This document shows, piece by piece, positions 1 to 64,000 of a stretch of DNA of 64,000 nucleotides. Within the stretch, counting starts at the first letter, position 1, and each line of letters opens with the position of its first letter. The notes beneath the pieces were generated by a model. That model was not told the DNA's origin, made no database searches, and saw only the letters and a program-made list of their open reading frames with translations. The stretch lies in assembly GCA_038206915.1 (NCBI GenBank), contig JBBRAI010000002.1, positions 5,510 to 69,509 on the forward strand, written 5' to 3'. The translations under genes and the position numbers were made by a program. The DNA is from Burkholderiales bacterium. GTDB taxonomy: Bacteria > Pseudomonadota > Gammaproteobacteria > Burkholderiales > SG8-39.

Positions 1-837
1 GAAGGCCTTGCGCTGCAGCACGTAATCGAGCGTCAGGCGCAGCGCCCGGCTGGCGTGGCCGACCGCCATCGCCGATAGCGCGATGCGCTCGGTCTGGAAA
101 TTCTGCATGAGCGCGTAGAAGCCGCGGTTCTCCTCGCCCAGCAGGTTTTGCGCCGGGATGCGGCAGTCCTCGAACACGAGCTCCGCGGTATCCGAGCAAA
201 GCCAGCCGGTTTTTTTGAGCGCGCGGCCGACGCGAAAGCCCGGCGTGCCCTTCTCGACGATGAACATCGATAGCCCGTGCGAGCGCGCAGTGTCGGCGCC
301 GGCTTGCGCCGCGGTGCGCGCGGCGATGAAATACAGGTCGGCATGCACGCCGTTGGTGATGAACATTTTCGTGCCGTCGAGCACCCAGGCGTCGCCGTCG
401 CGGCGCGCGCGCGTGCGCAGGCCGGCCACGTCGGAGCCCGCGTCGGGTTCGGTGATGCCCACGGCGGTGATCAGCTCGCCGCGGATGATTCCGGGCAGAT
501 AGCGCTCGAGTTGCGCCTTCGTGCCCGCGTGCACGAGATGTGGCGAAGCCATGTCGGTGTGCACCAGCACGGTCACGATGAAGCCGCCGAAAGTCGACTC
601 GGACAGCGCCTCGGCGAACACCAGGTTGGTGAGCGCGTCGGCGCCGGCGCCGCCGCAGGCTTCGGGATAGCTGATGCCGAAAAAGCCGAGTGCCCCCATC
701 CTGCGCAGCACTTCGCGCGGCACGCAGCCGTCCTCCTCCCACTGCGTACCAAACGGCTCGACTTCGTTCGCGACGAAGCGGCGCACCTGCTCGCGCAGCG
801 CCTCGTGCTCCGGGGTGATGTAGACCGACTCCGCCAT
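1..837 (-). CDS. acyl-CoA dehydrogenase (N-terminal 279 codons; C-terminus runs off the left edge)
   Basis: Not in the ORF track because there is no stop in the window. Manual reverse translation from ATG (835-837) gives [21 protein letters not shown]...ITEPDAGSDVAGL...FEDCRIPAQNLLGEENRGFY...GHASRALRLTLDYVLQRKAF, typical ACAD domains. Its start overlaps the stop of the upstream gene by 1 nt (TGATG). Confidence 0.8.
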   Translation of the reverse strand, partial: MAESVYITPEHEALREQVRRFVANEVEPFGTQWEEDGCVPREVLRRMGALGFFGISYPEACGGAGADALTNLVFAEALSESTFGGFIVTVLVHTDMASPHLVHAGTKAQLERYLPGIIRGELITAVGITEPDAGSDVAGLRTRARRDGDAWVLDGTKMFITNGVHADLYFIAARTAAQAGADTARSHGLSMFIVEKGTPGFRVGRALKKTGWLCSDTAELVFEDCRIPAQNLLGEENRGFYALMQNFQTERIALSAMAVGHASRALRLTLDYVLQRKAF

Positions 838-2444
838 CACATGCGGAACACGCCGAATTTCGTCGGCTCGATCGGCGCATTGAGCGCGGCCGAAAGCGCG
901 AGGCCGAGCACCCGGCGCGTGTCCTCGGGCGCGATCACGCCGTCGTCCCACAGCCGCGCGCTGGCGTAATACGGGTGGCCGTGCAGGTCGTACTGTTCCA
1001 GGATCGGCTGCTTGAACGCCTCTTCCTCTTCCTTGCTCCAGCTGCCGCCCTTGGCTTCGATGCCGTCGCGCTTGACCGTGGCCAGCACCGCAGCCGCCTG
1101 CGCGCCGCCCATGACCGACACGCGCGCGTTGGGCCACATCCACAGGAATCGGGGCGAATAGGCGCGGCCGCACATGCCGTAGTTGCCCGCGCCGTAGCTG
1201 CCGCCGATGATGAGGGTGAACTTGGGCACGCGCGCGCAGGATACCGCCGTGACCATCTTGGCGCCGTCGCGGGCGATGCCGCTGGTTTCGTATTTCTTGC
1301 CCACCATGAAGCCGGTGATGTTCTGCAAGAACAATAGCGGGATTCCGCGCTGCGAACACAGCTCGATGAAATGCGCCGCCTTCAGCGCCGATTCCGAATA
1401 CAGGATGCCGTTGTTGGCGACGATGCCGATCGGGTAGCCGTGGATATGCGCGAAGCCGGTCACCAGCGTGGTACCGTAGTTCTGCTTGAATTCGTCGAGC
1501 TCGCTCGCGTCGACGAAACGCGCGATGACCTCGCGCACGTCGTAGGGCTTGCGCGTGTCCGCCGGGATCACGCCGCGCAGTTCTTCCGCCGGATACAGCG
1601 GCTCGCGCGGCTCGCGCAGCACCGTGCCCACGCGCTTTACGCGGTTGAAGTTGGAAACGATGGTGCGCGCGATCGACAACGCATGCGCGTCGTTCACCGC
1701 GTAATGGTCGGCCACGCCGGACTGGCGCGTGTGCACGTCGGCGCCGCCAAGCTCCTCGGGCGTAACCACTTCGCCGGTCGCCGCCTTCACCAGCGGCGGG
1801 CCGCCGAGGAATATCGTGCCCTGGCCCTTGACGATGACGGTCTCGTCGGACATCGCCGGCACGTAGGCGCCGCCGGCGGTGCACGAGCCCATCACCACCG
1901 CGATCTGCGGGATGCCGGCCGCCGACATGTTCGCCTGGTTGTAGAAAATGCGGCCGAAGTGCTCGCGGTCGGGAAACACCTCTTCCCAGGTGGGCAGGTT
2001 GGCGCCGCCCGAGTCGACGAGATAGATGCACGGCAGATTGTTCTGCGCCGCGATCTCCTGCGCGCGCAGGTGCTTTTTCACCGTCATCGGGAAATAGGTG
2101 CCGCCCTTCACCGTGGCGTCGTTCACCACCAGCATGCATTCTTGGCCCAGCACGCGGCCGATGCCGGTGATGACGCCGGCGCAGGGCGCCTCGTTGTCGT
2201 ACATGTCGAGCGCCGCGAGCTGCGACAACTCCAGAAACGGCGAGCCCGCGTCAAGCAGGCTGCGCACGCGTTCGCGCGGCAACAGCTTCCCCCGGGCGAC
2301 ATGCTTGGCGCGCGCCGCCTCGCCGCCGCCCGCCGCGACCTGGTCGATCCTGGCTTGCAGGTCTTCGACCAGCGCGGACATCGCCGCGGCGTTGGCGCGG
2401 AACTCGGCCGAACGCGCGTTGAGGTTGGTTTTCAGTATGCTCAT
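837..2444 (-). CDS. liuB: methylcrotonyl-CoA carboxylase, carboxyltransferase (beta) subunit
   Basis: ORF 837..2600 trimmed to the internal [22 protein letters not shown] start (ATG at 2442-2444). The protein is 535 aa with full-length acyl-CoA carboxylase beta features ([36 protein letters not shown]). Confidence 0.85.
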
Positions 2445-2662
2445 GGCAGGCGCCGGGAAAAATGGGATCGGCGCGCCGGGGACGCGCGCGCGAAAAGGGG
2501 CATTATAGCAACCGCCTGCCCAGGCATTCGCCCGCGCTGACGACGCTGTACGCGCCCCGCGCGCGGCGTGATTGACTTCACCGCTACGCTCCCGCATCAT
2601 TTCGCCGGCGCCGCGCAGCCAGCGGCGTTAACGTCAATCAACGCCACGAGCCGAATCCACCA

Positions 2663-3205
2663 ATGTCCCGCATCCTGCTGCTCCATGCCAGCGCCGAAGG
2701 CCAGACCACGCAGATCGCCGAGCGCATCGCAAAAGTGCTCAGGGAAAAGGCGCACAGCGTGGAAATGCTGCCGGCCGACGCCGACCCGTCGCGCCTGGAC
2801 CCGGCGGCATACGACGGGGTCCTGATAGGCGCGTCGATCCACTACGGAAACCATCCGGCTTACCTGCGCAAGCTGGTAGCCCGGCATCGCGCGGCGCTCG
2901 ATGCGCGGCCGAACGCATTTTTTTCGGTGAGCCTGAGCGCCGGCGGGCCGCGCCCCAAGCCTGCGGCGGCGCAGCGCTATATCGACAAATTCCAGCGCAA
3001 GACCGGCTGGCAGCCGCAGCTGATCGCGAGTTTTGCAGGGGCGGTCAAGTACAGCGTGTACGGGCCGATCAAGCGCCGCGTGATGATCGTGTTCGTCGGC
3101 CTGGGCGGGGGCGAGACCGTCACCTCGCGCGACTACGAGTACACCGACTGGGGCGCGGTGGAGCGCTTTGCGCAGGACTACGCACAGCGCCTGGCGCGGG
3201 CCTGA
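2663..3205 (+). CDS. hemG: menaquinone-dependent protoporphyrinogen IX oxidase (flavodoxin-like)
   Basis: The 180-aa ORF MSRILLLHASAEGQTTQIAERIA...IHYGNHPAYLRKLV has HemG-type length and motifs. Confidence 0.8.
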   Translation: MSRILLLHASAEGQTTQIAERIAKVLREKAHSVEMLPADADPSRLDPAAYDGVLIGASIHYGNHPAYLRKLVARHRAALDARPNAFFSVSLSAGGPRPKPAAAQRYIDKFQRKTGWQPQLIASFAGAVKYSVYGPIKRRVMIVFVGLGGGETVTSRDYEYTDWGAVERFAQDYAQRLARA

Positions 3206-3381
3206 GCTTCGATTCCGGCGCGGCGGCGCTTCAGCCGGCTACGCGCACGCACACCTGCACTTCATCGCGCGCGGGATGCGGCGCGCCTACCGGCGCGTCA
3301 GGGCTGGCGGAAATCGCCTCCCCGCCAGATCGGCGGACGGGCGCACAACGGAGAACCGCTCAAAAGGCGGTGGTTGAAACG

Positions 3382-4677
3382 ATGAGCACGAAATCGGGCA
3401 TACAAGCGAACACGCCGGCGGCGACCGCCGGCTGGCGCACCGGGCTGTGGGGCAACCGCGACTTTCTCAAGTTGTGGGGCTCCCTGACCATCACCCATTT
3501 CGGCGGGCAGATCACGACGCTTGCGCTGCCGCTGACGGCGGCGCTGTTCCTGCGCGCCGCGCCGTTCGAAATGGGTGTGCTGGTCGCGCTGGAGGCGCTG
3601 CCATTTACGCTGTTCGGGCTGTTCGCCGGGGTAATCGTGGACCGCTTTCCGAAACTTCCCATCATCATCTGGGCCGACGCCGGGCGCGGGCTTGCGCTGC
3701 TCACGGTGCCGCTATGCGCCTGGGCCGGCTGGCTCAGCATGCCGGTTCTGTACATCGCCGGGTTTGCGGTGGGCTTGGGCGGCGTGTTCGGCTGGCCTGC
3801 TTATCAGGTATTCATGACCGAGCGTGTCGGCCGCGGCAACCTGGTCGAGGCGAACTCGAAGATGGCGATGTCGGATTCGGCCGCGCAGTTGGTGGGGCCG
3901 GGCATCGCCGGCGCGTTGATGCATTGGCTCACCGCGCCGTTCGCCATCCTCGCCGATGCCATCGCCTTCTTCTGCTCGGCGTTGTTGCTGCGCGGCATCG
4001 AAACTGCAGTCAGCGACGCGCCCAAGCACAGCGGCGAGCATATATGGTCGGATATACGCGAAGGCTTGCATGCGATCTGGCACAACCGGATTCTGCGCGC
4101 ACTCGCCTGGGCCTTGGCCGTGTGGCAGATATTCCGTTTCGCGTTTTTGGCCGTGGTCGTATTGTTCGCGACGCGCGATCTGGGGTTCTCGTCCGGGCGC
4201 GTCGGCGCGGTGTTCACGATGGCCGGCGTCGGATCGCTTGCCGCTGCATGGGCGGTAGCGCCGCTCAACCGCCGTTTTGGCGTCGGCCCGACCATGTTGG
4301 GCGGCCTGCTCGGGACCGGCATCGGCTGGACGGTCATCGGCCTGGCTGCGGGGCCCTTGCTTGCAGCGTCGCTGGTGTTCGGCTTGGGGCTGTTCCTGCT
4401 CGACCTCGGCGCCATGATGTTCTTCATCAACTATCTCGTGCTTAGGCAGGCGGTAACGCACGACCGGCTGCTCGGCCGCGTGACGGCGACCATGATCTGC
4501 CTCACAGTGGCGACGGCGCCGCTCGGCGGGCTTGCCGGCGGCTGGATTGCGGAGCACGCCGGACTGCGCGCGACCATATTGCTTGCGGGGCTTGGCGCCA
4601 TGCTGCTCACACCGCTGGTGGCGTGGCTGTCGCCGCTGGCGCGCCTGCGTTCGCTATCCGAGGTCGGGCAAAGCTAG
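3382..4677 (+). CDS. MFS transporter
   Basis: The ORF is about 430 aa, highly hydrophobic and multi-span (ORF 3370..4677). I chose the ATG at 3382 over the GTG at 3370, so the start is uncertain. Confidence 0.75.
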   Translation: MSTKSGIQANTPAATAGWRTGLWGNRDFLKLWGSLTITHFGGQITTLALPLTAALFLRAAPFEMGVLVALEALPFTLFGLFAGVIVDRFPKLPIIIWADAGRGLALLTVPLCAWAGWLSMPVLYIAGFAVGLGGVFGWPAYQVFMTERVGRGNLVEANSKMAMSDSAAQLVGPGIAGALMHWLTAPFAILADAIAFFCSALLLRGIETAVSDAPKHSGEHIWSDIREGLHAIWHNRILRALAWALAVWQIFRFAFLAVVVLFATRDLGFSSGRVGAVFTMAGVGSLAAAWAVAPLNRRFGVGPTMLGGLLGTGIGWTVIGLAAGPLLAASLVFGLGLFLLDLGAMMFFINYLVLRQAVTHDRLLGRVTATMICLTVATAPLGGLAGGWIAEHAGLRATILLAGLGAMLLTPLVAWLSPLARLRSLSEVGQS

Positions 4678-4727
4678 GCCGACATTTCCGCCAATTTCAT
4701 TGATGAACCTGGATGGAGGAAAACACA

Positions 4728-6719
4728 GTGAGCTATGACGTCGAACAGCATATCGCGCTCAGGCGCGTATCCGAGGTCGCGGCCTCGCCCTGCGGCACCT
4801 GGCTTGCCGTGGCGGTGCAACGGCTGGACCGCGACGGCGCGAAATACGCGAGCGACCTGTGGAAGATCCCCACGGACGGGGGCGCGGCGGTGCAACTCAC
4901 GCGCGGCGACTGCAAGGATTTCGCGCCCGGTTTCCGCCACGACGGTGCGCTCGCGTTCCTGTCGAACCGTCAGCCGAACGAAATCAAGCCCGACGAGGAT
5001 GCCGAGAAGCGCATGCAGGTGTGGATTCTGCCCGGCGATGGCGGCGAACCAAAGCAACTCACCGACGAGCCGCTGGGCGTGGACGCATTTCGGTTCGCGA
5101 AACAGGCTCCTCGACTGGTTTTGTTTGCCCCGGTGATCCACGGCGTCGCGCCGGAGAAACAGCGCGAAACCGCCGCGACGCGCGCCAAGAACGGGCCCAG
5201 CGCGCGACGCCTCAATGCGCAGCCGGTGCGCCACTGGGACCAGTGGCTGCACGACAACGACGACCTGGAGACGACGCACTTGATCGCGTGCGACGCCGCC
5301 GGCGCCGCACGCGTCGATCTCACCCCGGATGCGCGGCGCGAATTCGCCATCGAGCCCGCGCTGGACGTTTCCGCTGACGGCAAACGGGTCGTCGCGACGC
5401 GACAAAGCCCGGGCAAGGACCGCGAAACCGACACGACGTTACTGGTCATCGACATCGAATCGAACACGCGCCGCGTCCACGGCGCGGCCGACAATGTGAA
5501 CTTCGAAGCACCGGCGTTCTCGCCGGATGGCCGCAGTATCGCCGCCGTGCGCATGACGCGCAGCCCGGACGTGGTCATGCGGCCGCTGTTGACGATTGTC
5601 GATGCCGCCAGCGGCGAAATGCGGCAACTCGCGGCAAAGTGGGATCGCTGGCCGAACCTCGCGTGTTGGAGTTTGGACGGCAGTCAATTGCTGGTCACCG
5701 CGGACGACGCAGGCGACACGCCGGTGTTCGCCATCGAAGCCGCAAGCGGCGCGGTGGAGCGCATCAGCGCACGCGCATCCGGCGGAGCACACTCGAATCT
5801 AGCGGCGCTCGCCGACGGCCGCGTCGCCGGCGTCCGCTCGACCCTGCTCGATGCGCCGGAGTGCTTCGTGATCGAAGCGCGAGCCGATGCGCAGCCTGCG
5901 GCGATTGCGTGCCTGTCGGGTTTCGCCGGCGCGCACGACTGGGCCGAGGTGGAGCGCTTCAGCGTGCCCTCGACCGACGGCACCCCGATCCAGAGCTTCC
6001 TCGTCAAGCCCAAAGGCGCGGCGGGGCGCCTGCCGCTTGCGCTCTGGATCCACGGCGGGCCGATCGGCATGGACCAGGACGGCTGGCACTGGCGCTGGAA
6101 TCCGCTGCTCATGGTGGCGCAGGGTTATGCAGTGGCGCTGCCCAACCCACGCGGCTCCACCGGCTTCGGGCAGGAATTCATCCAGGGCATCTGGGGCAAC
6201 GTGTGGGGGGACCAGTGCTACAAGGATCTCATGGCGGTAACTGACGCGCTGGTGGCGCGCCCCGACATCGACGCGGCGCGCACCATGGCCATGGGCGGCT
6301 CGTTCGGCGGCTACATGACCAATTGGATCGGCACCCAGACCGGGCGCTTCAAGTGCCTGATCACCCACGCGAGTGTCGCCACCATGGCGCAATTTACCGG
6401 CACAACCGACCATCCGGCCTGGTGGTACCTGGAAATGGGCGGAGAGAATCCGTACGCCGACATGGAACATTTCGACCGCTATGCGCCGATACGCTACGTG
6501 AAAGACTGGAAGTCCCCGGTGCTGATCATCCACGGCGAATGTGATTACCGCTGCCCGATCAACGAAGGGCTCAACCTGTTCGAGGCGCTGCAGTATCACG
6601 GCGTGGACAGCGAGATGCTGGTGTTTCCGGACGAGAATCACTGGATACTCAAGCCGCGCAACGTGGTGGCGTGGTACCAGGCGGTGCTCGAATTCACCGG
6701 CCGGCACCTGCGCGGATAA
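4728..6719 (+). CDS. S9 family serine peptidase (prolyl oligopeptidase / acylaminoacyl-peptidase type)
   Basis: ORF 4713..6719 has an N-terminal beta-propeller-like region and a C-terminal alpha/beta hydrolase with the GGSFGGYM nucleophile elbow. The in-frame GTG at 4728 follows GGAGGA with 7-nt spacing. The ATG at 4713 is the alternative start. Confidence 0.8.
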   Translation: MSYDVEQHIALRRVSEVAASPCGTWLAVAVQRLDRDGAKYASDLWKIPTDGGAAVQLTRGDCKDFAPGFRHDGALAFLSNRQPNEIKPDEDAEKRMQVWILPGDGGEPKQLTDEPLGVDAFRFAKQAPRLVLFAPVIHGVAPEKQRETAATRAKNGPSARRLNAQPVRHWDQWLHDNDDLETTHLIACDAAGAARVDLTPDARREFAIEPALDVSADGKRVVATRQSPGKDRETDTTLLVIDIESNTRRVHGAADNVNFEAPAFSPDGRSIAAVRMTRSPDVVMRPLLTIVDAASGEMRQLAAKWDRWPNLACWSLDGSQLLVTADDAGDTPVFAIEAASGAVERISARASGGAHSNLAALADGRVAGVRSTLLDAPECFVIEARADAQPAAIACLSGFAGAHDWAEVERFSVPSTDGTPIQSFLVKPKGAAGRLPLALWIHGGPIGMDQDGWHWRWNPLLMVAQGYAVALPNPRGSTGFGQEFIQGIWGNVWGDQCYKDLMAVTDALVARPDIDAARTMAMGGSFGGYMTNWIGTQTGRFKCLITHASVATMAQFTGTTDHPAWWYLEMGGENPYADMEHFDRYAPIRYVKDWKSPVLIIHGECDYRCPINEGLNLFEALQYHGVDSEMLVFPDENHWILKPRNVVAWYQAVLEFTGRHLRG

Positions 6720-6760
6720 TGGGATTCCCCTCACGCTAACGACACAGGAGGAGCACATCC

Positions 6761-7882
6761 ATGGCGATCAAGCGCCCCAAAGGCAACTCCGGCACGCTGT
6801 TCGTGCTCGAGCACACATCGAAAATCCTCGAGGGCAATCCGCTCGGCGACCCGCATGTGCGCAAGCTCGGCGTGTGGCTGCCGCCGCAATACGACCAGGG
6901 CATCACCAAGCACGGCAGCACCCGCAGGCGCTTTCCGGTGCTGTGGGACCTGGTCGGGTTCACCGGATCGGGGCTCGCGCACACTGGCTGGAAGCCCTTC
7001 GGCGACAACGTCCCCGAGCGCGCCGCGCGCCTCATTCACGAGCAGAAGATGGGGCCGGCGATCATCGTATTTCCGGACTGCTTCACCGCGTTGGGCGGCA
7101 ACCAGTACGTCAATTCGCCGGCGATCGGCAACTACGCCGACTACCTCATCCGCGAACTCATTCCCTTAGTCGACCGCGAGTTCCGTACGCTGGCGCGGCG
7201 CGAACACCGCGGCTGCTTCGGCAAGTCCTCCGGCGGCTACGGCTCAATCATCCACGGCATGAAATACGCCAAGCACTGGGGCGCGATCGCCGAACATTCG
7301 GGCGATGCGTACTTCGATTTCGTCTATTGGCACGACTGGCCGAATACCCTGAACACGCTCTCCAGGTACCGCGCGACGAAGCGCAAGGCCGGCCCCGTGG
7401 ACGTGCGCCGCGAGGCGCGCTACCGCGGCGCCGAGGCCGGATTCGACGACGGGCGCATCAAGCGCTTTCTCGACCATGTGTGGAAACAGGAAAAGCTGTC
7501 CGCGGCCGAAGGCCACTGCATCATGAACATCTGCATGGCTGCCACCTACGACCCCGACGCGAAAGCGCCGCTCGGCTTCCGCGTACCGTTCAACCTGGAG
7601 ACGGGCGAGGCGCTGCCCGGGCGCTGGAACAACTGGCGCCGCAACGACCCGGTCAACCTGGTCGAGAAATACCGCGCCAACCTCAAATCGCTGCGCGGCA
7701 TTTACATCGATTGCGGCTGGCGCGACCAGTACCACATACACTACGGCAGCCGGATTCTGTCCAAACGCCTGGCCGAAGCGGGCATCCGCCACACTTACGA
7801 GGAGTTCGACGACGACCACTCCGACGTCGACTATCGCATGGACGTCAGCCTGCCGTTCTTGTACCACGCGTTGAAGCCTTAG
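6761..7882 (+). CDS. putative esterase family protein (enterochelin-esterase-like alpha/beta hydrolase)
   Basis: The 373-aa ORF is preceded by an AGGAGG RBS. It contains a GKSSGGYG serine-hydrolase elbow and FPVLWDLVGFTGSG, typical of the 'putative esterase' family. Confidence 0.7.
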   Translation: MAIKRPKGNSGTLFVLEHTSKILEGNPLGDPHVRKLGVWLPPQYDQGITKHGSTRRRFPVLWDLVGFTGSGLAHTGWKPFGDNVPERAARLIHEQKMGPAIIVFPDCFTALGGNQYVNSPAIGNYADYLIRELIPLVDREFRTLARREHRGCFGKSSGGYGSIIHGMKYAKHWGAIAEHSGDAYFDFVYWHDWPNTLNTLSRYRATKRKAGPVDVRREARYRGAEAGFDDGRIKRFLDHVWKQEKLSAAEGHCIMNICMAATYDPDAKAPLGFRVPFNLETGEALPGRWNNWRRNDPVNLVEKYRANLKSLRGIYIDCGWRDQYHIHYGSRILSKRLAEAGIRHTYEEFDDDHSDVDYRMDVSLPFLYHALKP

Positions 7883-7910
7883 GCGGTCGGGGCGACCGCC
7901 GCGTTTATTT
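7882..7910 (+). terminator. rho-independent terminator between the convergent esterase and FKBP genes
   Basis: There is an 8-bp GC stem, ggcggtcg/cgaccgcc, with loop ggg, followed by gcgtttattt. Confidence 0.55.
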
Positions 7911-8318
7911 CACGTCGAGCAGTTCCACGTCGAATATCAAGGTTTCACCCGGCGGGATCACGCCGCCCGCGCCGCGCTGGCCGTAGCCGAGCTCGCTCGG
8001 GATGATGAGCGTGCGCTTGCCGCCGACCTTCATCCCGGCCACACCCTGGTCCCAGCCCTTGATTACGCGTCCCGCGCCCAGCGGAAAGCTGAATGGGCCG
8101 CGGCCGATCGAACTGTCGAACTTAGCGCCGTACTTGTCCGCGGCCTTGGCGTCGTAGAGCCAGCCGGTGTAATTGACCTGCACCGTCGCGCCCGCGACCG
8201 CTTCTCTGCCCTTGCCGATCACCGTGTCGGTCTTGATCAGGCCGTCGGCGGCGACGGCCGCGCCGAAACTGAGTGTGAGCGCCAGCATTGACGCAGCGAG
8301 AAACAATCGATGCCTCAT
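7905..8318 (-). CDS. FKBP-type peptidyl-prolyl cis-trans isomerase (secreted)
   Basis: ORF 7905..8336 trimmed to MRHRLFLAASMLALTL (signal peptide, GGAGGAAGG RBS upstream). The FKBP core reads VNYTGWLYD...FDSS...PFSFPLGAGRVIKGWDQG...IPPGETLIFDVELLDVK. Confidence 0.9.
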   Translation of the reverse strand: MRHRLFLAASMLALTLSFGAAVAADGLIKTDTVIGKGREAVAGATVQVNYTGWLYDAKAADKYGAKFDSSIGRGPFSFPLGAGRVIKGWDQGVAGMKVGGKRTLIIPSELGYGQRGAGGVIPPGETLIFDVELLDVK

Positions 8319-8827
8319 GAGCTTTCCTTCCTCCAAGGTAAATGACCGGACCGGATTGCCGGCTTTCGCGTTGCGGCCTGACGGTCGCGATTATCGCTCT
8401 GTTCAGCCTGTGCGCCAAACCGGCTGCGCGCGCTTAAACGCTTCCTTGGGTTCTCAGCGCTTGCCTTCGTGCTCCTCGCCCCCCTAGCGGCCACAGCTGA
8501 TGCGTATCTGGCAGCTGGCGATAGCGCACCTCCACTGATGCCAGGCAGCGTTGTAGACAAAATCCGAGGAATCCGCTCCCGTTACTTTCCGCTTTTCGTA
8601 CTTGCGAGACCGATTGAACCCGGGACCGGCCGGGTCGCGTCAAACGCATGACCAGCTCTGTTCTAAAGCAACTGTGCTGCAGCGCATCAATTGATTGGAC
8701 TGAGTATAGACAGAGGCGATCAAGGCCATCCGAACTGGCGATTGGATTATTTCGGGCAGCGGACGTATATTTACTCAACACAGTGCATTTTGCGCTACTG
8801 AGTCATATAGATAAGAGAGAAAAGAAA

Positions 8828-9103
8828 ATGAAATTTTACCCGCCTATTTACCCTGGTGAAAGCCTTTTCCACCCAGGTAAGTTTCCCGGAGGCGATGCAG
8901 ACGGGGCCTGGACTGCAGCCGCGTTTCTGTCATTTTTTGTGCGTAGCAATACGCGCCCGGAGGCCATACCCGAAGTCAGCGTCAACGTACTTGCCGTCGA
9001 GCAGCAAGCCCGCGCCGCACGCAATGCCTGGATTGCCGGCGAGCTCAAGTCCTACTACGCCTCGATCATGCACCGGCTCGGTCGCGCGGCAAAGGCCGCG
9101 TAG
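8828..9103 (+). CDS. hypothetical small protein (91 aa)
   Basis: This is the MKFYPPIYPGESLF... portion of ORF 8648..9103, preceded by a purine-rich stretch. I recognise no family, and the local GC looks lower than the surroundings. Confidence 0.3.
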   Translation: MKFYPPIYPGESLFHPGKFPGGDADGAWTAAAFLSFFVRSNTRPEAIPEVSVNVLAVEQQARAARNAWIAGELKSYYASIMHRLGRAAKAA

Positions 9104-9137
9104 TCCGGCAGCGAAGCAGAATCGCGCGTTCGTCGCA

Positions 9138-10004
9138 TCAGCGCTTGCGCGCTATCACGTCCATGCCGCAGCGGTAGCGCGCGCTTACATCGTAATGCAG
9201 CGGCTCGAAGCCGCATTCCTCCAGCAGCGCGTACAGCCGGGTGCGGCTGAAGCAATGGAAATGTTCCAGTTCGCCCCAGTAGGGGTTGGCCTGCTGCACA
9301 TCGAGCGCGCGCCAGACCGCTGTGTCGATGTTGGGCGTGGACACGAACAGCAGGCCGCGCGGCGCAAGCAGGCCTGCGGCGCGCTCCAGCGCAGGACGCG
9401 GGAACGCGAGATGCTCGAGCACATCGGCGAGCGAAATCACCTGGAACGCGGACACCTCATCGAGCTCCAGGATGCCGCAGCAGCGCGCATCAAAACCCAG
9501 CGCCTGCAGCCGGGCTACGCTTGATGCTCGCAGGTCCAGACCCAGCGGCCGGTAGCCCCACTCGGCCGCGGTGAATACCAGGGAGCCGTTGCCGAAGCCG
9601 ACGTCGAGCCAGCGCATCGGTGCGGCGCCTGCACGTCCAGGCGCGGCGTCGAGGTGCGCGGTGACGCGCTCTACCACGCCGGCCCACAGCGCACGTTGGC
9701 GCTCCACGTCCTCGCCGGGGGCCTGCCCCGCGGGTGTGGCGGCGAACACCAGCGCTTCCGCCGCCTGGTTGAAATAGCCCTCGGTGAACACGTGGCCGCA
9801 GCCGTGGCAGCGGCACCATGCGATGCTCGCGGGCAGCGCCGGTTGATACAGCGGATGGCGCGTGCAGTCGGCCTCGATCAGGTCGAGGATGGCCGCATCG
9901 CCGCACAGCGGGCAGGACGCGTAGGCGATGCGCGCCGGCTCGATTTCAACCTCCGGCGAGCGCGCGTCCGATGACCATGCGCTGGATGTCGCTCGCGCCT
10001 TCAT
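9138..10004 (-). CDS. class I SAM-dependent methyltransferase with an N-terminal Cys4 zinc-ribbon
   Basis: A WLDVGFGNGSL SAM-binding motif I is followed by an acidic motif ISLADVLEH. The N-terminus has CPLCG...CRCHGCG. The start is uncertain because the annotated start overlaps the upstream ACAD gene by 59 nt. Confidence 0.7.
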   Translation of the reverse strand: MKARATSSAWSSDARSPEVEIEPARIAYASCPLCGDAAILDLIEADCTRHPLYQPALPASIAWCRCHGCGHVFTEGYFNQAAEALVFAATPAGQAPGEDVERQRALWAGVVERVTAHLDAAPGRAGAAPMRWLDVGFGNGSLVFTAAEWGYRPLGLDLRASSVARLQALGFDARCCGILELDEVSAFQVISLADVLEHLAFPRPALERAAGLLAPRGLLFVSTPNIDTAVWRALDVQQANPYWGELEHFHCFSRTRLYALLEECGFEPLHYDVSARYRCGMDVIARKR

Positions 10005-11079
10005 ATATCTGCGCCACGCGCACGTCGCGGTAGATGCGCTCCACCGGAAAATCGTTGACGTAGCCGTAGCCGCCGTGGATCTGTATCGCGTCGGAGCAGA
10101 CTTTCTCCGCCATTTCGGAAGCGAACAGCTTGGCCATCGACGCCTCCTTCAGGCAGGGCAGGCCGGCGTCGCGCAGCACCGCCGCGTGCAGCACCATTTG
10201 CCGCGCCACCTCGATCTGCGTTGCCATGTCGGCAAGGCGGAAATTCACCGCCTGGTGCTCGATGATCGGCTTGCCGAAACTCACGCGCTCGTGCGCGTAT
10301 TTCAGCGCCGCCTCGAACGCGGCGCGCGCCATGCCCACCGACTGGGCGGCGATGCCGATGCGCCCGCCCTCCAGGTTGGACAGCGCGATGCGATAGCCCA
10401 TGCCCTCCGGCCCGAGCAGGTTTTCCGCGGGCACGCGGCAGTTCTCGAATGTGATCTGCGCGGTGTCGGAGGCGTGCTGGCCGAGTTTTTCCTCGATGCG
10501 CGTGACCACGTACCCGGCGCTGTCGGTGGGCACGATGAACGCGCTGATGCCTTTCTTGCCCGCGGTCTTGTCCGTTACCGCAAACACCACGGCCAGCTGC
10601 GCGTTCTTGCCGCTGGTGATGAATTGCTTGACGCCGTTGAGCGCATATTCGTCGCCGACGCGCTCGGCGCGCGTCTTGATCGCAGCGGCGTCCGAGCCGA
10701 CGTGCGGCTCGGTCAGGCAGAAGCAGCCCAGCGTCTCGCCGCGCGCGAGCGGCTTGAGAAAGCGCTCCTTCTGCGCGTCGCTCGCATAGCCGTTGAGAAT
10801 GTTGCATACCAGGGCCTGCACGCTGGCGATGGTGGAGGTCGCGCCGTCGCCCGCCCCAATTTCCTCCAGCGCCACGGCGAGGGACACGTAGTCCATCCCC
10901 GCACCGCCCCATTGCTCGGGCACGGTCACGCCGAGCAGGCCCATCGCGGCCATTTCCTTCAGCTGCTCGCGCGGAAAAGTGCTGTCGCGGTCCCATTGCG
11001 GCGCGTTCGGCGCGAGGCGTTCGGCGGCGAAACTGCGCACCGAGTCGCGAATCATCTGTTGTTCCTGGTTGAGGATCAT
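9946..11079 (-). CDS. acyl-CoA dehydrogenase (short/branched-chain type)
   Basis: This is the C-terminal 377 aa of the artefactual 890-aa ORF 9946..12618, starting MILNQEQQMIRDSVRSFAAERL (ATG at 11077-11079). It has all ACAD domains through QIYEGASDIQRMVIGRAL. Confidence 0.9.
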   Translation of the reverse strand: MILNQEQQMIRDSVRSFAAERLAPNAPQWDRDSTFPREQLKEMAAMGLLGVTVPEQWGGAGMDYVSLAVALEEIGAGDGATSTIASVQALVCNILNGYASDAQKERFLKPLARGETLGCFCLTEPHVGSDAAAIKTRAERVGDEYALNGVKQFITSGKNAQLAVVFAVTDKTAGKKGISAFIVPTDSAGYVVTRIEEKLGQHASDTAQITFENCRVPAENLLGPEGMGYRIALSNLEGGRIGIAAQSVGMARAAFEAALKYAHERVSFGKPIIEHQAVNFRLADMATQIEVARQMVLHAAVLRDAGLPCLKEASMAKLFASEMAEKVCSDAIQIHGGYGYVNDFPVERIYRDVRVAQIYEGASDIQRMVIGRALAGG

Positions 11080-11105
11080 GTCAGTTCGCCGCCGCGCGAT
11101 GCTGC

Positions 11106-12287
11106 TCAGCAGAGCTCGAGCGCCATCGCGGTGGCTTCGCCGCCGCCTATGCACAGGCTGGCGACGCCGCGCTTGCCGCCGGACTTGCGCAGCGCGCCGA
11201 TCAGCGTCACCAGGATGCGCGCGCCGGAGGCGCCGATCGGGTGGCCCAGCGCGCAGGCGCCGCCGTGGATGTTGACCTTCTCGTGCGGCAGGCCGTGCTC
11301 CTTCATCGCCGCCATGGTCACGACTGCGAATGCCTCGTTGATTTCGAACAAATCCACTTTGCCTGTGTTCCAGCCGGTCTTGTCGTAGAGTTTCTGGATC
11401 GCGCCTACTGGTGCGGTGGTGAACCATCCGGGTTCCTGCGCATGGGTGCTGTGGCCGACCACGATCGCCAGCGGCGCGAGACCGAGCTTCTCCGCGGTCG
11501 AGCGGCGCATCATCACCAGCGCCGCGCCGCCGTCCGAAATCGAGCTCGAATTGGCCGCCGTGATGGTGCCGTCCTTTTTGAACGCGGGCTTGAGCGTAGG
11601 GATCTTGTCGAAATTGGCCTTGAACGGCGATTCGTCCATCTCCATGAAGCGCTCGTCCTTCCCGCCCTTGACCGCCATGGGCGTGATTTCCCAGGCAAAG
11701 GCGCCGCTCTTGTTGGCCGCCTGCGCGCGCTCGAGCGAGGTCACGGCGTATTTGTCCTGTTCGGCGCGGGTAAAGCTGTACTTGGCGGCGCAGTCCTCGG
11801 CGAAGCTGCCCATCAGCCGGCCTTTGTCGTAGGCGTCCTCGAGGCCGTCGTAGAACATGTGGTCGATAAGCTGGCCGTGGCCGAGGCGGTAGCCGCCGCG
11901 CGCTTTGGCGAGCAGATAGGGTGCGTTGGTCATGGATTCCATGCCGCCGGCGACCATGATGTCGTTGCTGCCCGCTGCGAGCAGGTCGCGCGCCAGCATC
12001 GCCGCCTTCATCCCGGAGCCGCACATCTTGTTGATGGTGGTGCAGCCCGTGGCGAGCGGCAGTCCGGCGCCGAGCGACGCCTGGCGCGCAGGCGCCTGGC
12101 CCTGGCCCGCCGGCAGCACGCAGCCCATGATGACTTCGTCGACCTGCTCGGGTTTGATCTTGGCGCGCTCCACCGCGGCGCGGATCGCGGCCGCGCCGAG
12201 TTCGGCGGCGGCGAATTGCTTCAGTTCCCCTTGAAACGCACCCATCGGAGTACGGGCTGCGGAGACAATTACGATCGGATCGTTCAT
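11106..12287 (-). CDS. acetyl-CoA C-acetyltransferase (thiolase II)
   Basis: The start MNDPIVIVSAARTPMGAFQG follows an AAGGAG RBS 6 nt upstream. Thiolase signatures are present: NKMCGSGMKA, NIHGGACALGHPIGASGARIL and CIGGGEATA. Confidence 0.9.
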   Translation of the reverse strand: MNDPIVIVSAARTPMGAFQGELKQFAAAELGAAAIRAAVERAKIKPEQVDEVIMGCVLPAGQGQAPARQASLGAGLPLATGCTTINKMCGSGMKAAMLARDLLAAGSNDIMVAGGMESMTNAPYLLAKARGGYRLGHGQLIDHMFYDGLEDAYDKGRLMGSFAEDCAAKYSFTRAEQDKYAVTSLERAQAANKSGAFAWEITPMAVKGGKDERFMEMDESPFKANFDKIPTLKPAFKKDGTITAANSSSISDGGAALVMMRRSTAEKLGLAPLAIVVGHSTHAQEPGWFTTAPVGAIQKLYDKTGWNTGKVDLFEINEAFAVVTMAAMKEHGLPHEKVNIHGGACALGHPIGASGARILVTLIGALRKSGGKRGVASLCIGGGEATAMALELC

Positions 12288-12349
12288 GGCAACTCCTTTC
12301 AAATTTCAGACATCGAATACGACTGGCGCAAATGCAGCCGGCTGCCGCC

Positions 12350-13528
12350 TTATTTGGTCTCGCCGAACAGTTCGCGTCCGATGAGCATCCTGCGGATTTC
12401 CGAGGTGCCGGCGCCGATTTCGTACAACTTCGCGTCGCGCCACAGGCGTCCGGTGGGTGTTTCGTTGATATAGCCCATCCCGCCCAGGGCCTGGATCGCC
12501 TCGCCCGCCATCCAGGTGGCCTTTTCCGCGGCGTAGAGAATCGCGCCGGCGGCGTCCTTGCGCGCGCCGGCGCCCGCGAGCTTGCCGCGGTCCAGCGCCT
12601 TGCCCACGGCGTATACATAGGCGCGGCAGGCGTTCATGGTGGTGTACATGTCGGCGAGCTTGCCCTGCATCAGCTGGAACTCGCCGATCGGCTGGCCGAA
12701 CTGCTTGCGCTCGTGCACATAGGGAATGACCACGTCCATGCAGGCGGCCATGATCCCGAGCGGCCCGCCGGAAAGTACGGCGCGCTCGTAATCGAGGCCG
12801 CTCATGAGCACATTCACGCCGCGGCCCATGCCGCCGAGAATATTGTCTTCCGGTACCTCGCAGTCGCGGAACACCAGTTCGCAGGTGTTGGAGCCGCGCA
12901 TGCCGAGTTTGTCCAGTTTTTGCGCGGTGGAAAAACCCGGGAAATCCTTTTCGATGAGGAAGGCGGTAATACCGCGCGGCCCGGCCGCGCCGTCGGTCTT
13001 GGCATAGACCACCAGAACATCGGCATCCGGGCCGTTGGTGATCCACATCTTGTTGCCGTTGAGGATGAACTTGCCGTTGTTGAATTCGGCCTTCAGGCGC
13101 ATGCTCACGACATCCGAGCCGGCGCCCGGCTCGGACATCGCCAGCGCGCCTACGTGCTCGCCGGAAATGAGTTTGGGCAGGTACTTGCGGCGCTGCGCTT
13201 CAGTGCCGTTGCGGCGGATCTGGTTCACGCACAGATTGGAGTGGGCGCCATAGGACAGACCGACCGAAGCCGAGGCGCGGCTGATCTCCTCCATCGCGAC
13301 GATGTGGGCCAGATAGCCCATGTTGGTGCCGCCGTTTTCTTCGTCCACGGTGATGCCGAGCAGGCCGAGTGCGCCGAATTTGCGCCACAGGTCGGCGGGG
13401 AATTCGTTGGCACGGTCGATGTCCGCCGCGCGCGGCGCGATCTCGCTGGCGGCGAAGGCGCGCACCGTGTCGCGCAGCATGTCGGTGTCTTCGCCGAGGT
13501 CGAAGGGCAGGGAGGGAAAGTCGATCAT
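12350..13528 (-). CDS. liuA: isovaleryl-CoA dehydrogenase
   Basis: The 392-aa ORF reads ...[47 protein letters not shown]...[20 protein letters not shown]. It sits directly downstream of a MerR/LiuR-type regulator. Confidence 0.9.
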
Positions 13529-13583
13529 GAGTGCTGGTCCAGTGTCGAAAACTGCGCGCCTTCCGCAGCCGAGTTGAAAACTG

Positions 13584-13600
13584 TACGTGCCGTCTACGTA
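13584..13600. promoter_or_regulatory. candidate LiuR (MerR-type) operator inside a 19-bp-spacer promoter for liuA
   Basis: On the minus strand the sequence is TTGATG-tttACGTAgacggcACGTa-CAGTTT. The inverted repeat TACGT-N7-ACGTA sits in a 19-nt -35/-10 spacer, the hallmark geometry of MerR-family promoters. Confidence 0.4.
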
Positions 13601-13619
13601 AACATCAACTCCGCCTGCT

Positions 13620-14051
13620 TCAGGCGGCGGCTTTGCCCGTCTTGGCGCGGGCTTTGCCTCTGCTGGCGAGGAGCTTGCGGCTCTGCGCCTCGAATACCGC
13701 GATTTCGCCTAGCATCTCGTCGATGTCGGCGCGCTGGCGCTCCAGCTGCTCGCGCCGCTCGGACAGCGCGGCAAGAAATTGTTCGAGCTGCGGCTTTTCG
13801 TCCCGCGCCGAATCGTAAAGATCGAACATCGCCGCCACTTCCGACAGGGACAAGCCCAGGCGCTTGCCGCGCAGGATCAGCTTCAGCCGCACATAGTCGC
13901 GTTTGGCGTAGATGCGTCGGCTGCCCGAGCGTTGCGGCGAGAGCAGTCCCTGGTCTTCGTAGAAGCGGATCGCGCGCGGCGTGACGTCGAATTCGCGCGC
14001 GAGTTCGCTGATGCTGTAGGTTTCCTCGCGGGGGTTGGGGGCAGTGCTCAT
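13620..14051 (-). CDS. liuR: MerR family transcriptional regulator (LiuR-like)
   Basis: ORF 13620..14084 trimmed to [37 protein letters not shown] (MerR HTH). It lies upstream of liuA. Confidence 0.8.
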
Positions 14052-14078
14052 ATTGCGCAGCAACATAAATGGCAGGGA

Positions 14079-14094
14079 TCGCAAATATTTGCGA
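14079..14094. promoter_or_regulatory. perfect 16-bp palindrome TCGCAAATATTTGCGA in the liuR/phaC divergent intergenic region
   Basis: Read directly from the sequence. It lies about 28 nt upstream of the liuR ATG and about 300 nt upstream of phaC. Confidence 0.4.
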
Positions 14095-14393
14095 AAATTG
14101 GTCCTTTCGGCACCCGGTCAGACAGGCCCTGCGTGCATTCTAGCCCAAGCCCGAGTTCGACACGCACCAGCTGTTTTTTGCCATGGGCGAGGCGATGGCG
14201 CATCTGCATTGCCTGTATTATCGGGGTACGCTGACGCGCCAGACCGGCGCCGATGGCGTGATCCGCTACTTGCGCCAAACTGCAAATCCGGGCGCGCCCG
14301 TGGCAAAATGAATCGTGCTGCGCAGATGCTCCACGGCTTCAAGTGCGCGCGGGCACGGTCCGGTTAAATCCAGAGGTCCATGGGAGTCGAAAC

Positions 14394-16229
14394 ATGAGTA
14401 AAGAGCAAGCCAAGCCTGCCGCCGAAGTCGATTCGGCCCAAGTATTTGCCCAAGTGGCCGAACGCTCCAGCCGCGTCATGGCGGATTTCTTCAAGCGCCA
14501 GACCGAAACCAAGCAGTCGCCCGTCTCCGACGAGTTCGGCATCGCCAAGGCATTCATGGACCTTTCGGCGCTGATGTTCGCGCAGCCGAAGCAGATGGCC
14601 GAGGCGCAGATGAACATGTTCTGGGACTACACGCGCCTGTTGCAAAACAGCTGGATGCAGATGCTGGGGCAGAAGGTCGAACCCGTCGCAAGCCCGCGCA
14701 AGGGCGACAACCGCTTCCGCCACGGGGACTGGGAAAATCATTTTCTGTTCGATTACCTCAAGCAGTCCTACCTGATCGCGGCGCGGCACATCCACGACGC
14801 GGTGTCGAACGTCGAGAATCTGCCCGACGACGAACGCAAGAAGGTGGATTTTTTCACGCGCCAGTATATCGACGCCCTGTCGCCGTCGAATTTCGCGCTG
14901 ACCAACCCGGAAGTCGTGCGCGAAACGCTGGCTTCGGGCGGGGACAACCTGCTGCGCGGCCTGAACAATCTGCTTGGCGACATCGAGCGCGGCGATGGCC
15001 AGCTGCAGATCAGCATGACCGACCCCAAGGCGTTCAAGATGGGGCAGAACATCGCCACCACGCCGGGCAAGGTGGTTTTCCAGAACGATTTGATGCAGCT
15101 GATCCAGTACCAGCCGAGCACCAAAAACGTCTACAAGCGGCCGCTGCTGATCATCCCGCCCTGGATCAACAAATACTACATCCTCGACTTGCGCGAATCG
15201 AACTCCTTCATCAAGTGGGCGGTCGACCAGGGTCACACGGTGTTCGTGATCTCCTGGGTCAACCCGGGAAAGGAATACGCGGGCAAGAGCTTCGAGGACT
15301 ATCTGCACCAGGGGCCGTACGATGCGCTCGATGCGATCGCGAAGGCGACCGGCGAGAAGCAGGCGAACGTGATCGGCTACTGCCTCGGCGGCACCCTGCT
15401 CGGCGCGGCGCTGGGCGCAATGGCGGCAAAAAAGGACAAGCGCGTCGCCAGCGCGACCTTTTTCGTATCACTGCTGGACTTTTCTATTCCGGGCGAACTC
15501 GGCGTGTTCATCGACGAGAAGCAGGTGGAAAACCTGGAACGGCGCATGAACGAGCGCGGTTACCTTGAAGGCTCGGAGATGGCCGGCACCTTCAACATGC
15601 TGCGCTCGAACGACCTCATCTGGTCGTTCGTGGTGAACAATTACCTGATGGGCAAGGATCCGTTCCCGTTCGATCTGCTCTACTGGAATTCGGATTCGAC
15701 GCGCATGCCGGCCAAAATGCACAGCTTCTACCTGCGCAACATGTACCTCGGCAACAAGCTCAAGGACCCGGGCGGGATCAGCATGGACGGGATTCCCATC
15801 GATATCAGCAAGATCAAGATTCCGGCCTATTTCATTTCCACCGCCGAAGACCACATCGCGCCGTGGAAATCGGTGTACAAGGGCGCGCGTGTGCTGTCGG
15901 GGCCGGTGCGCTTCGTGCTCGGAGGTTCAGGCCACATCGCCGGCATAGTCAATCCGCCTGCGGCGAAAAAATATTGTTACTGGACCAACAAGGCTACTCC
16001 CGCCGAAGCTGAGGATTGGCTGGGATCGGCGACGCGCCACGAAGGCTCGTGGTGGGGCGACTGGCAGGCCTGGATCGACGCGAACAACGACGGCGCCAAG
16101 GTCAGGGCGCGCGTGCCCGGGGACGGCGCACTGCCGGTAATCGAAGCCGCTCCCGGCAGCTACGTCAGCCTGCGCCTGGGTGAAGCGAAAGCCGGTCCAA
16201 AACCGCGGGTGCGCAAAACGCAGCAATAG
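14394..16229 (+). CDS. phaC: class I poly(R)-hydroxyalkanoate synthase
   Basis: ORF 14343..16229 trimmed to MSKEQAKPAAE (GGGAG RBS). It has the PhaC N-terminal domain, the lipase box GYCLGG and the conserved WNSDSTRMP motif. Confidence 0.9.
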   Translation: MSKEQAKPAAEVDSAQVFAQVAERSSRVMADFFKRQTETKQSPVSDEFGIAKAFMDLSALMFAQPKQMAEAQMNMFWDYTRLLQNSWMQMLGQKVEPVASPRKGDNRFRHGDWENHFLFDYLKQSYLIAARHIHDAVSNVENLPDDERKKVDFFTRQYIDALSPSNFALTNPEVVRETLASGGDNLLRGLNNLLGDIERGDGQLQISMTDPKAFKMGQNIATTPGKVVFQNDLMQLIQYQPSTKNVYKRPLLIIPPWINKYYILDLRESNSFIKWAVDQGHTVFVISWVNPGKEYAGKSFEDYLHQGPYDALDAIAKATGEKQANVIGYCLGGTLLGAALGAMAAKKDKRVASATFFVSLLDFSIPGELGVFIDEKQVENLERRMNERGYLEGSEMAGTFNMLRSNDLIWSFVVNNYLMGKDPFPFDLLYWNSDSTRMPAKMHSFYLRNMYLGNKLKDPGGISMDGIPIDISKIKIPAYFISTAEDHIAPWKSVYKGARVLSGPVRFVLGGSGHIAGIVNPPAAKKYCYWTNKATPAEAEDWLGSATRHEGSWWGDWQAWIDANNDGAKVRARVPGDGALPVIEAAPGSYVSLRLGEAKAGPKPRVRKTQQ

Positions 16230-16623
16230 CCGGACCGGCCAGGTGCGGCTGAACGAGTCGGGAGGGACGGATGCTTCGCCGCCGCCGCCGCGCCCCGGCG
16301 CGAAAACCGCAATAGTTGCGCCGATCCCGATATCGCCATATACTATTGCGCAATACCAAAGAAACATAATAAAAAACATAAGCTTGAGTTCCGCGCGGGA
16401 ACCTTTTCCCGGAAAGACAAACCTAAGCTTCAGTATTCGCGTCATGCGGCGGCGCCGGGCTGAAGGATTTACAGTGGTATTCTGCGGCAAGCGGTAACGC
16501 GGTTTTCGGCGCTGCGTCGATGCAGCATGGCGCGTAAAGAGCGTGGGATCAGGAACGGCAGCGGGCAGGTATCCGTGGCCTTCGTGAATTGAAGCGCCAA
16601 TTCAAACTAAAAGGAGGAATATC

Positions 16624-17877
16624 ATGCGACAGCATTTCCAACGTAGTGCTTTGGCTCGCGCGCTGATGCTGGGCGCGGTAATTGGCGTCGGCGCGCTTGC
16701 GGGTGCACCTTCCATCGCTAATGCGGAGGATACGATCACGCTGGGTTCCGCGATTTCGATTACCGGCAAATACTCGCAGGAGGGCAAGAACGCGAGCGAC
16801 GGTTACAACTTCGCGGTCAAGCGCATCAACGAGAAAGGCGGGGTGAAGATCGGCGGCAAGACTTACAAGCTCGCGGTCAAATATTACGACGACGAGTCGA
16901 CCCCGGCGCGTACAGCGCAGTTGCTGGAGCGCATCATCAGCCAGGACGGGATCAAGTACATTCTTGGCCCCTACGGCTCCGGCCCCACCAAGGCCGCCGC
17001 GCCGGTAACCGAGAAATACAAGATTCCGATGGTCGAATCCGAGGGCGCGTCGCGTTCGCTGTTCACACAGGGCTATCGCTACATGTTCGCCGCGCTGTCG
17101 ACTTCGGAACAATACCTTTCGCCGGTGATCGATCTCGCGGCCGAACTTGCGCAGAAAGCCGGCAAGAACCCGGCGGACCTGAAAATCGGGATGGCGTTCG
17201 AGAACGACCCGTTCTCGCTTGACGTACGCCAGGGCGTAGTCGACGAGGCGAAGAAGCACGGCATGAAGATCGTCGTCGACGACAAGATGCCGCGCGACCT
17301 TAGCGATATCTCCGCGACGCTGACCAAGATCAAGGCGCTCAGGCCCGACATCCTGCTGTTCTCAGGCCACACCAAGGGCGCGACGACCGCCACCCGGCAG
17401 ATGAAGGAATTGGGCGTCAATGCGTCGATCGTAGCCATGACGCACTGTGAGTCGGCCAAATTGAGCACCGCGTTTCCTGCCGCCTCCGAGGGCATTCTGT
17501 GCCCGACGCAATGGGCTGAAACCCTCAAGTACAAGGACGACGTATTCGGCACGGCCATGGATTACAACAAGGCTTTCCTGGCAGCGCACCCCGATTACAA
17601 GAACGTTCCCTACCAGGTTGCGCAGGGCTCGGCGGCGGTCGAGATCTGGGCCAACGCGTTCGAACGCGCGCAGAGCCTGGACCCCGAGAAGCTGCGCGAC
17701 GCACTCGCCGCGACGGACTTCCAGACCTTCTACGGCAACATCAAGTTCAGCGCGGAGGGCAACAACATCGCCAAGCCGATGGTGCTGCGCCAGATTCAGG
17801 GTGACAAGTACATCGTGGTAGCTCCGACCAAGTATGCCTCCGAACCGGTGGTGTACCCGCGCAAAGAACCGCAGTAA
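16624..17877 (+). CDS. ABC transporter substrate-binding protein (Leu/Ile/Val-binding family)
   Basis: The 417-aa ORF follows an AAAGGAGG RBS and has a signal peptide ending ANA. It is followed by LivHMGF-type genes. Confidence 0.85.
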   Translation: MRQHFQRSALARALMLGAVIGVGALAGAPSIANAEDTITLGSAISITGKYSQEGKNASDGYNFAVKRINEKGGVKIGGKTYKLAVKYYDDESTPARTAQLLERIISQDGIKYILGPYGSGPTKAAAPVTEKYKIPMVESEGASRSLFTQGYRYMFAALSTSEQYLSPVIDLAAELAQKAGKNPADLKIGMAFENDPFSLDVRQGVVDEAKKHGMKIVVDDKMPRDLSDISATLTKIKALRPDILLFSGHTKGATTATRQMKELGVNASIVAMTHCESAKLSTAFPAASEGILCPTQWAETLKYKDDVFGTAMDYNKAFLAAHPDYKNVPYQVAQGSAAVEIWANAFERAQSLDPEKLRDALAATDFQTFYGNIKFSAEGNNIAKPMVLRQIQGDKYIVVAPTKYASEPVVYPRKEPQ

Positions 17878-17939
17878 AATCCCTTAGTTGATACGTCGCA
17901 TAGGCGCGCCGGCCTTTACGGGCCGGCGCGGTCGCGTAC

Positions 17940-18842
17940 ATGTGGGACAATTTTCTGATCCTGGTCAACGCGCCGGTATTCAACATTCAGCTGTTGCTGA
18001 ACGGATTGAGCATAGGCGCGGTGTTCGCACTCGCCGCCTACGGCCTCGCGCTGGTATGGGGCGTGACCAGCGTGAAGAATCTGGCCCAGGGCGATTTCGT
18101 CATGATGGGCGGCTATCTCGGCTATGAACTGTCGCGCCACGGCATCCACCCGATGGTTGCGCTCGTGCCGGTCGCCGTCCTGATGTTCGGTTACGGCTGG
18201 ATCATCTACAAGCTGATCATCCGCCGCGTGATCCAGCTCGACTTGTTCACCTCGCTGCTCGCCACCTTCGGTCTGGCGATTACGATGCAGCAGGTGCTCA
18301 ACCTCGTGTTCGGACCCGACGTGCGTACGCTCAAGTCCGGATACGGGCGCTTCGAGATGTTCGACGGGATGGTCGATATCACGCAAATCCGCGTCATCGC
18401 GTTCGGTATGTGCCTCGCGCTCGCGGTGGCGATGGTGCTGTTCCTGAAGAAAAGCCGCATCGGGCAGGCGATTCGCGCGACTGCGCAGGATCCGCGTGCC
18501 GCGCGCGTGCTTGGCGTGAATACCGACATGGTCTACGCGCTCACCTTTTCGATTAACTCGGCGATTTGCGGGGTTGCCGGCGTCATCATCGCGATGATCT
18601 GGGTGATCCAGCCGTTCTACGGTATCGCCTATTCCGTGCGCGCCTTCGTCATCGTGACTGCCGCCGGCCTCGGGAATTTTCCGGCGGTGATCCTGACCTC
18701 GCTGGGCCTCGGCGTGATCGAACAGTACAGCGGGTTCATCCTCGGCGCCCAGTTCCAGCAGGCGACCGTCGTCGGCCTGCTGCTTGCCATCCTGATCTGG
18801 CGCCAGATGCGCTTGCACCGCCAGCGCATGGTGTTGCAATGA
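17940..18842 (+). CDS. branched-chain amino acid ABC transporter permease (LivH-like)
   Basis: The 300-aa protein is multi-span. It shares an ATGA overlap with the next gene. Confidence 0.85.
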   Translation: MWDNFLILVNAPVFNIQLLLNGLSIGAVFALAAYGLALVWGVTSVKNLAQGDFVMMGGYLGYELSRHGIHPMVALVPVAVLMFGYGWIIYKLIIRRVIQLDLFTSLLATFGLAITMQQVLNLVFGPDVRTLKSGYGRFEMFDGMVDITQIRVIAFGMCLALAVAMVLFLKKSRIGQAIRATAQDPRAARVLGVNTDMVYALTFSINSAICGVAGVIIAMIWVIQPFYGIAYSVRAFVIVTAAGLGNFPAVILTSLGLGVIEQYSGFILGAQFQQATVVGLLLAILIWRQMRLHRQRMVLQ

Positions 18843-19891
18843 CCCGGCGCTCGCTTGCGCTGCATCTCGTGTTGCTTGCAGCGGGTATTGCCGCACCGTT
18901 CTTGTTCCCGGGGCATACGGTGCAATTTGCGGTGTTCTGGATCTTCGTGCTGTTCGCGCAAACCTGGGACATCATGGGCGGCCAGATGGGCTACAACTCG
19001 CTCGGCAACATCGTGTTTTTCGGACTGGGCATGTACATCTGCGCCGTGGTGCAGATCGCTTTGGTGTACAACGTGGGTGAGTACACGGCGTCGTTCGGTG
19101 CGATCAAGATCGACTTCACCGACCGGCAATACTACACCGGCCTTGCGCTGGGGGTCGCGCTCGCGGCGATCGGGCCGGTCATCGTGGCCGCGATTCTGAG
19201 CTGGATACTTTTCGGCCTGCGCGGACCCTATTTCGCGATCGGCACGCTCGGCGTCGCGATCGCGGCGGCCGAGCTTACCAGCGCATGGACATGGGTAGGC
19301 GGTGGCGGCGGTATCGCGATGCCGGTATTTCCCGGCGGTCCCGGGATGCGCGAGCGCTTCTTCTATGGCGCATGCATGCTGGCCACAGTCCTTTGTTACC
19401 TCTTCCTGCGCTGGCTTTACAGCACCCGCTTCTGCCTGGCGATCAACGCGATCCGCGACGACGAGGAGAAGGCCGAAGCGCTCGGACTGCACACTGGCCG
19501 CTACAAGATGGTCGCATGGTCGGTGTCGGCGTTCTTCCTCGGAATAGCCGGTGCGCTGTTCGGCAACATGACTGGATTCGTCGAACCGCTGGAAACCGCC
19601 TACCCGACGCTTACTTTCGGCATTTTCATGATTGCAATGGCCTTGCTCGGGGGCAAAGGGACGCTGTGGGGACCGATAGTCGGCGCGACGCTGTTCTATG
19701 TCCTGCGCGAGTTGACCTGGACCTATCTGCTGGGCTGGCAGTACATCGCGCTGGGCGTGCTGATCATCGTCAACGTGGTCTACTTCCAGCAAGGAATCCT
19801 GGGATGGCTGCGGGACCGCAAGCCCGAGTGGTTCGGCGTGCACGTCGATACGTCCGCCAGGGCGCCAACCAAGGCCGGGCGCAGCCCATGA
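18839..19891 (+). CDS. branched-chain amino acid ABC transporter permease (LivM-like)
   Basis: This is the MTRRSLALHLVLLAAG... portion of ORF 18566..19891. There are ATGA overlaps at both ends. Confidence 0.85.
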   Translation: MTRRSLALHLVLLAAGIAAPFLFPGHTVQFAVFWIFVLFAQTWDIMGGQMGYNSLGNIVFFGLGMYICAVVQIALVYNVGEYTASFGAIKIDFTDRQYYTGLALGVALAAIGPVIVAAILSWILFGLRGPYFAIGTLGVAIAAAELTSAWTWVGGGGGIAMPVFPGGPGMRERFFYGACMLATVLCYLFLRWLYSTRFCLAINAIRDDEEKAEALGLHTGRYKMVAWSVSAFFLGIAGALFGNMTGFVEPLETAYPTLTFGIFMIAMALLGGKGTLWGPIVGATLFYVLRELTWTYLLGWQYIALGVLIIVNVVYFQQGILGWLRDRKPEWFGVHVDTSARAPTKAGRSP

Positions 19892-20634
19892 GCGACGCGG
19901 TCATCGACGTGCGCGGCGTCACCAAGGCCTTCGGCGGGGTGGTGGCCAACGATGACGTGTCGCTCAAGGTCATGCCTGGCGAAATCACCGGGCTGATCGG
20001 TCCGAACGGTTCGGGCAAGACCACGCTGTTCAATTCGATCGTCGGGCAGTATCCGATCGACGGCGGATCGATCCTGTTCGAAGGCCGGGAGATTTCGCAC
20101 CTGCCGGTGCAGCAGATCGCGCGGCTGGGACTGCTGCGCACGTTCCAGCAGACGCGCATATTCTCGAAAATGGACTGCATTCAGAACCTGCTGATATCGC
20201 TGTCGCACCGGGAGCATGCGTGGCAGAACATGTTCGGACGCTATGCACCCGAGCTGATCGAAAAGGCCGAGCACCTGCTCGAGTTCGTGGGTCTGTATTC
20301 CAAGCGCATGTTGGTTGCCGGAACCCTGTCCTTCGGGCAGCAGAAGCTGCTCGAATTTGCGATGGCGCTGATGAACGAGCCCAAAGTGCTGCTGCTCGAT
20401 GAGCCTACCGCCGGCATCAATCCCACCTTGATCAACGGGCTGATCGATCGCCTCAAGCGCGCCAACCAGGAGTTCGGCATCACGCTGTTCGTGATCGAGC
20501 ACAATATGCGCGTGATCATGAATCTCGCGAACCACATCTACTGCATGTCGCACGGCGAAATGCTCGCCAGCGGTCCGCCCGACGAGATCCGCGACGACCA
20601 GCGCGTGGTTGACGCTTACCTCGGAGCGCATTGA
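19888..20634 (+). CDS. ABC transporter ATP-binding protein (LivG-like)
   Basis: The start is MSDAVIDVRGVTKAFGG. Walker A is GPNGSGKTT, the signature is LSFGQQK and Walker B is LLLDEP. Confidence 0.9.
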   Translation: MSDAVIDVRGVTKAFGGVVANDDVSLKVMPGEITGLIGPNGSGKTTLFNSIVGQYPIDGGSILFEGREISHLPVQQIARLGLLRTFQQTRIFSKMDCIQNLLISLSHREHAWQNMFGRYAPELIEKAEHLLEFVGLYSKRMLVAGTLSFGQQKLLEFAMALMNEPKVLLLDEPTAGINPTLINGLIDRLKRANQEFGITLFVIEHNMRVIMNLANHIYCMSHGEMLASGPPDEIRDDQRVVDAYLGAH

Positions 20635-20635
20635 C

Positions 20636-21505
20636 GTGGCCGGCGCAGAGACGCGTGCCGGCGGCTACCACGAGGGTGCGGTCGATGTGGTCCTGTCAGT
20701 CGACGATGTGGCGCGCCAGGCGGAAGAGCTACGCTCCGAAATTCCCGAGTCGGATCTGAAGGCGCTTGCCGGCAACGAGCCGTTCCTTTCGATCAGGAAC
20801 CTGCGCGCCGGATACGGCAACATGGAGATCCTGCACGATTTCACTTTGCATGTCGGCCGCGGCCAGTCCCTGTGCCTGATCGGCCCTAATGGGGCTGGAA
20901 AATCGACCGTGTTGCATTCGGTCTACGGGTTTACGCAGATTTACGGCGGTGAAATAACGGTCGGATCCGGCAGCGACAAGCGCGACATCACGCACCTGAC
21001 TTCCGAGCGCAAGCTGAAGGACGCGCGTGTCGCCTATATCCTGCAGGACAAATCGGTGTTCCCGAACATGACGGTCGAGGAGAACCTGCTGATGGGAGGC
21101 TACCTGCTGAACTCCCATGCGAAGGCGAAAGCCGCCGCGGAGCGCGTGTTCGACAAGTACAGCCGCCTCGCCGCGCGTCGCAACCACGCTGCCAAGGTGC
21201 TTTCGGGCGGCGAACGGCGCCTGCTGGAGATCTCGCGCGCCCTGGTGATGGAGCCCGAGGTGCTGCTGGTCGACGAACCTTCGATCGGCCTGGAGCCGCG
21301 CTTCATCGACATGGTGTTCGAAATCCTGCACGACCTGCAGCACCGCGACGGCAAAACCATCCTCATGGTCGAGCAGAACGCCAAGAAGGGACTGGAATTC
21401 GCCGATATCGGCTATGTGCTGGTATCGGGCGAGACAGCGATGGCTGCAACTGGGGACGAGCTGCTGGAAAATCCCGACGTCGGCCGGCTGTTCCTCGGCG
21501 GCTGA
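20636..21505 (+). CDS. ABC transporter ATP-binding protein (LivF-like) with an N-terminal extension
   Basis: Walker A is GPNGAGKST, the signature is LSGGERR and Walker B is LLVDEP. The start is uncertain: either TTG at 20609 or the in-frame GTG at 20636 just after the LivG stop. Confidence 0.8.
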   Translation: MAGAETRAGGYHEGAVDVVLSVDDVARQAEELRSEIPESDLKALAGNEPFLSIRNLRAGYGNMEILHDFTLHVGRGQSLCLIGPNGAGKSTVLHSVYGFTQIYGGEITVGSGSDKRDITHLTSERKLKDARVAYILQDKSVFPNMTVEENLLMGGYLLNSHAKAKAAAERVFDKYSRLAARRNHAAKVLSGGERRLLEISRALVMEPEVLLVDEPSIGLEPRFIDMVFEILHDLQHRDGKTILMVEQNAKKGLEFADIGYVLVSGETAMAATGDELLENPDVGRLFLGG

Positions 21506-21521
21506 CGCCGCCGCGCCTTGC

Positions 21522-22313
21522 CTAGCTCCTGAACCGGCGCAGGTAGTCCATGGCCGCGATCGCGCGGCTGCCGTACCAGGAAGTCATTTCGCCGTCGATC
21601 CGCGCCACCGTCTTGCCGTACAGCGCGGGCAGGGCCTGCAGTTCGGCGGCGTCGCGCTCGCGAAACCGATACGGCTCGCTCGGCAGCAGCACCAACTCCG
21701 CATCGCGCAAGTTCGCGTCGTCCAGCTTTAGCTCCGGATAGCGCGCCGTCGCGGTCTCCGGCAGGGTGTCCAAACCGGCCAGCGCGAGCGTACGCGAGAT
21801 GTAGGTGTCGCGCGTAACCGTCATCCACGGGTCTTTCCAGATCAGGTACAGCACGCGCTGCCGCGGCCAGGCGCGCGACGCGCGGACCAGTGCGGCCAGC
21901 GCCGGCTCAAACTGCGCGCACAGCGCCTCGGCCTCGCGTTCGCGGCCGAAGATTCCGCCGATCAGGCGGTAAAGTGCGGGATTGTCCTGCGGGCCGAGCG
22001 GATGGGTGACGATCAGATGCGGCACGAACTGCGCCAGCGCCGCCGCCGTCGGCTTTTCGTTCTCGTCGATGTTCAGTAGCACGTGCGAGGGCGCCAGCGC
22101 GCGCACTTTCGCCAGGTTCACGTCCTTCGTGCCGCCAAGCTTGGGTATGCGCCTCAGGATCTCGCGCGGATGCACGCAAAAGCCGCTGCGGCCCACCAGC
22201 TGCGCGGCAAGCCCCAGGTCGCAGACCAGTTCGGTGAGCGAGGGCACCAGTGAAACGATGCGCGCCGAAGCGTGCGCACGCTGGTGCTGCGTGCCGGCGG
22301 CATCGCGCCACAT
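21522..22313 (-). CDS. helical-backbone metal receptor / BtuF-like periplasmic-binding-fold protein (no obvious signal peptide)
   Basis: ORF 21522..22373 trimmed to MWRDAAG. The sequence IVSLVPSLTELVCDLGL...LLNIDENEKP...LIWKDPWMTV matches the class III PBP (cobalamin/iron-siderophore binding) pattern. Confidence 0.6.
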   Translation of the reverse strand: MWRDAAGTQHQRAHASARIVSLVPSLTELVCDLGLAAQLVGRSGFCVHPREILRRIPKLGGTKDVNLAKVRALAPSHVLLNIDENEKPTAAALAQFVPHLIVTHPLGPQDNPALYRLIGGIFGREREAEALCAQFEPALAALVRASRAWPRQRVLYLIWKDPWMTVTRDTYISRTLALAGLDTLPETATARYPELKLDDANLRDAELVLLPSEPYRFRERDAAELQALPALYGKTVARIDGEMTSWYGSRAIAAMDYLRRFRS

Positions 22314-22320
22314 CGCCGCA

Positions 22321-23088
22321 TCAACCTGCCGGATCGCGCGGCTTGCGCGGCGCGCGCGCAAACAGCTGGTCATACAGCCAGTTCGGCATGCGCCGCAGAA
22401 GGAAAAACACCAGGCGCAACTGCCAGGGAATGATCGCGAGACGCTTTTTCGCAGTAATGGCGCGGGCGATGCGCCGTGCCGCCTCGGGCGCCTGCAGCAG
22501 GAACGGCATCGGATTGCGGTTGCGCGCGGTCAGCGGCGTGGCGACGAAGCCGGGGCAGATGGTGAGCACGTCGACGCCGCTGCCGTACAGCTCCAGGCGC
22601 AGCGACTCGAGCCAGGTGATCGCCGCAGACTTGGACGCGCAGTAGGCGCCGGCGCCGGCCAGGCCGCGAAAGCCGGCGACGCTGGCGATGCCGACCAGCG
22701 TGCCGCTGCCGCGCTCGCGCATGGGCGCGATGAACGGCTGCAGCGTCGCCGCGAGGCCGGTCACATTGGTCTGCAGGATGCGCGCGAGCACCGCGATGTC
22801 GTCGGCGAGTTCGGAACGGGTGCCGGCGCTGATGCCGGCATTGGCGATGACGATATCGGGCAGGCCGTGGCGCGCGATGAACGCGTCCGCTGCCGCAGTG
22901 AGCGCGGCGGTGTCGGTGACGTCGAGCGCGTAGACGCTGGCCTGACTCGGCAGGGAATCGGCCAGCGCCCGCAGCTGCTTCATGCGCCGCGCGACCAGCC
23001 CGAGCATCGCGCCATGCGCCGCATAATGCCGCGCCAGCGCTTCGCCGATGCCGCTGGAAGCGCCGGTAATGAATACCGTGAGCGGCAC
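22321..23088 (-). CDS. SDR family oxidoreductase
   Basis: It has the TGASSGIG cofactor motif and the YCASK catalytic motif. Confidence 0.85.
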   Translation of the reverse strand: MPLTVFITGASSGIGEALARHYAAHGAMLGLVARRMKQLRALADSLPSQASVYALDVTDTAALTAAADAFIARHGLPDIVIANAGISAGTRSELADDIAVLARILQTNVTGLAATLQPFIAPMRERGSGTLVGIASVAGFRGLAGAGAYCASKSAAITWLESLRLELYGSGVDVLTICPGFVATPLTARNRNPMPFLLQAPEAARRIARAITAKKRLAIIPWQLRLVFFLLRRMPNWLYDQLFARAPRKPRDPAG

Positions 23089-23098
23089 ACCGGCGCCG

Positions 23099-23740
23099 CT
23101 ATTTCCCGTGTTCCTTGCGCGCCAGTTCGACCAGTTGCTGCAGCACCTGTATCAGCTCGCTGGTGCCGCCGGTCATGCGCGCCGAAGTGAGGAACTTGCC
23201 GTCGACGACGATGCTCGGGACGCCCTTGATATCGAGTGCCTTCATAAGCACGCGCGCCGTGGCGAGTTTCTCCTGCACCTGCGGCGAGTCGTAGATGGAA
23301 AGAAATTTCTGTTTGTCGAGGCCGTTGTGCGCGACCCAGGTTGCCGCGACCTGCTCGTCGTTGAGCTTCAGGCCGTTGAAGTGGAAATTGTCATAGACCG
23401 GCCAGTGCAGGCGCCCGAGCTGGCCCATGGCGTCCAGCGTGTAGAACAACTTGGCGAAATTGTCCCAATTGTCCGAGGACAGCGCAGGCACGCGGCGCAG
23501 CAGGACCGTGCCCGGCCCGTTGAAATACCAGCGCGAAAGCTTCGGCTCGAGTTCGTAGCATACCGGACAGCCGTAGTAGAAAAACTCGATGACCTCTATC
23601 TTGTCGCCGCTCACCACCGGATACGGCTTGTCGAGCCGGATGTAGTCGCGGCCGAGCTCGAGCGCGGCCGGCGCCTGGGCCTGGGCGCCCGCCGCAAAGG
23701 CAAGCAACAGCACCGCCAGCGCGCTTCTGAAGAATTTCAT
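23099..23740 (-). CDS. dsbA: thiol:disulfide interchange protein DsbA family (CPVC active site)
   Basis: ORF 23099..23818 trimmed to MKFFRSALAVLLLAFAAGAQA (signal peptide). The active-site region reads FFYYGCPVCY, with GVPSIVVDGKF further on. Confidence 0.85.
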   Translation of the reverse strand: MKFFRSALAVLLLAFAAGAQAQAPAALELGRDYIRLDKPYPVVSGDKIEVIEFFYYGCPVCYELEPKLSRWYFNGPGTVLLRRVPALSSDNWDNFAKLFYTLDAMGQLGRLHWPVYDNFHFNGLKLNDEQVAATWVAHNGLDKQKFLSIYDSPQVQEKLATARVLMKALDIKGVPSIVVDGKFLTSARMTGGTSELIQVLQQLVELARKEHGK

Positions 23741-23836
23741 GGTTGTTTTCCCCGGGCTCAAGCTTGAAGTGGGAATGATATGCTTATCCAGCCGGGTTTG
23801 CCCAGACGCGCGCCACAATGCGTCAGGCGACCCGGC

Positions 23837-24481
23837 CTATTTCTTCTGCGCCGCCTTGCCGCCGGTCTTGCGCTCCTGCTCGACCAGGAAATCGGCGACG
23901 GAGAGCAGTTGCTCGAACGATCGGATGTTATCCGTGTTGACGACGTACTTGCCGTTCACCGCCAGCGAGGGCACGCCGTCGATCTTGTAGGATTGCGTGA
24001 GCTGCGCGGCGCGCTTCAACTGGCTCTCCACGCTGAACGAGTGGTAGGCGGCGGTGAATTTCTTCGCGTCCACGCCGTGCTTTCCCGCCCATTCTGTAAT
24101 CGCCGCTTCGTTTCCAACCCTGAGCCTGGCGCCGGTGTGCACCGCGTCGAACAGTTCCTTGTGCAGGCGCTCCTCCGCGCCGATCGCATCGAGCGCGTAG
24201 TAGGCGCGTGCGCCCTGCGCATATTCCTCGTTGAACATGGCCGGGACGCGGCGGAAATGCACGTCCTTGGGCAGCTTCTTCACCCAGGGCTCGAGCACCG
24301 GCTCGAAATTGTAGCAATGCGGGCAGCCGTACCAGAAGAACTCGATGACTTCAATCCTCCCCGGAACATCGGTGGCCATGGCAGGGGAAAGCAGACGATA
24401 TTCGACGCCCGCGGTGGGCTCGGCCTGCGCCAGGCCCGCGGCGAAAAACACAAACAAAGACATTGCCAGCCGTTTCAACAT
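23837..24481 (-). CDS. dsbA: thiol:disulfide interchange protein DsbA (CPHC active site)
   Basis: ORF 23837..24994 trimmed to MLKRLAMSLFVFFAAGLAQA. The active-site region reads FFWYGCPHCY, with GVPSLAVNGKY further on. Confidence 0.9.
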   Translation of the reverse strand: MLKRLAMSLFVFFAAGLAQAEPTAGVEYRLLSPAMATDVPGRIEVIEFFWYGCPHCYNFEPVLEPWVKKLPKDVHFRRVPAMFNEEYAQGARAYYALDAIGAEERLHKELFDAVHTGARLRVGNEAAITEWAGKHGVDAKKFTAAYHSFSVESQLKRAAQLTQSYKIDGVPSLAVNGKYVVNTDNIRSFEQLLSVADFLVEQERKTGGKAAQKK

Positions 24482-24507
24482 TTGATTCTCCCAGTAAAAT
24501 CCGGCGC

Positions 24508-25086
24508 TCAGCGCGCGTCGGTATCCTTGATTTTGACCAGCGAGGCCTCGATTCCGTTCTGCGCAAGCGTCTGGCGTAGGCGGTTTATTTCGTCCACCTT
24601 GGAATAAGGCCCCACGCGCACCCGGTACCAGGTGCCCTTTCCGGACAGGTCGATCGGCTCGACGCTCGCCTCCACCCCGATCAACGCGAGTCGGGCCTTC
24701 AGGTTGTCTGCGTCTGCCGGATTCTGGAACGCTCCAACCTGCAACAGATAGTTTCCCGTGGGCGCGCCCGCTTTGGCGGCCTGCTTGATCTGCTGCTCGG
24801 TAACCGGTTCCTCGGCGCCAGGCAGGATCTTGTAGAACTCGAAGCGCGGTTTCTCCACCTGCTGCGTGGTCTTTTCGTCCGGTTTGACGCCGGCCTTGCC
24901 CGGTTCCACTACAGTCTTCTCCGGTGGTTTCGCTTTGGTGAGGAAGGGAATCGGGGTCTTGTTCATGTACCAGGCAACCCCGACCGCAATGCACAGGCCG
25001 AGAATCAGGCCGATGAATATCCCGATCAGCGTGCTGCCGCCGCTTTTCCTGTTCGCCGCTGCTCTAGGTTTCTTGTCTTTGGCCAT
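24508..25086 (-). CDS. SPOR domain-containing cell-division protein
   Basis: It has an N-terminal basic segment, one TM helix, a low-complexity linker and a C-terminal SPOR domain (YLLQVGAFQNPADADNLKARLALIG...WYRVRVGPY). Confidence 0.8.
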   Translation of the reverse strand: MAKDKKPRAAANRKSGGSTLIGIFIGLILGLCIAVGVAWYMNKTPIPFLTKAKPPEKTVVEPGKAGVKPDEKTTQQVEKPRFEFYKILPGAEEPVTEQQIKQAAKAGAPTGNYLLQVGAFQNPADADNLKARLALIGVEASVEPIDLSGKGTWYRVRVGPYSKVDEINRLRQTLAQNGIEASLVKIKDTDAR

Positions 25087-25196
25087 CTGGAACTCGTTGC
25101 AAAATAAGGGAGTCAGGACGGGAACAGAAGCGTCTCATTCCTGTCCACTCAAACTCGTCGTAGCGGGTGCCGTCCCGGTCGGGCATGAAACGGCAT

Positions 25197-26843
25197 TCAC
25201 ATCTTTTCCGGCGCGCTCACGCCCAGCAGCGCAAGTCCGTTCTGCAGCACCTGGCGCACGGCAAGGATCAGCGCCAGGCGCGCCAGCCGGAGCTTTTCGT
25301 CGGCGACGAGCACGCGCTCGGCATTATAGTAGCTGTGGAACTCCCCTGCCAGTTCGCGCAGGTAGAACGCCACCACATGCGGCGCATAGTCGGTCGCGGC
25401 CTCGGCCAGCAGTTCGGGAAATTCCGCCAGGCGCTGCGCCAGCGCGAGTTCGCGCTCGAGCGCCAGCGGCGCGAGATCGGCGCCGCTCAGCGCATCCAGT
25501 TGCGCGCCGGCCTGCGCCAGCACCGAACAGATGCGCGCATGCGCATACTGCACGTAATACACCGGATTGTCCTCGGTCTTCGACTTGGCGAGGTCGATGT
25601 CGAACACGAACTCGGTGTCGGCCTTGCGCGAAACCAGGAAAAAACGCACCGCGTCGCGTCCCACCTCGTCGATCAGGTCGCGCACCGTGACATAGCTGCC
25701 GGCGCGCTTGGACAGCTTCACCTCCTCGCCGCCTTTCATCACCGTCACCATTTTGTGCAGCACGTAGTCGGGGTAGCTGGGCGGGATGGCAGCCCCGGCC
25801 ACCGCCCCCAGCGCCTGCAGACCGGCGCGCACGCGCGCCACCGTGCCGTGATGGTCCGATCCCTGAATGTTGACTGCATGATTGAAGCCGCGCTGCCACT
25901 TGTTCACGTGATAGGCGACGTCGGGCACGAAATAGGTGTGGCTGCCGTCGGACTTGCGCATCACGCGGTCCTTGTCGTCGCCGTAGTCGGTGGTCTTGAG
26001 CCACAGCGCGCCGTCCTGTTCGTAGGTCTTGCCCGAGGCGATCAGCGCGCTTACCGTCGCCTCGACCTTGCCGTCGGAATAGAGCGAGGACTCCAGGTAG
26101 TAGTTGTCGAATTTCACGCCGAAAGCCCTGAGGTCTTCGTCCTGCTCGCGCCGCAGCGCGCCGACCGCGAATTTGCGCACCGCTGCGAGATCGCCGGGAT
26201 CGGCACCCGCGGCGAGATAATCCGCGGCAATCTCGCGTATGTACGTGCCGTGATAACCGGATTCGGGGAAGTTCGCCGGCTCGCCGCGCTGTTCGCGCGC
26301 GCGCGCCTGCACCGACAGCGCGAGATTGTCGATCTGCGCGCCGGCGTCGTTGTAATAGAACTCGCGCGTTACCTTCCAGTCTTGCGCTTCGAGCAGTGCC
26401 GATATCGCGTCGCCGAGCGCCGCCTGGCGCCCGTGGCCGACGTGCAGCGGCCCGGTGGGGTTGGCCGAAACGAACTCGACCAGGATCGCGCGGCCGCTCC
26501 CGGCGCGCGCGCGACCGTAGCTCGCGCCCGCCGCAAGTACCTGGCGCACCGCTTCCAGCTTTGCCTGCGGCTTGAGGCGCAGGTTGATGAAACCCGGCCC
26601 GGCAATTTCGGCGCGCTCCAGCCAGGGCGATGCGGGCAGGCCGCCGATCAGCGCCTGCGCCAGTTCGCGCGGATTGCGCTTGAGCTGCTTCGCCAGCTGC
26701 ATCGCGACGTTGCACGCCCAGTCGCCGTGCGCGGCCTGCTTCGGACGCTCGAGCGCAATGGCCGACGCAGGCGATTGCGGCGCCACGCGCGCAAGCGACT
26801 GCGTCAACAGCTCGATTAGATGCGATTTAATCTCAGCGGACAA
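25197..26843 (-). CDS. argS: arginine--tRNA ligase
   Basis: The 548-aa ORF has the class I HIGH motif region [14 protein letters not shown], the MSKR-equivalent KLSKRAG, and a C-terminal anticodon-binding domain. Confidence 0.95.
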
Positions 26844-26940
26844 GGAGAGAGGTTTGCGGCGGGAAAAAGTTGCGTATTATACCTTGAAGGTCGCGGCCGA
26901 CCCCGCGGCGACCGGCACGCGCCGCCGGCTTAGCGGTTGT

Positions 26941-26968
26941 AACAAAACGAGGGGGGACCTCCCCTCGT
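26941..26968 (-). terminator. rho-independent terminator downstream of priA
   Basis: On the minus strand the stem acgagggg/cccctcgt (8+ bp) is followed by TTTTGTT. It lies 54 nt after the priA stop. Confidence 0.65.
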
Positions 26969-27021
26969 GCTCCGCTAAATCTGCCGCAACAAAATGACTT
27001 TTGTTACGGGTTCTTAAGAGG

Positions 27022-29202
27022 TCAAAACTCGATCGGATCCACGTCCAGATGCCAGCGCACCGCGCGCTGCGGCAGCGCATACAGCTTCGCGCTCCAGTCG
27101 GCCAGATACGTCTGCAGCCGCTTGCGCGAGGTCGATTGCAGCAGCAGCTGCGCACGTTCGCGCTCGGCCAGGCGCGTCACGCTCATCGCCACCGGATCGT
27201 AATGCGTGACGCCGTCCGGCGGCGTGCCTGCCAGCGCGGCCGCCTCACGCAGGAAGCGCAGCGCGGTGCCGAGTTCCGCCGCTTCGGCGCGCAGCACCGC
27301 TTCGAACACGTAGGGCGGAAAGCCCGCCTGCTCGCGTTCGGCGAGCAGTGTGCGCGCGAAGCCCGCATAGTCGTGCTGCGCCAGCGCCTGATACAGCGGA
27401 TGCCGCGGATATTGAGTCTGGATCAGGACTTCGCCGGGCAGGCCGGCGCGTCCGGCGCGCCCCGCGACCTGCATCAGCTGCGCGAACAGCCGCTCCGGCG
27501 CACGATAGTCGGCCGAATACAGCGCACTGTCCGCGTTGAGTACCGCGACCAGCGTCAGCTTGGGGAAGTCGTGGCCTTTCGCCAGGATCTGAGTGCCGAC
27601 GAGGATGTCGGCGCGTCCGCCATGGATATCGCCCAGCATGCGCGAGAAACTGCCCTTGTTGCGGGTGCTGTCCCGGTCCACGCGCAGTACGCGCGCCTGC
27701 GGGAAGCGCGCCGCGAGCGTCGCCTCCAGCCGCTGGGTGCCGCGGCCGAACGGATGGATGTCGGCGTTGCCGCAGTTCGGGCAGTGGCGCGGGACCGGCG
27801 CGCTGGCGCCGCAGTGGTGGCAGCGCAGCTGCCGGTCAGCGAGGTGCAGCACCATGCGGGTGGAGCAGCGCGTGCAGCCGCTCACCCAGTCGCAGGCCGG
27901 ACACATCAACACCGGCGCGTAACCGCGCCGGTTCAGGAACACCAGGCTCTGCTCGCCGCGCGCGAGGCGCTCGGCGAGCGCCTCCAGCACCGGCGGCGCG
28001 AGCCCGTCTTCCAGCTTGTGTTTGCGCATGTCCACGGCATGCACCTGCGGTAACTGAGCCTGCGCCACGGCGCGCTGCGACAGCTGCAGCAGGCGATAGC
28101 GGCCGGAGAGGGCGTGCGCATAGGTCTCCAGCGCCGGCGTGGCCGAACCGAGCACGACCGGGATGCCCGCCTGGCGCGCGCGGAATATCGCCACGTCGCG
28201 CGCCGAGTAGCGCAGCCCATCCTGCTGCTTGAAAGACGCATCCTGTTCCTCGTCGACCACGATCAGACCCAGCCGTGGCAGCGGCACGAACACCGCGAGC
28301 CGGGTGCCCAGAACGATCGCGGCGGCGCCGCTCTGCGCCTGCAGCCAGTGTTGCGTGCGCTCGCCGTCGGCGAGGCCGCTGTGCAGGCTTACCAGCGGCG
28401 TGTCCGGAAAGCGCTCGGCAAACTCCTGCGTCAGTCGCGGCGTGAGGTTGATTTCGGGCACCAGCACCAGCGCCTGTTTGCCCTCAGCGAGCGCGCGCGC
28501 GATCAGGCGCAGGTAGATTTCGGTCTTACCGCTGCCGGTGACGCCGTGCAGCAGAAACACGGCGTAGCCCGGTGCGCCATCATGAATCTGCTGCAGCGCC
28601 TGCTGCTGCTCGGTATTGAGCGCGAGCTTTTCGACGAAGCGGCCGGCGGCAAACTGCGCGGGCGGCACATGGCGCTCGATCCATCCGTCGCCAGCCATTT
28701 CGGCCAGGGCTTTCTTTGCGCCCGGACTTTGCGCCTGCAGCTGCGTTTCGCTGCAGTCCGACTGCAGCAGCGCCTGCAGCAGCGCTCGCTTGAGCCGCGT
28801 GCGCGCCGGCAATAGCGTAAGCGCCGAACGCCCGGCGCTGTTGATGCGGTACGCAGCCGCCTGCTTGAGCGATGGCGCGGCATCGGCCTTGCGCAGTTGC
28901 CGCGGCAGGCCGTTGAAGATGACCTCGCCCAGGGGCCGGTGATAGTAGCCGCTGCAGAATTGCGCCAGCTCCAGCCAGTCGCGCCCCAGCGCCGGGACCT
29001 CGCGCAGGACGCGCAGGGCGGGCTTCAGCTTCGCGGCGTCCACAGTGGAGGTTTCGGCAATGCCGATGATCAGGCCGACGGCATGTTTGTTGCCGAAGGG
29101 AACCAGCACGCGCATGCCGATGTCGGATGGGCCCGCCGCGTCGCAGCGGTAATCGAATACGCGCGGCAGGGGCAGATCGAGGGCGACGCGCAAAATGCTC
29201 AT
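27022..29202 (-). CDS. priA: primosomal replication protein N' (PriA helicase)
   Basis: The 726-aa ORF has Walker A GVTGSGKTE, DEEQD, and the Cys-rich zinc-binding insert CPACDWVSGCTRCSTRMVLH...CHHCG...CPNCG. Confidence 0.95.
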   Translation of the reverse strand: MSILRVALDLPLPRVFDYRCDAAGPSDIGMRVLVPFGNKHAVGLIIGIAETSTVDAAKLKPALRVLREVPALGRDWLELAQFCSGYYHRPLGEVIFNGLPRQLRKADAAPSLKQAAAYRINSAGRSALTLLPARTRLKRALLQALLQSDCSETQLQAQSPGAKKALAEMAGDGWIERHVPPAQFAAGRFVEKLALNTEQQQALQQIHDGAPGYAVFLLHGVTGSGKTEIYLRLIARALAEGKQALVLVPEINLTPRLTQEFAERFPDTPLVSLHSGLADGERTQHWLQAQSGAAAIVLGTRLAVFVPLPRLGLIVVDEEQDASFKQQDGLRYSARDVAIFRARQAGIPVVLGSATPALETYAHALSGRYRLLQLSQRAVAQAQLPQVHAVDMRKHKLEDGLAPPVLEALAERLARGEQSLVFLNRRGYAPVLMCPACDWVSGCTRCSTRMVLHLADRQLRCHHCGASAPVPRHCPNCGNADIHPFGRGTQRLEATLAARFPQARVLRVDRDSTRNKGSFSRMLGDIHGGRADILVGTQILAKGHDFPKLTLVAVLNADSALYSADYRAPERLFAQLMQVAGRAGRAGLPGEVLIQTQYPRHPLYQALAQHDYAGFARTLLAEREQAGFPPYVFEAVLRAEAAELGTALRFLREAAALAGTPPDGVTHYDPVAMSVTRLAERERAQLLLQSTSRKRLQTYLADWSAKLYALPQRAVRWHLDVDPIEF

Positions 29203-29306
29203 GCGCCGCCGCGGGAGAGAATTTCGCTGAAGGGAATTACGCGAGCTTTCTGAACCGAATTATCGAGAAACCGCTGCATCACCCTATCGCCAAAGGAGAA
29301 CTCGGG

Positions 29307-29351
29307 TTGTGCACAAATTTTGTGGGTAACTTTGTGAGTAAGTTTGTAATC
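29307..29351. repeat. cluster of DnaA-box-like repeats (ttgtgcacaa / TTTGTGGGTAAC / TTTGTGAGTAAG / TTTGTAATC)
   Basis: Read directly in the AT-richer priA-hemE intergenic region. TGTGGGTAA and TGTGAGTAA are each 1 mismatch from TGTGGATAA. Confidence 0.35.
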
Positions 29352-29535
29352 TGACTGTAACCGATTTTGCCATAAGGAATTTTTGCCGCTGCCCAATTTC
29401 GCGGCAATGAATAAATCGTTATAAATACATAGTATTACGATAGTTTCCCTGGGAGAACCCAGGCATCGCCAGCAAATTCGCGGGGGAGCACGATGTTGTG
29501 CATAAGTCAATGACGGCGCAGCCCCGCGGAAATCC

Positions 29536-30624
29536 TTAACCGGCGCGGGGTTTCCTGCCTTCGCTGTGATAGCGCACGCTCGATTGATGCACGCAGTCGA
29601 CCAGGACTTTGACGCTTTCGGGCGGCGTGAACTGGGAAATGCCGTGGCCGAGATTGAAAACGTGGCCGCTGCCCTGGCCAAAACCCGCGAGGACTTTTTC
29701 GGTTTCGCGCTGCACCACGTCCGCGGGTGCAAACAGCACCGACGGATCGAGGTTGCCTTGCAGCGCAACACGATCACCTATGCGCGCGCGTGCCTGCGCA
29801 ATGTCCACGCTCCAATCCAGGCCGACGGCGTCGCAGCCGATGGCGGCGATGTCCTCCAGCCAGTTGCCGCAGCCTTTGGTGAACACGATGGCCGGAATGC
29901 GCGCGCCCGCGTGCTCACGTTTCAGGCCCGCGACGATGCGCTGCATGTAGGCAAGCGAGAACTCGCGGTATGCCGCATGCGAAAGATTGCCGCCCCAGGT
30001 ATCGAAAATCATCACCGCCTGGGCGCCGGCTTCGATCTGCGCGTTGAGGTAGGCGGTTACGGCCTGCGCGTTGATGTCGAGGATATGGTGCAGTAGGTCG
30101 GGCCGCGCATACAGCATGGTCTTGATGGTGCGAAAATCGTCGCTCGCGCCGCCTTCGACCATATAGCAGGCGAGCGTGTACGGGCTCCCGGAAAATCCGA
30201 TCAGGGGCACGCTCCCGCTGAGCGCGCGCCGGATTTCGCTCACTGCGTCGAGCACGTAGCGCAGTTCCGCGCCCGGGTCGGGAACGGCAAGGTCGCGAAT
30301 GGCCCACTCGTCGCGCAGCGGCCGCTCGAACTTCGGCCCTTCGCCTTCGGCGAAATACAGGCCCAGGCCCATGGCGTCGGGCACGGTGAGTATGTCCGAG
30401 AACAGAATCGCTGCGTCGAGTTCGAACCGCGCCAGCGGCTGCAGCGTTACTTCGGTGGCGTAGCCCGGATTCTTGCACAAACCGAGAAAGCTCCCGGCGC
30501 GGCTGCGCGTCTGGTTGTATTCAGGCAGGTAGCGCCCGGCCTGGCGCATCAGCCATACCGGGGTGTATTCGGTGGGCTGGCGCAGCAGCGCGCGTATGAA
30601 CGTGTCGTTCTTCAGCTTGGACAT
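29536..30624 (-). CDS. hemE: uroporphyrinogen decarboxylase
   Basis: The sequence begins [36 protein letters not shown] and ends near ...[15 protein letters not shown], canonical for HemE. Confidence 0.95.
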
Positions 30625-30625
30625 T

Positions 30626-31087
30626 TTATTTTAGCAGTTTCGTGGTAATGAATTTCCATTCGCGCGGGTCCACGGGCGTGACGGACAGGCGGTTGCCGCG
30701 CGCGAGCAGGCGCATGCCGGCGAGCGCGCCGTGCTGGCGCAGTTCGGGCAGGCCGAGCAACCGGGTTTTCCTGACGAAGCGCACGTCGACATTCACCCAG
30801 CGCGGTTCGTCGCGCGTTGCCTTGGCGTCGTAATACTTGCTCTTCGGGTCGAACTGGCTTGCGTCGGGATAGGCCTTGGCGCAGACCTCGGCCAGCCCGG
30901 CGATCCCCGGCTCGGCGCAACTCGAATGGTAGAACAGCACCTGGTCGCCGACGTGCATCTGGTCGCGCATGAAATTGCGCGCCTGGTAATTGCGCACGCC
31001 GAACCAGGGACTGCCGCGCCGCGGCGCGCGGGCGAGATCGTCGATGCTGAACTCGTCGGGCTCGGATTTCATCAGCCAGTAGCGCAT
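30626..31087 (-). CDS. EVE domain-containing protein
   Basis: The sequence [18 protein letters not shown]...[26 protein letters not shown] is a typical EVE/PUA-like pattern. Confidence 0.85.
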
Positions 31088-31117
31088 GGTCAGGATTTAC
31101 TCGCGGGGCACTCTACA

Positions 31118-31147
31118 AACAAAAATCGCAGACCGTGTGTCTGCGAT
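31118..31147 (-). terminator. rho-independent terminator following the putative 6S RNA
   Basis: There is a perfect 9-bp stem, atcgcagac/gtctgcgat, with loop cgtgt. On the minus strand it is followed by TTTTTGTTTG. Confidence 0.7.
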
Positions 31148-31189
31148 TCGGTCTGCGATTCCGGCTGCCATCAATGGCGAATTGGATTC

Positions 31190-31388
31190 CCCGCAAATGC
31201 CGTCAGACCCGCATCCTCTGAACCTGCAGTCCAGAGTGGTCGCATTCCGGCCGCCGTAGGTACATCCACGATGGGACGCGCACAAAAGCGGCGCTTTGGT
31301 CCGCGACCTCAGCACATATATTGGTTCAAGGAATATATGGCCTTAACGAGCATCGCAGGGAAACTGTTTGCGGTCTGGCCCGCTAAGG
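31190..31388 (-). ncRNA. ssrS: probable 6S RNA
   Basis: It lies immediately downstream of zapA, the conserved proteobacterial synteny. It is about 190 nt with no ORF. It has E. coli 6S-like segments (GCGGGCCAG near the 5' end, CCTTGAACCAA, CTACGGCGGC near the 3' end). The 5' gccagaccgc can pair with the 3' gcgggtctgacggc as a closing stem. The ends are approximate. Confidence 0.55.
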
Positions 31389-31394
31389 CATGGT

Positions 31395-31706
31395 CTAAAA
31401 CAGAGAATCCTGCTGCGACAAGGCCTGATCAAGCTTCGACTGCACTGAATTCATTCTACGCTTTAAATCTGCGATGTCAAAGCCGCTGCCGAGCTTGACC
31501 GAGAGCAATTCGTTGGCGATATTGAGCGCAGCCATGACGGCGATGCGCTCGGTGCCGGCGACCTTGCTCGACGCCTTGATCTCGGTCATTTTCATGTCGA
31601 CATACGCTACCGCCGCAAGCAGCGCCTCGCGCTCGTCATCGGCGCAGGTCACTTTATAGCTGCGCCCCAGGATGCTTACGTCCAGGGTCTTGGGTTTTGC
31701 GCTCAT
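31395..31706 (-). CDS. zapA: cell division protein ZapA
   Basis: The 103-aa ORF reads ...LDVSILGRSYKVTCADDEREALLAAVAYVDMKMTEIK...ERIAVMAALNIANELL. Confidence 0.9.
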   Translation of the reverse strand: MSAKPKTLDVSILGRSYKVTCADDEREALLAAVAYVDMKMTEIKASSKVAGTERIAVMAALNIANELLSVKLGSGFDIADLKRRMNSVQSKLDQALSQQDSLF

Positions 31707-31894
31707 TCCGGGATCTGGCGCAGCAGCGCCTCGAGGCGGGACTTGGCGCCGTCGACCTTGCCTTCCAGAAGCTTGACGTCATTCTGCGCGGACAGCAGCT
31801 GCAGCCTCAATTCCTTGTTCTCGCTGTTCAGACGCTGACATAACTGCAAGAACTGGTCGATCTTTCCGTCAAGTAGGTCGAATTCCTCTTCCAT
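31703..31894 (-). CDS. ZapB-like / TIGR02449-type coiled-coil protein
   Basis: The 63-aa protein is all coiled-coil (MEEEFDLLDGKIDQFLQLCQRLNSENKELRLQLL...). It overlaps the zapA start by 4 nt. Confidence 0.7.
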   Translation of the reverse strand: MEEEFDLLDGKIDQFLQLCQRLNSENKELRLQLLSAQNDVKLLEGKVDGAKSRLEALLRQIPE

Positions 31895-31900
31895 CGCTAC

Positions 31901-31930
31901 ACTATAATTTCAAAAATTGTTCCGAGTCAA
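31901..31930 (-). promoter_or_regulatory. candidate sigma70 promoter for the zapB-like/zapA/6S unit
   Basis: On the minus strand TTGACT is followed by 18 nt and then TATAGT. The -10 ends only 6 nt before the ATG at 31894, which implies a leaderless or near-leaderless mRNA. Confidence 0.4.
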
Positions 31931-32206
31931 GTAATAACAGGCAACACTCAAAGCTCTTTCCATGATGAATATACTGCCCTATTCATTTGATCCGGCGCCG
32001 GATTTCGCGGATAAACCCGCAGAAGCTGCCTGACAAGCTATTGCCGGGGAAAAACGGTAATGCGGGAGGATCAGATCCGGCGTGGATGCAAGGCGAACCG
32101 CCTGCTTTTGAGCAGAAAATCAAAAGGCCGGCAAGCCTGCAGACTGGAGCTGGCGCCAATGCGTGTGACAGGTGCAGCGGCGGGTGCGCATAGTCCTCTG
32201 GACCGA

Positions 32207-33523
32207 TCACTGCGACATCGTTCCTGGCAGCCATAGCGCAATCTGCGGAAAAGAAATGACCAAGCCCAGTGCCGCTAATTGCAATATCAGATAGGGCCAG
32301 ATCGAGGCGAAGATGTCGTTGAGCGTGACGCCCTTCGGTACTACGCCTTTGAGATAGAACGCGGCCGGGCCGAACGGCGGCGAGATATAGGAGATCTGCA
32401 TGTTCATGCAGAACAGCACTCCCAGCCAGACGAGATCGAAACCCAGCGCCGAGGCGACCGGCACGAAAATCGGTGCGGTGAGGAGCAGAATACCGATCCA
32501 GTCGATGAAGCAGCCGAGCACGATCCAGATGAGCTGAATGATGATGATTACCCCGATCGGCCCGACGGGCAGCCCCGTCATGGTGTCCTGAATCAGGCGC
32601 GTGCCGCCTGCGAGGGTGTAGACGCCGATCAGCGCGGAAGAGCCGAAGAACAACCAGTAGAGCATCGCCGTGACCTTGGTGGTGTCGACGATGGCGATCT
32701 TCATGTTCGCCCAGGTGAGCCGCCGGTTGACTGCGGCCGCCACTATCGCGCCGATCACTCCCACGCCGGCCGCTTCCGTGGGTGTGGCCCAGCCCAGATA
32801 GAGCGACCCGAGCACACCGAATGCGACAGCCGAGGGGAGTAGCAGGCCGCGCAGCAGCGCAATTTTCTCAGATAGCGGGATCGCCAGTTCTTCTGCGGTT
32901 GCCGGCGGTGCGAGCTCGGGCTGCAGCCGGCAGCGGATGATGATATAGGCGATGTACATTGCGGCAAGCATCAGTCCCGGCACCACCCCCGCAATGTACA
33001 GCTGCCCGATCGAAACGCCGGCGGTCAGCCCCCACATGATCAGCACCACGCTGGGCGGGATCAGGGTGGCGAGGCCGCCGCCGGCGCAGATGCAGCCGAG
33101 CGCGAGATCCTTCTTGTATCCGCGGTTGAGCATGGCCGGCAGCGCTACCACGCCCATGGTGACAATCTCGGCTCCGATCACGCCGACCATCGCCGCCATC
33201 AGCGCGCAGGAGATGATCACCGCCACCGCCAATCCGCCGCGAATGCGCCCGGCCCAGACGTGAACGGTGTGGAATATGGCCTCGGCGATGCCGGCGCGCT
33301 CAAGGATGCAGGCCATGAAAATGAACAGCGGCACCGACACCAGCACGTAATTCCCCATCAGGGTGAAAACGCGGCTGACGACGAGGGTCAATCCGGGTTC
33401 GCCGAACAGGAAATAAGTAAATACTACGGCTATCGCGCCGGTGGCGAAGGCTAGGGGCAGCCCGGCCAAGAGCAGCACCATGAACGCCGCCACGAACAGG
33501 AACGACAGCAGCGTGATGCTCAA
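32207..33523 (-). CDS. TRAP transporter large permease subunit (DctM family)
   Basis: The 438-aa polytopic protein shares a 4-nt overlap with the DctQ-like gene. Confidence 0.9.
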   Translation of the reverse strand: MSITLLSFLFVAAFMVLLLAGLPLAFATGAIAVVFTYFLFGEPGLTLVVSRVFTLMGNYVLVSVPLFIFMACILERAGIAEAIFHTVHVWAGRIRGGLAVAVIISCALMAAMVGVIGAEIVTMGVVALPAMLNRGYKKDLALGCICAGGGLATLIPPSVVLIMWGLTAGVSIGQLYIAGVVPGLMLAAMYIAYIIIRCRLQPELAPPATAEELAIPLSEKIALLRGLLLPSAVAFGVLGSLYLGWATPTEAAGVGVIGAIVAAAVNRRLTWANMKIAIVDTTKVTAMLYWLFFGSSALIGVYTLAGGTRLIQDTMTGLPVGPIGVIIIIQLIWIVLGCFIDWIGILLLTAPIFVPVASALGFDLVWLGVLFCMNMQISYISPPFGPAAFYLKGVVPKGVTLNDIFASIWPYLILQLAALGLVISFPQIALWLPGTMSQ

Positions 33524-34074
33524 GGCTTCTTCTCCACCATCCCGATTTCGCGCAGCAGATTGGCTATCCCCTGCAGTAGCAGCAGCAGCCCGGCGCCAGG
33601 GATGGCGAGTTTTACCGGCCAGATCAGCGGATTCCAGGGCGTGCCGGTAGTCTCACTCTGACCGAAAGATTGCCACGCCATCTGGCCGCCCACCCAGACC
33701 AGAGTGCCGACGTAGAGCACGAAGAAGACGAACGTGAGTAAATCGAGCCGCGCGCGTACCTTGGGGCTGAGGCGCTCGTGGATCAGGTCGATGCGCACAT
33801 GGCGGTGACTCAGATGAGCGTAAGCACCGGCAAGCAGATAGGCCACCGCGGAAACATAGATGACGGATTCGTTGGCCCAGATCGTCGGACGGTTGAACAG
33901 GGTGCGCGCCACCACTTCGTACAGCACCGCCAGTGTTACCAGCAGGATGGTATAGCCACAGACTAGGCCCATCCATTCGTTGACGCCGTCGATGGCGCGG
34001 CAGAAGCCCTCCGCTGCGTGGCGGCGCGGTCGCGTCCGCGCCGGTTCTGCGGAGGGCTCCGGTGCCGGTGTCAC
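33520..34074 (-). CDS. TRAP transporter small permease subunit (DctQ family)
   Basis: The 184-aa protein has 4 predicted TM segments. It lies between the DctP and DctM genes with 4-nt overlaps on both sides. Confidence 0.85.
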   Translation of the reverse strand: MTPAPEPSAEPARTRPRRHAAEGFCRAIDGVNEWMGLVCGYTILLVTLAVLYEVVARTLFNRPTIWANESVIYVSAVAYLLAGAYAHLSHRHVRIDLIHERLSPKVRARLDLLTFVFFVLYVGTLVWVGGQMAWQSFGQSETTGTPWNPLIWPVKLAIPGAGLLLLLQGIANLLREIGMVEKKP

Positions 34075-35102
34075 GCGATCAGGCCGAGGTCGCGCAGCCA
34101 GGCCATCTGCGAGTCATAGGCCTTCTTTGCCAGTGCCGATTTCTTCGACCATTCGGTCCATGTGACATGAGCGAGATCGCGCACCTTGCGCAGTTCTTCC
34201 GGAGTCCAGGTGATTTGCACGATGCCCTTGGGCTTGAGTTCGGCGATAACGCGCACATCGTCCACCGCCACGCGTTCGATCTGGTCCCAGCTCCATTCGC
34301 GCGTCGCGCTCGACAGAATCTGCCGGATGTCCTCGGGCAGCGCCTTCCATGCGGCCATGTTGACGGTGAAGTCCTGGTTTGGCATGGAGTGGGTAAACAT
34401 GGTGGGATATTTGGCGACTTCGTGAAAACCCATGCGCTGGTTCATCGACATCGTGGCCCAGTCGGCCGCGTCGACCACGCCCTTGTCCAGCGCGGAATAC
34501 ACTTCTCCGCCTGGAATTACCACTACCGATCCGCCCATCTTGGTCAGAATCTCGGCGTTGAGACCCTGCGGCGAGCGGATCTTGATGCCCTTGAAGTCGG
34601 CCATATTGTGTATCGGCTTTTTCGATACGATCGACTCCAGGCCCCACCAGGAGACGCCGACGCAGTAGGCGTTGTAACGCGCATAGGCTTCGCGCAGCAG
34701 GTCCAGTCCGCCCTTGTAATGGAACCAGGCATCCGCCTGCCAAGGGTGCTGATAGGCAAAAGCAAGGTCACCGATGACTGCGAACCCGGGGTCTTTGCCG
34801 GTGAAATAGACGGGTGCCGTTGACTGCGCCTGGAGCACGCCGGCCTGCACCGCGTCCAGCGTTTCGAATGCCCCCACGACGGCACCTGAGGCGAAGGGTT
34901 GAATTTCAAGCCGTCCATTGGTCAGTTTACCGACACGGGTACAGAAGTCCTGAAACACCTTGTATGTAAGCTCGGCCGAACTCCACATCGATTGCGCTTT
35001 CCATTTGATCGTCTGCTGCGACTTGACGATCGCGGGAAATCCCAGGCTGGCGGCACCTGCGGCGGCCGCGCCGGTGATAAATCTGCGACGCTGGATACTC
35101 AT
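34071..35102 (-). CDS. TRAP transporter substrate-binding protein (DctP family, Tat-type signal)
   Basis: The N-terminus MSIQRRRFITGAAAAGAASLGFPA is a twin-arginine signal. The remainder is a DctP-like body. Confidence 0.85.
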   Translation of the reverse strand: MSIQRRRFITGAAAAGAASLGFPAIVKSQQTIKWKAQSMWSSAELTYKVFQDFCTRVGKLTNGRLEIQPFASGAVVGAFETLDAVQAGVLQAQSTAPVYFTGKDPGFAVIGDLAFAYQHPWQADAWFHYKGGLDLLREAYARYNAYCVGVSWWGLESIVSKKPIHNMADFKGIKIRSPQGLNAEILTKMGGSVVVIPGGEVYSALDKGVVDAADWATMSMNQRMGFHEVAKYPTMFTHSMPNQDFTVNMAAWKALPEDIRQILSSATREWSWDQIERVAVDDVRVIAELKPKGIVQITWTPEELRKVRDLAHVTWTEWSKKSALAKKAYDSQMAWLRDLGLIA

Positions 35103-35197
35103 GATTTTTTCTCCTCCTTTGTGGTTGCTGCGCTATGGTGTAATTGCTGCATGCGGAACCAGCGGAACCAGCGAGGTTGACAGCATCCCGCTACGCA

Positions 35198-35222
35198 ACT
35201 ACGATGATATATCAGTCGTAGT
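35198..35222. promoter_or_regulatory. operator-like palindrome ACTACGA-TGATATATCA-G-TCGTAGT in the TRAP/PhyH divergent region
   Basis: Read directly. The core TGATATATCA is at 35205-35214. A second half-site, caacATATCAc, is at 35228-35238. Confidence 0.55.
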
Positions 35223-35292
35223 CACGCAACATATCACCCGCGATTCTTTCATGCAAGCCGGTGGTGCTGGTCCCGTATAAGAGGAGCAAACA

Positions 35293-36126
35293 ATGTCGAA
35301 GTCGCTGTCCGTCGAAGCCGTGCGGCATTACCAGAGTAATGGCTATCATTTCCCGGTGCCGGTGCTCAGCCGGGAGGAGGCGGCGCATTATCGCCGCTGC
35401 CTGGAGCAGCACGAGGCCAAAACCGGCAAACCGCTGCAGGGCAATTGGCGGCACAAGACGCACCTTATCTTTACCTGGGCGGACGAGCTCGCGCACCATC
35501 CGAAGATTCTCGACGCCGTGGAGGATGTGATCGGCCCGGATATTCTCTGCTGGACCACAAATTTCTTCATTAAGGAAGCGAACAACCCCGGCTTTGTCTC
35601 TTGGCATCAGGACTCGACCTACTGGGGCCTCGATCCGGACGAAGTAATCACTGCATGGGTTGCCTTTACAGACGTGACGCCCGAAAACGGCTACATGCAG
35701 TTCATCCCCGGCAGCCACAAGATCGACCAGTTGCCGCACGTCGATACGTTTCACAAGGACAACCTGCTGTCTCGCGGGCAGGAGATTGCCGTTGAAGTGG
35801 ATAGGTCTAAAGCTGTCGGAATCCCGTTGCGCGCTGGGGAAATGTCGCTGCACCACATCAAGTTGGTGCACGGCTCCGAGGCAAACCGCAGCAACGACAG
35901 GCGCATCGGCCTCGCGATCCGCTACATTCCGACATATGTGCGCCAGACCAAGATTCGCGACTCGGCGATGCTGGTGCGCGGCACCGATAAGTATCGCCAT
36001 TTCGACTACGAACCGCGGCCCCGCGCCGACTTGGACGATGCGGCGCAGGCTGCACATGCCGATGCAGTGGCGCGCCAGGTAAAGGCGCTGTACCAAGGCA
36101 CCAACAAGCAGGAATTTCGCGCCTGA
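35293..36126 (+). CDS. phytanoyl-CoA dioxygenase (PhyH) family Fe(II)/2-oxoglutarate dioxygenase, copy 1
   Basis: The 277-aa ORF follows a GAGGAG RBS. It has the WHQDSTYW (H-x-D) motif, the distal His in LVHGSEAN, and RIGLAIRY. Confidence 0.8.
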   Translation: MSKSLSVEAVRHYQSNGYHFPVPVLSREEAAHYRRCLEQHEAKTGKPLQGNWRHKTHLIFTWADELAHHPKILDAVEDVIGPDILCWTTNFFIKEANNPGFVSWHQDSTYWGLDPDEVITAWVAFTDVTPENGYMQFIPGSHKIDQLPHVDTFHKDNLLSRGQEIAVEVDRSKAVGIPLRAGEMSLHHIKLVHGSEANRSNDRRIGLAIRYIPTYVRQTKIRDSAMLVRGTDKYRHFDYEPRPRADLDDAAQAAHADAVARQVKALYQGTNKQEFRA

Positions 36127-36199
36127 GTGTGCGCTCCGCACTGGCGCCTGCGGCGTCCGGGCGGCCGGCTACCCCGCTAATTTATCCGAAGGAGTCACC

Positions 36200-37063
36200 G
36201 TGGCTGAAGAACGCAAGAAACTGACGGTGCCCGATCTGAAGGAAGCGAAGAAATCCGGCCGTAAGCTTGCGATGGCCTCGATTCCGGACTACCCATCGGC
36301 AGTCTGGGCCGAGCGCGCCGGGCTGGATATCCTCGGCATCGGCGATAGTCTGGGCATGGTGAGCTATGGCTTCTCCAATACGCTGCCGGTGACGGTGGAC
36401 ATGATGATCCAGCATTGCCAGGCGGTGCGCCGTGGCGCGCCCAACACGTTCAATCTGGTGGCGATGCCGTACGGCAGCTATCCCAACCCGGACGTCGCCG
36501 TGACCAACGCGCTGCGTTTCATGAAGGAGGGCGACGTGGACTGCGTCAAGATCCAGGGCGGGCGCGACAAATTTCCCATCCTGAAGGCGATCGCCGACGC
36601 CGGCGTGCCGTTGATGAGTCACGTCGGCATGTGCCCGCATTTCGTGCACCAGTACGGCGGCTTCAAGCTGCAGGGCAAGACAGCGGATGAGGCGTTGAAA
36701 ATCATTGATGACGCCGTCGCGATCCAGGAAGCCGGCTGCATCGGTTTCGAAATCGAGGCGGTGCCGGCGCCGGTCGCGTGCGCGGTGGACGCAGCGGTAG
36801 ATATCTTCACCTTCGGCATCGGCGCCGGCAGCGCCAGCTGCGGTCAGCTGCTGCTCGCGTTCGATCTTCTGGGCGTGTTCGATCAGTTCAAGCCGAAATT
36901 CACCAAGCGCTATGCCAACATTTCGCAAATCGCCGTGGATGCCCTCAAGCAATACGCCGCCGAAGTGCGCAGCGGGCAGTTTCCGGACGCGGAACACAGC
37001 TACACAATGAAGCCGGAGGAGATCGCACGGTTGGAACAGGTCACCGGCCGGAAGCTGCAATAG
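36200..37063 (+). CDS. 3-methyl-2-oxobutanoate hydroxymethyltransferase (PanB) family protein, copy 1
   Basis: It has a GTG start after a GAAGGAG RBS. PanB motifs are present: IGDSLGMV, RRGAPN, VKIQGG, GHVGMCPH and FEIEAVP. The usual GIGAG..DGQIL reads GIGAGSASCGQLL here. Confidence 0.8.
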   Translation: MAEERKKLTVPDLKEAKKSGRKLAMASIPDYPSAVWAERAGLDILGIGDSLGMVSYGFSNTLPVTVDMMIQHCQAVRRGAPNTFNLVAMPYGSYPNPDVAVTNALRFMKEGDVDCVKIQGGRDKFPILKAIADAGVPLMSHVGMCPHFVHQYGGFKLQGKTADEALKIIDDAVAIQEAGCIGFEIEAVPAPVACAVDAAVDIFTFGIGAGSASCGQLLLAFDLLGVFDQFKPKFTKRYANISQIAVDALKQYAAEVRSGQFPDAEHSYTMKPEEIARLEQVTGRKLQ

Positions 37064-37090
37064 AAAACGGCGCGGGATCCGCGCCGTTTG
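37064..37090. terminator. bidirectional rho-independent terminator between the convergent PanB-like and SBP genes
   Basis: There is a perfect 11-bp stem, aaacggcgcgg/ccgcgccgttt, with loop gat. A/T tracts lie on both sides. Confidence 0.7.
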
Positions 37091-37109
37091 AGTCACCAGG
37101 CCAGGGAGA

Positions 37110-38420
37110 TCAGCCGTAGTAGCGTTTGGCGCGCTTTTCAGCTTCGGCCGCCGCTTCTTTCGCGGTCTTTTGCCCAATGCAGGCCGACGCAAACATGTCG
37201 ACCACGATCCAGTCGGCCATGCATGCCGCGGACGCATAACCCAGGCTGCCGGCATAGCTGTGCGGCTGCATGCGGGCGACAACATGCTTGAACGGCAGGT
37301 ATTTCGGGTCGTCGTTCCAGAATTTGTTGTCGTCGTAGGCCTTGAGCGGGTGGCTGACGTAGCCGAGCGACGCAGCCTGCCAGGGCTCGTACTGCTCGCG
37401 TTCCCACATGAAGCGCAGATACTCCTTCGCCGCATTCGGATACTTGCTGTACTTGAACAAGAACGCCTGCGACAGCAGATGAAGCTCGGTCGGCCTGCCG
37501 ATCGGCCCGACGATCATGGGCGCGTGGTTCATGTCGGCCGCCACCGCCTGCTTCGCCGGGTCGGTCGAAGTCTTCCCTGCGTAATAGATCGAGATGCCGT
37601 TCGAGGTGAGGCTGATCTTGCCTTCAAGGAAGGCGTTGTTGTTGGATACGCCGCTCCACCCGCCGGTGCCCTCGATGAAGGTCTTGGAAAGCTGCTGCAG
37701 ATACTCGATCGCTTTGATGGTTTCCGGGCTGTTGATCGCGACCTGATTCTTTTCGTCCACCATTTTGCCGCCGAAGCCCCAGAGGATGTTGTGCATCCAG
37801 GTTTCGGAATCACCGGTTGCATGTGACAAGGCGAAACCGGGCGGGTGACCGTTCTTTTGCAGCGCCTGACACAGCTTGAGATAGTCTTCAAAGTTAGTCG
37901 GAAATTTGTCGAATCCCGCCTCTTTCACCCAGGACACGCGGTAATTAAGCAAGGCTCCCGAGGCACCCAGCGGCAAGCCGATCCAGCGCCCGTTTTTGGT
38001 CGTGCCATAGACGCGCGCCGTCGGAAACCAGCCGCCGTATTTCTTGCCCAGGTACTCGGCGAGGTCGGTCAGATCGACCAGCTTATCCGGATAGAGATGC
38101 GGATCGTCGAGCCAGCCGACGATAATGTCGGGTCCCGCGCCGACGTTTGCGGCAACCGCCGCCTTGGGTCGCACATCTTCCCAGTTCTCGTTGTCCGTGC
38201 GCACCGGAATGCCGTATTTTTCGCTGAACTTCTTCGTGTTGGCCAACCACATATCCTCGTCAGGCTGCACGAATCGCTTCCAGCGCAGCACGCGTAGCTT
38301 GGCGTCTTTCTCCGGCTTGAAGCTGGTTTGCGCCTGCGCTTTCTTGACCCAGAACATCGGGCCCATCGCGGCCATGGCACCCATGCCGCCGACGATTCTC
38401 CGTCTAGTTTGGTTTGTCAT
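37110..38420 (-). CDS. ABC transporter substrate-binding protein (extracellular solute-binding family 1, CUT1 sugar-type; Tat-like signal)
   Basis: The 436-aa ORF follows an AAAGGAGG RBS. The N-terminus is MTNQTRRRIVGGMGAMAAMGPMFWVKKAQA. Confidence 0.8.
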   Translation of the reverse strand: MTNQTRRRIVGGMGAMAAMGPMFWVKKAQAQTSFKPEKDAKLRVLRWKRFVQPDEDMWLANTKKFSEKYGIPVRTDNENWEDVRPKAAVAANVGAGPDIIVGWLDDPHLYPDKLVDLTDLAEYLGKKYGGWFPTARVYGTTKNGRWIGLPLGASGALLNYRVSWVKEAGFDKFPTNFEDYLKLCQALQKNGHPPGFALSHATGDSETWMHNILWGFGGKMVDEKNQVAINSPETIKAIEYLQQLSKTFIEGTGGWSGVSNNNAFLEGKISLTSNGISIYYAGKTSTDPAKQAVAADMNHAPMIVGPIGRPTELHLLSQAFLFKYSKYPNAAKEYLRFMWEREQYEPWQAASLGYVSHPLKAYDDNKFWNDDPKYLPFKHVVARMQPHSYAGSLGYASAACMADWIVVDMFASACIGQKTAKEAAAEAEKRAKRYYG

Positions 38421-38447
38421 AACTACCTCCTTTGGTTGAACAGCGGG

Positions 38448-39326
38448 CTACCTGGCGACTTTGCTCATCTCAAAAAACCGCTTTTGCGAAGCGGTCTGGT
38501 TTTCGTAGATCGATCCCTGATTGAGTGCCGGTGGCAACGGCATGCGCGCCGGACAATCGACAAGGCGCGGAACGATGGTTTCTTCGCCGCAAAGCAGGCG
38601 CTCTTTGAAATCATCGTAGTCGGGGATTCCAAGCAATGGAAACGCGTCTGCCGCGCTAACCTCATACAGCAGAAGTCCGCGCGACCGGAGCGAAGTATTC
38701 TGCGCCGATCCATGCACTGTGCGCACGTGATGGAATGAGCACGATCCGGCCGCCCCGATGCAGGGAACGGCATCGGCGAAACGCAGGCCTGCGGCCTCGA
38801 AGTCCATGGCGCCGCAGAAGCGGCCATCGGTGCCGTGGTGGTCATAAGTTGGCCCTTTATGCGTGCCTGGAACGATATAGAGCGCGCCGTTCTCGACGGT
38901 GGTGTCGTCCAGCATTACGCCTACCGCAAGCAGATCGTCGTTGGTATGCGGATAAAACGCCCAGTCCTGGTGCCATTCGACCGGCGAACCGAAACCGGGC
39001 GCCTTAAGATTCAGCTTGGATCCGTGCAGGCGCACGCTCGCGCCGAGCAGATCGCGCAGGATTCCAAGCAGCTTGGGCGAGCGGGCGAATTCCGCAAATA
39101 TCGGATTCACCAGGTGCGGCGACTTGATGCGGCGTACGCGGGGTTCCGTGCTGCTATGGCCCGGTTCAAGGTCATACACCTTGTCGTGGGTCTTGACGGC
39201 GCGTGAACGTTCGACAAGCTCCGCGAGCACGCTCCTCATCTGCGTCCGGATGGCATCGTCAAGCACGCCTTCGACGACGATCGCCCCGACGTCGTTGTAT
39301 TCCTCGATTTGAGCCCTGGTCAGCAT
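38448..39326 (-). CDS. PhyH family Fe(II)/2-oxoglutarate dioxygenase, copy 2
   Basis: The 292-aa ORF follows a GGAGGA RBS. It has WHQDWAFYPH (H-x-D) and the distal His in RTVHGSAQN. Confidence 0.8.
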   Translation of the reverse strand: MLTRAQIEEYNDVGAIVVEGVLDDAIRTQMRSVLAELVERSRAVKTHDKVYDLEPGHSSTEPRVRRIKSPHLVNPIFAEFARSPKLLGILRDLLGASVRLHGSKLNLKAPGFGSPVEWHQDWAFYPHTNDDLLAVGVMLDDTTVENGALYIVPGTHKGPTYDHHGTDGRFCGAMDFEAAGLRFADAVPCIGAAGSCSFHHVRTVHGSAQNTSLRSRGLLLYEVSAADAFPLLGIPDYDDFKERLLCGEETIVPRLVDCPARMPLPPALNQGSIYENQTASQKRFFEMSKVAR

Positions 39327-39381
39327 ATTCTCAATTCCTCCGATGACGTTTGTCCAAAAGCGTACAGTGGCGCGTTCCGGC

Positions 39382-40284
39382 CTACTCCTTCACCGCGCCG
39401 GTCATGCCGGCAACGTAGTGTTCGACAAAAAACGAGTAAAGCAGGGCTACCGGCAGCGAGCCGAACAGGGCGCCCGCCATGAGCGAGCCCCAGTGGTAGA
39501 CGTCGCCGTCGACCAGCTCGGTGAGAACGCCCACCGGAATCGTCTTGTTCTCCGACGAGGAGATGAAGGTCAGCGCATAGATGAATTCGTTCCATGACAG
39601 GGTGAATGCGAATATCCCTGCCGAGATCAGTCCGGGGACCGCCAGCGGCAGCACGATTTTCGTCAGGATCTGCATGCGGGTCGCGCCGTCGACCAGCGCG
39701 CACTCCTCGAGTTCGAACGGAATCGACTTGAAATACCCCATCAACAGCCAGGTGCAGAACGGAATCAGAAAGGTCGGATAGGTCAGGATCAGCGCCCAGC
39801 GCGAATCAAACAGACCCAGTTTGTACACCATGGTCGCCAACGGAATGAAAAGAATCGAGGGCGGTACGAGGTAGGCGCCATAGATGCTCAGTCCAACCCA
39901 GCGGCTGCCTTTGAAGCGCAAACGCTCGATTGCGTAGGCGGCGAGCACGCTGGCAAAAAGGGAAATCACGGTGGCGGTTCCGGACACCAAAAAGGTGTTC
40001 CATAGCCAGTCCGGGTACGAGGTCTCGAACAGCAGCTTCTTGATATTGTGCAGCGTGGGATTGAATACCCAGAACGGGTTGTTCTTTGCGTAGTCGTAGA
40101 TATCGTCGTTGCTCTTGAAAGTAGTGATCACCATCCAGTAGAAAGGAAAAAGCAGGACGAACGTGAAAACCATCAGCGGCAGGTAGACAGTCACGAATTT
40201 GCGTTGCCGCGTCAACAGGAAATCCATTCCACCTTCGGAATGCAGCTTTTCCTCGGACCCCGGGGTAGTGAGCGCTTGTGTCAT
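39382..40284 (-). CDS. carbohydrate-type ABC transporter permease (MalG-like)
   Basis: The 300-aa polytopic protein has the EAA loop ECALVDGATRMQILTKIVLPLAVPG. Confidence 0.85.
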   Translation of the reverse strand: MTQALTTPGSEEKLHSEGGMDFLLTRQRKFVTVYLPLMVFTFVLLFPFYWMVITTFKSNDDIYDYAKNNPFWVFNPTLHNIKKLLFETSYPDWLWNTFLVSGTATVISLFASVLAAYAIERLRFKGSRWVGLSIYGAYLVPPSILFIPLATMVYKLGLFDSRWALILTYPTFLIPFCTWLLMGYFKSIPFELEECALVDGATRMQILTKIVLPLAVPGLISAGIFAFTLSWNEFIYALTFISSSENKTIPVGVLTELVDGDVYHWGSLMAGALFGSLPVALLYSFFVEHYVAGMTGAVKE

Positions 40285-40288
40285 CGGT

Positions 40289-41224
40289 TCAATCCTTGCT
40301 TCCCTGCTGCCAGGCGCGACGTTGCAGCCCGAAAAAGCTGATCAGAATAGCGGCGACCAGGAACGGGACCATCGCTATCGCGATTGCCGCGCCCTCCGCC
40401 ATCTGTCCGCCCGGAATGGCGCGCTGAAACGACAATGTCGCCATCAGGTGCGTGGCGTTCACCGGGCCGCCGCGCGTGATTGCGTAGACGAGTTGAAAAT
40501 CGGTGAAAGTGAACAGCACCGAGAACGTCATCACGATCGCGATGATCGGTGTAAGCAAGGGGTAGGTAATGTGCCGGAATCGCTGCCATTGCGTCGCGCC
40601 GTCTATGGTCGCCGCTTCGTAGAGCGACGGAGAAATCGTCTGCAAGCCGGCAAGAAGGGAAATCGCAACGAACGGGATGCCGCGCCAAATATTGGCGACG
40701 ACGACGGAAATGCGCGCATTCCAGGGGGTGCCGAGAAAATCGATGTAGTGATCGATCAGCCCGGCCTTAATCAGCACCCAGGAGATGATCGAGAACTGGC
40801 TGTCGTACATCCACCAGAACGCGATCGCGGAAAGTGTCGTGGGCACGATCCAGGGCAGCAGCAGCACGGCGCGCATGAATGACTTGAACGCAATGTTTTG
40901 GTTGAGCAGCAACGCGAGTACCAGGCCAAGAAAAAACTTGAACACGCTCGCGACGGCAGTGTAGCCGACGGTGTTGTACACTGACAGCCAGAATACGCTG
41001 TCCTGAAACAGCGACTCGTAGTTTGCCAGTCCGATAAAAACACCCGGCCGCCCGATCTTGGTGTCGGTCAGCCCGAGCCAAAAGCCGAGGCCGAGGGGAT
41101 AGGTCAGGAACACCAGCAGAATCGCCGCTGCCGGCAGCATAAATATGAACCCCAGCGCGTCGGCGCTGTTATTGATGCGGTCCAGCAGGCTCTTGCGCGA
41201 TGACCTTGCCAAGGGCTTCTCCAA
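40289..41224 (-). CDS. carbohydrate-type ABC transporter permease (MalF-like)
   Basis: The 311-aa polytopic protein has the EAA loop EAATIDGATQWQRFRHITYPLLTP. Confidence 0.85.
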   Translation of the reverse strand: MEKPLARSSRKSLLDRINNSADALGFIFMLPAAAILLVFLTYPLGLGFWLGLTDTKIGRPGVFIGLANYESLFQDSVFWLSVYNTVGYTAVASVFKFFLGLVLALLLNQNIAFKSFMRAVLLLPWIVPTTLSAIAFWWMYDSQFSIISWVLIKAGLIDHYIDFLGTPWNARISVVVANIWRGIPFVAISLLAGLQTISPSLYEAATIDGATQWQRFRHITYPLLTPIIAIVMTFSVLFTFTDFQLVYAITRGGPVNATHLMATLSFQRAIPGGQMAEGAAIAIAMVPFLVAAILISFFGLQRRAWQQGSKD

Positions 41225-41330
41225 ATTTGGATCGAGCTAAGTCGGACAAAGTGCGGGCGTCAACCATTACAGAGCGCGCGCTGGATATCGACCGATGCGA
41301 GGTGGCCAGTTTAGACCTTATTCACCCATA

Positions 41331-43262
41331 TCATGCATGACTGGTCGCCGACGCGGCAAGCAGCCGCTTCACCAGCGCAACCGTTTCCGGCGCGCTGGGG
41401 GCAAAGCCGTCGGCGCCTATCTGGCGCGCGTATTCCGCGGTAATCGCGGCGCCGCCGACAATGACTTTGCAGTGTGCACGCAGATTGCGTTGGTCCAGAG
41501 CCTTGATGACTTCGCGCATTTCGACCATGGTCGTGGTTACCAGCGCGGACAGGCCGAGGACGTCGGGTTTGAATTCGACGATCTGGTCGCAAAACTTTTC
41601 GCGCGCTACATTGATGCCCAGGTCGCGCACCTCGAAGCCCACGCCTCGGAGCAGCGTCACCACCAGATTCTTGCCGATGTCGTGCATGTCGCCTTTGACC
41701 GTCCCGATCAGCACCCTGCCGCTTTGGGACTCGCCGCCCGCGGCCAGCAGCGGTTCCAGCACCTCCACCGCCGCGGTCATGGCGCGGGCCGCAAGCAGCA
41801 CTTCGGGGATGAATGCCTCGCCCGTCTCCATGCGCCTGCCGACGGCGCTTATCGCGTCGATAAGCCCCTGCTCGAGGATTGCCTTGGCCTTGATGCCCCG
41901 GTCGAGCAGGGCCTGCACATGGGCCTTGATGTCCTTGTGCTTGCCTTTGGTCACGTCCAGGCGCACTTGCGCGAAGATGTCGTCTGCATGGTTTTGCGCC
42001 GCCGCCGGACCGGACTGTGCCGCCGCGGCAGGCGCCGGCGCGGGACGATGCGCGCTAGCGGCGAGTGGCAGGCGGCCTTCGCGTTCGACGCGCTCGCCGA
42101 TACGCTGCAGGCGGGAGAATACGGCGTCGGGCGGAACCTGGTCGGCAATGCCCACCAGCATGCGCCTGCCCGGCGCCACGGCTTTGAACAGCTGATCCAT
42201 GTAGGCTTCGAAGTCGGCGTCGCTGGTCTGTGGCAGCACGATGGTCGAGGGAATGCCGCCGCACAGGGTCAGATGGCCGCTCCAGCGCCGGTAGTATTCT
42301 GCGAGGGAGATCTTGGTCATCGGCGCCGGACAGATGGACTCCGCGATATGCATGCCTGAGTCGCGGATCAGGTCCATCAATCCTTCGTTCTCGCCGTCCG
42401 TATGGCCCATGACCAGTTTGCCCGCCGCGCCCAGCTCGCGCGAGGCCTTGCGGATCCACGGCGTAATCTCCTGTTCGAAGTACGGCGCATAGGTCAGCAT
42501 GTCATCGTAATTGGCACCCCACCACACCACTTCCGCCGGGGATTTGCACAGGATCTGCAGCATCTTGTCGAACAGGTGCTCCATCTTGCCTGCCAGTTCG
42601 CGCATCTTCGCGTTGTGATCCTTGTAGTGGAAGTAGAACTGCGTCGGATCGAGCAGGTCGCGCTGGATCTGGTGAATCGGCGAGGCTCCCATGAAGCCCT
42701 GCGCCACGGCGACACCATCGTCGCGCATCTCCTCGCGCACCCAGCGCTCGAAGCGCTCGAAGTTGGGCACGATGCCCATATGTTCATAAATGTAGCCCGC
42801 CGGAGCATAGTCTTCCGGCGACTTGATCAGATGGTCGACGATCATCGGGCTGGTGATGCCCAGGCGCTGCGAGGATTCGTCATAGAACATGGTCGAATTG
42901 ACCATGCCGAGCGGTGTGTGATACTCGACGCGGATGTGGCCGCTGTCGTGCCGCACCTTTATTTCCACGTCACGCGGCATCACGAAGTCGTACAGCGTAT
43001 CGCGCGTGCTGAACAGGCCGATGCCGCGATGCAGGTAATCCTTCTGCGACTCCGGATCGAGTATGTTGTCGGCAAATCGAAAATACACGGTCCAGCCTTC
43101 GGCGCGCGCAATCTCGTTCTGCGTGCGGCCGGCGTGCTGCTTGGGCAGGGTGCCGGATGTCGAGTTGGCGAGATACCAAAGGTCAAGCCGCGGTACGTAG
43201 GGCAGGCGATCGACTTCCTCTCCGCGGAATGCGGCAAGCATGCGGCTCTTGTGCGTATACAT
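41331..43262 (-). CDS. fusion protein: URO-D/MtaA-like methyltransferase domain + B12-binding (corrinoid) domain (CmuA-like architecture), copy 1
   Basis: The 643-aa ORF follows an AGGAG RBS. The N-terminal ~400 aa resembles the uroporphyrinogen-decarboxylase family (LPYVPRLDLWY..., ...GGIPSTIVL..., ...VGIADQVPPDAVF). An Ala/Pro linker follows, then a helical cap and a Rossmann B12 domain with GDMHDIGKN (D-x-H-x-x-G), SALVTTT and VGGAA. Confidence 0.8.
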   Translation of the reverse strand: MYTHKSRMLAAFRGEEVDRLPYVPRLDLWYLANSTSGTLPKQHAGRTQNEIARAEGWTVYFRFADNILDPESQKDYLHRGIGLFSTRDTLYDFVMPRDVEIKVRHDSGHIRVEYHTPLGMVNSTMFYDESSQRLGITSPMIVDHLIKSPEDYAPAGYIYEHMGIVPNFERFERWVREEMRDDGVAVAQGFMGASPIHQIQRDLLDPTQFYFHYKDHNAKMRELAGKMEHLFDKMLQILCKSPAEVVWWGANYDDMLTYAPYFEQEITPWIRKASRELGAAGKLVMGHTDGENEGLMDLIRDSGMHIAESICPAPMTKISLAEYYRRWSGHLTLCGGIPSTIVLPQTSDADFEAYMDQLFKAVAPGRRMLVGIADQVPPDAVFSRLQRIGERVEREGRLPLAASAHRPAPAPAAAAQSGPAAAQNHADDIFAQVRLDVTKGKHKDIKAHVQALLDRGIKAKAILEQGLIDAISAVGRRMETGEAFIPEVLLAARAMTAAVEVLEPLLAAGGESQSGRVLIGTVKGDMHDIGKNLVVTLLRGVGFEVRDLGINVAREKFCDQIVEFKPDVLGLSALVTTTMVEMREVIKALDQRNLRAHCKVIVGGAAITAEYARQIGADGFAPSAPETVALVKRLLAASATSHA

Positions 43263-43331
43263 GGGTTCTTGCTCCTGGACTAACGCCGATTTGGCGGTGT
43301 GGCTCTTCTACGTGCGGTTCGTAATGTGGCG

Positions 43332-44252
43332 CTACATCATCGCGCCAGCGCCACGGGCCGCCGCCACGTCTTCCTTCTGCTGCAGCGAAAATATTGAGGT
43401 ATAACCACCCGACCAGTCCGGCGGGATCAGACACGGGCGCGGGTCGTGGTGGGCGAACGCGGCGCGCTTGCCGCGGATGATCATCTGGTCGTGCTTGGGC
43501 TTGATCGGGTTCACGGTGTAGGGGAAGGCATCGGCCGAGGTCAGCGTATACAGAAGCAGCGGCCGGCCGAGGTCCGAGTCGTTCCTGGGGGAGCCGTGGA
43601 TAGTGCGGCAATTGTGCAGCGTAAGCGACCCGGCTGGGCCGGTGAGGTACACGGCCTTGGATAGCTCGATTCTGGCCAGATCAGTCGCGCTGAGGCAGCC
43701 GACCCAGTTGCCCTGGTCGTCATATTGGGTAAGCAGTGGTTCTATCAGGTGGCTCTTTGGGATCACGCCCAGCGGACCCTGATCCATGCCGCAGTCGTAG
43801 ATATAGGTGCCGACAGTCAGGGGCGAATAGTTGGTGTGCGGCCAGAACGAAATATCGTAGTGCCATTTCACCTCTTCACCGCCCTTTCCCCACTTGAAAT
43901 TCAGTTTGGAGTGGTGGAACTTCACGTCGGGCCCGACCAAGTCGGTCACCGCGTCTGGCATGACGGACTTGGTGCAGTATTCCCAGAATACCGGATGGTG
44001 CTCCGCCGGGTTCGACACGCGCCGCAGGCGCGGCGCATCGGGCCGGTGGTCGGGCTCCAGGTCGAAAATGGCGTCCGACGTAGTGACCTTGCGGCTGCGC
44101 TCAATCATCTCGTCGGTTGCGGCGCGCAGCTTATGGATCCATTCGTCGCCGATGATTTTTTCCAGAAGAATGTAGCCCTCGGAAAAATAGGCCTCGCGCT
44201 GCGCCTGGGTCAGCACGCGCGGGGGAATGGCAAGGATCTGTTCTGGGGTCAT
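43332..44252 (-). CDS. PhyH family Fe(II)/2-oxoglutarate dioxygenase, copy 3
   Basis: The 306-aa ORF follows an AAGGAG RBS. It has WHYDISFWPH (H-x-D) and the distal His in RTIHGSPRN. It is clearly paralogous to copy 2. Confidence 0.8.
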   Translation of the reverse strand: MTPEQILAIPPRVLTQAQREAYFSEGYILLEKIIGDEWIHKLRAATDEMIERSRKVTTSDAIFDLEPDHRPDAPRLRRVSNPAEHHPVFWEYCTKSVMPDAVTDLVGPDVKFHHSKLNFKWGKGGEEVKWHYDISFWPHTNYSPLTVGTYIYDCGMDQGPLGVIPKSHLIEPLLTQYDDQGNWVGCLSATDLARIELSKAVYLTGPAGSLTLHNCRTIHGSPRNDSDLGRPLLLYTLTSADAFPYTVNPIKPKHDQMIIRGKRAAFAHHDPRPCLIPPDWSGGYTSIFSLQQKEDVAAARGAGAMM

Positions 44253-44280
44253 GGTGCGCTCCTTTGTTACAGCTAAAACG

Positions 44281-44985
44281 CTAATGACCGAGGTAGAGCC
44301 TTTTGATAGCGTCGGTCTTCTGCAGATCTTCCGATCGCCCCTCGATCGATATGTTGCCGGATTCGAGCAGGTAGGCCCGCGTGGCGCACTCGAGCGCCAT
44401 GGCTGCGTTCTGCTCAGCCAGCAGGATTGTCATGCCGCCGTCCGCCAGCTTGCGCACGGTCTCGGCGATTTCGTCGACTACGATCGGCGCCAGACCCAAG
44501 GTCGGCTCGTCGAGCAACAGGCACTTGGGTTTCGCCATCAAGCCACGCCCAATCGCGAGCATCTGCTGCTCCCCGCCGGACATGGACCCGGCCTTCTGCG
44601 CGTGGCGCTCGCGCAGCCGTGGAAACAGACTGAATACGTATTCGAGATCTTCATCGGCATTGTCGCGATCTGTTCGATGGTAAGCGCCCATCACCAGATT
44701 CTCCGCCACTGTGAATTTGACGAAAATCTGGCGCCCTTCGGGCACTAGCACCAGGCCGCGGTTAACGCGCTCGTGGGTGGCCAGCGCGGAAATATCCGCG
44801 CCGTCGAGATGCAATGCGCCTGAAGTTGCCTTCTTTAAGCCTAGCGCCGTTCGCAAGGTCGTGGTCTTGCCGGCTGCATTGGCGCCGATCAGGGAAACGA
44901 CCTCGCCCGCGCCGACCGTCAGGCTGAGGTCCTTCAGCACATGGTTCTTACCGTAGTGAACGTTAATGCGCTCAAACTCGATCAT
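44281..44985 (-). CDS. ABC transporter ATP-binding protein (LivF-like)
   Basis: ORF 44281..45144 trimmed to MIEFERINVHYGKNHVLKDLS. Walker A is GANAAGKTT, the signature is MSGGEQQ and Walker B is LLLDEP. Confidence 0.85.
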   Translation of the reverse strand: MIEFERINVHYGKNHVLKDLSLTVGAGEVVSLIGANAAGKTTTLRTALGLKKATSGALHLDGADISALATHERVNRGLVLVPEGRQIFVKFTVAENLVMGAYHRTDRDNADEDLEYVFSLFPRLRERHAQKAGSMSGGEQQMLAIGRGLMAKPKCLLLDEPTLGLAPIVVDEIAETVRKLADGGMTILLAEQNAAMALECATRAYLLESGNISIEGRSEDLQKTDAIKRLYLGH

Positions 44986-45748
44986 GGCGATGGCCCAGAT
45001 AGGCTGCGACCACGTTGGGGTCGCGCAGTACTGCTTCAGGGGTGCCTTCGGCGATCTTGGCGCCATGGTGCAGGCTGATCGCGCGATCAGCAAGTTTGCC
45101 AAGAAAGCCGACCTTGTGGTCGATGACACACAGGGTCGTGCCATGCGTACGCAAGTCGCGCAAGACCGCTTCCAGATTTTCGATCTCGGTTTGGCCCAGA
45201 CCCGACGTCGGCTCGTCCAGCAGCAACAACTCGGGTTCGCACATCAGCGCCATCGCCACACCCAGCATCTTTTCTTCGCCGTAGGACAGTTCCGCCGCAG
45301 TCTGGTCGCGAGCCGTTTCGAGACGGCACAGACCGATCACCTCTGCGGCGCGCCGCCCGAGATCGCCTCCCGCGTGACCTGCTTCCGGGTTGAACAGCGT
45401 CGCGATGCGGCGCCAGCCCAGACGTCGTTTCAGCATCAGGTGCCCCGCGATCATCAGGTGCTCGAGCACGCTGAGTTCGGTGAATAGCTGGGGGTTCTGG
45501 AAAGTTTTCACCACGCCGGCCGCCGCGATGTCGTGCGGCCGGTTGCCGTGTATCTCGCGCGCCTTCCAGCGGATTGTCCCGCTTGACGGCACGAGCACGC
45601 CTGCGATGAGGCTGAGCAGCGTGGTTTTTCCAGAGCCGTTCGGCCCGAATACGCCGACGATTTCGCGCTGATCGATCGAAAAGGATATATCCGAAACGGC
45701 GGTGAGCCCGCCGAAACGCTTGGTCAGACCGGAGATTTCAAGCAGCAT
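44972..45748 (-). CDS. ABC transporter ATP-binding protein (LivG-like)
   Basis: ORF 44972..45790 trimmed to MLLEISGLTKRFGG. Walker A is GPNGSGKTT, the signature is LSYGEEK and Walker B is LLLDEP. Confidence 0.85.
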   Translation of the reverse strand: MLLEISGLTKRFGGLTAVSDISFSIDQREIVGVFGPNGSGKTTLLSLIAGVLVPSSGTIRWKAREIHGNRPHDIAAAGVVKTFQNPQLFTELSVLEHLMIAGHLMLKRRLGWRRIATLFNPEAGHAGGDLGRRAAEVIGLCRLETARDQTAAELSYGEEKMLGVAMALMCEPELLLLDEPTSGLGQTEIENLEAVLRDLRTHGTTLCVIDHKVGFLGKLADRAISLHHGAKIAEGTPEAVLRDPNVVAAYLGHRHDRV

Positions 45749-46694
45749 GCCGGCGCCGTCCGAGTGCGGACATCGCTCCATATATGCCATTTGGCATGAG
45801 GAGAATGGTGAAAATCAAGATAGCTCCGTAGACAATGGAGCGGATTTCGGCACTGAAGTGGATCAGGTGCGGTAGTGCGGTGAGTACCAGCGCTCCGATC
45901 ACTGGGGCTGCGACTGCGTTACGCCCACCCAACAGCACCATTGCAACAATTGCGAGCGACTGGTCGATCGACAGAAAGCCGGGTTCTATCGAACCGAGGT
46001 AAAAGGAATACAGGCTGCCGGTGATCGCCGCGATGATATTGCCGGCCACGAACGCCGCAATCTTGTAGCGGAATACATTGATGCCGAGCGTATCGCCCAG
46101 CTCGTCGTTCAGCCGAATGGCGGCGAAACAGCGCCCCATCCATGAATTCACCAGCCGCCAGCACACCAGCACCGTCAGCGCGAGCGAAACCAGGCTGACG
46201 TAATACCACATCGGCGTTCCGGCCAGTTTGACGATGCCTTGCCCGGGTATCCACAGGGTCGGCTTGTCTTGCAGGATGATGCCGAGCGAACCGTTGGTGA
46301 CGTCGTTCCAGTTCAGCACTACCAGCCGCGCCATTTCGGAGAAGGCGAGCGTCACCACGGCGAAGTAGAACTCCTTCAGCCTGAAGCGAAAGCAAATAGT
46401 TCCAACGATGATTGAAAGCACCATCACCAGGAAGGCGGCGAAGAGTGTGCCGATCCAGAACGAGACGCCCAGCCGGGCCATGGCGATATAGGTTGCGTAG
46501 GCCGAGATGCCGAAGGCGGCGGCGTGAAACATGGAGAGCTGTCCGGTGAAGCCGAAGATCAGGTTGAAGCTCACCGCCAGCATTCCGAGCAGGAAGGAAA
46601 ACACAAGGATGGTCAGGACAAAGTCGCTTTTCACCATTGTAGGCAGCAGGGCGAGAACCGCGACTACGGCGAGCAGGCGCGCGCCCGCGCTCAT
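45738..46694 (-). CDS. branched-chain-amino-acid-type ABC permease (LivM-like)
   Basis: The 318-aa polytopic protein shares an ATGA overlap with the upstream permease gene. Confidence 0.85.
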   Translation of the reverse strand: MSAGARLLAVVAVLALLPTMVKSDFVLTILVFSFLLGMLAVSFNLIFGFTGQLSMFHAAAFGISAYATYIAMARLGVSFWIGTLFAAFLVMVLSIIVGTICFRFRLKEFYFAVVTLAFSEMARLVVLNWNDVTNGSLGIILQDKPTLWIPGQGIVKLAGTPMWYYVSLVSLALTVLVCWRLVNSWMGRCFAAIRLNDELGDTLGINVFRYKIAAFVAGNIIAAITGSLYSFYLGSIEPGFLSIDQSLAIVAMVLLGGRNAVAAPVIGALVLTALPHLIHFSAEIRSIVYGAILIFTILLMPNGIYGAMSALGRRRHAA

Positions 46695-47551
46695 TTGCGC
46701 CCTGCGAACAATCCGGCGGGTTTGAACAGCAGGATCGCGACCAGAAAGACAAGGCCGTAGGCATCGCGGAAGGCGATGGGCAGGTAGATCGAGCCGACGC
46801 CCTCGGTCACGCCAAGTATGACGCCGCCGAACAGCGAGCCCATCACGCTGCCGATGCCGGCAAGGATGGCCGACTCGACGGCCTTGAGAATGTACATACT
46901 GCCCATGGTCGGCTCGATTGTATAAAGGCTTGCGTACAGCGCGCCGCCCAGTCCGGCGAGGCCGGTCGAGTAGACGACGACGGCGGACTGAAGCAGCTTG
47001 GTGCGCACGCCCATTAGCTCCGCCGCCTCCGGGTTCTGCGCGTATGCGTAGGCGGCACGGCCGATCCAGGTGCGCGTGAGCGCAGCGTAGGTGGCGAAGA
47101 TGACTGCGAGCAGCACCAGAAACACCACCAGCTTCATCTTCGGCACTATTAGACCGAAGATATGGAATACGCCGGGAAGGACGTAATCCATATCCTTCGG
47201 GGTGGACGTCCAGATGAGCAATGCCGCACCTTCCATGACGGCAATCAGGCCGATTGAAACGAGGAGGCCGTTGACCAGGTTGTTGCGCGTGAAGCGGAAC
47301 AGCGTCTGGTCCGCGATCAGTCCGGCGAGCGCGGTAATCGCCACCGCGCTGGGCACTGCCAGCGCGTAAGGAAGATGCGCGCCGTCGGTCAGGTACCAGG
47401 CCATGTAGGCGCCCAGCATCATGAACACGCCGAGGGCGAAGTTCACGATGCCGGTGATGCCGAACGTGAGGGTGACGCCGAGGGCGACTATCCCGTACAG
47501 CGTTCCGACTATTGCGCCATTGAGGAGCTGGCCGACTATCAGTTGCCCCAC
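46691..47551 (-). CDS. branched-chain-amino-acid-type ABC permease (LivH-like)
   Basis: The 286-aa polytopic protein has a GTG start 4 nt after the SBP stop. Confidence 0.8.
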   Translation of the reverse strand: MGQLIVGQLLNGAIVGTLYGIVALGVTLTFGITGIVNFALGVFMMLGAYMAWYLTDGAHLPYALAVPSAVAITALAGLIADQTLFRFTRNNLVNGLLVSIGLIAVMEGAALLIWTSTPKDMDYVLPGVFHIFGLIVPKMKLVVFLVLLAVIFATYAALTRTWIGRAAYAYAQNPEAAELMGVRTKLLQSAVVVYSTGLAGLGGALYASLYTIEPTMGSMYILKAVESAILAGIGSVMGSLFGGVILGVTEGVGSIYLPIAFRDAYGLVFLVAILLFKPAGLFAGRK

Positions 47552-47555
47552 GGAA

Positions 47556-48734
47556 TTAATTTGGTTCGATGTGGGTCACGGTGATCGCGCCACCTTTCTT
47601 CATATGCAGGATGTCGAAGTCGAATACCGCCTCGCCGGTCTTGTCATAGCGGATATTCCAGACGCCATGATACGTAAACGACATCAGCGCCTGCTTGACC
47701 TTGGCTACGTCCTCGACCGTGCCCGCCTTCTTCATTGCGTCGACCAGCATATACACGTGGTCATAGCAGGACGAAGAGCAAAGCGGTGCCTGATCGTACG
47801 GGAAATCACGTTTATAAAACGCCTTGTATGCTTCGATAAATGCCTTGGTCTTCGGTTCGGTCTTCTCGGCCTGCTCGAAATACTTCGGCAGGTAGGCGAT
47901 ATAGTCGTCGATCAGGTCTTTGTTCTTCAGGGCAGGCCCCATCGACCCGCGTACCGTGAAGAATTTCTTGAACAAGCCCGTCTCCGTCGCTTGACGCACG
48001 ATATCGTAGAGCACGGCGTCGACATAACCTGGAAACAGATACTCGGGCTTGTTGGCCGCGAGCTTGGCGAGCGGGGCGGAGAAGTCCTTGGTGCCGGGCT
48101 CGAACATCTCCACCTGCAGGTCGATGCCTGCGGCCTTGAAGATAGGCGCATAAATGTCCACCGCTACCTTGCCGAAGGCGTCGTTCTGGAACAGCATCGC
48201 CGCCTTCTTTACGCCCTGCTTCTTGAGGTAATTGACCATCAACTGACCGAAGCCATCGGATCCCGCGTCCCAGTTCCAGGTGCGCAGGAGGTACTCGTGA
48301 TCGGGTGTGCCAAGCTTCGCATGGATGGCGGTGGCGCCGCCCATCAGCAGGAACTTGCCGTTGTTCTGCGTCAGATAGGGCTCGATGCCGTTGAATACGT
48401 TGGTGAGAAACGGACCGAATATGTACTTGACCTTGTCCTGCTCCAGCAGCTGCTTGGCTATGATCTGCGCTTCCTGCGGATTTGCGCGCGTGTCAGGCGA
48501 GATCAGTTCGAGCTTGTAGGTTTTGGCACCTACCTTGAAGCCGCCGGACTTGTTGATTTCTTCAACCGCCAGCTTCGCCCCCTGGCTGCCCATCCAGCCG
48601 TAGGTGGCGAGCGTGCCGGTCTGCGCTTCGATCTGCCCCAGTTTAACGATGTCCTGCGCTGCGGCTGGCGCCGCAGTGCACGCGGCCAGCAAAGTTGCGG
48701 CCGCGCACATTTTCAACAGATTGCCTGCATTCAT
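47556..48734 (-). CDS. ABC transporter substrate-binding protein (Leu/Ile/Val-binding / amide-urea family fold)
   Basis: The 392-aa ORF follows a GGAGGAG RBS and has a signal peptide ending AAAQ. It is the first gene of a Liv-type operon. Confidence 0.8.
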   Translation of the reverse strand: MNAGNLLKMCAAATLLAACTAAPAAAQDIVKLGQIEAQTGTLATYGWMGSQGAKLAVEEINKSGGFKVGAKTYKLELISPDTRANPQEAQIIAKQLLEQDKVKYIFGPFLTNVFNGIEPYLTQNNGKFLLMGGATAIHAKLGTPDHEYLLRTWNWDAGSDGFGQLMVNYLKKQGVKKAAMLFQNDAFGKVAVDIYAPIFKAAGIDLQVEMFEPGTKDFSAPLAKLAANKPEYLFPGYVDAVLYDIVRQATETGLFKKFFTVRGSMGPALKNKDLIDDYIAYLPKYFEQAEKTEPKTKAFIEAYKAFYKRDFPYDQAPLCSSSCYDHVYMLVDAMKKAGTVEDVAKVKQALMSFTYHGVWNIRYDKTGEAVFDFDILHMKKGGAITVTHIEPN

Positions 48735-48825
48735 GATCTCTCTCCTCCTGTGGATTGAACCAACTTCGTGCTAGTCCGGCGCCGTGCAACGCGTGAAATT
48801 TGACCGTCGGACTGGTGATATATCA

Positions 48826-48883
48826 TTAGTATGTTTGTAACATGCTACTTGAGCGCCAGCGGCGAATCAAGCTGCGCGTTCCG
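48826..48883 (-). promoter_or_regulatory. sigma70-like promoter plus downstream TGATATATCA operator for the Liv-type importer operon
   Basis: On the minus strand TTGATT (48865-48870) is followed by 17 nt, then TAGCAT (48842-48847), then the palindrome TGATATATCA (48826-48835). The upstream block ATCAAGCTGCGCGTTCCG (48866-48883) is duplicated at 51850-51867. Confidence 0.55.
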
Positions 48884-48914
48884 TCAGCGGTATTGGCTGT
48901 TTTCGGGACGGTCG

Positions 48915-50825
48915 TCAGCTAGCCATCAGCCGCTTGGCCAACTCAACCGCTTCGCCTGCATCGCCGGCATAACCGTCGGCCCCTATGTCATGCGCGAATT
49001 TTTCGTTCACCGCGGCGCCGCCGACGATGATTTTTACCCCGTCACGCAGCCCCGCATTCGTCAGCGCCTTGATCACCTTGCCCATTTCCGTCATGGTCGT
49101 TGTCAGCAGCGCGGACAGTCCGACGATGTCGGGTTTGTACTCGGCTACTGCTTTGACGAACGCCTCGGCCGACAGGTTGATCCCCAGATCCTTCACCTCG
49201 AAGCCGACTCCGCGCAGCATGGTGACCACCATGTTCTTGCCAATATCGTGAAAATCGCCTCTCACGGTGCCTACGAGCGCCCTTCCCGTGACCTCGCGCT
49301 TGGCCGCGGCCAGATGCGGTTCGAGCACCTTCAACCCCTCGCTCATGGCCCGGGCGGACAGCAGCACCTGCGGAATGAACAGCTCGCCGGCGCCGAACTT
49401 CACGCCTATCGCCTGCATGGTCTCGAGCATGCCGTGATCGAGAATCTGCTTGGCGCTCAAGCCCCGATCCAGCAGCGCCTGTACATGCGCGCCGATTTCC
49501 TTGTGCCGGCCCTTGCGCACGTCTTCGCGTACGCTTTCGTAGTCCTGCGCCTCTGCGGGCGGGAGCGTCAGCCGAATCTTGACTTCCTCAAGGTGCGCCG
49601 CGGAGAGCGGCCGGGCTGAGCCGGCTTGAAGCGGCAGCCGCGCCTCCTTTTCCGCGCGCTCGCCGATGCGGATCAAACGCTCGAAGACTGCGTTGGGCGG
49701 CGTGGTGTCGGCGATGCCGAGGATGAAGCGCCTGCCCGGGGCTATGACTTTGAACAGATGATCCAGATAGGCTTCGAACTCCTCCCCGGTCGCGGATTCG
49801 GCCAGCACCATGTTCGAGGGAATGCCGCCGAAGATCGTCAGTTTTTCACCCCATCGCTGGTAGTACTCCTCGATCTTCACCTTGGTCATGGGATAGGGGC
49901 ATATCGCCTCGGCGACATGCATGCCGGAATCTCGAATCAGGTCCATCAGCCCGAAATTCTCGCCGTCGCAATGCACCAGCGACACCTTGCCTTTCTCCCC
50001 CAAGGTGTCGGAGGCCTTGCGGATCCAGGGCGTGATCTCCTTTTCGAAGTACTCCGGGTAGGTAATCATGTCGTCGACGTTGGCGCCCCACAGCACCAGC
50101 TCGGCCGGGGAATCGGCGATGATCTTCAAGCCCTGTTCGAAAAAGTGCGACACGCTGTCGGCCAGTGTGCGCATCTCCTTTTGGTAGTCGTTGTAGTGGT
50201 AGTAAAAGTCGGTCGCGTCCACGAACTCCTTCTGGATGTGATGCATGGGGGAGCACGCCAGGCCGATCATGGTGCCGGGGACACCGTCCTCGCCGACGTA
50301 TTGCTGCCAGGCGCGAAAGCGCTCGAAGCTGGGAACGAGCGTGAGATTCTCGAACAGGTAGCCGACGACCTTGTAGTCTTCCGGCCGTTTGATCACGTGC
50401 TCTTCGATCCAGGTGATCGAAGCGCCGGCGCGGCGCATTTCGTCCGAATACATGGTTTTGGTGCTCACGCTGCCTACCGGCGTGTGGTACAGCACCGTGG
50501 TGTAATCGCCCTGTCTTTTCACCTCGATATCGATTGTGGGTGAAAATTTTAAGTCGAATACCATTTCCTTCAGGCAGTACAGACCCAGTGCGCGATGCAG
50601 CATGTCATCGGGTTTGTCCACCTTGAGGAATTCCGGCACGATTTTGTGCAGCGCCCATCCTTGGGCGCGCGAAATCTCGTCCTGGGTGCGGCCCTTGTGC
50701 TGCTTCGGCAAGGTATCGAAGGCGACATTGGCGTTGTACCAAAGATCGATTCTGGGAACATAGGGAAGCGTGTCCGGCATCTCTCCCTTCAGCGCCGCCA
50801 GGATTCTTTGTTTGTGGGTTGGCAC
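48915..50825 (-). CDS. fusion protein: URO-D/MtaA-like methyltransferase domain + B12-binding domain (CmuA-like architecture), copy 2
   Basis: ORF 48915..50960 trimmed to the in-frame GTG at 50825, preceded by GGAGGAG 5 nt upstream. This aligns VPTHKQRILAALKGEMPDTLPYVPRIDLWY with the N-terminus of copy 1. The B12 motifs are GDFHDIGKN, SALLTTT and VGGAA. Confidence 0.8.
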   Translation of the reverse strand: MPTHKQRILAALKGEMPDTLPYVPRIDLWYNANVAFDTLPKQHKGRTQDEISRAQGWALHKIVPEFLKVDKPDDMLHRALGLYCLKEMVFDLKFSPTIDIEVKRQGDYTTVLYHTPVGSVSTKTMYSDEMRRAGASITWIEEHVIKRPEDYKVVGYLFENLTLVPSFERFRAWQQYVGEDGVPGTMIGLACSPMHHIQKEFVDATDFYYHYNDYQKEMRTLADSVSHFFEQGLKIIADSPAELVLWGANVDDMITYPEYFEKEITPWIRKASDTLGEKGKVSLVHCDGENFGLMDLIRDSGMHVAEAICPYPMTKVKIEEYYQRWGEKLTIFGGIPSNMVLAESATGEEFEAYLDHLFKVIAPGRRFILGIADTTPPNAVFERLIRIGERAEKEARLPLQAGSARPLSAAHLEEVKIRLTLPPAEAQDYESVREDVRKGRHKEIGAHVQALLDRGLSAKQILDHGMLETMQAIGVKFGAGELFIPQVLLSARAMSEGLKVLEPHLAAAKREVTGRALVGTVRGDFHDIGKNMVVTMLRGVGFEVKDLGINLSAEAFVKAVAEYKPDIVGLSALLTTTMTEMGKVIKALTNAGLRDGVKIIVGGAAVNEKFAHDIGADGYAGDAGEAVELAKRLMAS

Positions 50826-50900
50826 GCGTTCTCCTCCGTGGCGGCCGAAGTTAGCTGTCCGGGAATCGGTCCGGCCCCTCGGCATCGCCTCCATGCCGCC

Positions 50901-50947
50901 TAACATATCAGTAATATATGAGCTGGCGGTTTGATCCAGATCAAAGC
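50901..50947 (-). promoter_or_regulatory. 47-nt conserved regulatory block upstream of fusion copy 2 (paralogous to 54481-54527)
   Basis: On the minus strand it reads gcTTTGATCTGGATCAAAccgccagCTCATATATTACTGATATgtta. By my hand alignment 39 of 47 positions are identical to the block upstream of the corrinoid-protein operon. Confidence 0.6.
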
Positions 50948-50994
50948 GATCACAGATCATCGGCCGCAGCGCGGCCGGCTATTGCCGGCTGGAT

Positions 50995-51759
50995 TCAGGC
51001 AGGCTGCCGGGTGAATGGCTTCAGCGCGTGTTTCGCGATCGTCTGCTTGAGTTCGGGCTTGATATGCTTCTCGCTGTAGCCGTTGAATACGTGTCCGAGC
51101 AGGCCGCGGTCCAGATCGCTGGTGCCCATGATCCAGTCGGCGATGGGAAACGTCAGGTTCATGTTGATGTCCATCATGATGCCCTGATTGTGATGCGCCG
51201 TATGGTGGCGGCGGATGGTGTTGACGAACGGCATATTTTGCACGAACCAGTTCTCATGCACGTGGCAGCAGTAGTGGAAGGTTTCGTAAATCAGATACTG
51301 GCCAACCATCGTAACCAGCAGGATGTAGCCCGCATTAGGGTTGATCAGCCAGCCGAGCAGCAGCGCGAATGGCATGCCCAGGCCGATAAACGTGAATAAC
51401 GCGCGCCACGGGAAGAAAATAATGCGGAACTCCCGGGTCGAATCCACGGTCATCTCGCCGTCGGTGAAGTACTGGTGGTGTTGGCGGGTGTGGCGGTCGT
51501 AGATGGCGCGCAGCGCCCACACGTCGCGCAGCCGGTGCATGACGTATTTGTGTATCCACCATTCGAAAATATTCGAGAAACAGAATACCGGCACCACCAG
51601 CAGCCATTCCCATCCTGAATCGTGCAGGCGCGATATGCACCAGGCGATCGTCGCGATGCCGGTGGAGTACATCACGCCGATGTGAACCAAACCGTTGTAA
51701 AGAGGATGGATCTGTGCAGTGTATTCTTCGCGGAACTTGCGCTGTCGCTCTGTCATCAT
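50995..51759 (-). CDS. fatty acid hydroxylase / sterol desaturase superfamily membrane di-iron oxygenase
   Basis: The 254-aa protein has TM segments and three His boxes: HKYVMH, HTRQHH and HHTAHH. A GGAGGA RBS precedes it. Confidence 0.8.
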   Translation of the reverse strand: MMTERQRKFREEYTAQIHPLYNGLVHIGVMYSTGIATIAWCISRLHDSGWEWLLVVPVFCFSNIFEWWIHKYVMHRLRDVWALRAIYDRHTRQHHQYFTDGEMTVDSTREFRIIFFPWRALFTFIGLGMPFALLLGWLINPNAGYILLVTMVGQYLIYETFHYCCHVHENWFVQNMPFVNTIRRHHTAHHNQGIMMDINMNLTFPIADWIMGTSDLDRGLLGHVFNGYSEKHIKPELKQTIAKHALKPFTRQPA

Positions 51760-51801
51760 GGGCAGTCCTCCACGTAATGAAGCCTGCGGCGGCTTCGGAC
51801 A

Positions 51802-51867
51802 CGTGATATATCACGCGTATATCTTATGCTACGCGCGCCGCCGGCTTTTATCAAGCTGCGCGTTCCG
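51802..51867 (-). promoter_or_regulatory. sigma70-like promoter plus downstream CGTGATATATCACG operator for the hydroxylase gene
   Basis: On the minus strand TTGATA (51849-51854) is followed by 17 nt, then TAGCAT (51826-51831), then a perfect 14-bp palindrome (51802-51815). The geometry matches that at 48826-48883. Confidence 0.55.
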
Positions 51868-52053
51868 GTAGCCGCCGCGCCGGAGCGGCGCCCAGGCCGG
51901 CGCCGTCGAGGTGTTCTGGCACGCGTTTGTCGATGATCACGGATTCCGGCTTCATATGCTCCCCGTTAAAATTCGCCAAACTACCGCCATATGCCGTTCC
52001 GACCAGTGCGGAACGTATCCGGGGCCGGAGAGGGTCCGGGGCGGCATTCTTGG

Positions 52054-52749
52054 TCAGAAGTCGATGGTCACCGTCCCCCGCGTAAACTTGGCCACGGCGT
52101 CCAGCAGTTTGTCCATCGCTTTGGCCGCGGCGGACTCGTTGCCCGAGCCGATACTACGCGAGAGGTTGGCATGCAGCTTGGCGGTGAGTGGCAAGTCCGC
52201 CGCCTGCTTGTAATGAATGTACCAGAAGCGCCGCGACAGAGAGTGCATCAGGCCCATAGCGCCGGAGGCAAATTCGTTGCGCGCCGCGATCACCGAAAGT
52301 TCATTGAATTCGCGATCCACCCGCATGAACGTAACATCGTTGTTGGTCTTGGCGCTCGCTTCGAATTGGCGCGCGAGCGCGAGGAAGCGTTCGCGCTCCT
52401 CGGGCGTCGCGCGCCGTGCCGCGCTCCTCGCCACCAGGCGCTCTACTTCGCGCCGCACCTCAAGCAGCCTCAACTGGCTCTTCACATTGATCTCGGAAAC
52501 GATGATTCCCCGCCGCGGCAGTATATTGACCAGGCGCTCGCGTGCGAGACGTTGCAGTGCCTCGCGTATGGGCGTGCGCCCGATCCCGAGACGTTGCGAC
52601 AGGGCGGTCTCGGACACGGTGCTGCCCGGTGGCAACTTCAGCGTGACGATCATTTCCTCAAGAATGCCGTAGGCGCGTTCGGTCAGCGAAATATCCGCTT
52701 CGGATGCGACTTTTTCCGGCTTTCTGACGGTGGTTTTTTGTGGTTTCAC
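52054..52749 (-). CDS. GntR family transcriptional regulator (FadR/FCD subfamily)
   Basis: The N-terminal winged HTH reads ETALSQRLGIGRTPIREALQRLARERLV, and the C-terminal domain is all-helical. The GTG start overlaps the PanB-like stop (GTGA). Confidence 0.85.
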   Translation of the reverse strand: MKPQKTTVRKPEKVASEADISLTERAYGILEEMIVTLKLPPGSTVSETALSQRLGIGRTPIREALQRLARERLVNILPRRGIIVSEINVKSQLRLLEVRREVERLVARSAARRATPEERERFLALARQFEASAKTNNDVTFMRVDREFNELSVIAARNEFASGAMGLMHSLSRRFWYIHYKQAADLPLTAKLHANLSRSIGSGNESAAAKAMDKLLDAVAKFTRGTVTIDF

Positions 52750-53627
52750 TGGTGCTTGCGTTTTTCGACGAGGTTGAGAAATTTTTCGTACTCCTTCTCG
52801 TCCACGCCATAGCTGTGATCGTCGTCCGGGAAGGTGCCGGCTTTTACGTCGGCGATGTAGGCCTTGATGCCGTTCACCGCGACCTCGGTCAGATTGGCAT
52901 AGCGCTTGGTGAACTTCGGCTTGAAGTCGGTGAATACGCCGAGCAGATCATGGCAAAGCAGGATCTGGCCATCGGTACCGGCGCCAGCGCCTATGCCTAT
53001 GGTCGGGATTTCGAGCTGCTTCGATATCACCGCGGCGATCTTCGCCGGCACCGCTTCAAATTCGAGCATGAAGCAGCCCGCATCCTGAATCGCGAGCGCG
53101 TCGCCGAGTATCTTCATCGCCGCTTCCGCGCTGCGTCCCTGGATGCGGAAGCCGCCGAACATAGCGATGGTGTGCGGCGTGAGGCCGATGTGCGAGGCGG
53201 TCGGAATACCGGCATCTACCAGCGCTTTGAGTATGTGCGCCTGAGATTTTCCGCCCTGCGGCTTTACCGCGTCGCTGCCGGCATCCTGCATGAAGCGCGT
53301 TGCGTTGAGCAGGGCGCGATCGATCGTGTTATAGCTCTGGTAGGGCATGCAGCCCAGTACGAAGGTGGCGGGCGCGCCACGGCGGATGGCCGCCGCGTGC
53401 ATCACCATCATGTCCATGGTGGCGGGAATCGTGCTCGAATGTCCATGCGCGATCATCGCCAGGCTGTCCCCGACCACGGCAACGTCGACGCCCGCGGTTT
53501 CGGCCCATTTGGCCGCCGTATAATCGGGCACCGACATGTAGACCATCTTCTCACCGCTGTTCTTGGATTCGCGTATTTCCTGGATGGTCCGCTTTTTGCG
53601 TTCCGTGCCTGGGCTTGCCTGGGCCAA
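52746..53627 (-). CDS. 3-methyl-2-oxobutanoate hydroxymethyltransferase (PanB) family protein, copy 2
   Basis: ORF 52746..53717 trimmed to the TTG at 53627, which has an AAGGAG RBS 6 nt upstream. PanB motifs are present: VGDSLAM, RRGAP, VKPQGG, SHIGLTPH, LEFEAVP and GIGAGAGTDGQILL. Confidence 0.8.
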   Translation of the reverse strand: MAQASPGTERKKRTIQEIRESKNSGEKMVYMSVPDYTAAKWAETAGVDVAVVGDSLAMIAHGHSSTIPATMDMMVMHAAAIRRGAPATFVLGCMPYQSYNTIDRALLNATRFMQDAGSDAVKPQGGKSQAHILKALVDAGIPTASHIGLTPHTIAMFGGFRIQGRSAEAAMKILGDALAIQDAGCFMLEFEAVPAKIAAVISKQLEIPTIGIGAGAGTDGQILLCHDLLGVFTDFKPKFTKRYANLTEVAVNGIKAYIADVKAGTFPDDDHSYGVDEKEYEKFLNLVEKRKHQ

Positions 53628-53647
53628 ATTGGACTCCTTGTCGTGTG

Positions 53648-53672
53648 ACTGATATGCGTGCAGTATATCAGT
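53648..53672. promoter_or_regulatory. inverted repeat ACTGATAT-N9-ATATCAGT in the PanB2/Fe-S-protein divergent region
   Basis: Read directly. The arms are 8 bp and perfect. The repeat lies 21 nt upstream of the PanB2 start. Confidence 0.55.
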
Positions 53673-53762
53673 TGTGTTTTCAGCAGTGTAATGCGCACCG
53701 GGCGACAAGTGTGCCACCTTACAGGTGTCCTGGCGCGTGCCGCTGCAGGCGCGGAGCAGGCA

Positions 53763-54476
53763 ATGAACTTAAGCGATGTAGAGGCGAGTCTGGCGCAGGC
53801 CGGACTCAGTTCGCGCGGTGCATTTCATCCGGTCGCGCGCGATGGCGTACCGCTTTTCGCTCCGGGCGTCGCGGCGCGCACAGTGGTGCTTGCCGGCAAT
53901 GCGGGGCCGCGCATGTGGCGCCGCTTCGCCGGCGTCCGTGCCGCGCGCGGGATCTCCCTGGACGCATGGTCGGAAACCGTCCTGAACGGTCTCGCTGAGC
54001 AACTCGGTGCGGCGGCCGCGTACCCGTTCAAGCGTCCCTACCTCCCGTTCCAGCGCTGGGCCAGGCGCGCGCAAGCCTGCCATGGGTCGCCCTTGGGGCT
54101 GCTGATCCACCCGGACTACGGCGTGTGGCACGGCTATCGCGGGGCGCTGTTGTTCGCGCAGGAACTGAAGTTGCCCGAACCCGATCGCCGCCCGAGTCCC
54201 TGCGCAAGCTGCGCGGAGCGACCCTGCATGTCGGCATGTCCGGTCGGCGCATTTTCCGACATGCGCTACGACGTTCCCGCCTGCGCGCGCTACCTGGCGG
54301 CTACGCCGGAACCTGCGTGCATGGAGATCGGCTGCCTCGCGCGCCATGCCTGTCCGGTCGGGCGCGACTACCGCTATGCGCCGGAGCAGGCGCGGTTCCA
54401 CATGCTGTCGTTCCGGCGCAACCATCAGCCCGGCGCAGCTGCGGCACAAAACCAGGGGGCGAAGCGCCCTGTGTAA
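53763..54476 (+). CDS. 4Fe-4S cluster protein resembling the C-terminal part of epoxyqueuosine reductase (QueG) / reductive-dehalogenase-type enzymes
   Basis: ORF 53658..54476 trimmed to MNLSDVE. The segment GLLIHPDYGVWHGYRGALLF...PCASCAERPCMSACPVGAF matches the QueG-like pattern and has a C-x2-C-x..-C-x3-C-P ferredoxin motif. A further Cys cluster follows (CARYL...CMEIGCLARHACPVG). Confidence 0.5.
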   Translation: MNLSDVEASLAQAGLSSRGAFHPVARDGVPLFAPGVAARTVVLAGNAGPRMWRRFAGVRAARGISLDAWSETVLNGLAEQLGAAAAYPFKRPYLPFQRWARRAQACHGSPLGLLIHPDYGVWHGYRGALLFAQELKLPEPDRRPSPCASCAERPCMSACPVGAFSDMRYDVPACARYLAATPEPACMEIGCLARHACPVGRDYRYAPEQARFHMLSFRRNHQPGAAAAQNQGAKRPV

Positions 54477-54480
54477 CGCC

Positions 54481-54527
54481 GGTTTGATTCAGATCAAATC
54501 GGCCGCTCATATATTACTGATATATTA
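54481..54527 (+). promoter_or_regulatory. 47-nt conserved regulatory block upstream of the corrinoid-protein operon
   Basis: It reads ggTTTGATTCAGATCAAAtcggccgCTCATATATTACTGATATatta. The palindrome is TTTGAT-N4-ATCAAA, followed by an ACTGATAT half-site. It ends 50 nt before the ATG at 54577. Confidence 0.6.
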
Positions 54528-54576
54528 CATGCAATCCGACTTGAACCGCGGGCTCAACCGAGAGGGAGACAGGCAG

Positions 54577-55212
54577 ATGGCCGACATACTCGAGACAATC
54601 AAGGAGATGTGCATCAAGGGCAAGCGCGTGGAAACGCTGGCGGAGGTGAAGCGCGCGCTTGCCGACGGCATCGACGCCAAGACGGTGATGACGCAGAGTC
54701 TGATACCGGCGATGGCGGTGGTGGGCGAAAAGTATTCCTCGGGCGAGTTCTTTTTGCCGCAGATGATGCTCGGTGCGCGCGCGATGAGCGAAACGATGGC
54801 ATTCCTCAAGCCCCACTTGGTGCAGGGAAGTTACGAGAAGAAGGGCAAGGCGGTGGTCGGGACGGCGCAGGGCGACTTTCACGATATCGGCAAGAACATC
54901 GTCAAGATCATGCTCGAGGGCGGCGGCTATGAAGTTGTCGACCTCGGCGTGGATGTGAGTCCGCAGGCGTTTGTCGACGCGGTGCGGAAAGAGGCACCGC
55001 GCTTTGTCCTGGTCAGCGCGCTGATCACGCTCACCATGGACAGCATGCGCAAAACCGTCAAGGCGCTGGAAGGCGCCGGGGTGCGCGGCCAGGTCGTGGT
55101 GGGGATCGGCGGCGCGCCGGTGACGCAGAAGTTCGCCGACGAAATCGGCGCCGACTTCTACAGTCAGGACGCGTACCAGTGCGTCGAGAAGTGCAACCAG
55201 TTGCTGCATTGA
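54577..55212 (+). CDS. corrinoid (cobalamin-binding) protein, MtaC/MtbC/MtvC-like
   Basis: The 211-aa protein starts MADILETIKEMCIKG, with a GGGAG RBS. It has a helical cap and a B12 Rossmann domain with GDFHDIGKN, SALITLT and IGGAP. Confidence 0.9.
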   Translation: MADILETIKEMCIKGKRVETLAEVKRALADGIDAKTVMTQSLIPAMAVVGEKYSSGEFFLPQMMLGARAMSETMAFLKPHLVQGSYEKKGKAVVGTAQGDFHDIGKNIVKIMLEGGGYEVVDLGVDVSPQAFVDAVRKEAPRFVLVSALITLTMDSMRKTVKALEGAGVRGQVVVGIGGAPVTQKFADEIGADFYSQDAYQCVEKCNQLLH

Positions 55213-55235
55213 GCGGCGCCCTAGGAGCGAGCGAA

Positions 55236-56312
55236 ATGACACCCAAAGAAAGAGTGATGACGGCATTGCGCCGCGGCCAGCCCGACCAGGTGCCGTGGGT
55301 CGAAAACGAAGTCGAGGAGATGTTGCAGATCCAGATCATGGGCGGGCGCACCGACTACACGCCGGGCGAACTGTGCCGCGCCCTGGGCATGGACGGCTTC
55401 GGCTATCACTTTCCTACTGGCGGCGCGGGTTCGGCCAGCCAGGCGCTGCAGACCTCCAAGTCGATCAAGGAGGCCTTCTACTTCCCGAAAAAGATCACTT
55501 TCGACTTCGTGCCACCGTGGATCGCCGATATGGGCGTGGAGCCGAATGGGCGCACCTTCGTCAAAAAGGGTCTGCTGGTCGATCGCGATTCGCTCAAGCT
55601 GTTCGACGAGTTCCTGCCCGATCCGAACCATCCGGCGCGCTACGAGCAGATCGCGAAGTGGATCGAGCAGTACCGCGAGGACTACGCCGTGTACGCGCGA
55701 ATCCGCCTGGGTACCGCGAGCACCATCGAAAGCATGGGGCTGGACGTGTTCTCGCTCATGCTCTACGACGATCCGGATCTGGTGAAGGAGATCCATCGGC
55801 GCTTTTCGGAATGGACAGTGAAGGTGCTCGAGAACCTGAACAAGCTCGACCTCGATTTCTACTGGGCCAACGACGACCACGCCGACACCAAGATGCCCTG
55901 GGTCAACATGGAGATGTACGAGGAGTTTTTCTTCCCTTACCAGAAGATGGTCGCCGACGCGATGAAGAAGCCCTGGGCGTTCCATAGCGACGGCAACCTG
56001 TTTCCGATACTCCCCGGGCTGGTGAAGCTCGGCATGAACGCGATCCACCCGATTCAGCCGGCGGCGATGGATATCGCCAAGATGAAGGCGGACTACGGCT
56101 CCAAGGTCTGCCTGATCGGCAACATCGATCTGGATTACACCCTGACGCTGGGTACGCCCGAAGAGGTCGACAAGGAGGTCAAGGAGCGCATCGCGGTCGC
56201 CGGCAAGGGCGGCGGCTATATCATCAGCAGCGCCAACAGCCTTACCGACTATTGCAAGATCGACAACGTCTGGGCCATGTCCAAGGCGCTGAAGAAATAC
56301 GGCAAGTACTGA
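55236..56312 (+). CDS. uroporphyrinogen decarboxylase (URO-D) family methyltransferase (MtaA/MtvB-like)
   Basis: The 358-aa protein starts MTPKERVMTALRRGQPDQVPWVE. A URO-D-type TIM barrel pattern runs through ...GGGYIISSANSL. It lies immediately after the corrinoid protein. Confidence 0.75.
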   Translation: MTPKERVMTALRRGQPDQVPWVENEVEEMLQIQIMGGRTDYTPGELCRALGMDGFGYHFPTGGAGSASQALQTSKSIKEAFYFPKKITFDFVPPWIADMGVEPNGRTFVKKGLLVDRDSLKLFDEFLPDPNHPARYEQIAKWIEQYREDYAVYARIRLGTASTIESMGLDVFSLMLYDDPDLVKEIHRRFSEWTVKVLENLNKLDLDFYWANDDHADTKMPWVNMEMYEEFFFPYQKMVADAMKKPWAFHSDGNLFPILPGLVKLGMNAIHPIQPAAMDIAKMKADYGSKVCLIGNIDLDYTLTLGTPEEVDKEVKERIAVAGKGGGYIISSANSLTDYCKIDNVWAMSKALKKYGKY

Positions 56313-57109
56313 TGCTGATCGTCGCCGAACGTATTAATGCCTCGCGCAAAGCGATCCGCGCCGCGCTGGAAAAGCTCGACGCCGACGCGATAGTGAATGA
56401 GGTGCGCATACAGGACGCTGCCGGGGCGAATTACATCGACCTGAACGGCGGCACCTTCCCCGGACGCGAAACCGAATTGCTTTGCTGGCTGGTGGACATC
56501 GCGCAGCAGGCGACGCAGCTGCCGCTGTGTCTGGACAGCCCGGACCCGGCGGCGCTGGAAGCGGCGCTGAAGCGGCTGAAAGGGCCGCGGCCGATGATCA
56601 ATTCGATCAACCTCGAACCGGAGCGCTTCGAGCGCACGCTGCCGCTGGCGCGTGAGCATGGCGCCAAGCTGATCGCGCTGGCGCAGGGCGAGGACGTGCC
56701 CGCGGCGAGCGCGGCGGAGAAGGCCGAGCTTGCCGGCCGCCTGATCGAGCAGCTGGTGCGCGCCGGAATGCCGCTCGATGACATCTACGTCGATCCGCTG
56801 GTATTTCCGGTGGGGACCGATTCGGCATCGGGGCTGGCCACGGTAACCGCAATGCGCGAGATCATGGCGCGCTATCCCGGGGTGCACACCATCTGCGGCC
56901 TGACAAACGTATCGCACGGCCTGCCGGCACGCAAACTGATCAATCGCACGTTCCTCGCCGGTGCGATTGCCAACGGTATGGACGCGGCCATCATCGATCC
57001 GACCGATACCCAGCTCATGGCGACGATGTTCGCAGCAGAAGCGGTTTTCGGGCGCGACGAATACTGCGTCAACCTGATCGAAGCGTTCCAGGCGGGCAAA
57101 CTGGGCTGA
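56312..57109 (+). CDS. pterin-binding methyltransferase (methyl-corrinoid:tetrahydrofolate methyltransferase; MeTr/CmuB/MtvA-like)
   Basis: The 265-aa protein starts MLIVAERINASRK with a TGATG overlap. It has YIDLNGG and the conserved ICGLTNVSHGLPARKLINRTFLAGAIANGMDAAIIDP, a dihydropteroate-synthase-like fold signature. Confidence 0.8.
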   Translation: MLIVAERINASRKAIRAALEKLDADAIVNEVRIQDAAGANYIDLNGGTFPGRETELLCWLVDIAQQATQLPLCLDSPDPAALEAALKRLKGPRPMINSINLEPERFERTLPLAREHGAKLIALAQGEDVPAASAAEKAELAGRLIEQLVRAGMPLDDIYVDPLVFPVGTDSASGLATVTAMREIMARYPGVHTICGLTNVSHGLPARKLINRTFLAGAIANGMDAAIIDPTDTQLMATMFAAEAVFGRDEYCVNLIEAFQAGKLG

Positions 57110-57155
57110 GCCGATCCGGCAGTCGCGTCGTTTCCCAAGTACCGCACGATGAACC

Positions 57156-59051
57156 ATGCGCAATCCTGACTCCCATTCGTCGAAGGTTGGCGTCACCTTC
57201 CTGCCGGATTCGCGTCGCGTCGAGGTCGCCGCGGGTGAGCGCCTGCTGTTTGGTGCATGGAAAGTGGGCGTCGGCATCAAGTCCGTTTGCGGCGGTCGCG
57301 GCAAGTGCGCCAGCTGCCTCGTGATTGTGGAAAGCGCCGCCGCCGATGCGCTTTCGCCGGTCAGCGCGGAAGAGCAGGCGCTGCTGCCGCGCGTCGAAGC
57401 CGGGCCAACCTACCGTCTCGCCTGCATGACCGAAGTGCGCGGCGAAGTATGCGTCTCGGTCCCGCCGGAGAGCCAGGCGCTGAAAAGTCCACCGCGAAAA
57501 CCCTACACCGTGACCAGCGTTGCGCTGGCTCCCGCAGTCAAGCGCGTCGCATTCGACGTGGAAGATGCCTACGCGGAGCCCCTGCGGCCGCTGTCCGAGC
57601 GCATCGAGACAGCGCTGTGGGGCTCGCGCGGCGGCAAACTGCCCGTTGCCGTTCTGGCAGAGTTGTCGCGCGAACCTGATTTCGACTCCAGCGCGCGACT
57701 CAGCGCGACGCTCGAGGGCAAGCGTTTGGTCCAGCTGTGCTGCGGCGAACCCGGCCCGATCTACGGCCTGGCCGTGGACATCGGCACCACCTCAATAGTC
57801 GTGTTTCTATGTGACTTGACGCGCGGCGATATCGTCGGCGTGCGCACCTCGGGCAACCCCCAGGCGGCCTTCGGCGAGGACGTCATTTCGCGCATGGCGC
57901 ATGTCCAGGAGGACGTGTCGAATCTTGGCGTGCTGCACAAGCTGCTGATCGACGACATCAACCGCATGGTCGATGACGCGGCGCGCGAAGCGGGCGTGGC
58001 GCTCAAGGACATCGTCGATGCGGTGGTGGTGGGCAACCCGACCATGCAGCACGTGCTGCTCGGCATCAATCCGGTGCCGCTCGGGCGCGGGCCGTACGTT
58101 CCGGTGATGTCCGCGGGCGTGGAAGTCGAGGCGCGCAGCCTCGGACTGACCATCGTGCCGGGGGCGCCGGTGTTCGTGCTGCCCATGCCCGCCGGCTATA
58201 TCGGCGGCGACACGCTATCGGCCGTGCTCACGCGCGGACCGGAGTTCTACCGCGGCAATAATCTGCTGGTGGATATCGGCACCAACGGCGAAGTGGTGCT
58301 CGCCAAGGACGGCGTACTCACTGCCACGTCCTGCGCTACGGGACCGGTATACGAGGGCGCGCACATCGCCTGCGGCGTGCGCGCGGCGCCCGGGGCGATC
58401 GAGCGCGTCTGGATTGAAGCCGGTGGCGCGATCCGCTGGGCTGCGATACCGCCGGATGGCGAGCGCGACCGGCGTCCGGTCGGGCTGTGCGGCTCGGGCG
58501 TGATCTCGACTGTGACCGCGCTGGTCGGCGCCGGGCTGGTGGGAATCGACGGTGCGTTCGCGCAGCTCGGCACGCATCCGCGGTTGCGCCGCAGCGCGAT
58601 CAACGGACAGATGGAGGTGGTACTGGTCCCGGCGATGGGCAGCAGGACCGGACGCGATATCGTGTTCACGCAACAGGACGTGCGCAGCGTGCAGTTGGGC
58701 AAGGCTGCGCTGCGCGCCGGCATCGAAATCCTGCTGCGCGAGCAGGATGTGAAGGAGCTCGACCACATTTTCCTGGCCGGAACTTTCGGCAACCATCTTG
58801 AACCGCGCGACATCGTCGCGATCGGCCTGGTCCCGCCGGTGCCGGTGGAGCGCATCGAATCGATTGGCAACGCGGCCGGCGACGGCGCGCGCATGGCCTT
58901 GTTTAACCGGCGCGACCGGCGCCGCGCGCAGCGGCTCGCGCAGACCATGCGCGTGGTCGAACTGTCGAACCGCGCCGATTTTCAGGACATGTTCGTCGCC
59001 TGCACCGAACTCTCGGACGCGCCCGCGCCGACGCTGGAACAGGAGGACTAG
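57156..59051 (+). CDS. RACo-type reductive activator of corrinoid enzymes (2Fe-2S ferredoxin domain + ASKHA ATPase, DUF4445-like)
   Basis: The 631-aa protein has an N-terminal plant-type ferredoxin domain (CGGRGKCASC...LAC). The ASKHA phosphate motifs are GLAVDIGTTSIV and LLVDIGTNGEVVL. The C-terminal part contains LCGSG and QQDVRSVQLGKAALRAG. Confidence 0.85.
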   Translation: MRNPDSHSSKVGVTFLPDSRRVEVAAGERLLFGAWKVGVGIKSVCGGRGKCASCLVIVESAAADALSPVSAEEQALLPRVEAGPTYRLACMTEVRGEVCVSVPPESQALKSPPRKPYTVTSVALAPAVKRVAFDVEDAYAEPLRPLSERIETALWGSRGGKLPVAVLAELSREPDFDSSARLSATLEGKRLVQLCCGEPGPIYGLAVDIGTTSIVVFLCDLTRGDIVGVRTSGNPQAAFGEDVISRMAHVQEDVSNLGVLHKLLIDDINRMVDDAAREAGVALKDIVDAVVVGNPTMQHVLLGINPVPLGRGPYVPVMSAGVEVEARSLGLTIVPGAPVFVLPMPAGYIGGDTLSAVLTRGPEFYRGNNLLVDIGTNGEVVLAKDGVLTATSCATGPVYEGAHIACGVRAAPGAIERVWIEAGGAIRWAAIPPDGERDRRPVGLCGSGVISTVTALVGAGLVGIDGAFAQLGTHPRLRRSAINGQMEVVLVPAMGSRTGRDIVFTQQDVRSVQLGKAALRAGIEILLREQDVKELDHIFLAGTFGNHLEPRDIVAIGLVPPVPVERIESIGNAAGDGARMALFNRRDRRRAQRLAQTMRVVELSNRADFQDMFVACTELSDAPAPTLEQED

Positions 59052-59054
59052 CCC

Positions 59055-60521
59055 ATGCTCGCTCTCAGACGCTGGTCGGTGCGGCACGCGGGACTGGTCG
59101 AGCGCACGTATGGTTGGCTCAGGTCGCTGTTGCGCGCCTGTGATCCGTTGATTCGGCGACTGGGCTACGCGCGCGTCGAAAAAGCAGTGCTGCCGATCGA
59201 GCGCCGGCTGAAGGGGCTCATGTTCGACTGTCGCATGTGCGGCGTGTGCCTGCTCTCGCTCAATGGCATGTCCTGCCCGATGAACTGCCCCAAGTCGGTG
59301 CGCAACGGGCCCTGCGGCGGCGTGCGTCCGGACGGCGGCTGCGAAGTCGATCCGCAGATGCAGTGCGTCTGGGTGGAAGGATGGCGCGGCACGCAGAAAA
59401 TGTCGGTCGGCTCGATTTCCGAATTGCCCAACGCGCCGGCAAATGCGCGTTTTGCCGGAAGTTCGAGTTGGTTACGTCTGGCGCGCGGCGAGCACGAGCC
59501 GTCTCCCATTAGCGGCGCGCCGACGACGTCCTCCGGCAGTCACCTGGAGAGTCTGCTCGCAAGCGGCAGCTTCGCGGTTACCGCGGAATTTTCGCCGCCG
59601 GATTCGGCCGATCCCGGCGAGGTCTTCGCGCAGCTGGAGTATTTCCGCGGCCACGTCGACGCCATCAATGTTACCGACGGCAGCGGGGCGAATTGCCACA
59701 TGTCCAGTCTCGGCGTCTCGGCGCTTTTGCTGCAGGCCGGCTGCGAACCGGTGATGCAAATCACCTGCCGCGACCGCAACCGCATCGCCATCCAGGGCGA
59801 CATCCTCGGCGCCGCCGCGCTGGGCATACGCAACCTGCTCTGTCTCACCGGCGACAGCACGCTGGTGGGAGACCATCCGGACGCCAAGCCCGTGTGCGAC
59901 TTGGATAGCATGTCGCTGCTGCAGACCGCTCGCATCATGCGCGACGAGAAGCGCTTTCTTTCCGGGCGCAAGCTGAGCGCCGTTCCCTTCATGTTCCTCG
60001 GCGGCGCCGACAATCCGTTCGCGCCGCCGTTCGACATGCGTCCGATGCGGCTCACGCGCAAGATAGCGGCCGGCGCGCAGTTCGTGCAGACGCAGTATTG
60101 CTTCGATCTGGATCTGCTCGGAGCCTATATGGACCGGGTGCGCGATGAAGGGCTGCATGAGCGCTGCCATATCATTATCGGCGTCGGACCGATCGCCTCG
60201 GCGAAGACGGCGCGCTGGCTGCGCAGCAAGGTGCCCGGCGTGCATATTCCAGACGCAGTGGTGGCGCGCCTGGAGGGCGCGGCCGACGCGCGTGCCGAGG
60301 GCAGGAAGATCTGCGTCGAAATGATCCAGGCGATAAGGCAAATTCCAGGCATCGCCGGGGTGCACATCATGGCGCCGCGTCAGGATCAATTCATTCCGGA
60401 ACTGGTGCGCGCTTCGGGCGTGCTGGCGGGGCGGCCGCCGCCTTACGCCGGCGCTGCGCAGCCGCGTCCCTTGCCGGCCATGGCGGGTGGATCTGGCGGC
60501 GATGGGCGCCCGGCTTCTTAA
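59055..60521 (+). CDS. MetV-MetF fusion: Cys-rich MTHFR-associated (MetV-like) domain + methylenetetrahydrofolate reductase domain
   Basis: The 488-aa protein has an N-terminal CRMCGVCLLSLNGMSCPMNCPKSVRNGPCGG motif. The MetF barrel follows (FAVTAEFSPPD, INVTDGSGA, QITCRDRN, LCLTGD). Confidence 0.8.
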   Translation: MLALRRWSVRHAGLVERTYGWLRSLLRACDPLIRRLGYARVEKAVLPIERRLKGLMFDCRMCGVCLLSLNGMSCPMNCPKSVRNGPCGGVRPDGGCEVDPQMQCVWVEGWRGTQKMSVGSISELPNAPANARFAGSSSWLRLARGEHEPSPISGAPTTSSGSHLESLLASGSFAVTAEFSPPDSADPGEVFAQLEYFRGHVDAINVTDGSGANCHMSSLGVSALLLQAGCEPVMQITCRDRNRIAIQGDILGAAALGIRNLLCLTGDSTLVGDHPDAKPVCDLDSMSLLQTARIMRDEKRFLSGRKLSAVPFMFLGGADNPFAPPFDMRPMRLTRKIAAGAQFVQTQYCFDLDLLGAYMDRVRDEGLHERCHIIIGVGPIASAKTARWLRSKVPGVHIPDAVVARLEGAADARAEGRKICVEMIQAIRQIPGIAGVHIMAPRQDQFIPELVRASGVLAGRPPPYAGAAQPRPLPAMAGGSGGDGRPAS

Positions 60522-60533
60522 GGAGGAGTTCTC

Positions 60534-61301
60534 ATGAATATTTCAACATGGCGCGCCGACCCGGTAGCGACGAACGCCCGGCCGACCGTCATCATCGCCT
60601 GCCGCGTAATGCAAGAGCATCTGCAGCAGCTCCTGCCCGCTACCACGGCCGTGACCTATCTTGAAATCACGCTGCACAACACGCCGAAGAAACTTGCCGC
60701 CGCGCTGCAGCACGAAATCGATCTGGTCGAGCAGCCGAGCAATATTCTGGTCGGCTACGGACTGTGCGGCAACGGCCTGCTCGGCGTGAAGTCCGGGCCG
60801 CATACCCTGATCATTCCGCGCACGCACGACTGCGTCGCCATCTTCCTGGGTTCGCAACAGCGCTACGTACAGCGCTTCTTCGCGAATCCGAACACCTACT
60901 ACCTGACCCGCGGCTGGCTGGAGGCGAAGGACGAACCGCTGCAGGACTACCTCGACTACGTGCGCGACTATGACGAGGAGACCGCCGACTATCTGGTCGA
61001 AATGAAATACCGCCACTATCGCAAGCTGTGCATGGTCGGATTTTCGCAGGAGGAACTGGAGGAATGCCGGCCGATGGCCATGCGCGTGGCGGAGTTCTGC
61101 GGCAAGCGCTGGAACATGGAATACGAGGAGATCGTGGGCTCGACCTCCATGCTCCAAAATCTGCTCAAGCTGCCAGCGCAGCTCGAATCGGGCAACAACG
61201 ACGAATTCGTCGTGGTCCGGCCGGGCGGGGAGATCGAGGTCGATATGTTCCTGCGCGACGGGGAGTCGGCGCCGGCACAAACTGCGGCCCGGGATGGCTA
61301 G
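60534..61301 (+). CDS. DUF1638 domain-containing protein
   Basis: The 255-aa protein has ILVGYGLCGNGLLG...LIIPRTHDCVAIFLGSQQRY...YYLTRGWLE, the pattern I associate with DUF1638. That family is usually found next to corrinoid methyltransferase genes. Confidence 0.7.
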   Translation: MNISTWRADPVATNARPTVIIACRVMQEHLQQLLPATTAVTYLEITLHNTPKKLAAALQHEIDLVEQPSNILVGYGLCGNGLLGVKSGPHTLIIPRTHDCVAIFLGSQQRYVQRFFANPNTYYLTRGWLEAKDEPLQDYLDYVRDYDEETADYLVEMKYRHYRKLCMVGFSQEELEECRPMAMRVAEFCGKRWNMEYEEIVGSTSMLQNLLKLPAQLESGNNDEFVVVRPGGEIEVDMFLRDGESAPAQTAARDG

Positions 61302-61321
61302 CGCAACCAGTCTACGACGTG

Positions 61322-61648
61322 CTAGACGATAGCGTCTACCCCGCGTGCGGCGCGGATGACGCGCATGATTTCGACGCAGTTGCCGCGGGTGCGGTAGAAG
61401 ATCACGTAGCGCTGGAACAGCAGGCTGCGGATGCCCTCCTGCAGCTCCTGGCGCGGCGGCCCCATCTCCGGATGCAGCGTCAGCAGCTGGCAAACCTGTT
61501 CGAATTGGTTGACGAAGCTCAGTGCCGCCGCAAGATGCTCCGCATTGGTCGTGCCGAAGCGGACGCTGGGCATTGCGATCGTCTCCCAAATGCCGTTGAG
61601 GTCGGCGCAAGCCTGAAACGTAAACTGCATCCGGCTGGAAACTGTCAT
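61322..61648 (-). CDS. type II toxin-antitoxin system RelE/ParE family toxin (no intact cognate antitoxin seen)
   Basis: The 108-aa protein reads ...FTFQACADLNGIWETI...HPEMGPPRQELQEGIRSLLFQRYVIFYRTRGNCVEIMRVIRAARGVD, a ParE-like pattern. MQFTF is an alternative start. Confidence 0.7.
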   Translation of the reverse strand: MTVSSRMQFTFQACADLNGIWETIAMPSVRFGTTNAEHLAAALSFVNQFEQVCQLLTLHPEMGPPRQELQEGIRSLLFQRYVIFYRTRGNCVEIMRVIRAARGVDAIV

Positions 61649-61744
61649 TCGGCGCGCTCGGATGCTTTGCCGCGAAGGTTACGAAATACCTCGAGACTGA
61701 GGCTACCCGTTTGCTTCGCAACGGTGTAAGATCGCGCTACTCGT

Positions 61745-61950
61745 TCAAGGTGTCCGCCGGTGCTTCCCGCCGGCGGGTGAAACGGGAAACAGGTACCGCG
61801 CGAAGTCTGCGCCCAAGCCTGTGCTGCCCCCGCAACGGTATGTGAGCGCGGGTCTGTCTCGATGCCACTGCAGGCACGCGCCTGCGGGAAGGCGACAGAT
61901 CCAATCCCACGAGCCCGGAGACCGGCCTTTCGCGACAGGTGGAAACACTG
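61745..61950 (+). promoter_or_regulatory. cobalamin (B12) riboswitch
   Basis: Conserved elements were read directly: AACGGGAA, GCTGCCCCCGCAACGGTA, GCCACTG...GGGAAGGC, and the B12 box GAGCCCGGAGACCGGCC (61911-61927). A GC hairpin plus T-rich tract and an RBS-proximal hairpin follow, before the ATG at 62050. The ends are approximate. Confidence 0.85.
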
Positions 61951-62049
61951 CGGGGACGCGGTGCGCCGGTAGTGGTTCCGTACTCCCCCGCGTTTCCTTT
62001 GTGGTCTTGTTTGTGCAGCCTGCGGGGACGCCGGCTGCGGGGGAATTTC

Positions 62050-64000
62050 ATGAAATCCAAGCTAGTCATTGCCGCCATCGGCTTCGCCCTGGCGGCGCAG
62101 GCGTTTGCCCAGGAGGATGCCGTGGTGGTCACGGGCACGCGCTTTCCGGAGAAGCGGCTCGAGCATCCGATCGGCGTAACTGTGATCACGCGCCAACAGA
62201 TTGCGGACAGCGCCGCGGCGAGCCTGCCGGAACTGCTGTCGCGCTATGCCGGCGTCAATACGCGCAACAATACGGGCAGTCCCGACGTTGCCGTGGATCT
62301 ACGCGGTTTCGGCGCGAGCGGCGACCAGAACACGCTGGTGCTGCTTGACGGCCAGCGCCTGAACGACATCGAGCTTGTGCCGGTGCGCTGGTCGGCGATT
62401 CCGCTCGATGCGATCGAGCGCGTAGAAATTCAGCGCGGCGGCGGCGCCGTGCTGTATGGAGGCGGCGCCAGCGGCGGCACCATCAACATCATCACGCGCT
62501 CGCCGATTGCAGGCGCGAAAAGTGCGACTGTCGCCGCCAGCCGCGGCTCGTATGGCACCGACGAGCTGCAAGCAGCGTTCAATCTCGCTGGAACCAATAC
62601 CGGTTTTTCGCTTTCGGCGAACCAGCACAACTCGGATGGTTACCGGGCCAACAACCGGCTGGAGCAGGGCAGCGTACTTGGCGATCTGCGCTGGACCGGA
62701 GACCGTGCCGGGCTGGTGTTCAAATTCGGACTGGACAACCAGAACTTGCGCCTGCCCGGCGCGCGCACTGCGGCCCAGTTCCAGAGCGATCCGCGCGGCA
62801 CCGCGACGCCCAACGACTACAGCGGGCGCGATGGCCAGCAGGCAACGCTCTCCGGACGCTATGCATTCGACGCGGCCGAGTTCGCCGTCGATCTTTCCTA
62901 CCGCGACACCAAGCGCACGGGATTCTTCGATGATTACAGTGGCTTCGGTTTCAGCACCTATACCGATACCCACGCCAAAGTCTGGTCGCTTACGCCGCGC
63001 GTGAAGCTGCCGTATCACATGCTAGGGCGCGACAATGTGCTCATATTCGGCATGGACGCGGACAGCTGGGACTACCGCGGCCTGCGCGCGGCGCGCTTCG
63101 AACTGCTCGGCACGCCGCAGGTCGATCTGGCCGCCACGCAGAAGGACCGCGCTTACTATGCGCAGAACGACACCGCGCTCGGCGCGGCCACCAAGCTCAC
63201 GCTCGGTGCGCGGCTGCAGCAAGTGGATATATCCGCCGATGACCGCGCCAATCCGGCGGGCTACGCCAGCGCTTCCCAGAACCGCAGCCCGCGCGCCTGG
63301 GAAATCGCTTTGCGGCACAACTTCACATCCGCGCTCGCGCTCTACGGCAAACTCGGCGCGAGCTATCGCGTCGCCACCGTGGACGAGATCTATAACCAGT
63401 TCGGCGGTCCGGTGTTCGATTCCGTGGTCACGCCGCTGGAACCGCAGACCTCGCGCGACCATGAAATCGGCGCGGAATACAAATCGGCCGCCGGAAAACT
63501 CCGCGCCAGCTGGTACCGCATGGATCTGCGTAATGAAATCCATTTCAACGCGCTTACCTTCACCAACATGAACCTGTCGCCGACGCAGCGCGAGGGATTC
63601 GAACTGGAGGGCAGCCGCAAACTGAGCGAGCGCGTCGACCTGTTCGCCAGCTACACCCATGCGCGCGCGGTGTTCCGCGAAGGTGTGTACGTGGACGCGC
63701 TGACCGGCGCCAGCATCGACTTGGGCGGAAAGAATGTGCCGCTGGTGCCGCACAACTCCGCCAGACTCGGCCTGAACTGGCAGCCGGCGGAGAAGACCCA
63801 ACTCAGCACCGTGCTGGCTTACGTCGGCAAACAGTACTACGACAACGACCAGGCCAATACCTTTCCCGGGCAGATGCCCTCGTTCGTGACTGCCGACGCC
63901 AAACTGAGCCGCATCATCGGATCCTGGACCCTGAGTGCCGCGGCGAACAATCTCACCGACAAGAAGTATTACACCTACGCGATACGCAACGGGGCCGGCA
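62050..64000 (+). CDS. TonB-dependent receptor (BtuB-like; 3' end runs off the right edge)
   Basis: Not in the ORF track because there is no stop in the window. Manual translation gives MKSKLVIAAIGFALAAQAFAQEDAVVVTGTRFPE... (signal peptide plus TonB box), a plug domain (IERVEIQRGGGAVLYGGGASGGTINIITR) and beta-barrel repeats. It is preceded by the B12 riboswitch. Confidence 0.85.
   Translation, partial: MKSKLVIAAIGFALAAQAFAQEDAVVVTGTRFPEKRLEHPIGVTVITRQQIADSAAASLPELLSRYAGVNTRNNTGSPDVAVDLRGFGASGDQNTLVLLDGQRLNDIELVPVRWSAIPLDAIERVEIQRGGGAVLYGGGASGGTINIITRSPIAGAKSATVAASRGSYGTDELQAAFNLAGTNTGFSLSANQHNSDGYRANNRLEQGSVLGDLRWTGDRAGLVFKFGLDNQNLRLPGARTAAQFQSDPRGTATPNDYSGRDGQQATLSGRYAFDAAEFAVDLSYRDTKRTGFFDDYSGFGFSTYTDTHAKVWSLTPRVKLPYHMLGRDNVLIFGMDADSWDYRGLRAARFELLGTPQVDLAATQKDRAYYAQNDTALGAATKLTLGARLQQVDISADDRANPAGYASASQNRSPRAWEIALRHNFTSALALYGKLGASYRVATVDEIYNQFGGPVFDSVVTPLEPQTSRDHEIGAEYKSAAGKLRASWYRMDLRNEIHFNALTFTNMNLSPTQREGFELEGSRKLSERVDLFASYTHARAVFREGVYVDALTGASIDLGGKNVPLVPHNSARLGLNWQPAEKTQLSTVLAYVGKQYYDNDQANTFPGQMPSFVTADAKLSRIIGSWTLSAAANNLTDKKYYTYAIRNGAG

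Follow-up and report, generated by a model that had tools for sequence, protein, structure and literature searches.

A putative island for corrinoid-dependent demethylation, with oxygenases and altered PanB-like enzymes, in an uncultured Burkholderiales bacterium

Why would a bacterium keep corrinoid-dependent methyl transfer and O2-dependent oxygenases in the same gene cluster? This question is raised by a 64,000-nucleotide stretch of Burkholderiales DNA (the window), in which an earlier note had described a supercluster of about 25 genes at 35103-61301. Our recount by GC3 gene calling, together with Pfam and NCBIfam searches, gave 24 genes spanning 35293-61301, and every component and domain named in the note was recovered. 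On balance, we regard the cluster as a catabolic island of an uncultured soil or freshwater Burkholderiales bacterium, which would remove methyl groups from imported compounds by means of B12 proteins and O2-dependent enzymes. The genes and flanking features are as follows.

32207-33523, minus strand: TRAP DctM (Pfam, 286 bits)
33520-34074, minus: TRAP DctQ (Pfam, 85 bits)
34071-35102, minus: TRAP DctP (Pfam, 174 bits)
35293-36126, plus: PhyH1, Fe(II)/2-oxoglutarate dioxygenase (Pfam PhyH, 117 bits; HQD at residue 105)
36200-37063, plus: PanB1 (Pfam Pantoate_transf, 292 bits; TIGR00222, 256 bits)
37110-38420, minus: CUT1-type solute-binding protein (SBP_bac_8, 99 bits; Tat-like signal peptide)
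38448-39326, minus: PhyH2 dioxygenase (Pfam PhyH, 114.5 bits; HQD at residue 119)
39382-40284 and 40289-41224, minus: two CUT1 ABC permeases (BPD_transp_1)
41331-43262, minus: Fusion 1 (B12-binding_2 and B12-binding by Pfam and NCBIfam)
43332-44252, minus: PhyH3 dioxygenase (Pfam PhyH, 82.8 bits; HYD at residue 131)
44281-48734, minus: Liv-type ABC importer LivFGMHK (Pfam Liv-type ABC families), including the LivK-like solute-binding protein at 47556-48734, minus
48915-50960, minus: Fusion 2 (Pfam URO-D; blastp)
50995-51759, minus: FA_hydroxylase-family membrane di-iron hydroxylase (Pfam, 35 bits; four His boxes)
52054-52749, minus: GntR/FCD regulator (Pfam GntR and FCD)
52746-53717, minus: PanB2 (Pfam Pantoate_transf, 316 bits; TIGR00222, 284 bits)
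53763-54476, plus: Cys-rich Fe-S protein (identical called protein P0391; no Pfam domain)
54574-55212, plus: free corrinoid protein (Pfam B12-binding_2 and B12-binding; TIGR02370, 178 bits; DFHDIG motif); the start is set at Met 54574, where homology begins, the mechanical ORF opening at 54346
55179-56312, plus: stand-alone URO-D/MtaA-family methyltransferase (Pfam URO-D, 79 bits)
56252-57109, plus: pterin-binding methyl-corrinoid:tetrahydrofolate methyltransferase (II) (Pterin_bind, 72 bits; NF005719, 284 bits, cutoff 259)
57156-59051, plus: RACo/RamA-type ATP-dependent reductive activator (Pfam Fer2, as an N-terminal 2Fe-2S domain, Raco_middle and RACo_C_ter)
59055-60521, plus: MetV-MetF fusion (Pfam DUF5981, Cys-rich with a Cys motif, and MTHFR)
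60534-61301, plus: DUF1638 protein (Pfam, 125 bits)
61731-61944, plus: cobalamin riboswitch (Rfam RF00174, 93.8 bits), preceding the TonB-dependent receptor
about 61950 to the window end, plus: TonB-dependent receptor (Pfam Plug and TonB barrel domains)

The core operon consists of the corrinoid protein, URO-D methyltransferase, pterin methyltransferase, RACo, MetVF, and DUF1638 genes. Domain matches bear out the chain proposed earlier, from methyltransferase I through corrinoid protein, pterin methyltransferase II, and ATP-dependent activator to MetF, and its components are intact, with DxHxxG motifs, His boxes, and HxD triads all present. The URO-D methyltransferase of this operon has an HSD motif and lacks the MtaA-type H-x-C zinc motif; its closest solved relative is CdmB, a chloromethane methyltransferase I (35 bits). 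CmuAB operates in aerobic methylotrophs, and the core operon shares a RamA-type activator, DUF1638, and MetF with the MtgBCD system. In Ruegeria and Phaeobacter, this MtgBCD/split-MetH system includes DUF1638 and a MetF2 of its own alongside a RamA-like activator, and in aerobes a chain of corrinoid protein, pterin methyltransferase, RamA, DUF1638, and MetF2 runs in the demethylating direction (PMC12478193, PMC5764234). Genetic evidence from Phaeobacter also ties the DUF1638 family to B12-dependent methyl transfer (PMC5764234). Because of these CmuAB and MtgBCD precedents in aerobes, the core operon is of a known kind, and Co(I) chemistry in an O2-using bacterium is not unprecedented.

Upstream of the corrinoid protein lies the Fe-S protein gene, which is probably the opening gene of the core operon. 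This gene is real, as P0391 is 100% identical and has >3000 homologues; its earlier description as QueG-like fares less well, with profile scores of just 19 bits for QueG and 15 bits for MMACHC. In Foldseek, a low-confidence model (pLDDT 66) matched human MMACHC best (E 9.5e-4) and QueG next, and thus the N-terminal fold may tentatively be MMACHC/QueG-like, that is, nitroreductase-like and B12-binding.

In Fusion 1, residues 1-400 form the N-terminal URO-D-like methyltransferase domain, followed by a B12-binding cap and a Rossmann domain with the corrinoid motif DMHDIG at 525. Fusion 2, whose start codon is uncertain owing to a 47-aa N-terminal extension, is 52% identical to Fusion 1 by blastp and has DFHDIG at 569. 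This CmuA-like architecture, as suggested earlier, agrees with the domain matches and with Foldseek. Structure prediction is what identifies the N-terminal domains of the two fusions as URO-D-like: with an AF2 model (pLDDT 78.8), the 22 best Foldseek matches were all UROD or MtaA (E about 1e-8). Pfam support for the URO-D/MtaA assignment is marginal, Fusion 1 scoring 21.5 bits, under the URO-D cutoff of 23.9 bits, and Fusion 2 scoring 25.3 bits, and an HMM profile of the domain gave zero sequence-level matches in the PDB. Fusion 1 has >1000 homologues, almost all in MAGs, and the family is apparently MAG-only with no solved sequence relative.

A 10-bp palindrome, TGATATATCA, stands upstream of four transcription units, one copy having one mismatch (TGATATATTA). 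Three perfect copies and one one-mismatch copy occur in the window against 0.42 expected, all four in intergenic or promoter regions of the cluster.

35205-35214: operator-like palindrome, divergent TRAP/PhyH1 promoter region; orthologous site in loci L003, L004, and L007
48816-48825: palindrome, 82 nt upstream of livK; orthologous site in L003, L004, and L088
51804-51813: palindrome, 45 nt upstream of the FA_hydroxylase-Fusion 2 unit; orthologous sites in 10 other loci
54518-54527: one-mismatch palindrome, 47 nt upstream of the corrinoid-protein start; similar sites upstream of the corrinoid protein in L013, L017, and L039

An approximately 85-nt promoter block is duplicated, once around the 48816-48825 copy and once at 51790-51875. 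The palindrome is also found at orthologous intergenic sites of 14 other loci, one of them alphaproteobacterial. Its position upstream of four units, along with its recurrence in other MAGs, indicates a single regulon, and the GntR/FCD protein is the candidate binder.

Gene sets of the cluster recur in related genomes. Synteny of PanB2, GntR, fusion, FA_hydroxylase, and transporter genes, and of corrinoid protein, URO-D methyltransferase, and either pterin methyltransferase and RACo or MetVF, was found at no fewer than 13 independent MAG loci from Burkholderiales or Hyphomicrobiaceae; the genes are co-conserved, as the earlier proposal required. This recurrence and the shared palindrome mark the grouping as not accidental. 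The supercluster of the note is itself pieced together from several conserved modules. Besides the core operon, these are FA_hydroxylase with fusion, PanB-like, and GntR genes; CUT1 with PhyH and fusion genes; and module C, PhyH1-PanB1 with the divergent TRAP system (32207-35102). TRAP orthologues adjoin PhyH1-PanB1 in eight loci (L002, L003, L004, L007, L010, L012, L022, and L033), and in L087, from a related genome, module C stands with no corrinoid genes nearby, which counts against the overall model given below. In the deltaproteobacterial homologue loci examined, fusion, pterin methyltransferase, DUF1638, RACo, and TRAP genes are present, and oxygenase and PanB-like genes are both absent. 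The lower GC of the cluster, previously judged by eye, holds for the catabolic half only (0.597 for 35103-53717), whereas the core operon (54574-61301) equals the left flank at 0.644. Comparably low GC is also found at 14-18 kb of the window.

Both paralogues are PanB-like enzymes of the ICL/PEP-mutase superfamily. Alignment to 1m3u, in E. coli numbering, reveals D84A, E114Q, Y25P, and V179E in PanB1, and D84C, E114Q, Y25P, and V179E in PanB2. Loss of the metal-site residues D84 (to A/S or C) and E114 (to Q) is shared by 120/120 relatives, and the new Glu179 is kept across all orthologues examined. Ketopantoate synthesis is unlikely, and the canonical methylene-THF reaction, assumed earlier, should not be taken for granted. 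With two metal-site residues gone, aldol or retro-aldol chemistry itself can only be presumed.

The PanB-like clades pair strictly with one hydroxylase each, and not with the methyltransferases. Across 38 loci, FA_hydroxylase and PanB2 were both present in 13, both absent in 24, and discordant in 1; for PhyH1 and PanB1 the counts were 7, 31, and 0. This pairing suggests that the PanB-like enzymes may receive the hydroxylase product and release a C1 unit by retro-aldol cleavage, instead of serving as the methylene-THF sink of the earlier model. FA_hydroxylase adjoins a fusion gene in 14/38 loci. The closest solved relatives are 6zyk, an uncharacterised 'monooxygenase' (182 bits), for PhyH1; EvdO2, the Leu hydroxylase GriE, and EctD for PhyH2; and EctD and GriE for PhyH3.

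What the substrates might be can be approached through importers and neighbouring genes. DctP is closest to the lactate-binding 2zzv (251 bits) and to keto-acid-binding TRAP proteins, and one deltaproteobacterial locus holds a LarA-type 2-hydroxyacid racemase; these two signs suggest hydroxy or oxo acids of small size and tell against betaines. The CUT1 binding protein has only weak sugar-binding relatives in the PDB, with no CUT1 ATPase gene on the cluster map, and the LivK-like protein is related to Leu/Ile/Val-binding proteins and to the 4ey3/4eyg/4eyk group, deposited solely under 'Twin-arginine translocation pathway signal', which we take to be aromatic-acid binders.

The substrates that we favour, with low confidence, are quaternary-ammonium (betaine-type) compounds. 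A 76%-identical fusion lies in a GntR-Fusion-DHDPS-AcnX neighbourhood, adjoined by an enolase-superfamily gene and a TRAP system, where AcnX scores 806 bits for cis-3-hydroxy-L-proline dehydratase (cutoff 700); this resembles (hydroxy)proline-betaine catabolism (PMC3950512). In addition, a BHMT/MtgE-type homocysteine methyltransferase (419 bits, cutoff 338) adjoins in 7 related loci, and two further oxidative enzymes beside each fusion would suit three N-methyl groups. However, the hydroxyproline context occurs in just 2/38 loci, and its enolase-superfamily gene is best matched by sugar-acid dehydratases (galactonate dehydratase, 216 bits). Moreover, characterised URO-D-superfamily methyltransferase I enzymes all act on methoxy-aromatics, halomethanes, or methylthiols, and the known quaternary-amine methyltransferases are all of the MttB family (PMC13222342, PMC12478193), and thus a betaine role would be unprecedented for the URO-D fold.

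Taken as a whole, the cluster is probably a single catabolic regulon of an O2-respiring bacterium under GntR control, and we consider it somewhat probable that soluble, carboxylate-bearing methylated substrates feed the THF C1 pool through corrinoids. The three binding-protein-dependent importers (TRAP, CUT1, and Liv-type) would take up the substrates, and the two fusions, as well as the separate URO-D-type methyltransferase with the free corrinoid protein, would each load Co(I) with an activated methyl group. One common methyltransferase II would pass the methyl group to THF, and MetV-MetF would oxidise methyl-THF to methylene-THF, although sequence cannot tell the direction of methyl flow. 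RACo, DUF1638, and possibly the MMACHC/QueG-like protein would hold or restore the cofactor as Co(I) in the oxic cell. Judged by domain content, the riboswitch and TonB receptor, a layout repeated in L088, represent B12 uptake beside the cluster and would secure its supply. PhyH2 and PhyH3 with Fusion 1, and FA_hydroxylase with Fusion 2, may act on skeletons common to the paired methyltransferase, most likely stripping remaining methyl groups, now poor leaving groups, or hydroxylating the skeleton. The PanB-like enzymes would most likely cleave the hydroxymethyl group made by the partner hydroxylase, by a retro-aldol reaction delivering C1 to THF.

In agreement with the earlier note, which matched the combination to no described pathway, our literature search found no paper describing it. 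What is new lies in the fusion family, in the strict pairing of hydroxylases with altered PanB-like partners, and in the substrates; if these are indeed betaines, the fusions would represent betaine:corrinoid methyltransferases of a new type, built on the URO-D fold.

Long ORFs with the usual coding GC3 bias were called in the window (about 63% GC) and scanned against Pfam and NCBIfam. The scan gave an unbroken block of 24 genes at 35293-61301, and all the families that the earlier note had named from the sequence were found in it. The block encodes two proteins in which a methyltransferase I domain is joined to a corrinoid domain (Fusion 1, 41331-43262; Fusion 2, 48915-50960), a free corrinoid protein (CorP, 54574-55212), two PanB-like paralogues (PanB1, 36200-37063; PanB2, 52746-53717), three PhyH dioxygenases, and Liv-type and CUT1-type ABC systems, the latter without an ATPase gene. 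Left of the TRAP transporter are housekeeping genes, including hemE, an EVE-domain gene, zapA, 6S RNA, priA, argS, phaC and others. The arrangement of a cobalamin riboswitch and a TonB-dependent receptor gene on the right is repeated in L088, one of the related loci from other genomes.

Features around the cluster
16624-21505, + strand, second complete Liv-type ABC system, in the housekeeping part of the window
21522-22373, - strand, Peripla_BP_2 (B12/siderophore-type) binding protein, in the housekeeping part of the window
29536-30624, - strand, hemE (URO-D, 447 bits), genuine and housekeeping, 1.6 kb left of the TRAP transporter
31184-31364, - strand, 6S/SsrS RNA (Rfam, 61.8 bits), between the EVE-domain gene and zapA, just left of the TRAP transporter
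32207-35102, TRAP transporter, left of the block
61322-61648, - strand, ParE toxin gene, between the DUF1638 gene and the riboswitch
61731-61944, + strand, cobalamin riboswitch, full-length (93.8 bits), abutting the corrinoid cluster
61950 to the window end, + strand, TonB-dependent receptor, directly downstream of the riboswitch

The hemE gene is the fourth URO-D-family gene of the window and is syntenic with L087, another related locus. No recognisable ParD antitoxin gene lies beside ParE in the window. In L088 (16497-18120), ParE is followed by an 85-aa ORF, a BHMT/MtgE-type S-methyl_trans gene and then the TonB receptor. Both the 85-aa ORF and the S-methyl_trans gene are absent from the syntenic site of the window, and this comparison suggests that a homocysteine-methylating subunit may have been deleted there. 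The impression that the cluster is less GC-rich than its flanks was borne out by computation for the catabolic half (35103-53717; 59.7% versus 64.4% in the left flank), but not for the core operon (54574-61301), whose GC is also 64.4%. A GC content of about 60% is also seen at 14-18 kb, in another housekeeping stretch, and the GC pattern does not by itself indicate recent transfer. A horizontally acquired low-GC island was considered and set aside, as the GC of the core operon is flank-like; no tRNA or integrase genes were found at the cluster borders.

Our own ORF clustering was unreliable owing to antisense ORFs in the high-GC DNA, and gene neighbourhoods were compared instead by searching 80 related loci with every window protein (tblastn) and by using database gene calls on six long contigs. 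The comparison confirmed that the gene sets are co-conserved in related genomes, and the cluster is a conserved mosaic of four recurring modules.

Recurring modules
Module A: PanB2-GntR-[fusion, FA_hydroxylase]-transporter
Module B: PhyH-fusion-transporter (CUT1 in the window, L003, L004 and L006; TRAP-like elsewhere)
Module C: PhyH1-PanB1, divergent from DctPQM
Module D: (Fe-S)-CorP-UroD-PterinMT-RACo-MetVF-DUF1638

As its transporter, module A has the Liv system in the window and L088, and a second kind of TRAP system in most genomes. This module is often followed by an FAD oxidoreductase gene and often preceded by a BHMT/MtgE-type homocysteine methyltransferase gene (419 bits, cutoff 338). 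A variant of module D has a different pterin methyltransferase and an amidohydrolase. Large parts of the window layout are reproduced in L003, L004 and L088, and in L088 the entire right half is present, with Fe-S gene, ParE and TonB receptor. In L087 (888-10858), module C stands alone, accompanied by a GntR of its own, a second PhyH and an FAD enzyme, and no corrinoid genes occur within 10 kb. This PhyH1-PanB1-GntR-TRAP-FAD-PhyH set sits between phaC/Rieske and adh_short-DSBA-SPOR-argS-priA-hemE, and the window cluster lies on the opposite side of hemE-EVE-zapA in an otherwise syntenic backbone. Since the two insertions are at different positions, the modules have moved relative to the same backbone. 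Deltaproteobacterial loci contain a fusion, pterin methyltransferase, DUF1638, RACo and a TRAP system (SBP 52-55% identical to that of the window), and tblastn found neither an oxygenase nor a PanB-like gene in them. One of these fusion loci encodes a LarA-type (nickel-pincer) 2-hydroxyacid racemase between DUF1638 and RACo (L026:12629-13957).

The modules also share a putative operator. A palindrome, TGATATATCA, is found in three perfect copies and one copy with a single mismatch; these four are the only matches in the 64 kb, against 0.42 expected by chance.

Positions of the palindrome
35205, in the divergent region between TRAP and PhyH1
48816, 82 nt upstream of livK
51804, 45 nt upstream of the FA_hydroxylase-Fusion 2 unit
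54518, with one mismatch, 47 nt upstream of the corrinoid protein gene

The copies at 48816 and 51804 lie inside a duplicated block of about 85 nt (48790-48880 and 51790-51875). This block also holds an 18-nt identical stretch, ATCAAGCTGCGCGTTCCG, about 40 nt from the palindrome. With up to one mismatch, the motif is present at orthologous intergenic positions in 14 other loci, one of them from a Hyphomicrobiaceae MAG; it stands upstream of FA_hydroxylase in ten, in the PhyH1-DctP gap in three and upstream of CorP in three. Its GT-N-AC symmetry fits operators of the GntR/FadR type, and the GntR/FCD regulator encoded at 52054-52749 is a candidate for binding it. Judging from these sites, modules A, C and D, and B by read-through, are very probably co-regulated.

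The two fusions, of 643 and 681 aa, are 52% identical to each other, and both end in a B12-binding cap and a Rossmann domain with DxHxxG. Fusion 2 has a 47-residue N-terminal extension not found in Fusion 1, and its start codon is in question. The earlier note had assigned the N-terminal domains to the URO-D family, and the sequence models support this only marginally: PF01208 gives 21.5 bits for Fusion 1, below the cutoff of 23.9, and 25.3 bits for Fusion 2, just above it and with no individually significant stretch. TIGR01463 (mtaA_cmuA) does not match the fusions, and an HMM profile built from 12 homologues of the fusion domain gave no meaningful match among PDB sequences. After that profile search came back empty, folds were compared. 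For an AlphaFold2 model of fusion residues 1-400 (pLDDT 78.8, pTM 0.82), the 22 best Foldseek matches in the PDB were all UROD or MtaA (4ay7) structures (E 1e-8 to 2e-6, TM 0.47-0.64), and the runners-up, unrelated TIM barrels, were about 100-fold or more weaker. By predicted fold, then, the assignment to a URO-D-type (beta/alpha)8 barrel holds, and the domain is a very remote branch of the URO-D superfamily. It has an invariant motif, H287-x-D289-G-E-N, with E308 about 20 residues on; the free URO-D methyltransferase has H-S-D. On motif inspection, the MtaA-type zinc site (H-x-C...C) is absent from the fusion domains and the free methyltransferase. Zinc is not universal in the URO-D superfamily, as CdmB and MtvB are without it (PMC13222342).

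A scan of 1.84 billion cluster representatives with the fusion domain retrieved 145 clusters (at 50% identity) at E <= 1e-30 and 613 at E <= 1e-10, and the family occurs in both stand-alone (~400 aa) and fused (~640 aa) forms. Close homologues of the fusions number more than 1000 at >64% identity, the named ones being Burkholderiales or Betaproteobacteria MAGs; relatives at 41-54% identity belong to 'delta-proteobacterial', Hyphomicrobiaceae and Thermoleophilia MAGs, and those at about 33% to Dehalococcoidia. No cultured organism with a fusion was found among the best 80 genomic loci or 72,556 plasmids, and tblastn of Fusion 1 against these plasmids matched the B12 domain only, with no full-length match.

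Both fusions and CorP contain PF02607 and PF02310, with the base-off/His-on motifs DMHDIG, DFHDIG and DFHDIG, respectively. Because their corrinoid domains score below cutoff against TIGR02370 (167-180 bits, cutoff 215) and the MtgC models (193-216 bits, cutoff 370), they are superfamily members rather than equivalogs. The mechanically called ORF of CorP (from 54346) is 76 codons too long, homology starting at the Met at 54574. Pterin_bind, an activator with Fer2, Raco_middle and RACo_C_ter, DUF1638 and MTHFR occur together in one operon with the corrinoid protein; the pterin-binding methyltransferase is above cutoff for NF005719 (284 bits, cutoff 259), the RACo-type activator has a 2Fe-2S domain, and the MTHFR is a MetV-MetF fusion. 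The free URO-D methyltransferase has 377 aa (79 bits). The gene previously described as 'QueG-like' (53763-54476, + strand) proved to be real, an identical 237-aa protein being called on a 147-kb contig. It belongs to a family of more than 3000 homologues of about 227 aa with no Pfam domain, annotated as 'hypothetical' or 'ferredoxin' and also found in unrelated contexts outside corrinoid clusters (L089). The protein scores 19 bits against TIGR00276 (QueG; cutoff 200) and 15 bits against MMACHC (cutoff 27). Its AF2 model has a pLDDT of only 66, with the first 100 N-terminal residues confident. With this low-confidence model, Foldseek gave human MMACHC as the best match (E 9.5e-4, TM 0.41-0.46) and QueG as the next (E 0.12), followed by nitroreductases and a reductive dehalogenase, and a B12-binding nitroreductase-like fold is common to all of them. 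The C-terminus has two ferredoxin-type Cys motifs, CxxCxxxxCxxxCP and CxxxxCxxxxxCP. A role of this Fe-S protein in processing or reducing cobalamin is plausible but unproven.

Both PanB paralogues score above the TIGR00222 cutoff (256 and 283.8 bits versus 207.55). They were aligned with four solved PanBs; the closest described enzymes are the ketopantoate hydroxymethyltransferases of E. coli (1M3U) and M. tuberculosis (1OY0).

Residues of the PanB-like paralogues at PanB positions (E. coli numbering)
D84: Ala in PanB1, Cys in PanB2
E114: Gln in PanB1, Gln in PanB2
Y25: Pro in PanB1, Pro in PanB2
V179: Glu in PanB1, Glu in PanB2
D45, S46, K112, H136, E181: retained in PanB1 and PanB2

D84 and E114 are invariant across all four solved PanBs; we take them to be part of the Mg2+ site described for 1M3U, and D45, D84, K112, E114 and E181 are presumably metal ligands or the base. 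Every PanB orthologue in the related loci has these substitutions; in Dehalococcoidia loci, two PanBs have the canonical residues. In a set of 120 database relatives of PanB1, Pro at position 25 and Glu at position 179 are found in all 120, Gln at position 114 in 118, and Ala or Ser at position 84 in 114 and 5, respectively; Y25 is replaced by Pro or Leu across both cluster-associated clades. Since the substitutions are conserved in orthologues and in these 120 relatives, PanB1 and PanB2 probably represent two neofunctionalised clades which are annotated as PanB by pipelines. They have the same fold family as PanB, but are hydroxylase-paired and in a catabolic context. Over 38 fusion loci, FA_hydroxylase and PanB2 are both present in 13, both absent in 24 and discordant in one; PhyH1 and PanB1 are both present in seven and both absent in 31, with no discordant locus. 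PhyH2 has no comparable tie to a PanB-like gene over the same 38 loci.

The simplest reading, and one that we infer from this pairing, is that the substrate of each PanB-like enzyme would be made by its paired hydroxylase, for example as a hydroxymethyl group, which would then be passed to THF by retro-aldol cleavage. The use of PanB as a methylene-THF sink, as the earlier note had it, is not upheld; with D84 and E114 lost and each clade paired with a hydroxylase, the reverse direction appears more probable. In the 2-aminoisobutyrate route, a methyl group is hydroxylated and the hydroxymethyl group is then removed in a THF-dependent manner. This route shares the proposed hydroxylase/PanB-like logic of methylene-THF release, albeit with entirely different enzyme families, and serves as a lead only. 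A PanB-like formaldehyde scavenger for any oxygenase was rejected as the main idea, because modules with PhyH2 only never carry a PanB-like gene. As for the oxygenases themselves, the PhyH proteins score 117, 114.5 and 82.8 bits against PF05721, with motifs HQD, HQD and HYD and a downstream His, and none reaches a named-equivalog cutoff (EctD at most 67 bits, cutoff 336.5). PhyH1 has a 45%-identical solved relative (6ZYK/6ZYL), for which no citing papers and hence no functional lead were found. The FA_hydroxylase (PF04116, 35 bits, cutoff 31) has the His boxes HKYVMH, HTRQHH, HYCCH and HHTAHH.

A literature search did not find this gene combination described, nor the fusion family and its coupling to PhyH or FA_hydroxylase, nor the altered PanB-like clades with their hydroxylase pairing, nor the shared operator. 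The earlier view that the combination matches no described pathway stands, the core logic itself being known. Co(I) beside O2-dependent enzymes, which the earlier note had stressed, has published precedent in CmuAB and MtgBCD. In CmuA/CmuB, the chloromethane utilisation system of the aerobic methylotrophs Methylobacterium and Hyphomicrobium (PMC13222342; PMC3621897), methyltransferase I is fused N-terminally to the corrinoid domain, as in the fusions, and there are also a separate pterin-binding methyl-corrinoid:THF methyltransferase, a dedicated MetF paralogue and an aerobic host, as here. Unlike CmuA, the fusions do not match TIGR01463, and the free methyltransferase reaches 56.8 bits against a cutoff of 235.4. 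Unlike in the CmuA/CmuB system, the substrates here need binding-protein importers and are thus not a gas, neither folD nor purU is in the window, and oxygenases, PanB-like enzymes, RACo and DUF1638 are additional. Only domain architecture is common to both, and the window system is not a member of CmuAB.

The MtgBCD(E)/split methionine synthase system of Ruegeria pomeroyi and Phaeobacter inhibens performs aerobic corrinoid demethylation, as proposed here (PMC12478193; PMC5764234). It shares with the window a free corrinoid protein, a Fer2 and RACo-type activator, DUF1638, a dedicated MTHFR and a link to B12 uptake; its pterin methyltransferase is bidirectional, and the window core likewise has a pterin methyltransferase. 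In R. pomeroyi, betaines induce MtgC, MtgD, a RamA-like protein, DUF1638 and MetF2, MtgC and MtgD are needed for glycine-betaine demethylation and methionine synthesis, and multiple substrate-specific methyltransferase I proteins have been proposed to use one core (PMC12478193). B12-dependent methionine synthesis in Phaeobacter needs both the RamA-like gene and the DUF1638 gene (PMC5764234). However, methyltransferase I of MtgBCD is of the MttB family (PF06253), whereas here it is of URO-D fold, with two copies having their own corrinoid domain; the MtgBCD genes are scattered, whereas the window genes form one island; and the window MTHFR, unlike that of MtgBCD, is a MetV-MetF fusion. The Pfam scan found no homocysteine-binding (S-methyl_trans) gene in the window and no MttB-family protein among the cluster proteins. 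With no MttB-family protein and with corrinoid domains below the MtgC cutoffs, the window system is not MtgBCD. It works like CmuAB and MtgBCD and belongs to neither.

The CorP-UroD-PterinMT-RACo order of the window is comparable to Odm, Vdm, Mtv, Mto and Cdm of anaerobes, which combine a URO-D methyltransferase I with a corrinoid protein, methyltransferase II and RACo (PMC13222342). Unlike these, the window context is oxic, with four O2-dependent enzymes in one putative regulon, and there are no aromatic catabolic genes; the free methyltransferase has CdmB as its closest solved relative at 35 bits, and the fusions show nothing detectable. Also compared were the mlp clusters described by Kountz and Balskus (PMC10418091); they are an anoxic system for thiols and selenides, have no DUF1638 and do not match the window.

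Because the logic of methyltransferase I, corrinoid protein, methyltransferase II and activator is established, also in aerobes, module D would be the shared core of methyl transfer, fed by front ends with their own substrates, namely modules A and B and the free URO-D methyltransferase. The finishing steps of an oxic lifestyle, missing in anaerobic relatives, would fall to the oxygenases and PanB-like enzymes. In such a two-step route, a methyl group would be hydroxylated and the hydroxymethyl group then released to THF as a C1 unit; in reverse, this would be a natural step of 2-oxoacid and C1 assimilation.

As for the substrates, betaines are a tentative choice, held with rather less than even confidence, and methyl ethers are somewhat doubtful candidates. 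A 76%-identical fusion lies between GntR and DHDPS-AcnX, with an enolase-superfamily gene and TRAP adjacent, and its AcnX is an equivalog-level cis-3-hydroxy-L-proline dehydratase (806 bits, cutoff 700). This context recalls hydroxyproline-betaine catabolism (PMC3950512). Quaternary amines are also favoured by the BHMT/MtgE-type genes that adjoin in related loci, and two further oxidative enzymes per fusion would fit three N-methyl groups. Against them, the hydroxyproline context is rare (2 of 38 loci), and to our knowledge no URO-D-fold enzyme uses betaines. Other neighbours, namely a lactate- or keto-acid-like TRAP SBP, LarA, a galactonate-dehydratase-like enolase and SDR, hint at small hydroxy or oxo acids or sugar acids. 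Thioether donors (methionine, MMPA) were rejected as main candidates, since the thiol-type zinc motif is absent and methyl transfer from a methyl thioether to THF is uphill. Homoserine betaine (DGTS head group), trigonelline/homarine and 4-O-methylglucuronate were considered and found no specific support. In the fullest form of this proposal, the fusions would be the first URO-D-fold corrinoid-fused methyltransferases for quaternary-ammonium compounds or other soluble organic acids, giving aerobic Betaproteobacteria of soil and freshwater a second solution that is independent of the MttB family, and the PanB-like enzymes, with a remodelled and possibly thiolate-containing metal site, would complete a hydroxylase/PanB-like two-step C1 route. 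That both halves are true together is unlikely; if they are, all substrate methyls, whether N-, O- or C-bound, would be funnelled into the folate pool.

The same architecture may instead serve O-methyl ethers, such as lignin-derived methoxy-aromatic acids, or sugars, sugar acids and hydroxy acids that carry O-methyl groups. The fusions and the free methyltransferase would then be O-demethylases of the Odm/Mtv/Mto kind in an aerobe, and the oxygenases would process the demethylated skeletons. Every characterised non-thiol methyltransferase I of the URO-D superfamily uses methoxy-aromatics or halomethanes, and CdmB, the best solved relative of the free methyltransferase, is grouped beside the O-demethylases (PMC13222342). 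The nearest relatives of the CUT1 SBP and PhyH2 are sugar-related (MalE3 and EvdO2), L018 and L083 have enolase-superfamily, SDR and DHDPS genes typical of sugar-acid catabolism, and the TRAP SBP and the LarA of L026 would suit hydroxy acids. The Liv-type SBP matches the 4ey3/4eyg/4eyk group (E 2.5e-13), deposited only as 'Twin-arginine translocation pathway signal' and comprising what we take to be aromatic-acid binders. However, neither the window cluster nor the conserved loci showed genes for aromatic ring cleavage or ring hydroxylation in Pfam scans and gene calls, the fusion domain is too remote from MtaA and CdmB for HMM-profile detection, and the hydroxyproline-type AcnX adjoins one fusion. 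Aliphatic methyl ethers are, moreover, poor methyl donors to Co(I). We consider this alternative improbable, if worth weighing.

It is quite unlikely that the genes of this 26-kb catabolic island are neighbours only through island assembly and function independently, with PhyH1-PanB1-TRAP, and possibly the PhyH/ABC sets too, breaking down substrates that have nothing to do with the corrinoid system. The solitary module C of L087 would agree with such independence, as would a PanB1-family gene in an unrelated context (L086), the exchange of transporters between genomes (TRAP for Liv, CUT1 for TRAP-like) and the lower GC of the catabolic half. Nevertheless, one palindrome is present in four promoters (with one mismatch for the core operon) and conserved in other genomes, module C stands beside corrinoid modules in at least eight loci, and the PanB1 homologue PanB2 is firmly tied to the fusion module. 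Least probable, and very unlikely in our judgement, is a biosynthetic core operon acting as a split cobalamin-dependent methyl donor like the three-part methionine synthase. Methyl groups would flow from methylene-THF through methyl-THF (MetVF) and methyl-corrinoid to an acceptor via the URO-D-type enzymes, with the PanB-like enzymes consuming methylene-THF as first proposed. The requirement for a corrinoid protein, pterin methyltransferase, RamA-like activator and DUF1638 in methionine synthesis of Phaeobacter/Ruegeria fits this flow, as do the BHMT/MtgE-type genes adjacent in L088, L002 and others and the TIGR00222 scores of both PanB paralogues. Yet the same chain is also catabolic in Ruegeria, and the window is without an S-methyl_trans gene. 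The three dedicated importers and the catabolic type of the GntR regulon are in keeping with uptake and degradation; the H-x-C...C zinc motif for thiol-acceptor activation is absent from the URO-D-type domains, and D84 and E114 are absent from the PanB-like enzymes.

Corrinoid demethylation was long held to be a speciality of anaerobes, with only CmuAB and, since 2025, MtgBCD known in aerobes. Our results point to the cluster as a third aerobic corrinoid demethylation system, with a different methyltransferase I family. Thousands of metagenome 'PanB' annotations fall in clades without two canonical active-site residues and are probably mis-annotated, and the conserved operator offers a direct handle for finding the inducer and hence the substrate. 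Uncultured Burkholderiales of soils, lakes and sludge commonly carry the fusion family, which has more than 1000 close homologues. Should plant or algal betaines or methyl ethers be the substrates, this would mean an unrecognised B12-dependent methyl turnover on oxic land and in freshwater, with an extra demand for B12.

Follow-up and report, generated by a model that had tools for sequence, protein, structure and literature searches.

Most operators of FadR-subfamily regulators contain a TKGT/ACMA palindrome in which GT and AC stand 2-3 nt apart, and a weaker extra box located 7-12 nt from the palindrome centre, found in 13 groups of the subfamily, is a general feature of GntR operators (PMC4494728). 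BioR, the alphaproteobacterial biotin repressor of this subfamily, is an exception whose operator (TTATMKATAA) does without GT and AC (PMC4494728). FadR, PdhR, LldR, GlcC, DgoR and the GT-N2-AC group (GntR, HypR, UxuR) combine a GntR winged helix-turn-helix with an FCD domain, and local repressors of the FadR subfamily have their gene inside the cluster that they control and an AT-rich palindrome at the target promoters as well as at their own. The present analysis concerns a gene cluster of a Burkholderiales bacterium within a window of 64,000 nucleotides (the whole stretch of DNA under study, the sequence of which was found only in DNA metagenome runs). We consider it likely that six related boxes in this cluster are the operators of its own GntR/FCD regulator, which would repress six transcription units and be released by an effector. 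Such a putative switch would be built in a common way, with a local GntR repressor acting on a palindromic operator, and its motif is an unlisted one, as the accessible part of the site tables of PMC4494728 does not contain it.

Six related boxes precede the transcription units of the cluster

The boxes are located as follows:
Site 1, 35198-35226, minus strand: divergent TRAP (dctPQM) / PhyH1-PanB1 promoter region, with a perfect core TGATATATCA at 35205-35214.
Site 2, 48814-48837, minus strand: upstream of the Liv-type importer, reads CAAACATACTAATGATATATCACC, core at 48816-48825.
Site 3, 50899-50922, minus strand: upstream of fusion 2, reads CTCATATATTACTGATATGTTAGG.
Site 4, 51802-51825, minus strand: upstream of the membrane His-box (FA_hydroxylase) gene, reads AAGATATACGCGTGATATATCACG, core at 51804-51813.
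Site 5, 53648-53672, no strand assigned: spaced form ACTGATAT-N9-ATATCAGT in the divergent panB2-gntR / Fe-S protein promoter region.
Site 6, 54506-54529, plus strand: upstream of the corrinoid-protein operon, reads CTCATATATTACTGATATATTACA.

An earlier note on this DNA had reported six boxes, all of which exist, with two positions to be corrected: the core of site 2, given as 48826-48835, is off by 10, the exact TGATATATCA starting at 48816 and not 48826, and the ATATCAGT of site 3 is found at 50905-50912, thus starting at 50905 and not 50906. The remaining boxes were placed correctly. The TGATATATCA of site 1 lies within a 25-nt near-palindrome (35198-35222), its core being flanked by the arms ACTACGA / TCGTAGT; the perfect palindrome at 51802-51815, CGTGATATATCACG, includes the exact TGATATATCA of site 4; the spaced form of site 5 can be read directly; and the ACTGATAT of site 6, at 54516-54523, is part of TGATATATTA at 54518-54527. 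Each site stands ahead of a transcription unit, as had been proposed, with start codons 30-103 nt downstream, and this placement holds after trimming three over-long ORFs (fusion 2, PanB2 and the Fe-S protein) to their likely starts. A long minus-strand gene array behind the Liv-type importer also lies downstream of site 2, fusion 2 consists of a URO-D-like domain and a B12-binding domain, and a 47-nt duplicated block contains sites 3 and 6.

The genome-wide matrix search that the earlier note had asked for showed that the motif is scarce genome-wide and that its occurrences gather in the cluster. Exact copies of TGATATATCA number four in this 3.96-Mb genome of 64% GC, three of them in the cluster, and ACTGATAT/ATATCAGT occurs 30 times genome-wide, five times in the window. 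With at most one mismatch allowed, the window holds 4 matches versus 0.42 expected, a count reached in 1 of 100 shuffles. A matrix of 24 nt, the training of which was restricted to other genomes, puts window sites 6, 3, 2, 4 and 5 among its six top-scoring distinct places genome-wide; the remaining place, on another contig, corresponds to the 5' end of a relic panB2 together with its operator. Site 6 obtains the top score of the genome (34.0 bits), site 3 ranks second (31.5 bits), site 2 is the fourth best distinct place (27.9 bits), and sites 4 and 5 reach 27.3 bits and 21.6 and 20.9 bits (one per strand), respectively; the score of site 1 is low (9.0 bits) because its left box is shifted by one base. 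The housekeeping half, in the intergenic regions of which the motif had not been noticed, holds no comparable site: its best score is 12 bits, whereas five of the six sites reach 21-34 bits.

A putative asymmetric operator departing from the GT/AC consensus

Sequence and comparison indicate that the full operator is an asymmetric element of ∼22-24 nt with the consensus cTGATATAC-nn-CTGATATATCAG, longer than had been described, and made of a weaker box plus the palindrome. The palindrome part covers 10-12 bp, (C)TGATATATCA(G), and a weaker copy of the half-site, T-R-A-T-A-K-A-Y, is found exactly 11 bp upstream of it on the same helix face, in the manner of the additional weaker half-site of FadR-subfamily operators. 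This weaker box occupies positions -11 to -4 relative to the core, and the 16-nt flanks carry 10.3 bits upstream and 2.8 bits downstream when anchored on the symmetric core alone, in gene orientation. A second form, TGATAT-N9-ATATCA, is present at the panB2-gntR promoter, and keeps the outer box and the inverted half-site while the middle half-site is absent.

The core TGAT-AT-ATCA has 8 of 10 positions in common with the 10-bp T-K-G-T-N2-A-C-M-A form, but lacks canonical TKGT/ACMA boxes: where FadR-subfamily operators have a conserved G in GT and a conserved C in AC, all 51 anchored hydroxylase sites and those of the window have A and T. The BioR operator is likewise a 10-bp AT-rich palindrome, and its layout T-x-A-T-(2 nt)-A-T-x-A is common to TGATATATCA, yet its letters 2 and 9 are T and A. 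We rejected a BioR-type operator on account of the G and C found here at these two positions, and of the regulated genes, which are not biotin genes. NanR, with its direct repeats TGGTATAW, has a half-site repeated in direct orientation, as here, but consists of direct repeats only, whereas the present operator combines a palindrome with one phased direct repeat; unlike for NanR, the putative autoregulatory site is a second, spaced inverted form.

Probable promoter overlap and FNR-type boxes

Promoter hexamers and FNR boxes were assigned as consensus matches. A promoter-like TTGACA-17-TACGAT ends at 35205 (site 1), a TTGATA-17-TAGCAT at 51854-51826 ends just ahead of site 4, and TTGACA-17-TAATAT overlaps the site in several orthologues. 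The sites overlap probable -10/+1 regions, and repression would therefore be likely. Two of the promoters carry an additional box:
FNR/CRP-type box TTGATCCAGATCAA, 50931-50944, no strand assigned: centre 32 nt upstream (minus strand) of the site 3 core centre.
FNR/CRP-type box TTGATTCAGATCAA, 54484-54497, no strand assigned: centre 32 nt upstream of the site 6 core centre.

Both perfectly match TTGAT-N4-ATCAA, the box located near -41.5 in class II FNR-dependent promoters, and they precede fusion 2 and the corrinoid operon, the orthologues of which have similar boxes ahead of them; unlike in class II FNR promoters, the box is here paired with a putative repressor operator over the presumed -10. 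If centred at -41.5, the box of site 6 would put a -10 TATATT at 54521-54526, inside site 6. The pattern TTGAT-N4-(A/G)TCAA is kept upstream of Fus1 orthologues (L008, L010, L014, L018, L020, L026, L036), and the genome has 16 matches above the cut-off to the Crp/Fnr-family HTH.

The GntR protein might also bind these sites and activate, or act dually, at some promoters, and not be a plain repressor, which we regard as unlikely. Such activation has a precedent, as some FadR-family proteins activate, e.g., E. coli FadR at fabA. In addition, the operator lies ∼50 nt from the FNR-box centre in L010 versus 32 nt here, so the geometry varies. Nevertheless, the sites lie on the best -10 candidates or right behind them, the start codons are 30-103 nt away from the sites, and effector-released repression is the usual mode of local FCD regulators in catabolic clusters (PMC4494728).

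The encoded regulator and the conservation of its putative sites

The proposed binder is encoded within the cluster:
GntR-family regulator gene with FCD domain, 52054-52749, minus strand: 231 aa, second gene of the panB2-gntR operon.

The protein belongs to the GntR winged helix-turn-helix family (PF00392, E 3.7e-16, residues 22-84) and to that of the FCD all-helical C-terminal effector/oligomerisation domain (PF07729, E 9.4e-19, residues 95-217) as defined by Pfam, and the nearest solved chains, 7u5q (4e-16) and 3ihu, are uncharacterised GntR/FCD proteins. No paralogue of it was found in the genome, the sole tblastn match at E<=1e-5 being the regulator gene itself. A set of 84 orthologues shows no variation in the recognition helix GRTPIREALQRLA or in the wing PRRG, which agrees with the constant motif, and in our alignment of these orthologues the residue aligned to FadR Arg35 is never Arg and the counterpart of FadR Thr47 is an invariant Pro. 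Site 5, which lies 30 nt upstream of panB2-gntR, is a putative autoregulatory site.

Among 79 loci with orthologous GntR/FCD regulators, 68 contain sites of at least 18 bits (141 sites in total), and these span Beta- and Alphaproteobacteria; the matrix found no site in the reversed sequences of the 79 loci, nor inside their conserved genes. The sites precede orthologues of the hydroxylase, PanB2, Fus1, CorP, PhyH1/TRAP, PhyH3, LivJ and gntR, and the motif sequence is constant across the two classes while distance and orientation to the genes vary. All 64 hydroxylase orthologues tested belong to units preceded by a site or, in L037, by an exact core, and the GATAT-N9-ATATC form is found upstream of PanB2 orthologues, at 20 bits or more in 28 of 36 regions. 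Fus1 orthologue promoters carry the same box as site 3 (L010, L020, L023, L026, L014), PhyH1/TRAP orthologous regions carry cgACATACGTGTGATATGTTAG at 23-28 bits, CorP orthologues have sites of 27-29 bits (L014, L023), LivJ orthologues have related sites (L012, L057), and loci devoid of panB2, e.g., L033, L041 and L063, have sites directly upstream of gntR. Among related genomes, the seven with an orthologue have at least 12 of their 16 exact 10-mers on the gntR contig, at most 20 kb from the gene and often within 100 bp of it; 15 exact 10-mers are also present in 23 genomes without a detected orthologue, and the reversed pattern used as a control occurs 8 times in 31 genomes. The loci used for training the matrix were chosen through the regulator, and the link between motif and regulator is thus partly confounded with that between motif and cluster.

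This matters for another reading, to our mind quite unlikely, according to which the operator is real but bound by another factor encoded elsewhere, the GntR gene merely travelling with the cluster. Co-occurrence cannot separate the regulator from the cluster, because the loci were gathered via the GntR gene and the catabolic genes are always found alongside it, and the core departs from the usual GT/AC consensus of the FadR subfamily. On the other hand, the collected loci have no regulator gene in common other than that of GntR, sites lie directly at its own operon, the 10-mers of the relatives cluster within 20 kb of gntR, often within 100 bp, and operators of the GntR family typically pair a palindrome with a weaker box beside it. 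It is very improbable that no dedicated factor is involved and that the boxes are AT-rich promoter elements (-10-like TATAAT variants), alike through promoter duplication together with paralogous genes: sites 3 and 6 do lie inside the 47-nt duplicated block and the TATAT strings of the boxes resemble -10 hexamers, but the conserved letters are non-promoter flanks (C-TGATAT...ATCA-G) and the 11-bp-phased second box, the sequence is kept across Alpha- and Betaproteobacteria despite varying distance and orientation, and the ordinary promoters of the genome do not carry the motif in the whole-genome matrix scan. Hardly credible is a role of the palindromes as RNA hairpins in the transcript (attenuators or processing sites), since sites 2 and 6 are essentially unfolded (0 and -1.4 kcal/mol), the conserved upstream box is a direct repeat and hence no pairing partner, and no Rfam family matches at the sites, even though sites 1, 4 and 5 fold better than shuffles (z -2.7 to -3.0) and site 4 is flagged as terminator-like.

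Proposed mechanism and significance

All computational tests agree with what the earlier note had put forward, i.e., a shared operator of a regulon, probably bound by the encoded GntR/FadR-type regulator. In the absence of effector, this regulator would bind as a dimer, or as two cooperating dimers, and would block RNA polymerase at all six units (TRAP/PhyH1-PanB1, Liv importer array, fusion 2, membrane hydroxylase, panB2-gntR/Fe-S and corrinoid operon), its own panB2-gntR operon included, because each operator lies over or just after a probable -10/+1 region. A small acid, substrate or intermediate, would release it from DNA, and the two corrinoid methyltransferase promoters would probably need an FNR-like activator (low oxygen) together with the relief of repression.

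It is conceivable, albeit doubtful, that regulator and operator represent an undescribed specificity class and regulon of FCD-type GntR proteins, comprising a metabolic route and an FNR crossing. Within such a class, the GT/AC contact may have become AT/AT, with three half-sites (direct, direct, inverted) in 11-bp phase, and the regulon may be spread through soil and freshwater Beta- and Alphaproteobacteria. It may control an undescribed route removing one-carbon units, by means of a PanB-like enzyme, a membrane His-box hydroxylase, PhyH dioxygenases and, in some lineages, corrinoid methyltransferases, and an FNR-type oxygen signal may be crossed in only at the oxygen-sensitive corrinoid genes of this genome. 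If true, a single pathway would have oxygen-dependent and corrinoid-dependent branches, with the cell choosing between them.

With the six boxes as operators of the cluster's own repressor, which is the reading we favor, six transcription units over 20 kb would appear as one functional unit, containing three importers, three PhyH dioxygenases, two PanB paralogues, a membrane hydroxylase, two methyltransferase-corrinoid fusions and a corrinoid/folate operon. A core of this unit (PanB2, GntR, the hydroxylase, PhyH3 and an importer) is conserved in ∼70 other bacteria. The GT/AC rule of the FadR subfamily would gain a well-supported exception in this motif, and a single switch, found again in many soil Beta- and Alphaproteobacteria, would link six promoters of a poorly understood breakdown pathway. 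The operator would offer a simple handle for finding further members of the pathway in any genome, and the regulator a route to the pathway substrate, via the molecule that releases it from DNA.

Six putative operator sites precede the transcription units of the cluster

All six AT-rich palindromic sites claimed in the earlier note are present upon direct reading of the window sequence. Most of their coordinates stand, with two corrections: a ten-base slip had placed site 2 at 48826 (true start 48816), and site 3 starts at 50905 instead of 50906.

Putative operator sites, the units they precede, and their score and rank in the whole-genome scan with the 24-nt matrix
Site 1, 35205: exact TGATATATCA; TRAP and PhyH1-PanB1, divergent; 9 bits
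Site 2, 48816: exact TGATATATCA; Liv array and the genes behind it; 27.9 bits, rank 4
Site 3, 50905: fusion 2; 31.5 bits, rank 2
Site 4, 51804: exact TGATATATCA; hydroxylase; 27.3 bits, rank 5
Site 5, 53648-53672: ACTGATAT-N9-ATATCAGT; panB2-gntR and Fe-S gene, divergent; 21.6 bits, rank 6
Site 6, 54516: ACTGATAT within TGATATATTA; corrinoid operon; 34.0 bits, rank 1

Three ORFs (PanB2, Fe-S protein and fusion 2) are over-long at their upstream ends: the likely PanB2 start is the TTG at 53618, with AAGGAG in front of it; for the Fe-S protein it is the ATG at 53763, and fusion 2 is likely to begin near 50825-50840. With these trimmed starts, all six sites are intergenic, with a start codon 30-103 nt downstream, and they cover every transcription unit of the cluster.

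Two further elements lie close to the listed sites. Upstream of the Liv importer, the left box of site 2 is overlapped by a second near-perfect palindrome of 21 nt (48828-48848, TAGTATGTT-TGT-AACATGCTA), which might serve as an additional site for the same regulator or for a different one. In the TRAP/PhyH1 region, an additional half-site ATATCA (35231-35236, in the region 35227-35236) is preceded by the hexamer CGCAAC, which also precedes site 1 (35194-35199); this half-site may represent a second weak box.

The motif is rare in the genome and concentrated in the cluster

The genome-wide search for enrichment proposed in the earlier note showed the motif to be rare and concentrated in the cluster. 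The exact 10-mer has four copies in this genome (3.96 Mb, 64% GC), three of them inside this 17 kb, and the 8-mers ACTGATAT/ATATCAGT occur 30 times, five of them in the cluster. Matches with at most one mismatch number four in the window, versus 0.42 expected. A 24-nt matrix built from foreign upstream regions alone, with the window left out (consensus cTGATATACnnCTGATATATCAGn), placed sites 2 to 6 among its six best hits in the whole genome, all remaining places scoring below 20 bits except for the third rank on contig 4. The low score of site 1 (9 bits) comes from its left box, which is shifted out of register by one base; the core is nonetheless perfect, and the orthologous PhyH1/TRAP regions carry good sites.

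The best match outside the cluster, which also lies outside the window (contig 4 of the same genome, 115077-115265; matrix position 115087, rank 3, 29.1 bits, TTGATATACTAGCCGTATATTAGA), is followed by a 29-codon ORF (MWPTKRKPAIAREERTIQEIRDSKRITAQ*) resembling the PanB2 N-terminus, and a second, weaker site (19.9 bits) is found 150 nt beyond it. This place appears to be the remnant of a panB2 promoter and gene start left by a duplication. The fourth genomic copy of the 10-mer (contig 46, position 26101) was treated as a chance occurrence: it sits in the AT-rich end of a contig with no genes of the cluster around it, and its score is 10 bits.

A longer, asymmetric candidate operator conserved across two classes

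A search with the cluster regulator retrieved 79 loci with orthologues 50-83% identical, from uncultured Burkholderiales, other Betaproteobacteria and Alphaproteobacteria (e.g. Bradyrhizobium, Afipia, Tistlia, Azospirillum). Mapping of the window proteins onto these loci revealed a conserved core consisting of PanB2, GntR, the His-box hydroxylase, a TRAP or Liv importer and PhyH3, while the methyltransferase-corrinoid fusion or the corrinoid operon is found in some of them. Almost all upstream regions of hydroxylase orthologues contain ctAATAGATtggTGATATATCAga, ttAGATATAcgccTGATATATCAg or tgatcgacaacTAATATATCAgc, and those of PanB2 orthologues contain GATAT-N9-ATATC, the same form as site 5. 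With a cut-off of 18 bits, the matrix detected 141 sites, spread over 68 of the 79 loci (1.27 Mb scanned), including positions outside the training regions (upstream of PhyH3, LivJ, TRAP and gntR); there were none in the reversed-sequence control of the same 1.27 Mb, and none inside the conserved genes of the loci.

Hydroxylase upstream regions were anchored on the symmetric core T[GA]ATAT[AG]T[CT]A alone, gene orientation being kept. The upstream 16 nt then hold 10.3 bits of information versus 2.8 bits in the downstream 16 nt, and the upstream signal (T-R-A-T-A-K-A-Y at -11 to -4) repeats the half-site in weaker form at a distance of one helical turn. The common form therefore comprises three half-sites (direct, direct, inverted), the last two overlapping as the palindrome. 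Sites 3 and 6 consist of two tandem 11-mers (CTCATATATTA CTGATATATTA). The panB2 form consists of the first and third half-sites without the second, which may give the promoter of the regulator itself a different affinity. The spaced autoregulatory form at 53648-53672 is shared by eight PanB2 upstream regions among the loci (L001, L003, L019, L030, L035, L040, L062 and L071), and the contrast between GATAT-N9-ATATC at panB2 and three half-sites at enzyme promoters is conserved across Beta- and Alphaproteobacteria. Judged from these sequence comparisons, the predicted operator extends further than first read, is asymmetric, and is conserved well outside this genome.

The architecture also bears on two rival readings. 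A folded RNA hairpin is rejected: sites 2 and 6 do not fold, the extra box repeats the half-site in direct orientation, and no Rfam family matches at the sites. A pure promoter element fails as well, because other promoters lack the motif and its conserved letters fall outside any -10.

Proposed assignment to the GntR regulator

The regulator (52054-52749, minus strand) carries GntR and FCD domains. Not counting the window's own genome, six of 30 related genomes encode an orthologue at E 1e-80 or better. In four of these (G004, G005, G013 and G021) all exact genomic 10-mers lie on the gntR contig, 73 bp to 16 kb from the gene; in a fifth (G007) one of two does, and the sixth assembly (G014) is too fragmented to place them relative to gntR. 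The 23 genomes without an orthologue have between zero and three exact 10-mers each (15 altogether), and the reversed 10-mer used as a control has 8 copies in 31 genomes. Across 84 orthologous sequences, neither the recognition helix GRTPIREALQRLA nor the wing PRRG varies, which fits the constancy of the motif across two bacterial classes. Another factor could bind the sites, but no regulator gene except GntR is common to the loci. Co-variation of residue 48 (aligned with FadR Arg35) with operator letters 14, 19 and 21 gave no pattern over 62 loci, an outcome that neither supports nor weakens the assignment. Rarity, conservation and proximity to gntR thus support the proposal of a shared operator of a putative regulon under a GntR-type regulator.

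No second homologue of the regulator was found in the window's genome by tblastn at E<=1e-5, and one protein apparently serves all modules there. Other genomes encode paralogous GntR proteins (42-63% identical; L009:3659-4279, L014:18868-19545, L057:2399-2938 and L078:16698-17249), whose neighbours include the PhyH1/TRAP module (L009), the corrinoid operon (L014) and the Liv importer, and the same operator type occurs around these genes.

Position relative to promoters

Matches to promoter consensus sequences lie close to several sites. A promoter-like TTGACA-17-TACGAT runs up to the start of the core at PhyH1, at the hydroxylase TTGATA-17-TAGCAT stops one base short of the 24-mer, and in several orthologues TTGACA-17-TAATAT overlaps the site. 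As far as these consensus matches go, the placement of the sites speaks for repression of all six units; the regulator is possibly an activator at some promoters.

Perfect FNR/CRP-type boxes (TTGAT-N4-ATCAA) are present upstream of fusion 2 (50931-50944) and of the corrinoid operon (54484-54497), in both cases centred 32 nt upstream of the operator core centre. Similar boxes precede orthologous fusion genes in seven loci (L008, L010, L014, L018, L020, L026 and L036). They occur at corrinoid-enzyme promoters only, being absent from the hydroxylase and PhyH promoters, and the window's genome has 16 Crp/Fnr-type genes. If they were class II FNR sites at -41.5, the -10 hexamers (TATGTT, TATATT) would fall inside the operator. 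Again as far as consensus matches go, the box positions point to a second requirement at these two promoters, an FNR-like activator. The runs holding this sequence are DNA metagenomes only, with no RNA runs.

Comparison with known operators

The FadR-subfamily consensus is composed of TKGT/ACMA boxes with 2 or 3 bases between GT and AC, with NanR (direct repeats TGGTATAW) and BioR (TTATMKATAA) as exceptions (PMC4494728). The core described here agrees with the 10-bp form of the subfamily at 8 of 10 positions, but has A/T in place of the G of GT and the C of AC, and thus lacks the GT/AC feature of membership; its layout resembles the BioR operator. The extra upstream box matches a published general pattern, weaker boxes 7-12 nt from the palindrome centre having been described for 13 FadR-subfamily groups (PMC4494728). 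In our alignment, the residue corresponding to FadR Arg35 is T, Q, A or S, never Arg, and that corresponding to Thr47 is an invariant Pro. Both positions have been tied to operator letters (PMC4494728); positions 6/14 in that numbering are most likely the K/M letters rather than the G/C of GT/AC, and we therefore make no base-specific claim for the atypical core. The motif was not found in the site tables of PMC4494728, searches of the searchable literature with the 10-mer and 8-mer, alone or with 'GntR', returned nothing relevant, and no paper was found there combining PanB, PhyH and GntR. Systems of this kind are known, whereas neither the motif nor the regulon is described in the searchable literature.

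Neighboring elements and significance

Two RNA elements were also noted in the window.

61731-61944, plus strand: cobalamin riboswitch (Rfam RF00174, 93.8 bits), directly upstream of a TonB-dependent receptor gene, the next gene after the corrinoid operon
31184-31364, minus strand: 6S RNA gene (Rfam RF00013, 61.8 bits), just beyond the cluster

The riboswitch and receptor probably represent B12 uptake beside B12-dependent enzymes. As to the pathway or its effector, the presence of a TRAP or Liv importer hints at a small carboxylate or amino acid. The main worth of the putative operator is that it delimits a single regulon for an uncharacterised pathway, whose regulator could be used as a probe for the substrate.

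Follow-up and report, generated by a model that had tools for sequence, protein, structure and literature searches.

PanB1, encoded at 36,200-37,063 on the plus strand of a 64,000-nucleotide stretch of Burkholderiales DNA (the window), is a 287-residue member of a diverged PanB subfamily, here called the A/S/C-Q-H clade after the residues that replace three active-site positions of canonical PanB. Its sequence and surroundings indicate that it is probably not the pantothenate enzyme of the cell and that, together with PhyH_A, the dioxygenase encoded immediately upstream, it makes up a two-gene catabolic unit. The reading that we favor, to which we give a little less than an even chance, is that PanB1 would carry out PanB chemistry in the backward direction, taking a hydroxymethyl carbon that the oxygenase has generated and passing it to tetrahydrofolate (THF).

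The PanB1 gene starts with GTG, has a ribosome-binding site (GAAGGAG) 6 nt upstream and shows a GC3 of 0.81 versus 0.63 for the window. Its product matched PF02548 over profile positions 1-258 of 259 (292 bits), the only family returned by a Pfam scan, and scored above the cut-offs of TIGR00222, the NCBIfam panB equivalog (256 bits; cut-off 207.55), and of NF001452 (282.6 bits; cut-off 272). The reading frame that a first-pass annotation had assigned to the PanB family is therefore real, and the strings quoted there (GDSLGM, RRGAP, VKIQGG, EAVP and GIGAGSASCGQLLLAFDLLG) are each found in the protein. An AlphaFold2 model (pLDDT 88.9) superposed on Mycobacterium tuberculosis PanB (1OY0) with TM scores of 0.81/0.93 in Foldseek, where the best matches were PanB structures, followed by PrpB, dimethylmalate lyase and PPH. 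The predicted fold is thus a (beta/alpha)8 barrel of the PEP mutase/isocitrate lyase superfamily.

To place PanB1 among the PanB-family genes of its genome, we searched the contigs of the 3.96-Mb Burkholderiales-type assembly with the family profile. Three such genes are present: PanB1 and its sister paralog PanB2, both in the window, and a canonical copy on another contig (C53), which had the top profile score (364 bits) and carries Asp, Glu and Gln at the three positions replaced in PanB1. PanB1 being the only panB in the genome, which would have spoken against a specialized role, is thus not the case. The remark in the first-pass annotation that panC and panD are absent from the PanB1 cluster also holds: panC sits on contig C8, apart from all three PanB-family genes, and no panD was found in the contigs of the genome. 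Among 22 genus relatives, 20 have a canonical PanB of about 365 bits and only about six have the PanB1/PanB2 pair, always on one contig and 15-20 kb apart. No PanB1-clade gene was present in 299 other genomes forming an even sample of the class. The clade is accessory, rare and patchy in distribution. Near relatives in public databases are many and almost all metagenomic, and every named one is labeled plain PanB (3-methyl-2-oxobutanoate hydroxymethyltransferase). Literature searches on PanB paralogs, on PanB-like proteins and on PhyH in combination with PanB yielded no account of the clade, and we regard it as an undescribed branch of the PanB family.

PanB1 had initially attracted attention for a cysteine, Cys214 (codon 36,839-36,841, plus strand, by alignment; E. 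coli D209), in place of an aspartate held to be conserved, in a motif that reads DGQIL in E. coli PanB and PanB2. The DGQIL reading of these two proteins is correct. To assess conservation of the site in bona fide PanBs, on which the first-pass annotation had made its idea depend, we ran an exhaustive phmmer search, took 150 representatives of clusters at 50% identity and aligned them with four reference sequences; the position proved not to be conserved. Across about 150 diverse PanBs it is mainly Asp (66) or Ser (60), with Ala (6), Gly (5), His (5), Cys (4) and Thr (2) making up smaller classes; Ser occupies it in the solved Burkholderia PanBs 3vav and 3ez4 (AECSGQVL) and in the C53 copy (RDCSGQVL). 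We therefore rejected the cysteine as a family-level diagnostic. It remains a subclade trait, present in 35 of the 44 PanB1-type rows of the tree described below, with Asp in all 15 PanB2-type rows.

The departures that do set PanB1 apart lie elsewhere in the active site. We built a maximum-likelihood tree of 130 rows, in which orthologs from 80 species-level genomes were joined by E. coli PanB, the canonical PanBs of relatives and representatives of the clusters. PanB1-type proteins (44 rows, SH-aLRT 99) and PanB2-type proteins (15 rows, SH-aLRT 100) group as a single 59-row clade (SH-aLRT 99) on a stem of 0.60 substitutions per site, the median for inner branches being 0.054. Each of the 59 members has Ala, Ser or Cys, then Gln, then His at the positions of E. 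coli D84, E114 and Q142, where 68 of the 71 other PanB rows carry Asp, Glu and Gln. At the first position E. coli D84 (ADLPF) becomes Ala88 in PanB1 (VAMPY; codon 36,461-36,463) and Cys in PanB2; Asp is present in 68/68 regular canonical rows of the tree. At the second, E114 of VKIEGG becomes Gln119 (codon 36,554-36,556), and Glu is found in 138 of 154 representatives. VKIQGG, listed by the first-pass annotation as a PanB hallmark, is thus a true departure from the canonical motif VK(I/L)EGG. At the third, Q142 of TPQS, which is Gln in canonical PanBs, becomes His147 (codon 36,638-36,640). All three codons are on the plus strand and were assigned by alignment.

In the AlphaFold model, Ala88, Gln119 and His147 lie at or just past the C-terminal ends of strands 3, 4 and 5, on the catalytic face of the barrel. 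D45, S46, K112, H136 and E181 are retained in 57/59 clade rows, their PanB1 equivalents on the catalytic face being D49, S50, K117, H141 and E186. Throughout the clade T23S, Y25P, F87Y and V214L are also found, as is a C-terminal tail of about 20 residues, and PanB1-type proteins have L139M, T140C, P198F and I200F in addition. D45, D84 and E114 are what we take to be the Mg2+ site of PanB, as seen in the E. coli and M. tuberculosis structures, and we infer from the replacements that PanB1 has lost this site. In PanB a divalent metal catalyzes enolization (PMC7770189) and the enolate leaving group is stabilized as a Mg2+ complex (PMC4814558). Loss of the acidic pair would fit a leaving group that needs less Lewis-acid help, or the use of another metal. 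Because D45, S46, K112, H136 and E181, which are thought to hold the 2-oxoacid, are all kept, ordinary ketopantoate hydroxymethyltransferase (KPHMT) activity with an altered metal site would also be possible. Residue V214, which is changed in the clade, is one of three (with I202 and I212) at which enlargement widens the substrate scope of E. coli KPHMT (PMC7610986).

The genes around PanB1 point to catabolism of a small organic acid. As the first-pass annotation had noted, a PhyH gene precedes PanB1 on the plus strand: PhyH_A (35,293-36,126), an Fe(II)/2-oxoglutarate dioxygenase and the first gene of the two-gene operon, ends 73 nt before PanB1. Its nearest solved relative is 6ZYK/6ZYL (1.3e-52), titled "monooxygenase / uncharacterized protein", for which we found nothing on function in the literature. 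Matches in the protein atlas were annotated only as "phytanoyl-CoA dioxygenase family", and among NCBIfam models only those for chlorinating enzymes and ectoine hydroxylase matched, both below threshold. A halogenase was rejected, as PhyH_A has the HxD motif (WHQD) and not HxA/G. Divergent from the operon lies a TRAP importer (32,207-35,102, minus strand) composed of DctP (34,071-35,102), DctQ (33,520-34,074) and DctM (32,207-33,523). DctP is of the lactate/2-oxoacid type, its nearest solved protein being the Thermus thermophilus lactate-binding protein 2zzv (1.8e-73); ketoacid binders also match. This similarity points to a small 2-hydroxy or 2-oxo monocarboxylate as the likely TRAP cargo.

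Further along the window, a third PhyH dioxygenase, PhyH_C, is encoded at 43,332-44,252 on the minus strand. PanB2 (52,746-53,717, minus strand), which is of the Cys-Gln-His type and 51% identical to PanB1, has a doubtful start codon because homologs lack its first ~36 residues. It overlaps by 4 nt a GntR/FCD regulator gene (52,054-52,749, minus strand) and is accompanied by its usual partner, a membrane oxygenase of the FA_hydroxylase family (50,995-51,759, minus strand). Downstream of PanB2 lies an operon that encodes two methyltransferases, one of the URO-D type and one pterin-binding, along with a corrinoid protein, a RACo activator, MTHFR and a DUF1638 protein.

To determine whether this arrangement is conserved, we surveyed 80 related species-level loci, counting neighbors within 7 kb of PanB1. 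In 64/80 loci PanB1 is immediately preceded by PhyH_A, with a median gap to the PanB1 start of 28 nt. TRAP genes are also frequent (DctM in 44, DctP in 39 and DctQ in 34 loci), as are PhyH_C (29 loci, in many cases as the next gene downstream, in convergent orientation), the GntR/FCD regulator (28 loci) and the FA_hydroxylase-family oxygenase (24 loci). As a control, 0/30 canonical panB loci had any of these neighbors within 1.5 kb. Three loci (L043, L044 and L080) carry the compact one-strand order PanB2-FA hydroxylase-PhyH_A-PanB1 with spacers of roughly 0-75 nt, and many others consist of GntR, TRAP, PhyH_A and PanB1 only, without corrinoid genes. The partner oxygenase varies: in two alphaproteobacterial orthologs (L075 and L078; 64% identical) a Rieske/VanA_C oxygenase follows the gene, and in L078 IlvD/EDD and altronate-type dehydratases are found upstream. 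A PhyH neighbor is absent from six loci of close orthologs (76-88% identical; L016, L020, L025, L027, L032 and L064). In one of these, L016, the ortholog (83% identical) follows a GntR gene, DctPQM and an enolase-superfamily (MR_MLE) dehydratase. With the Rhizobium etli protein RHE_PE00443 discussed below, the hydroxylase partners come from four families. The common theme is an O2-dependent hydroxylase beside a PanB-like protein, in importer-linked and repressor-controlled units.

A short palindrome suggests that the operons of the window are controlled together. The sole promoter-like site upstream of PhyH_A (TTGACA-17-TACGAT, 35,177-35,205) is followed by TGATATATCA at 35,205-35,214, which overlaps the -10 hexamer, the whole element spanning 35,177-35,214 on the plus strand. 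The window contains three exact matches to TGATATATCA, the others being at 48,816, before a Liv-type importer, and at 51,804-51,813, before the operon of the FA hydroxylase and a B12-fusion protein. A copy with one mismatch lies at 54,518, before the corrinoid operon; the number expected by chance with at most one mismatch is about 0.4. In about 1 Mb of related loci, exact copies are found in two places only, 86 nt before PhyH_A and a short way upstream of the FA hydroxylase. These copies are confined to the loci of the closest relatives and the palindrome is not conserved in distant relatives, so co-regulation is supported in this lineage only. We consider TGATATATCA a candidate GntR operator, and PanB1 appears, from the positions of its copies, to belong to one regulon centered on removal of methyl groups and the folate C1 pool.

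Taken together, these results support the general idea of the first-pass annotation, that PanB1 is a neofunctionalized PanB paralog, on the grounds of a canonical panB elsewhere in the genome, replacement of D84, E114 and Q142, an accessory clade and synteny with oxygenases; its Asp-to-Cys argument falls away. The PanB reaction is reversible in principle, and in reverse a hydroxymethyl carbon is detached and handed to THF. In the pathway that we favor, the adjacent TRAP system would bring in a small carboxylate of the 2-hydroxy or 2-oxo type, or a methylated form of one, and PhyH_A would hydroxylate a methyl group or C-H of the imported compound. PanB1 would then detach the resulting hydroxymethyl carbon, at the level of formaldehyde, and transfer it to THF to give 5,10-methylene-THF, which would join the folate C1 pool of the neighboring B12 demethylases and MTHFR. 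We infer the direction of the reaction, the use of folate, the identity of the substrate and whether the carbon leaves from C or from O or N, and we assume that PanB1 has retained the use of THF. With the carbon on C3 of a 2-oxoacid, PanB1 would perform a retro-aldol cleavage of a 4-hydroxy-2-oxoacid, an option favored by the kept D49, S50, K117, H141 and E186 and by the ketoacid-type importer. If it sits on O or N, PanB1 would capture it from a hemiacetal or hemiaminal, which the two lost carboxylates and the demethylase-type partners favor. Since two conserved paralogs each have their own oxygenase, they would recognize an organic substrate and not be mere traps for free formaldehyde.

Extended to the whole clade, this proposal becomes more speculative. 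It is conceivable, although we rather doubt it, that A/S/C-Q-H proteins constitute a new PanB-derived enzyme class lacking the Mg2+ site, which would serve as the folate-dependent, C1-accepting half of two-component aerobic demethylases. Oxygenases of the PhyH, FA_hydroxylase and Rieske/VanA-like families would hydroxylate the methyl group, and no free formaldehyde would be released.

An unlikely alternative is that PanB1 acts independently of THF, as a retro-aldolase. It would split a 4-hydroxy-2-oxoacid, arising through hydroxylation or the action of an acid-sugar dehydratase, to yield a 2-oxoacid and a free aldehyde, much as HpcH/RhmA enzymes do but on a PanB scaffold. E. coli KPHMT already works as a cofactor-independent aldolase, using free formaldehyde (PMC7610986), and retention of D45, S46, K112, H136 and E181, a DctP of the lactate/ketoacid-binding type and the dehydratases upstream of PanB1 in L078 would all suit such an enzyme. 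The L016 context, with its MR_MLE dehydratase, fits a plain aldolase equally well, although its gene order, with a 147-nt gap, resembles a cassette inserted between PhyH_A and PanB1. However, the divalent metal is essential to class II aldolases, and PanB1 keeps only one of the three acidic residues; the module also appears to be co-regulated with an island of folate-centered demethylation.

We think it improbable that PanB1 is an ordinary PanB isozyme, a second or third KPHMT that would provide extra pantoate and CoA upon expression of the island. Its passing of both the TIGR00222 and the NF001452 cut-off, the PanB fold, the five conserved residues of the catalytic face and the uniform PanB naming of its relatives in databases are what would be expected of an isozyme. 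By contrast, the three replaced residues are near-invariant in canonical PanBs, the stem branch of the clade is long and the genome already has a canonical copy. Moreover, PanB1 is never beside pan genes, being tied instead to oxygenases, importers and GntR regulators, and in R. etli a panB mutant was not complemented by a PanB paralog that lacks a metal site (PMC3082293), though that paralog belongs to a different lineage.

Nor do we see much prospect for C1 assimilation in the forward direction, in which PanB1 would condense 5,10-methylene-THF, derived from the demethylases and MTHFR of the island, with a small 2-oxoacid such as pyruvate and so channel methyl carbon into biomass. The island encodes a methylcorrinoid:THF methyltransferase as well as MTHFR, its operons are linked by the shared operator, and V214L in both paralogs together with P198F, I200F and L139M in PanB1 could narrow the pocket for a smaller nucleophile. 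Yet the many loci that lack corrinoid genes and hold only GntR, TRAP, PhyH_A and PanB1 do not fit this scheme, which also leaves no role for the tightly coupled dioxygenase. Despite the loss of two acidic active-site residues, it is very improbable that PanB1 is an inactive accessory subunit of the oxygenase, or one that serves only to bind folate, given that E186, H141, K117, D49 and S50 are strongly conserved and His147 is newly invariant among members 64-95% identical to PanB1, so that the active site appears to be under selection.

PanB is treated as a family with one function, and annotation pipelines name every member 3-methyl-2-oxobutanoate hydroxymethyltransferase. For one coherent group of genes this label is probably incorrect; the group occurs in uncultured Burkholderiales from freshwater and soil, in some Alphaproteobacteria and in at least one cultured methylotroph. 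If the reading that we favor is true, aerobic demethylation would gain a new type of partner, through which the action of an oxygenase is connected with the folate C1 pool, and the substrates of a large B12/oxygenase catabolic island would become easier to identify. If the whole clade supplies the acceptor half of demethylases, it would provide a previously unrecognized route by which methyl carbon is kept when demethylation depends on O2. Its altered metal site also makes the clade a natural PanB scaffold of relevance to the engineering of KPHMT as a formaldehyde aldolase.

Among known systems, the closest is PanB itself (EC 2.1.2.11; 1M3U, 1OY0, 3VAV/3EZ4), to which PanB1 is 36-38% identical and with which it shares its Pfam and NCBIfam family, its fold, the GIGAG..GQ.L motif and the retained D45, S46, K112, H136 and E181. 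It differs from PanB in the D84Ala, E114Gln and Q142His replacements, the further changes T23S, Y25P, F87Y and V214L and the ~20-residue tail, and in forming an accessory, long-branch clade found beside oxygenases, importers and GntR regulators and not beside pan or folK genes. PanB2, in the sister subclade, has the same Gln and His, the same tail and the same pairing with an oxygenase and a GntR regulator, but has Cys instead of Ala or Ser at the D84 position, Asp at the D209 position and a membrane oxygenase of the FA_hydroxylase/sterol-desaturase family, not PhyH, as its partner. An ortholog of PanB2 is carried by the cultured Methylobacterium nodulans ORS 2060 on plasmid pMNOD02 (WP_012631254.1), where its neighbors are a GntR regulator, an MFS transporter and a sterol-desaturase-family protein 54% identical to the FA hydroxylase of the window.

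RHE_PE00443, encoded on plasmid p42e of R. etli, shares its operon with a MocE-family ferredoxin, an FAD-dependent oxidoreductase and an oxygenase similar to fatty-acid desaturases, a set that resembles the MocDEF system proposed to demethylate rhizopine. Like PanB1, it is a PanB paralog without a detectable metal site in an organism that also has a canonical panB: the authors' CD-search found no metal-binding domain, and the gene does not allow a panB mutant to grow or complement the defect (PMC3082293). It is nevertheless of a more degenerate lineage, 27% identical to E. coli PanB, lacking D45 and K112 and bearing a loop deletion. These features of the alignment led us to reject PanB1 as a paralog of the RHE_PE00443 type, and because the R. 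etli protein belongs to another clade its negative complementation is not simply transferable to PanB1. What RHE_PE00443 shows is that PanB paralogs recur beside oxygenases, not what PanB1 does.

Two further comparisons concern function and not ancestry. The HpcH/RhmA class II 2-oxoacid aldolases are functional analogues only, PanB1 being outside the HpcH/HpaI family (PF02548 is its only Pfam match). Folate-dependent demethylases of the GcvT fold include LigM, DmdA and the folate domains of sarcosine and dimethylglycine oxidases. They have an unrelated fold and share with PanB1 the logic proposed here, in which methyl-derived C1 is saved on THF without release of toxic formaldehyde; in our proposal, unlike in these enzymes, a separate O2-dependent hydroxylase would oxidize the C1 unit first.

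In three other genomes, the genes for PanB2 (the sister paralog of PanB1), the membrane-bound fatty acid (FA) hydroxylase, the dioxygenase PhyH_A and PanB1 lie head-to-tail on one strand with spacers of roughly 0-75 nt (loci L043:1-3212, L044:318-3714 and L080:2881-6149). This compact order suggests that both oxygenase/PanB-like pairs serve a single pathway, in which they perhaps act successively on two methyl groups.

Within the window, the palindrome TGATATATCA occurs as three exact copies and one copy with a single mismatch, all in promoter regions of the island. The exact copies lie at 35205-35214, in the promoter region of PhyH_A-PanB1 and the divergent TRAP importer genes, at 48816-48825, in that of the Liv importer, and at 51804-51813, in that of the FA hydroxylase and the B12 fusion; the mismatched copy (54518-54527) lies in the promoter region of the corrinoid operon. 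The GntR regulator encoded at 52054-52749 probably uses this palindrome as its operator. A ParE-family toxin gene (61322-61648, minus strand), situated just past the demethylase operon, may mark the boundary of a mobile or accessory island. The longest PanB2 open reading frame (52746-53717) begins with about 36 residues that have no counterpart in homologs, so its true start is probably downstream of 53717.

Related loci carry further neighbors. A PF12831 FAD-dependent oxidoreductase recurs in about 20 of them near genes for the dioxygenase PhyH_C and TRAP importers (for example, L067:1404-3179, L015:13809-15158 and L025:3009-4439) and is absent from the window's own module. Alphaproteobacterial PanB1-type genes (64% identical) are directly followed by a Rieske/VanA_C oxygenase gene (L075:8854-9939 and L078:8858-9994); ahead of the PanB1-type gene in L078 are genes for an acyl-CoA dehydrogenase, a CoA-transferase, two sugar-acid-type dehydratases and an aldehyde dehydrogenase.

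The cultured methylotroph Methylobacterium nodulans ORS 2060 encodes a Cys-Gln-His-type PanB2 ortholog on plasmid pMNOD02 (L116:4336-9864), alongside a GntR regulator, an MFS transporter and a sterol-desaturase-family protein. The strain offers a workable experimental system for the PanB1/PanB2 clade. RHE_PE00443, a PanB paralog from plasmid p42e of Rhizobium etli CFN42, did not complement a panB mutant (PMC3082293). Its gene closes an operon (L117:28818-32321) whose preceding members encode a fatty-acid-desaturase-like oxygenase, a MocE-family 2Fe-2S ferredoxin and an FAD-dependent oxidoreductase. Here too, in a separate lineage, a PanB-like protein is paired with an oxygenase.
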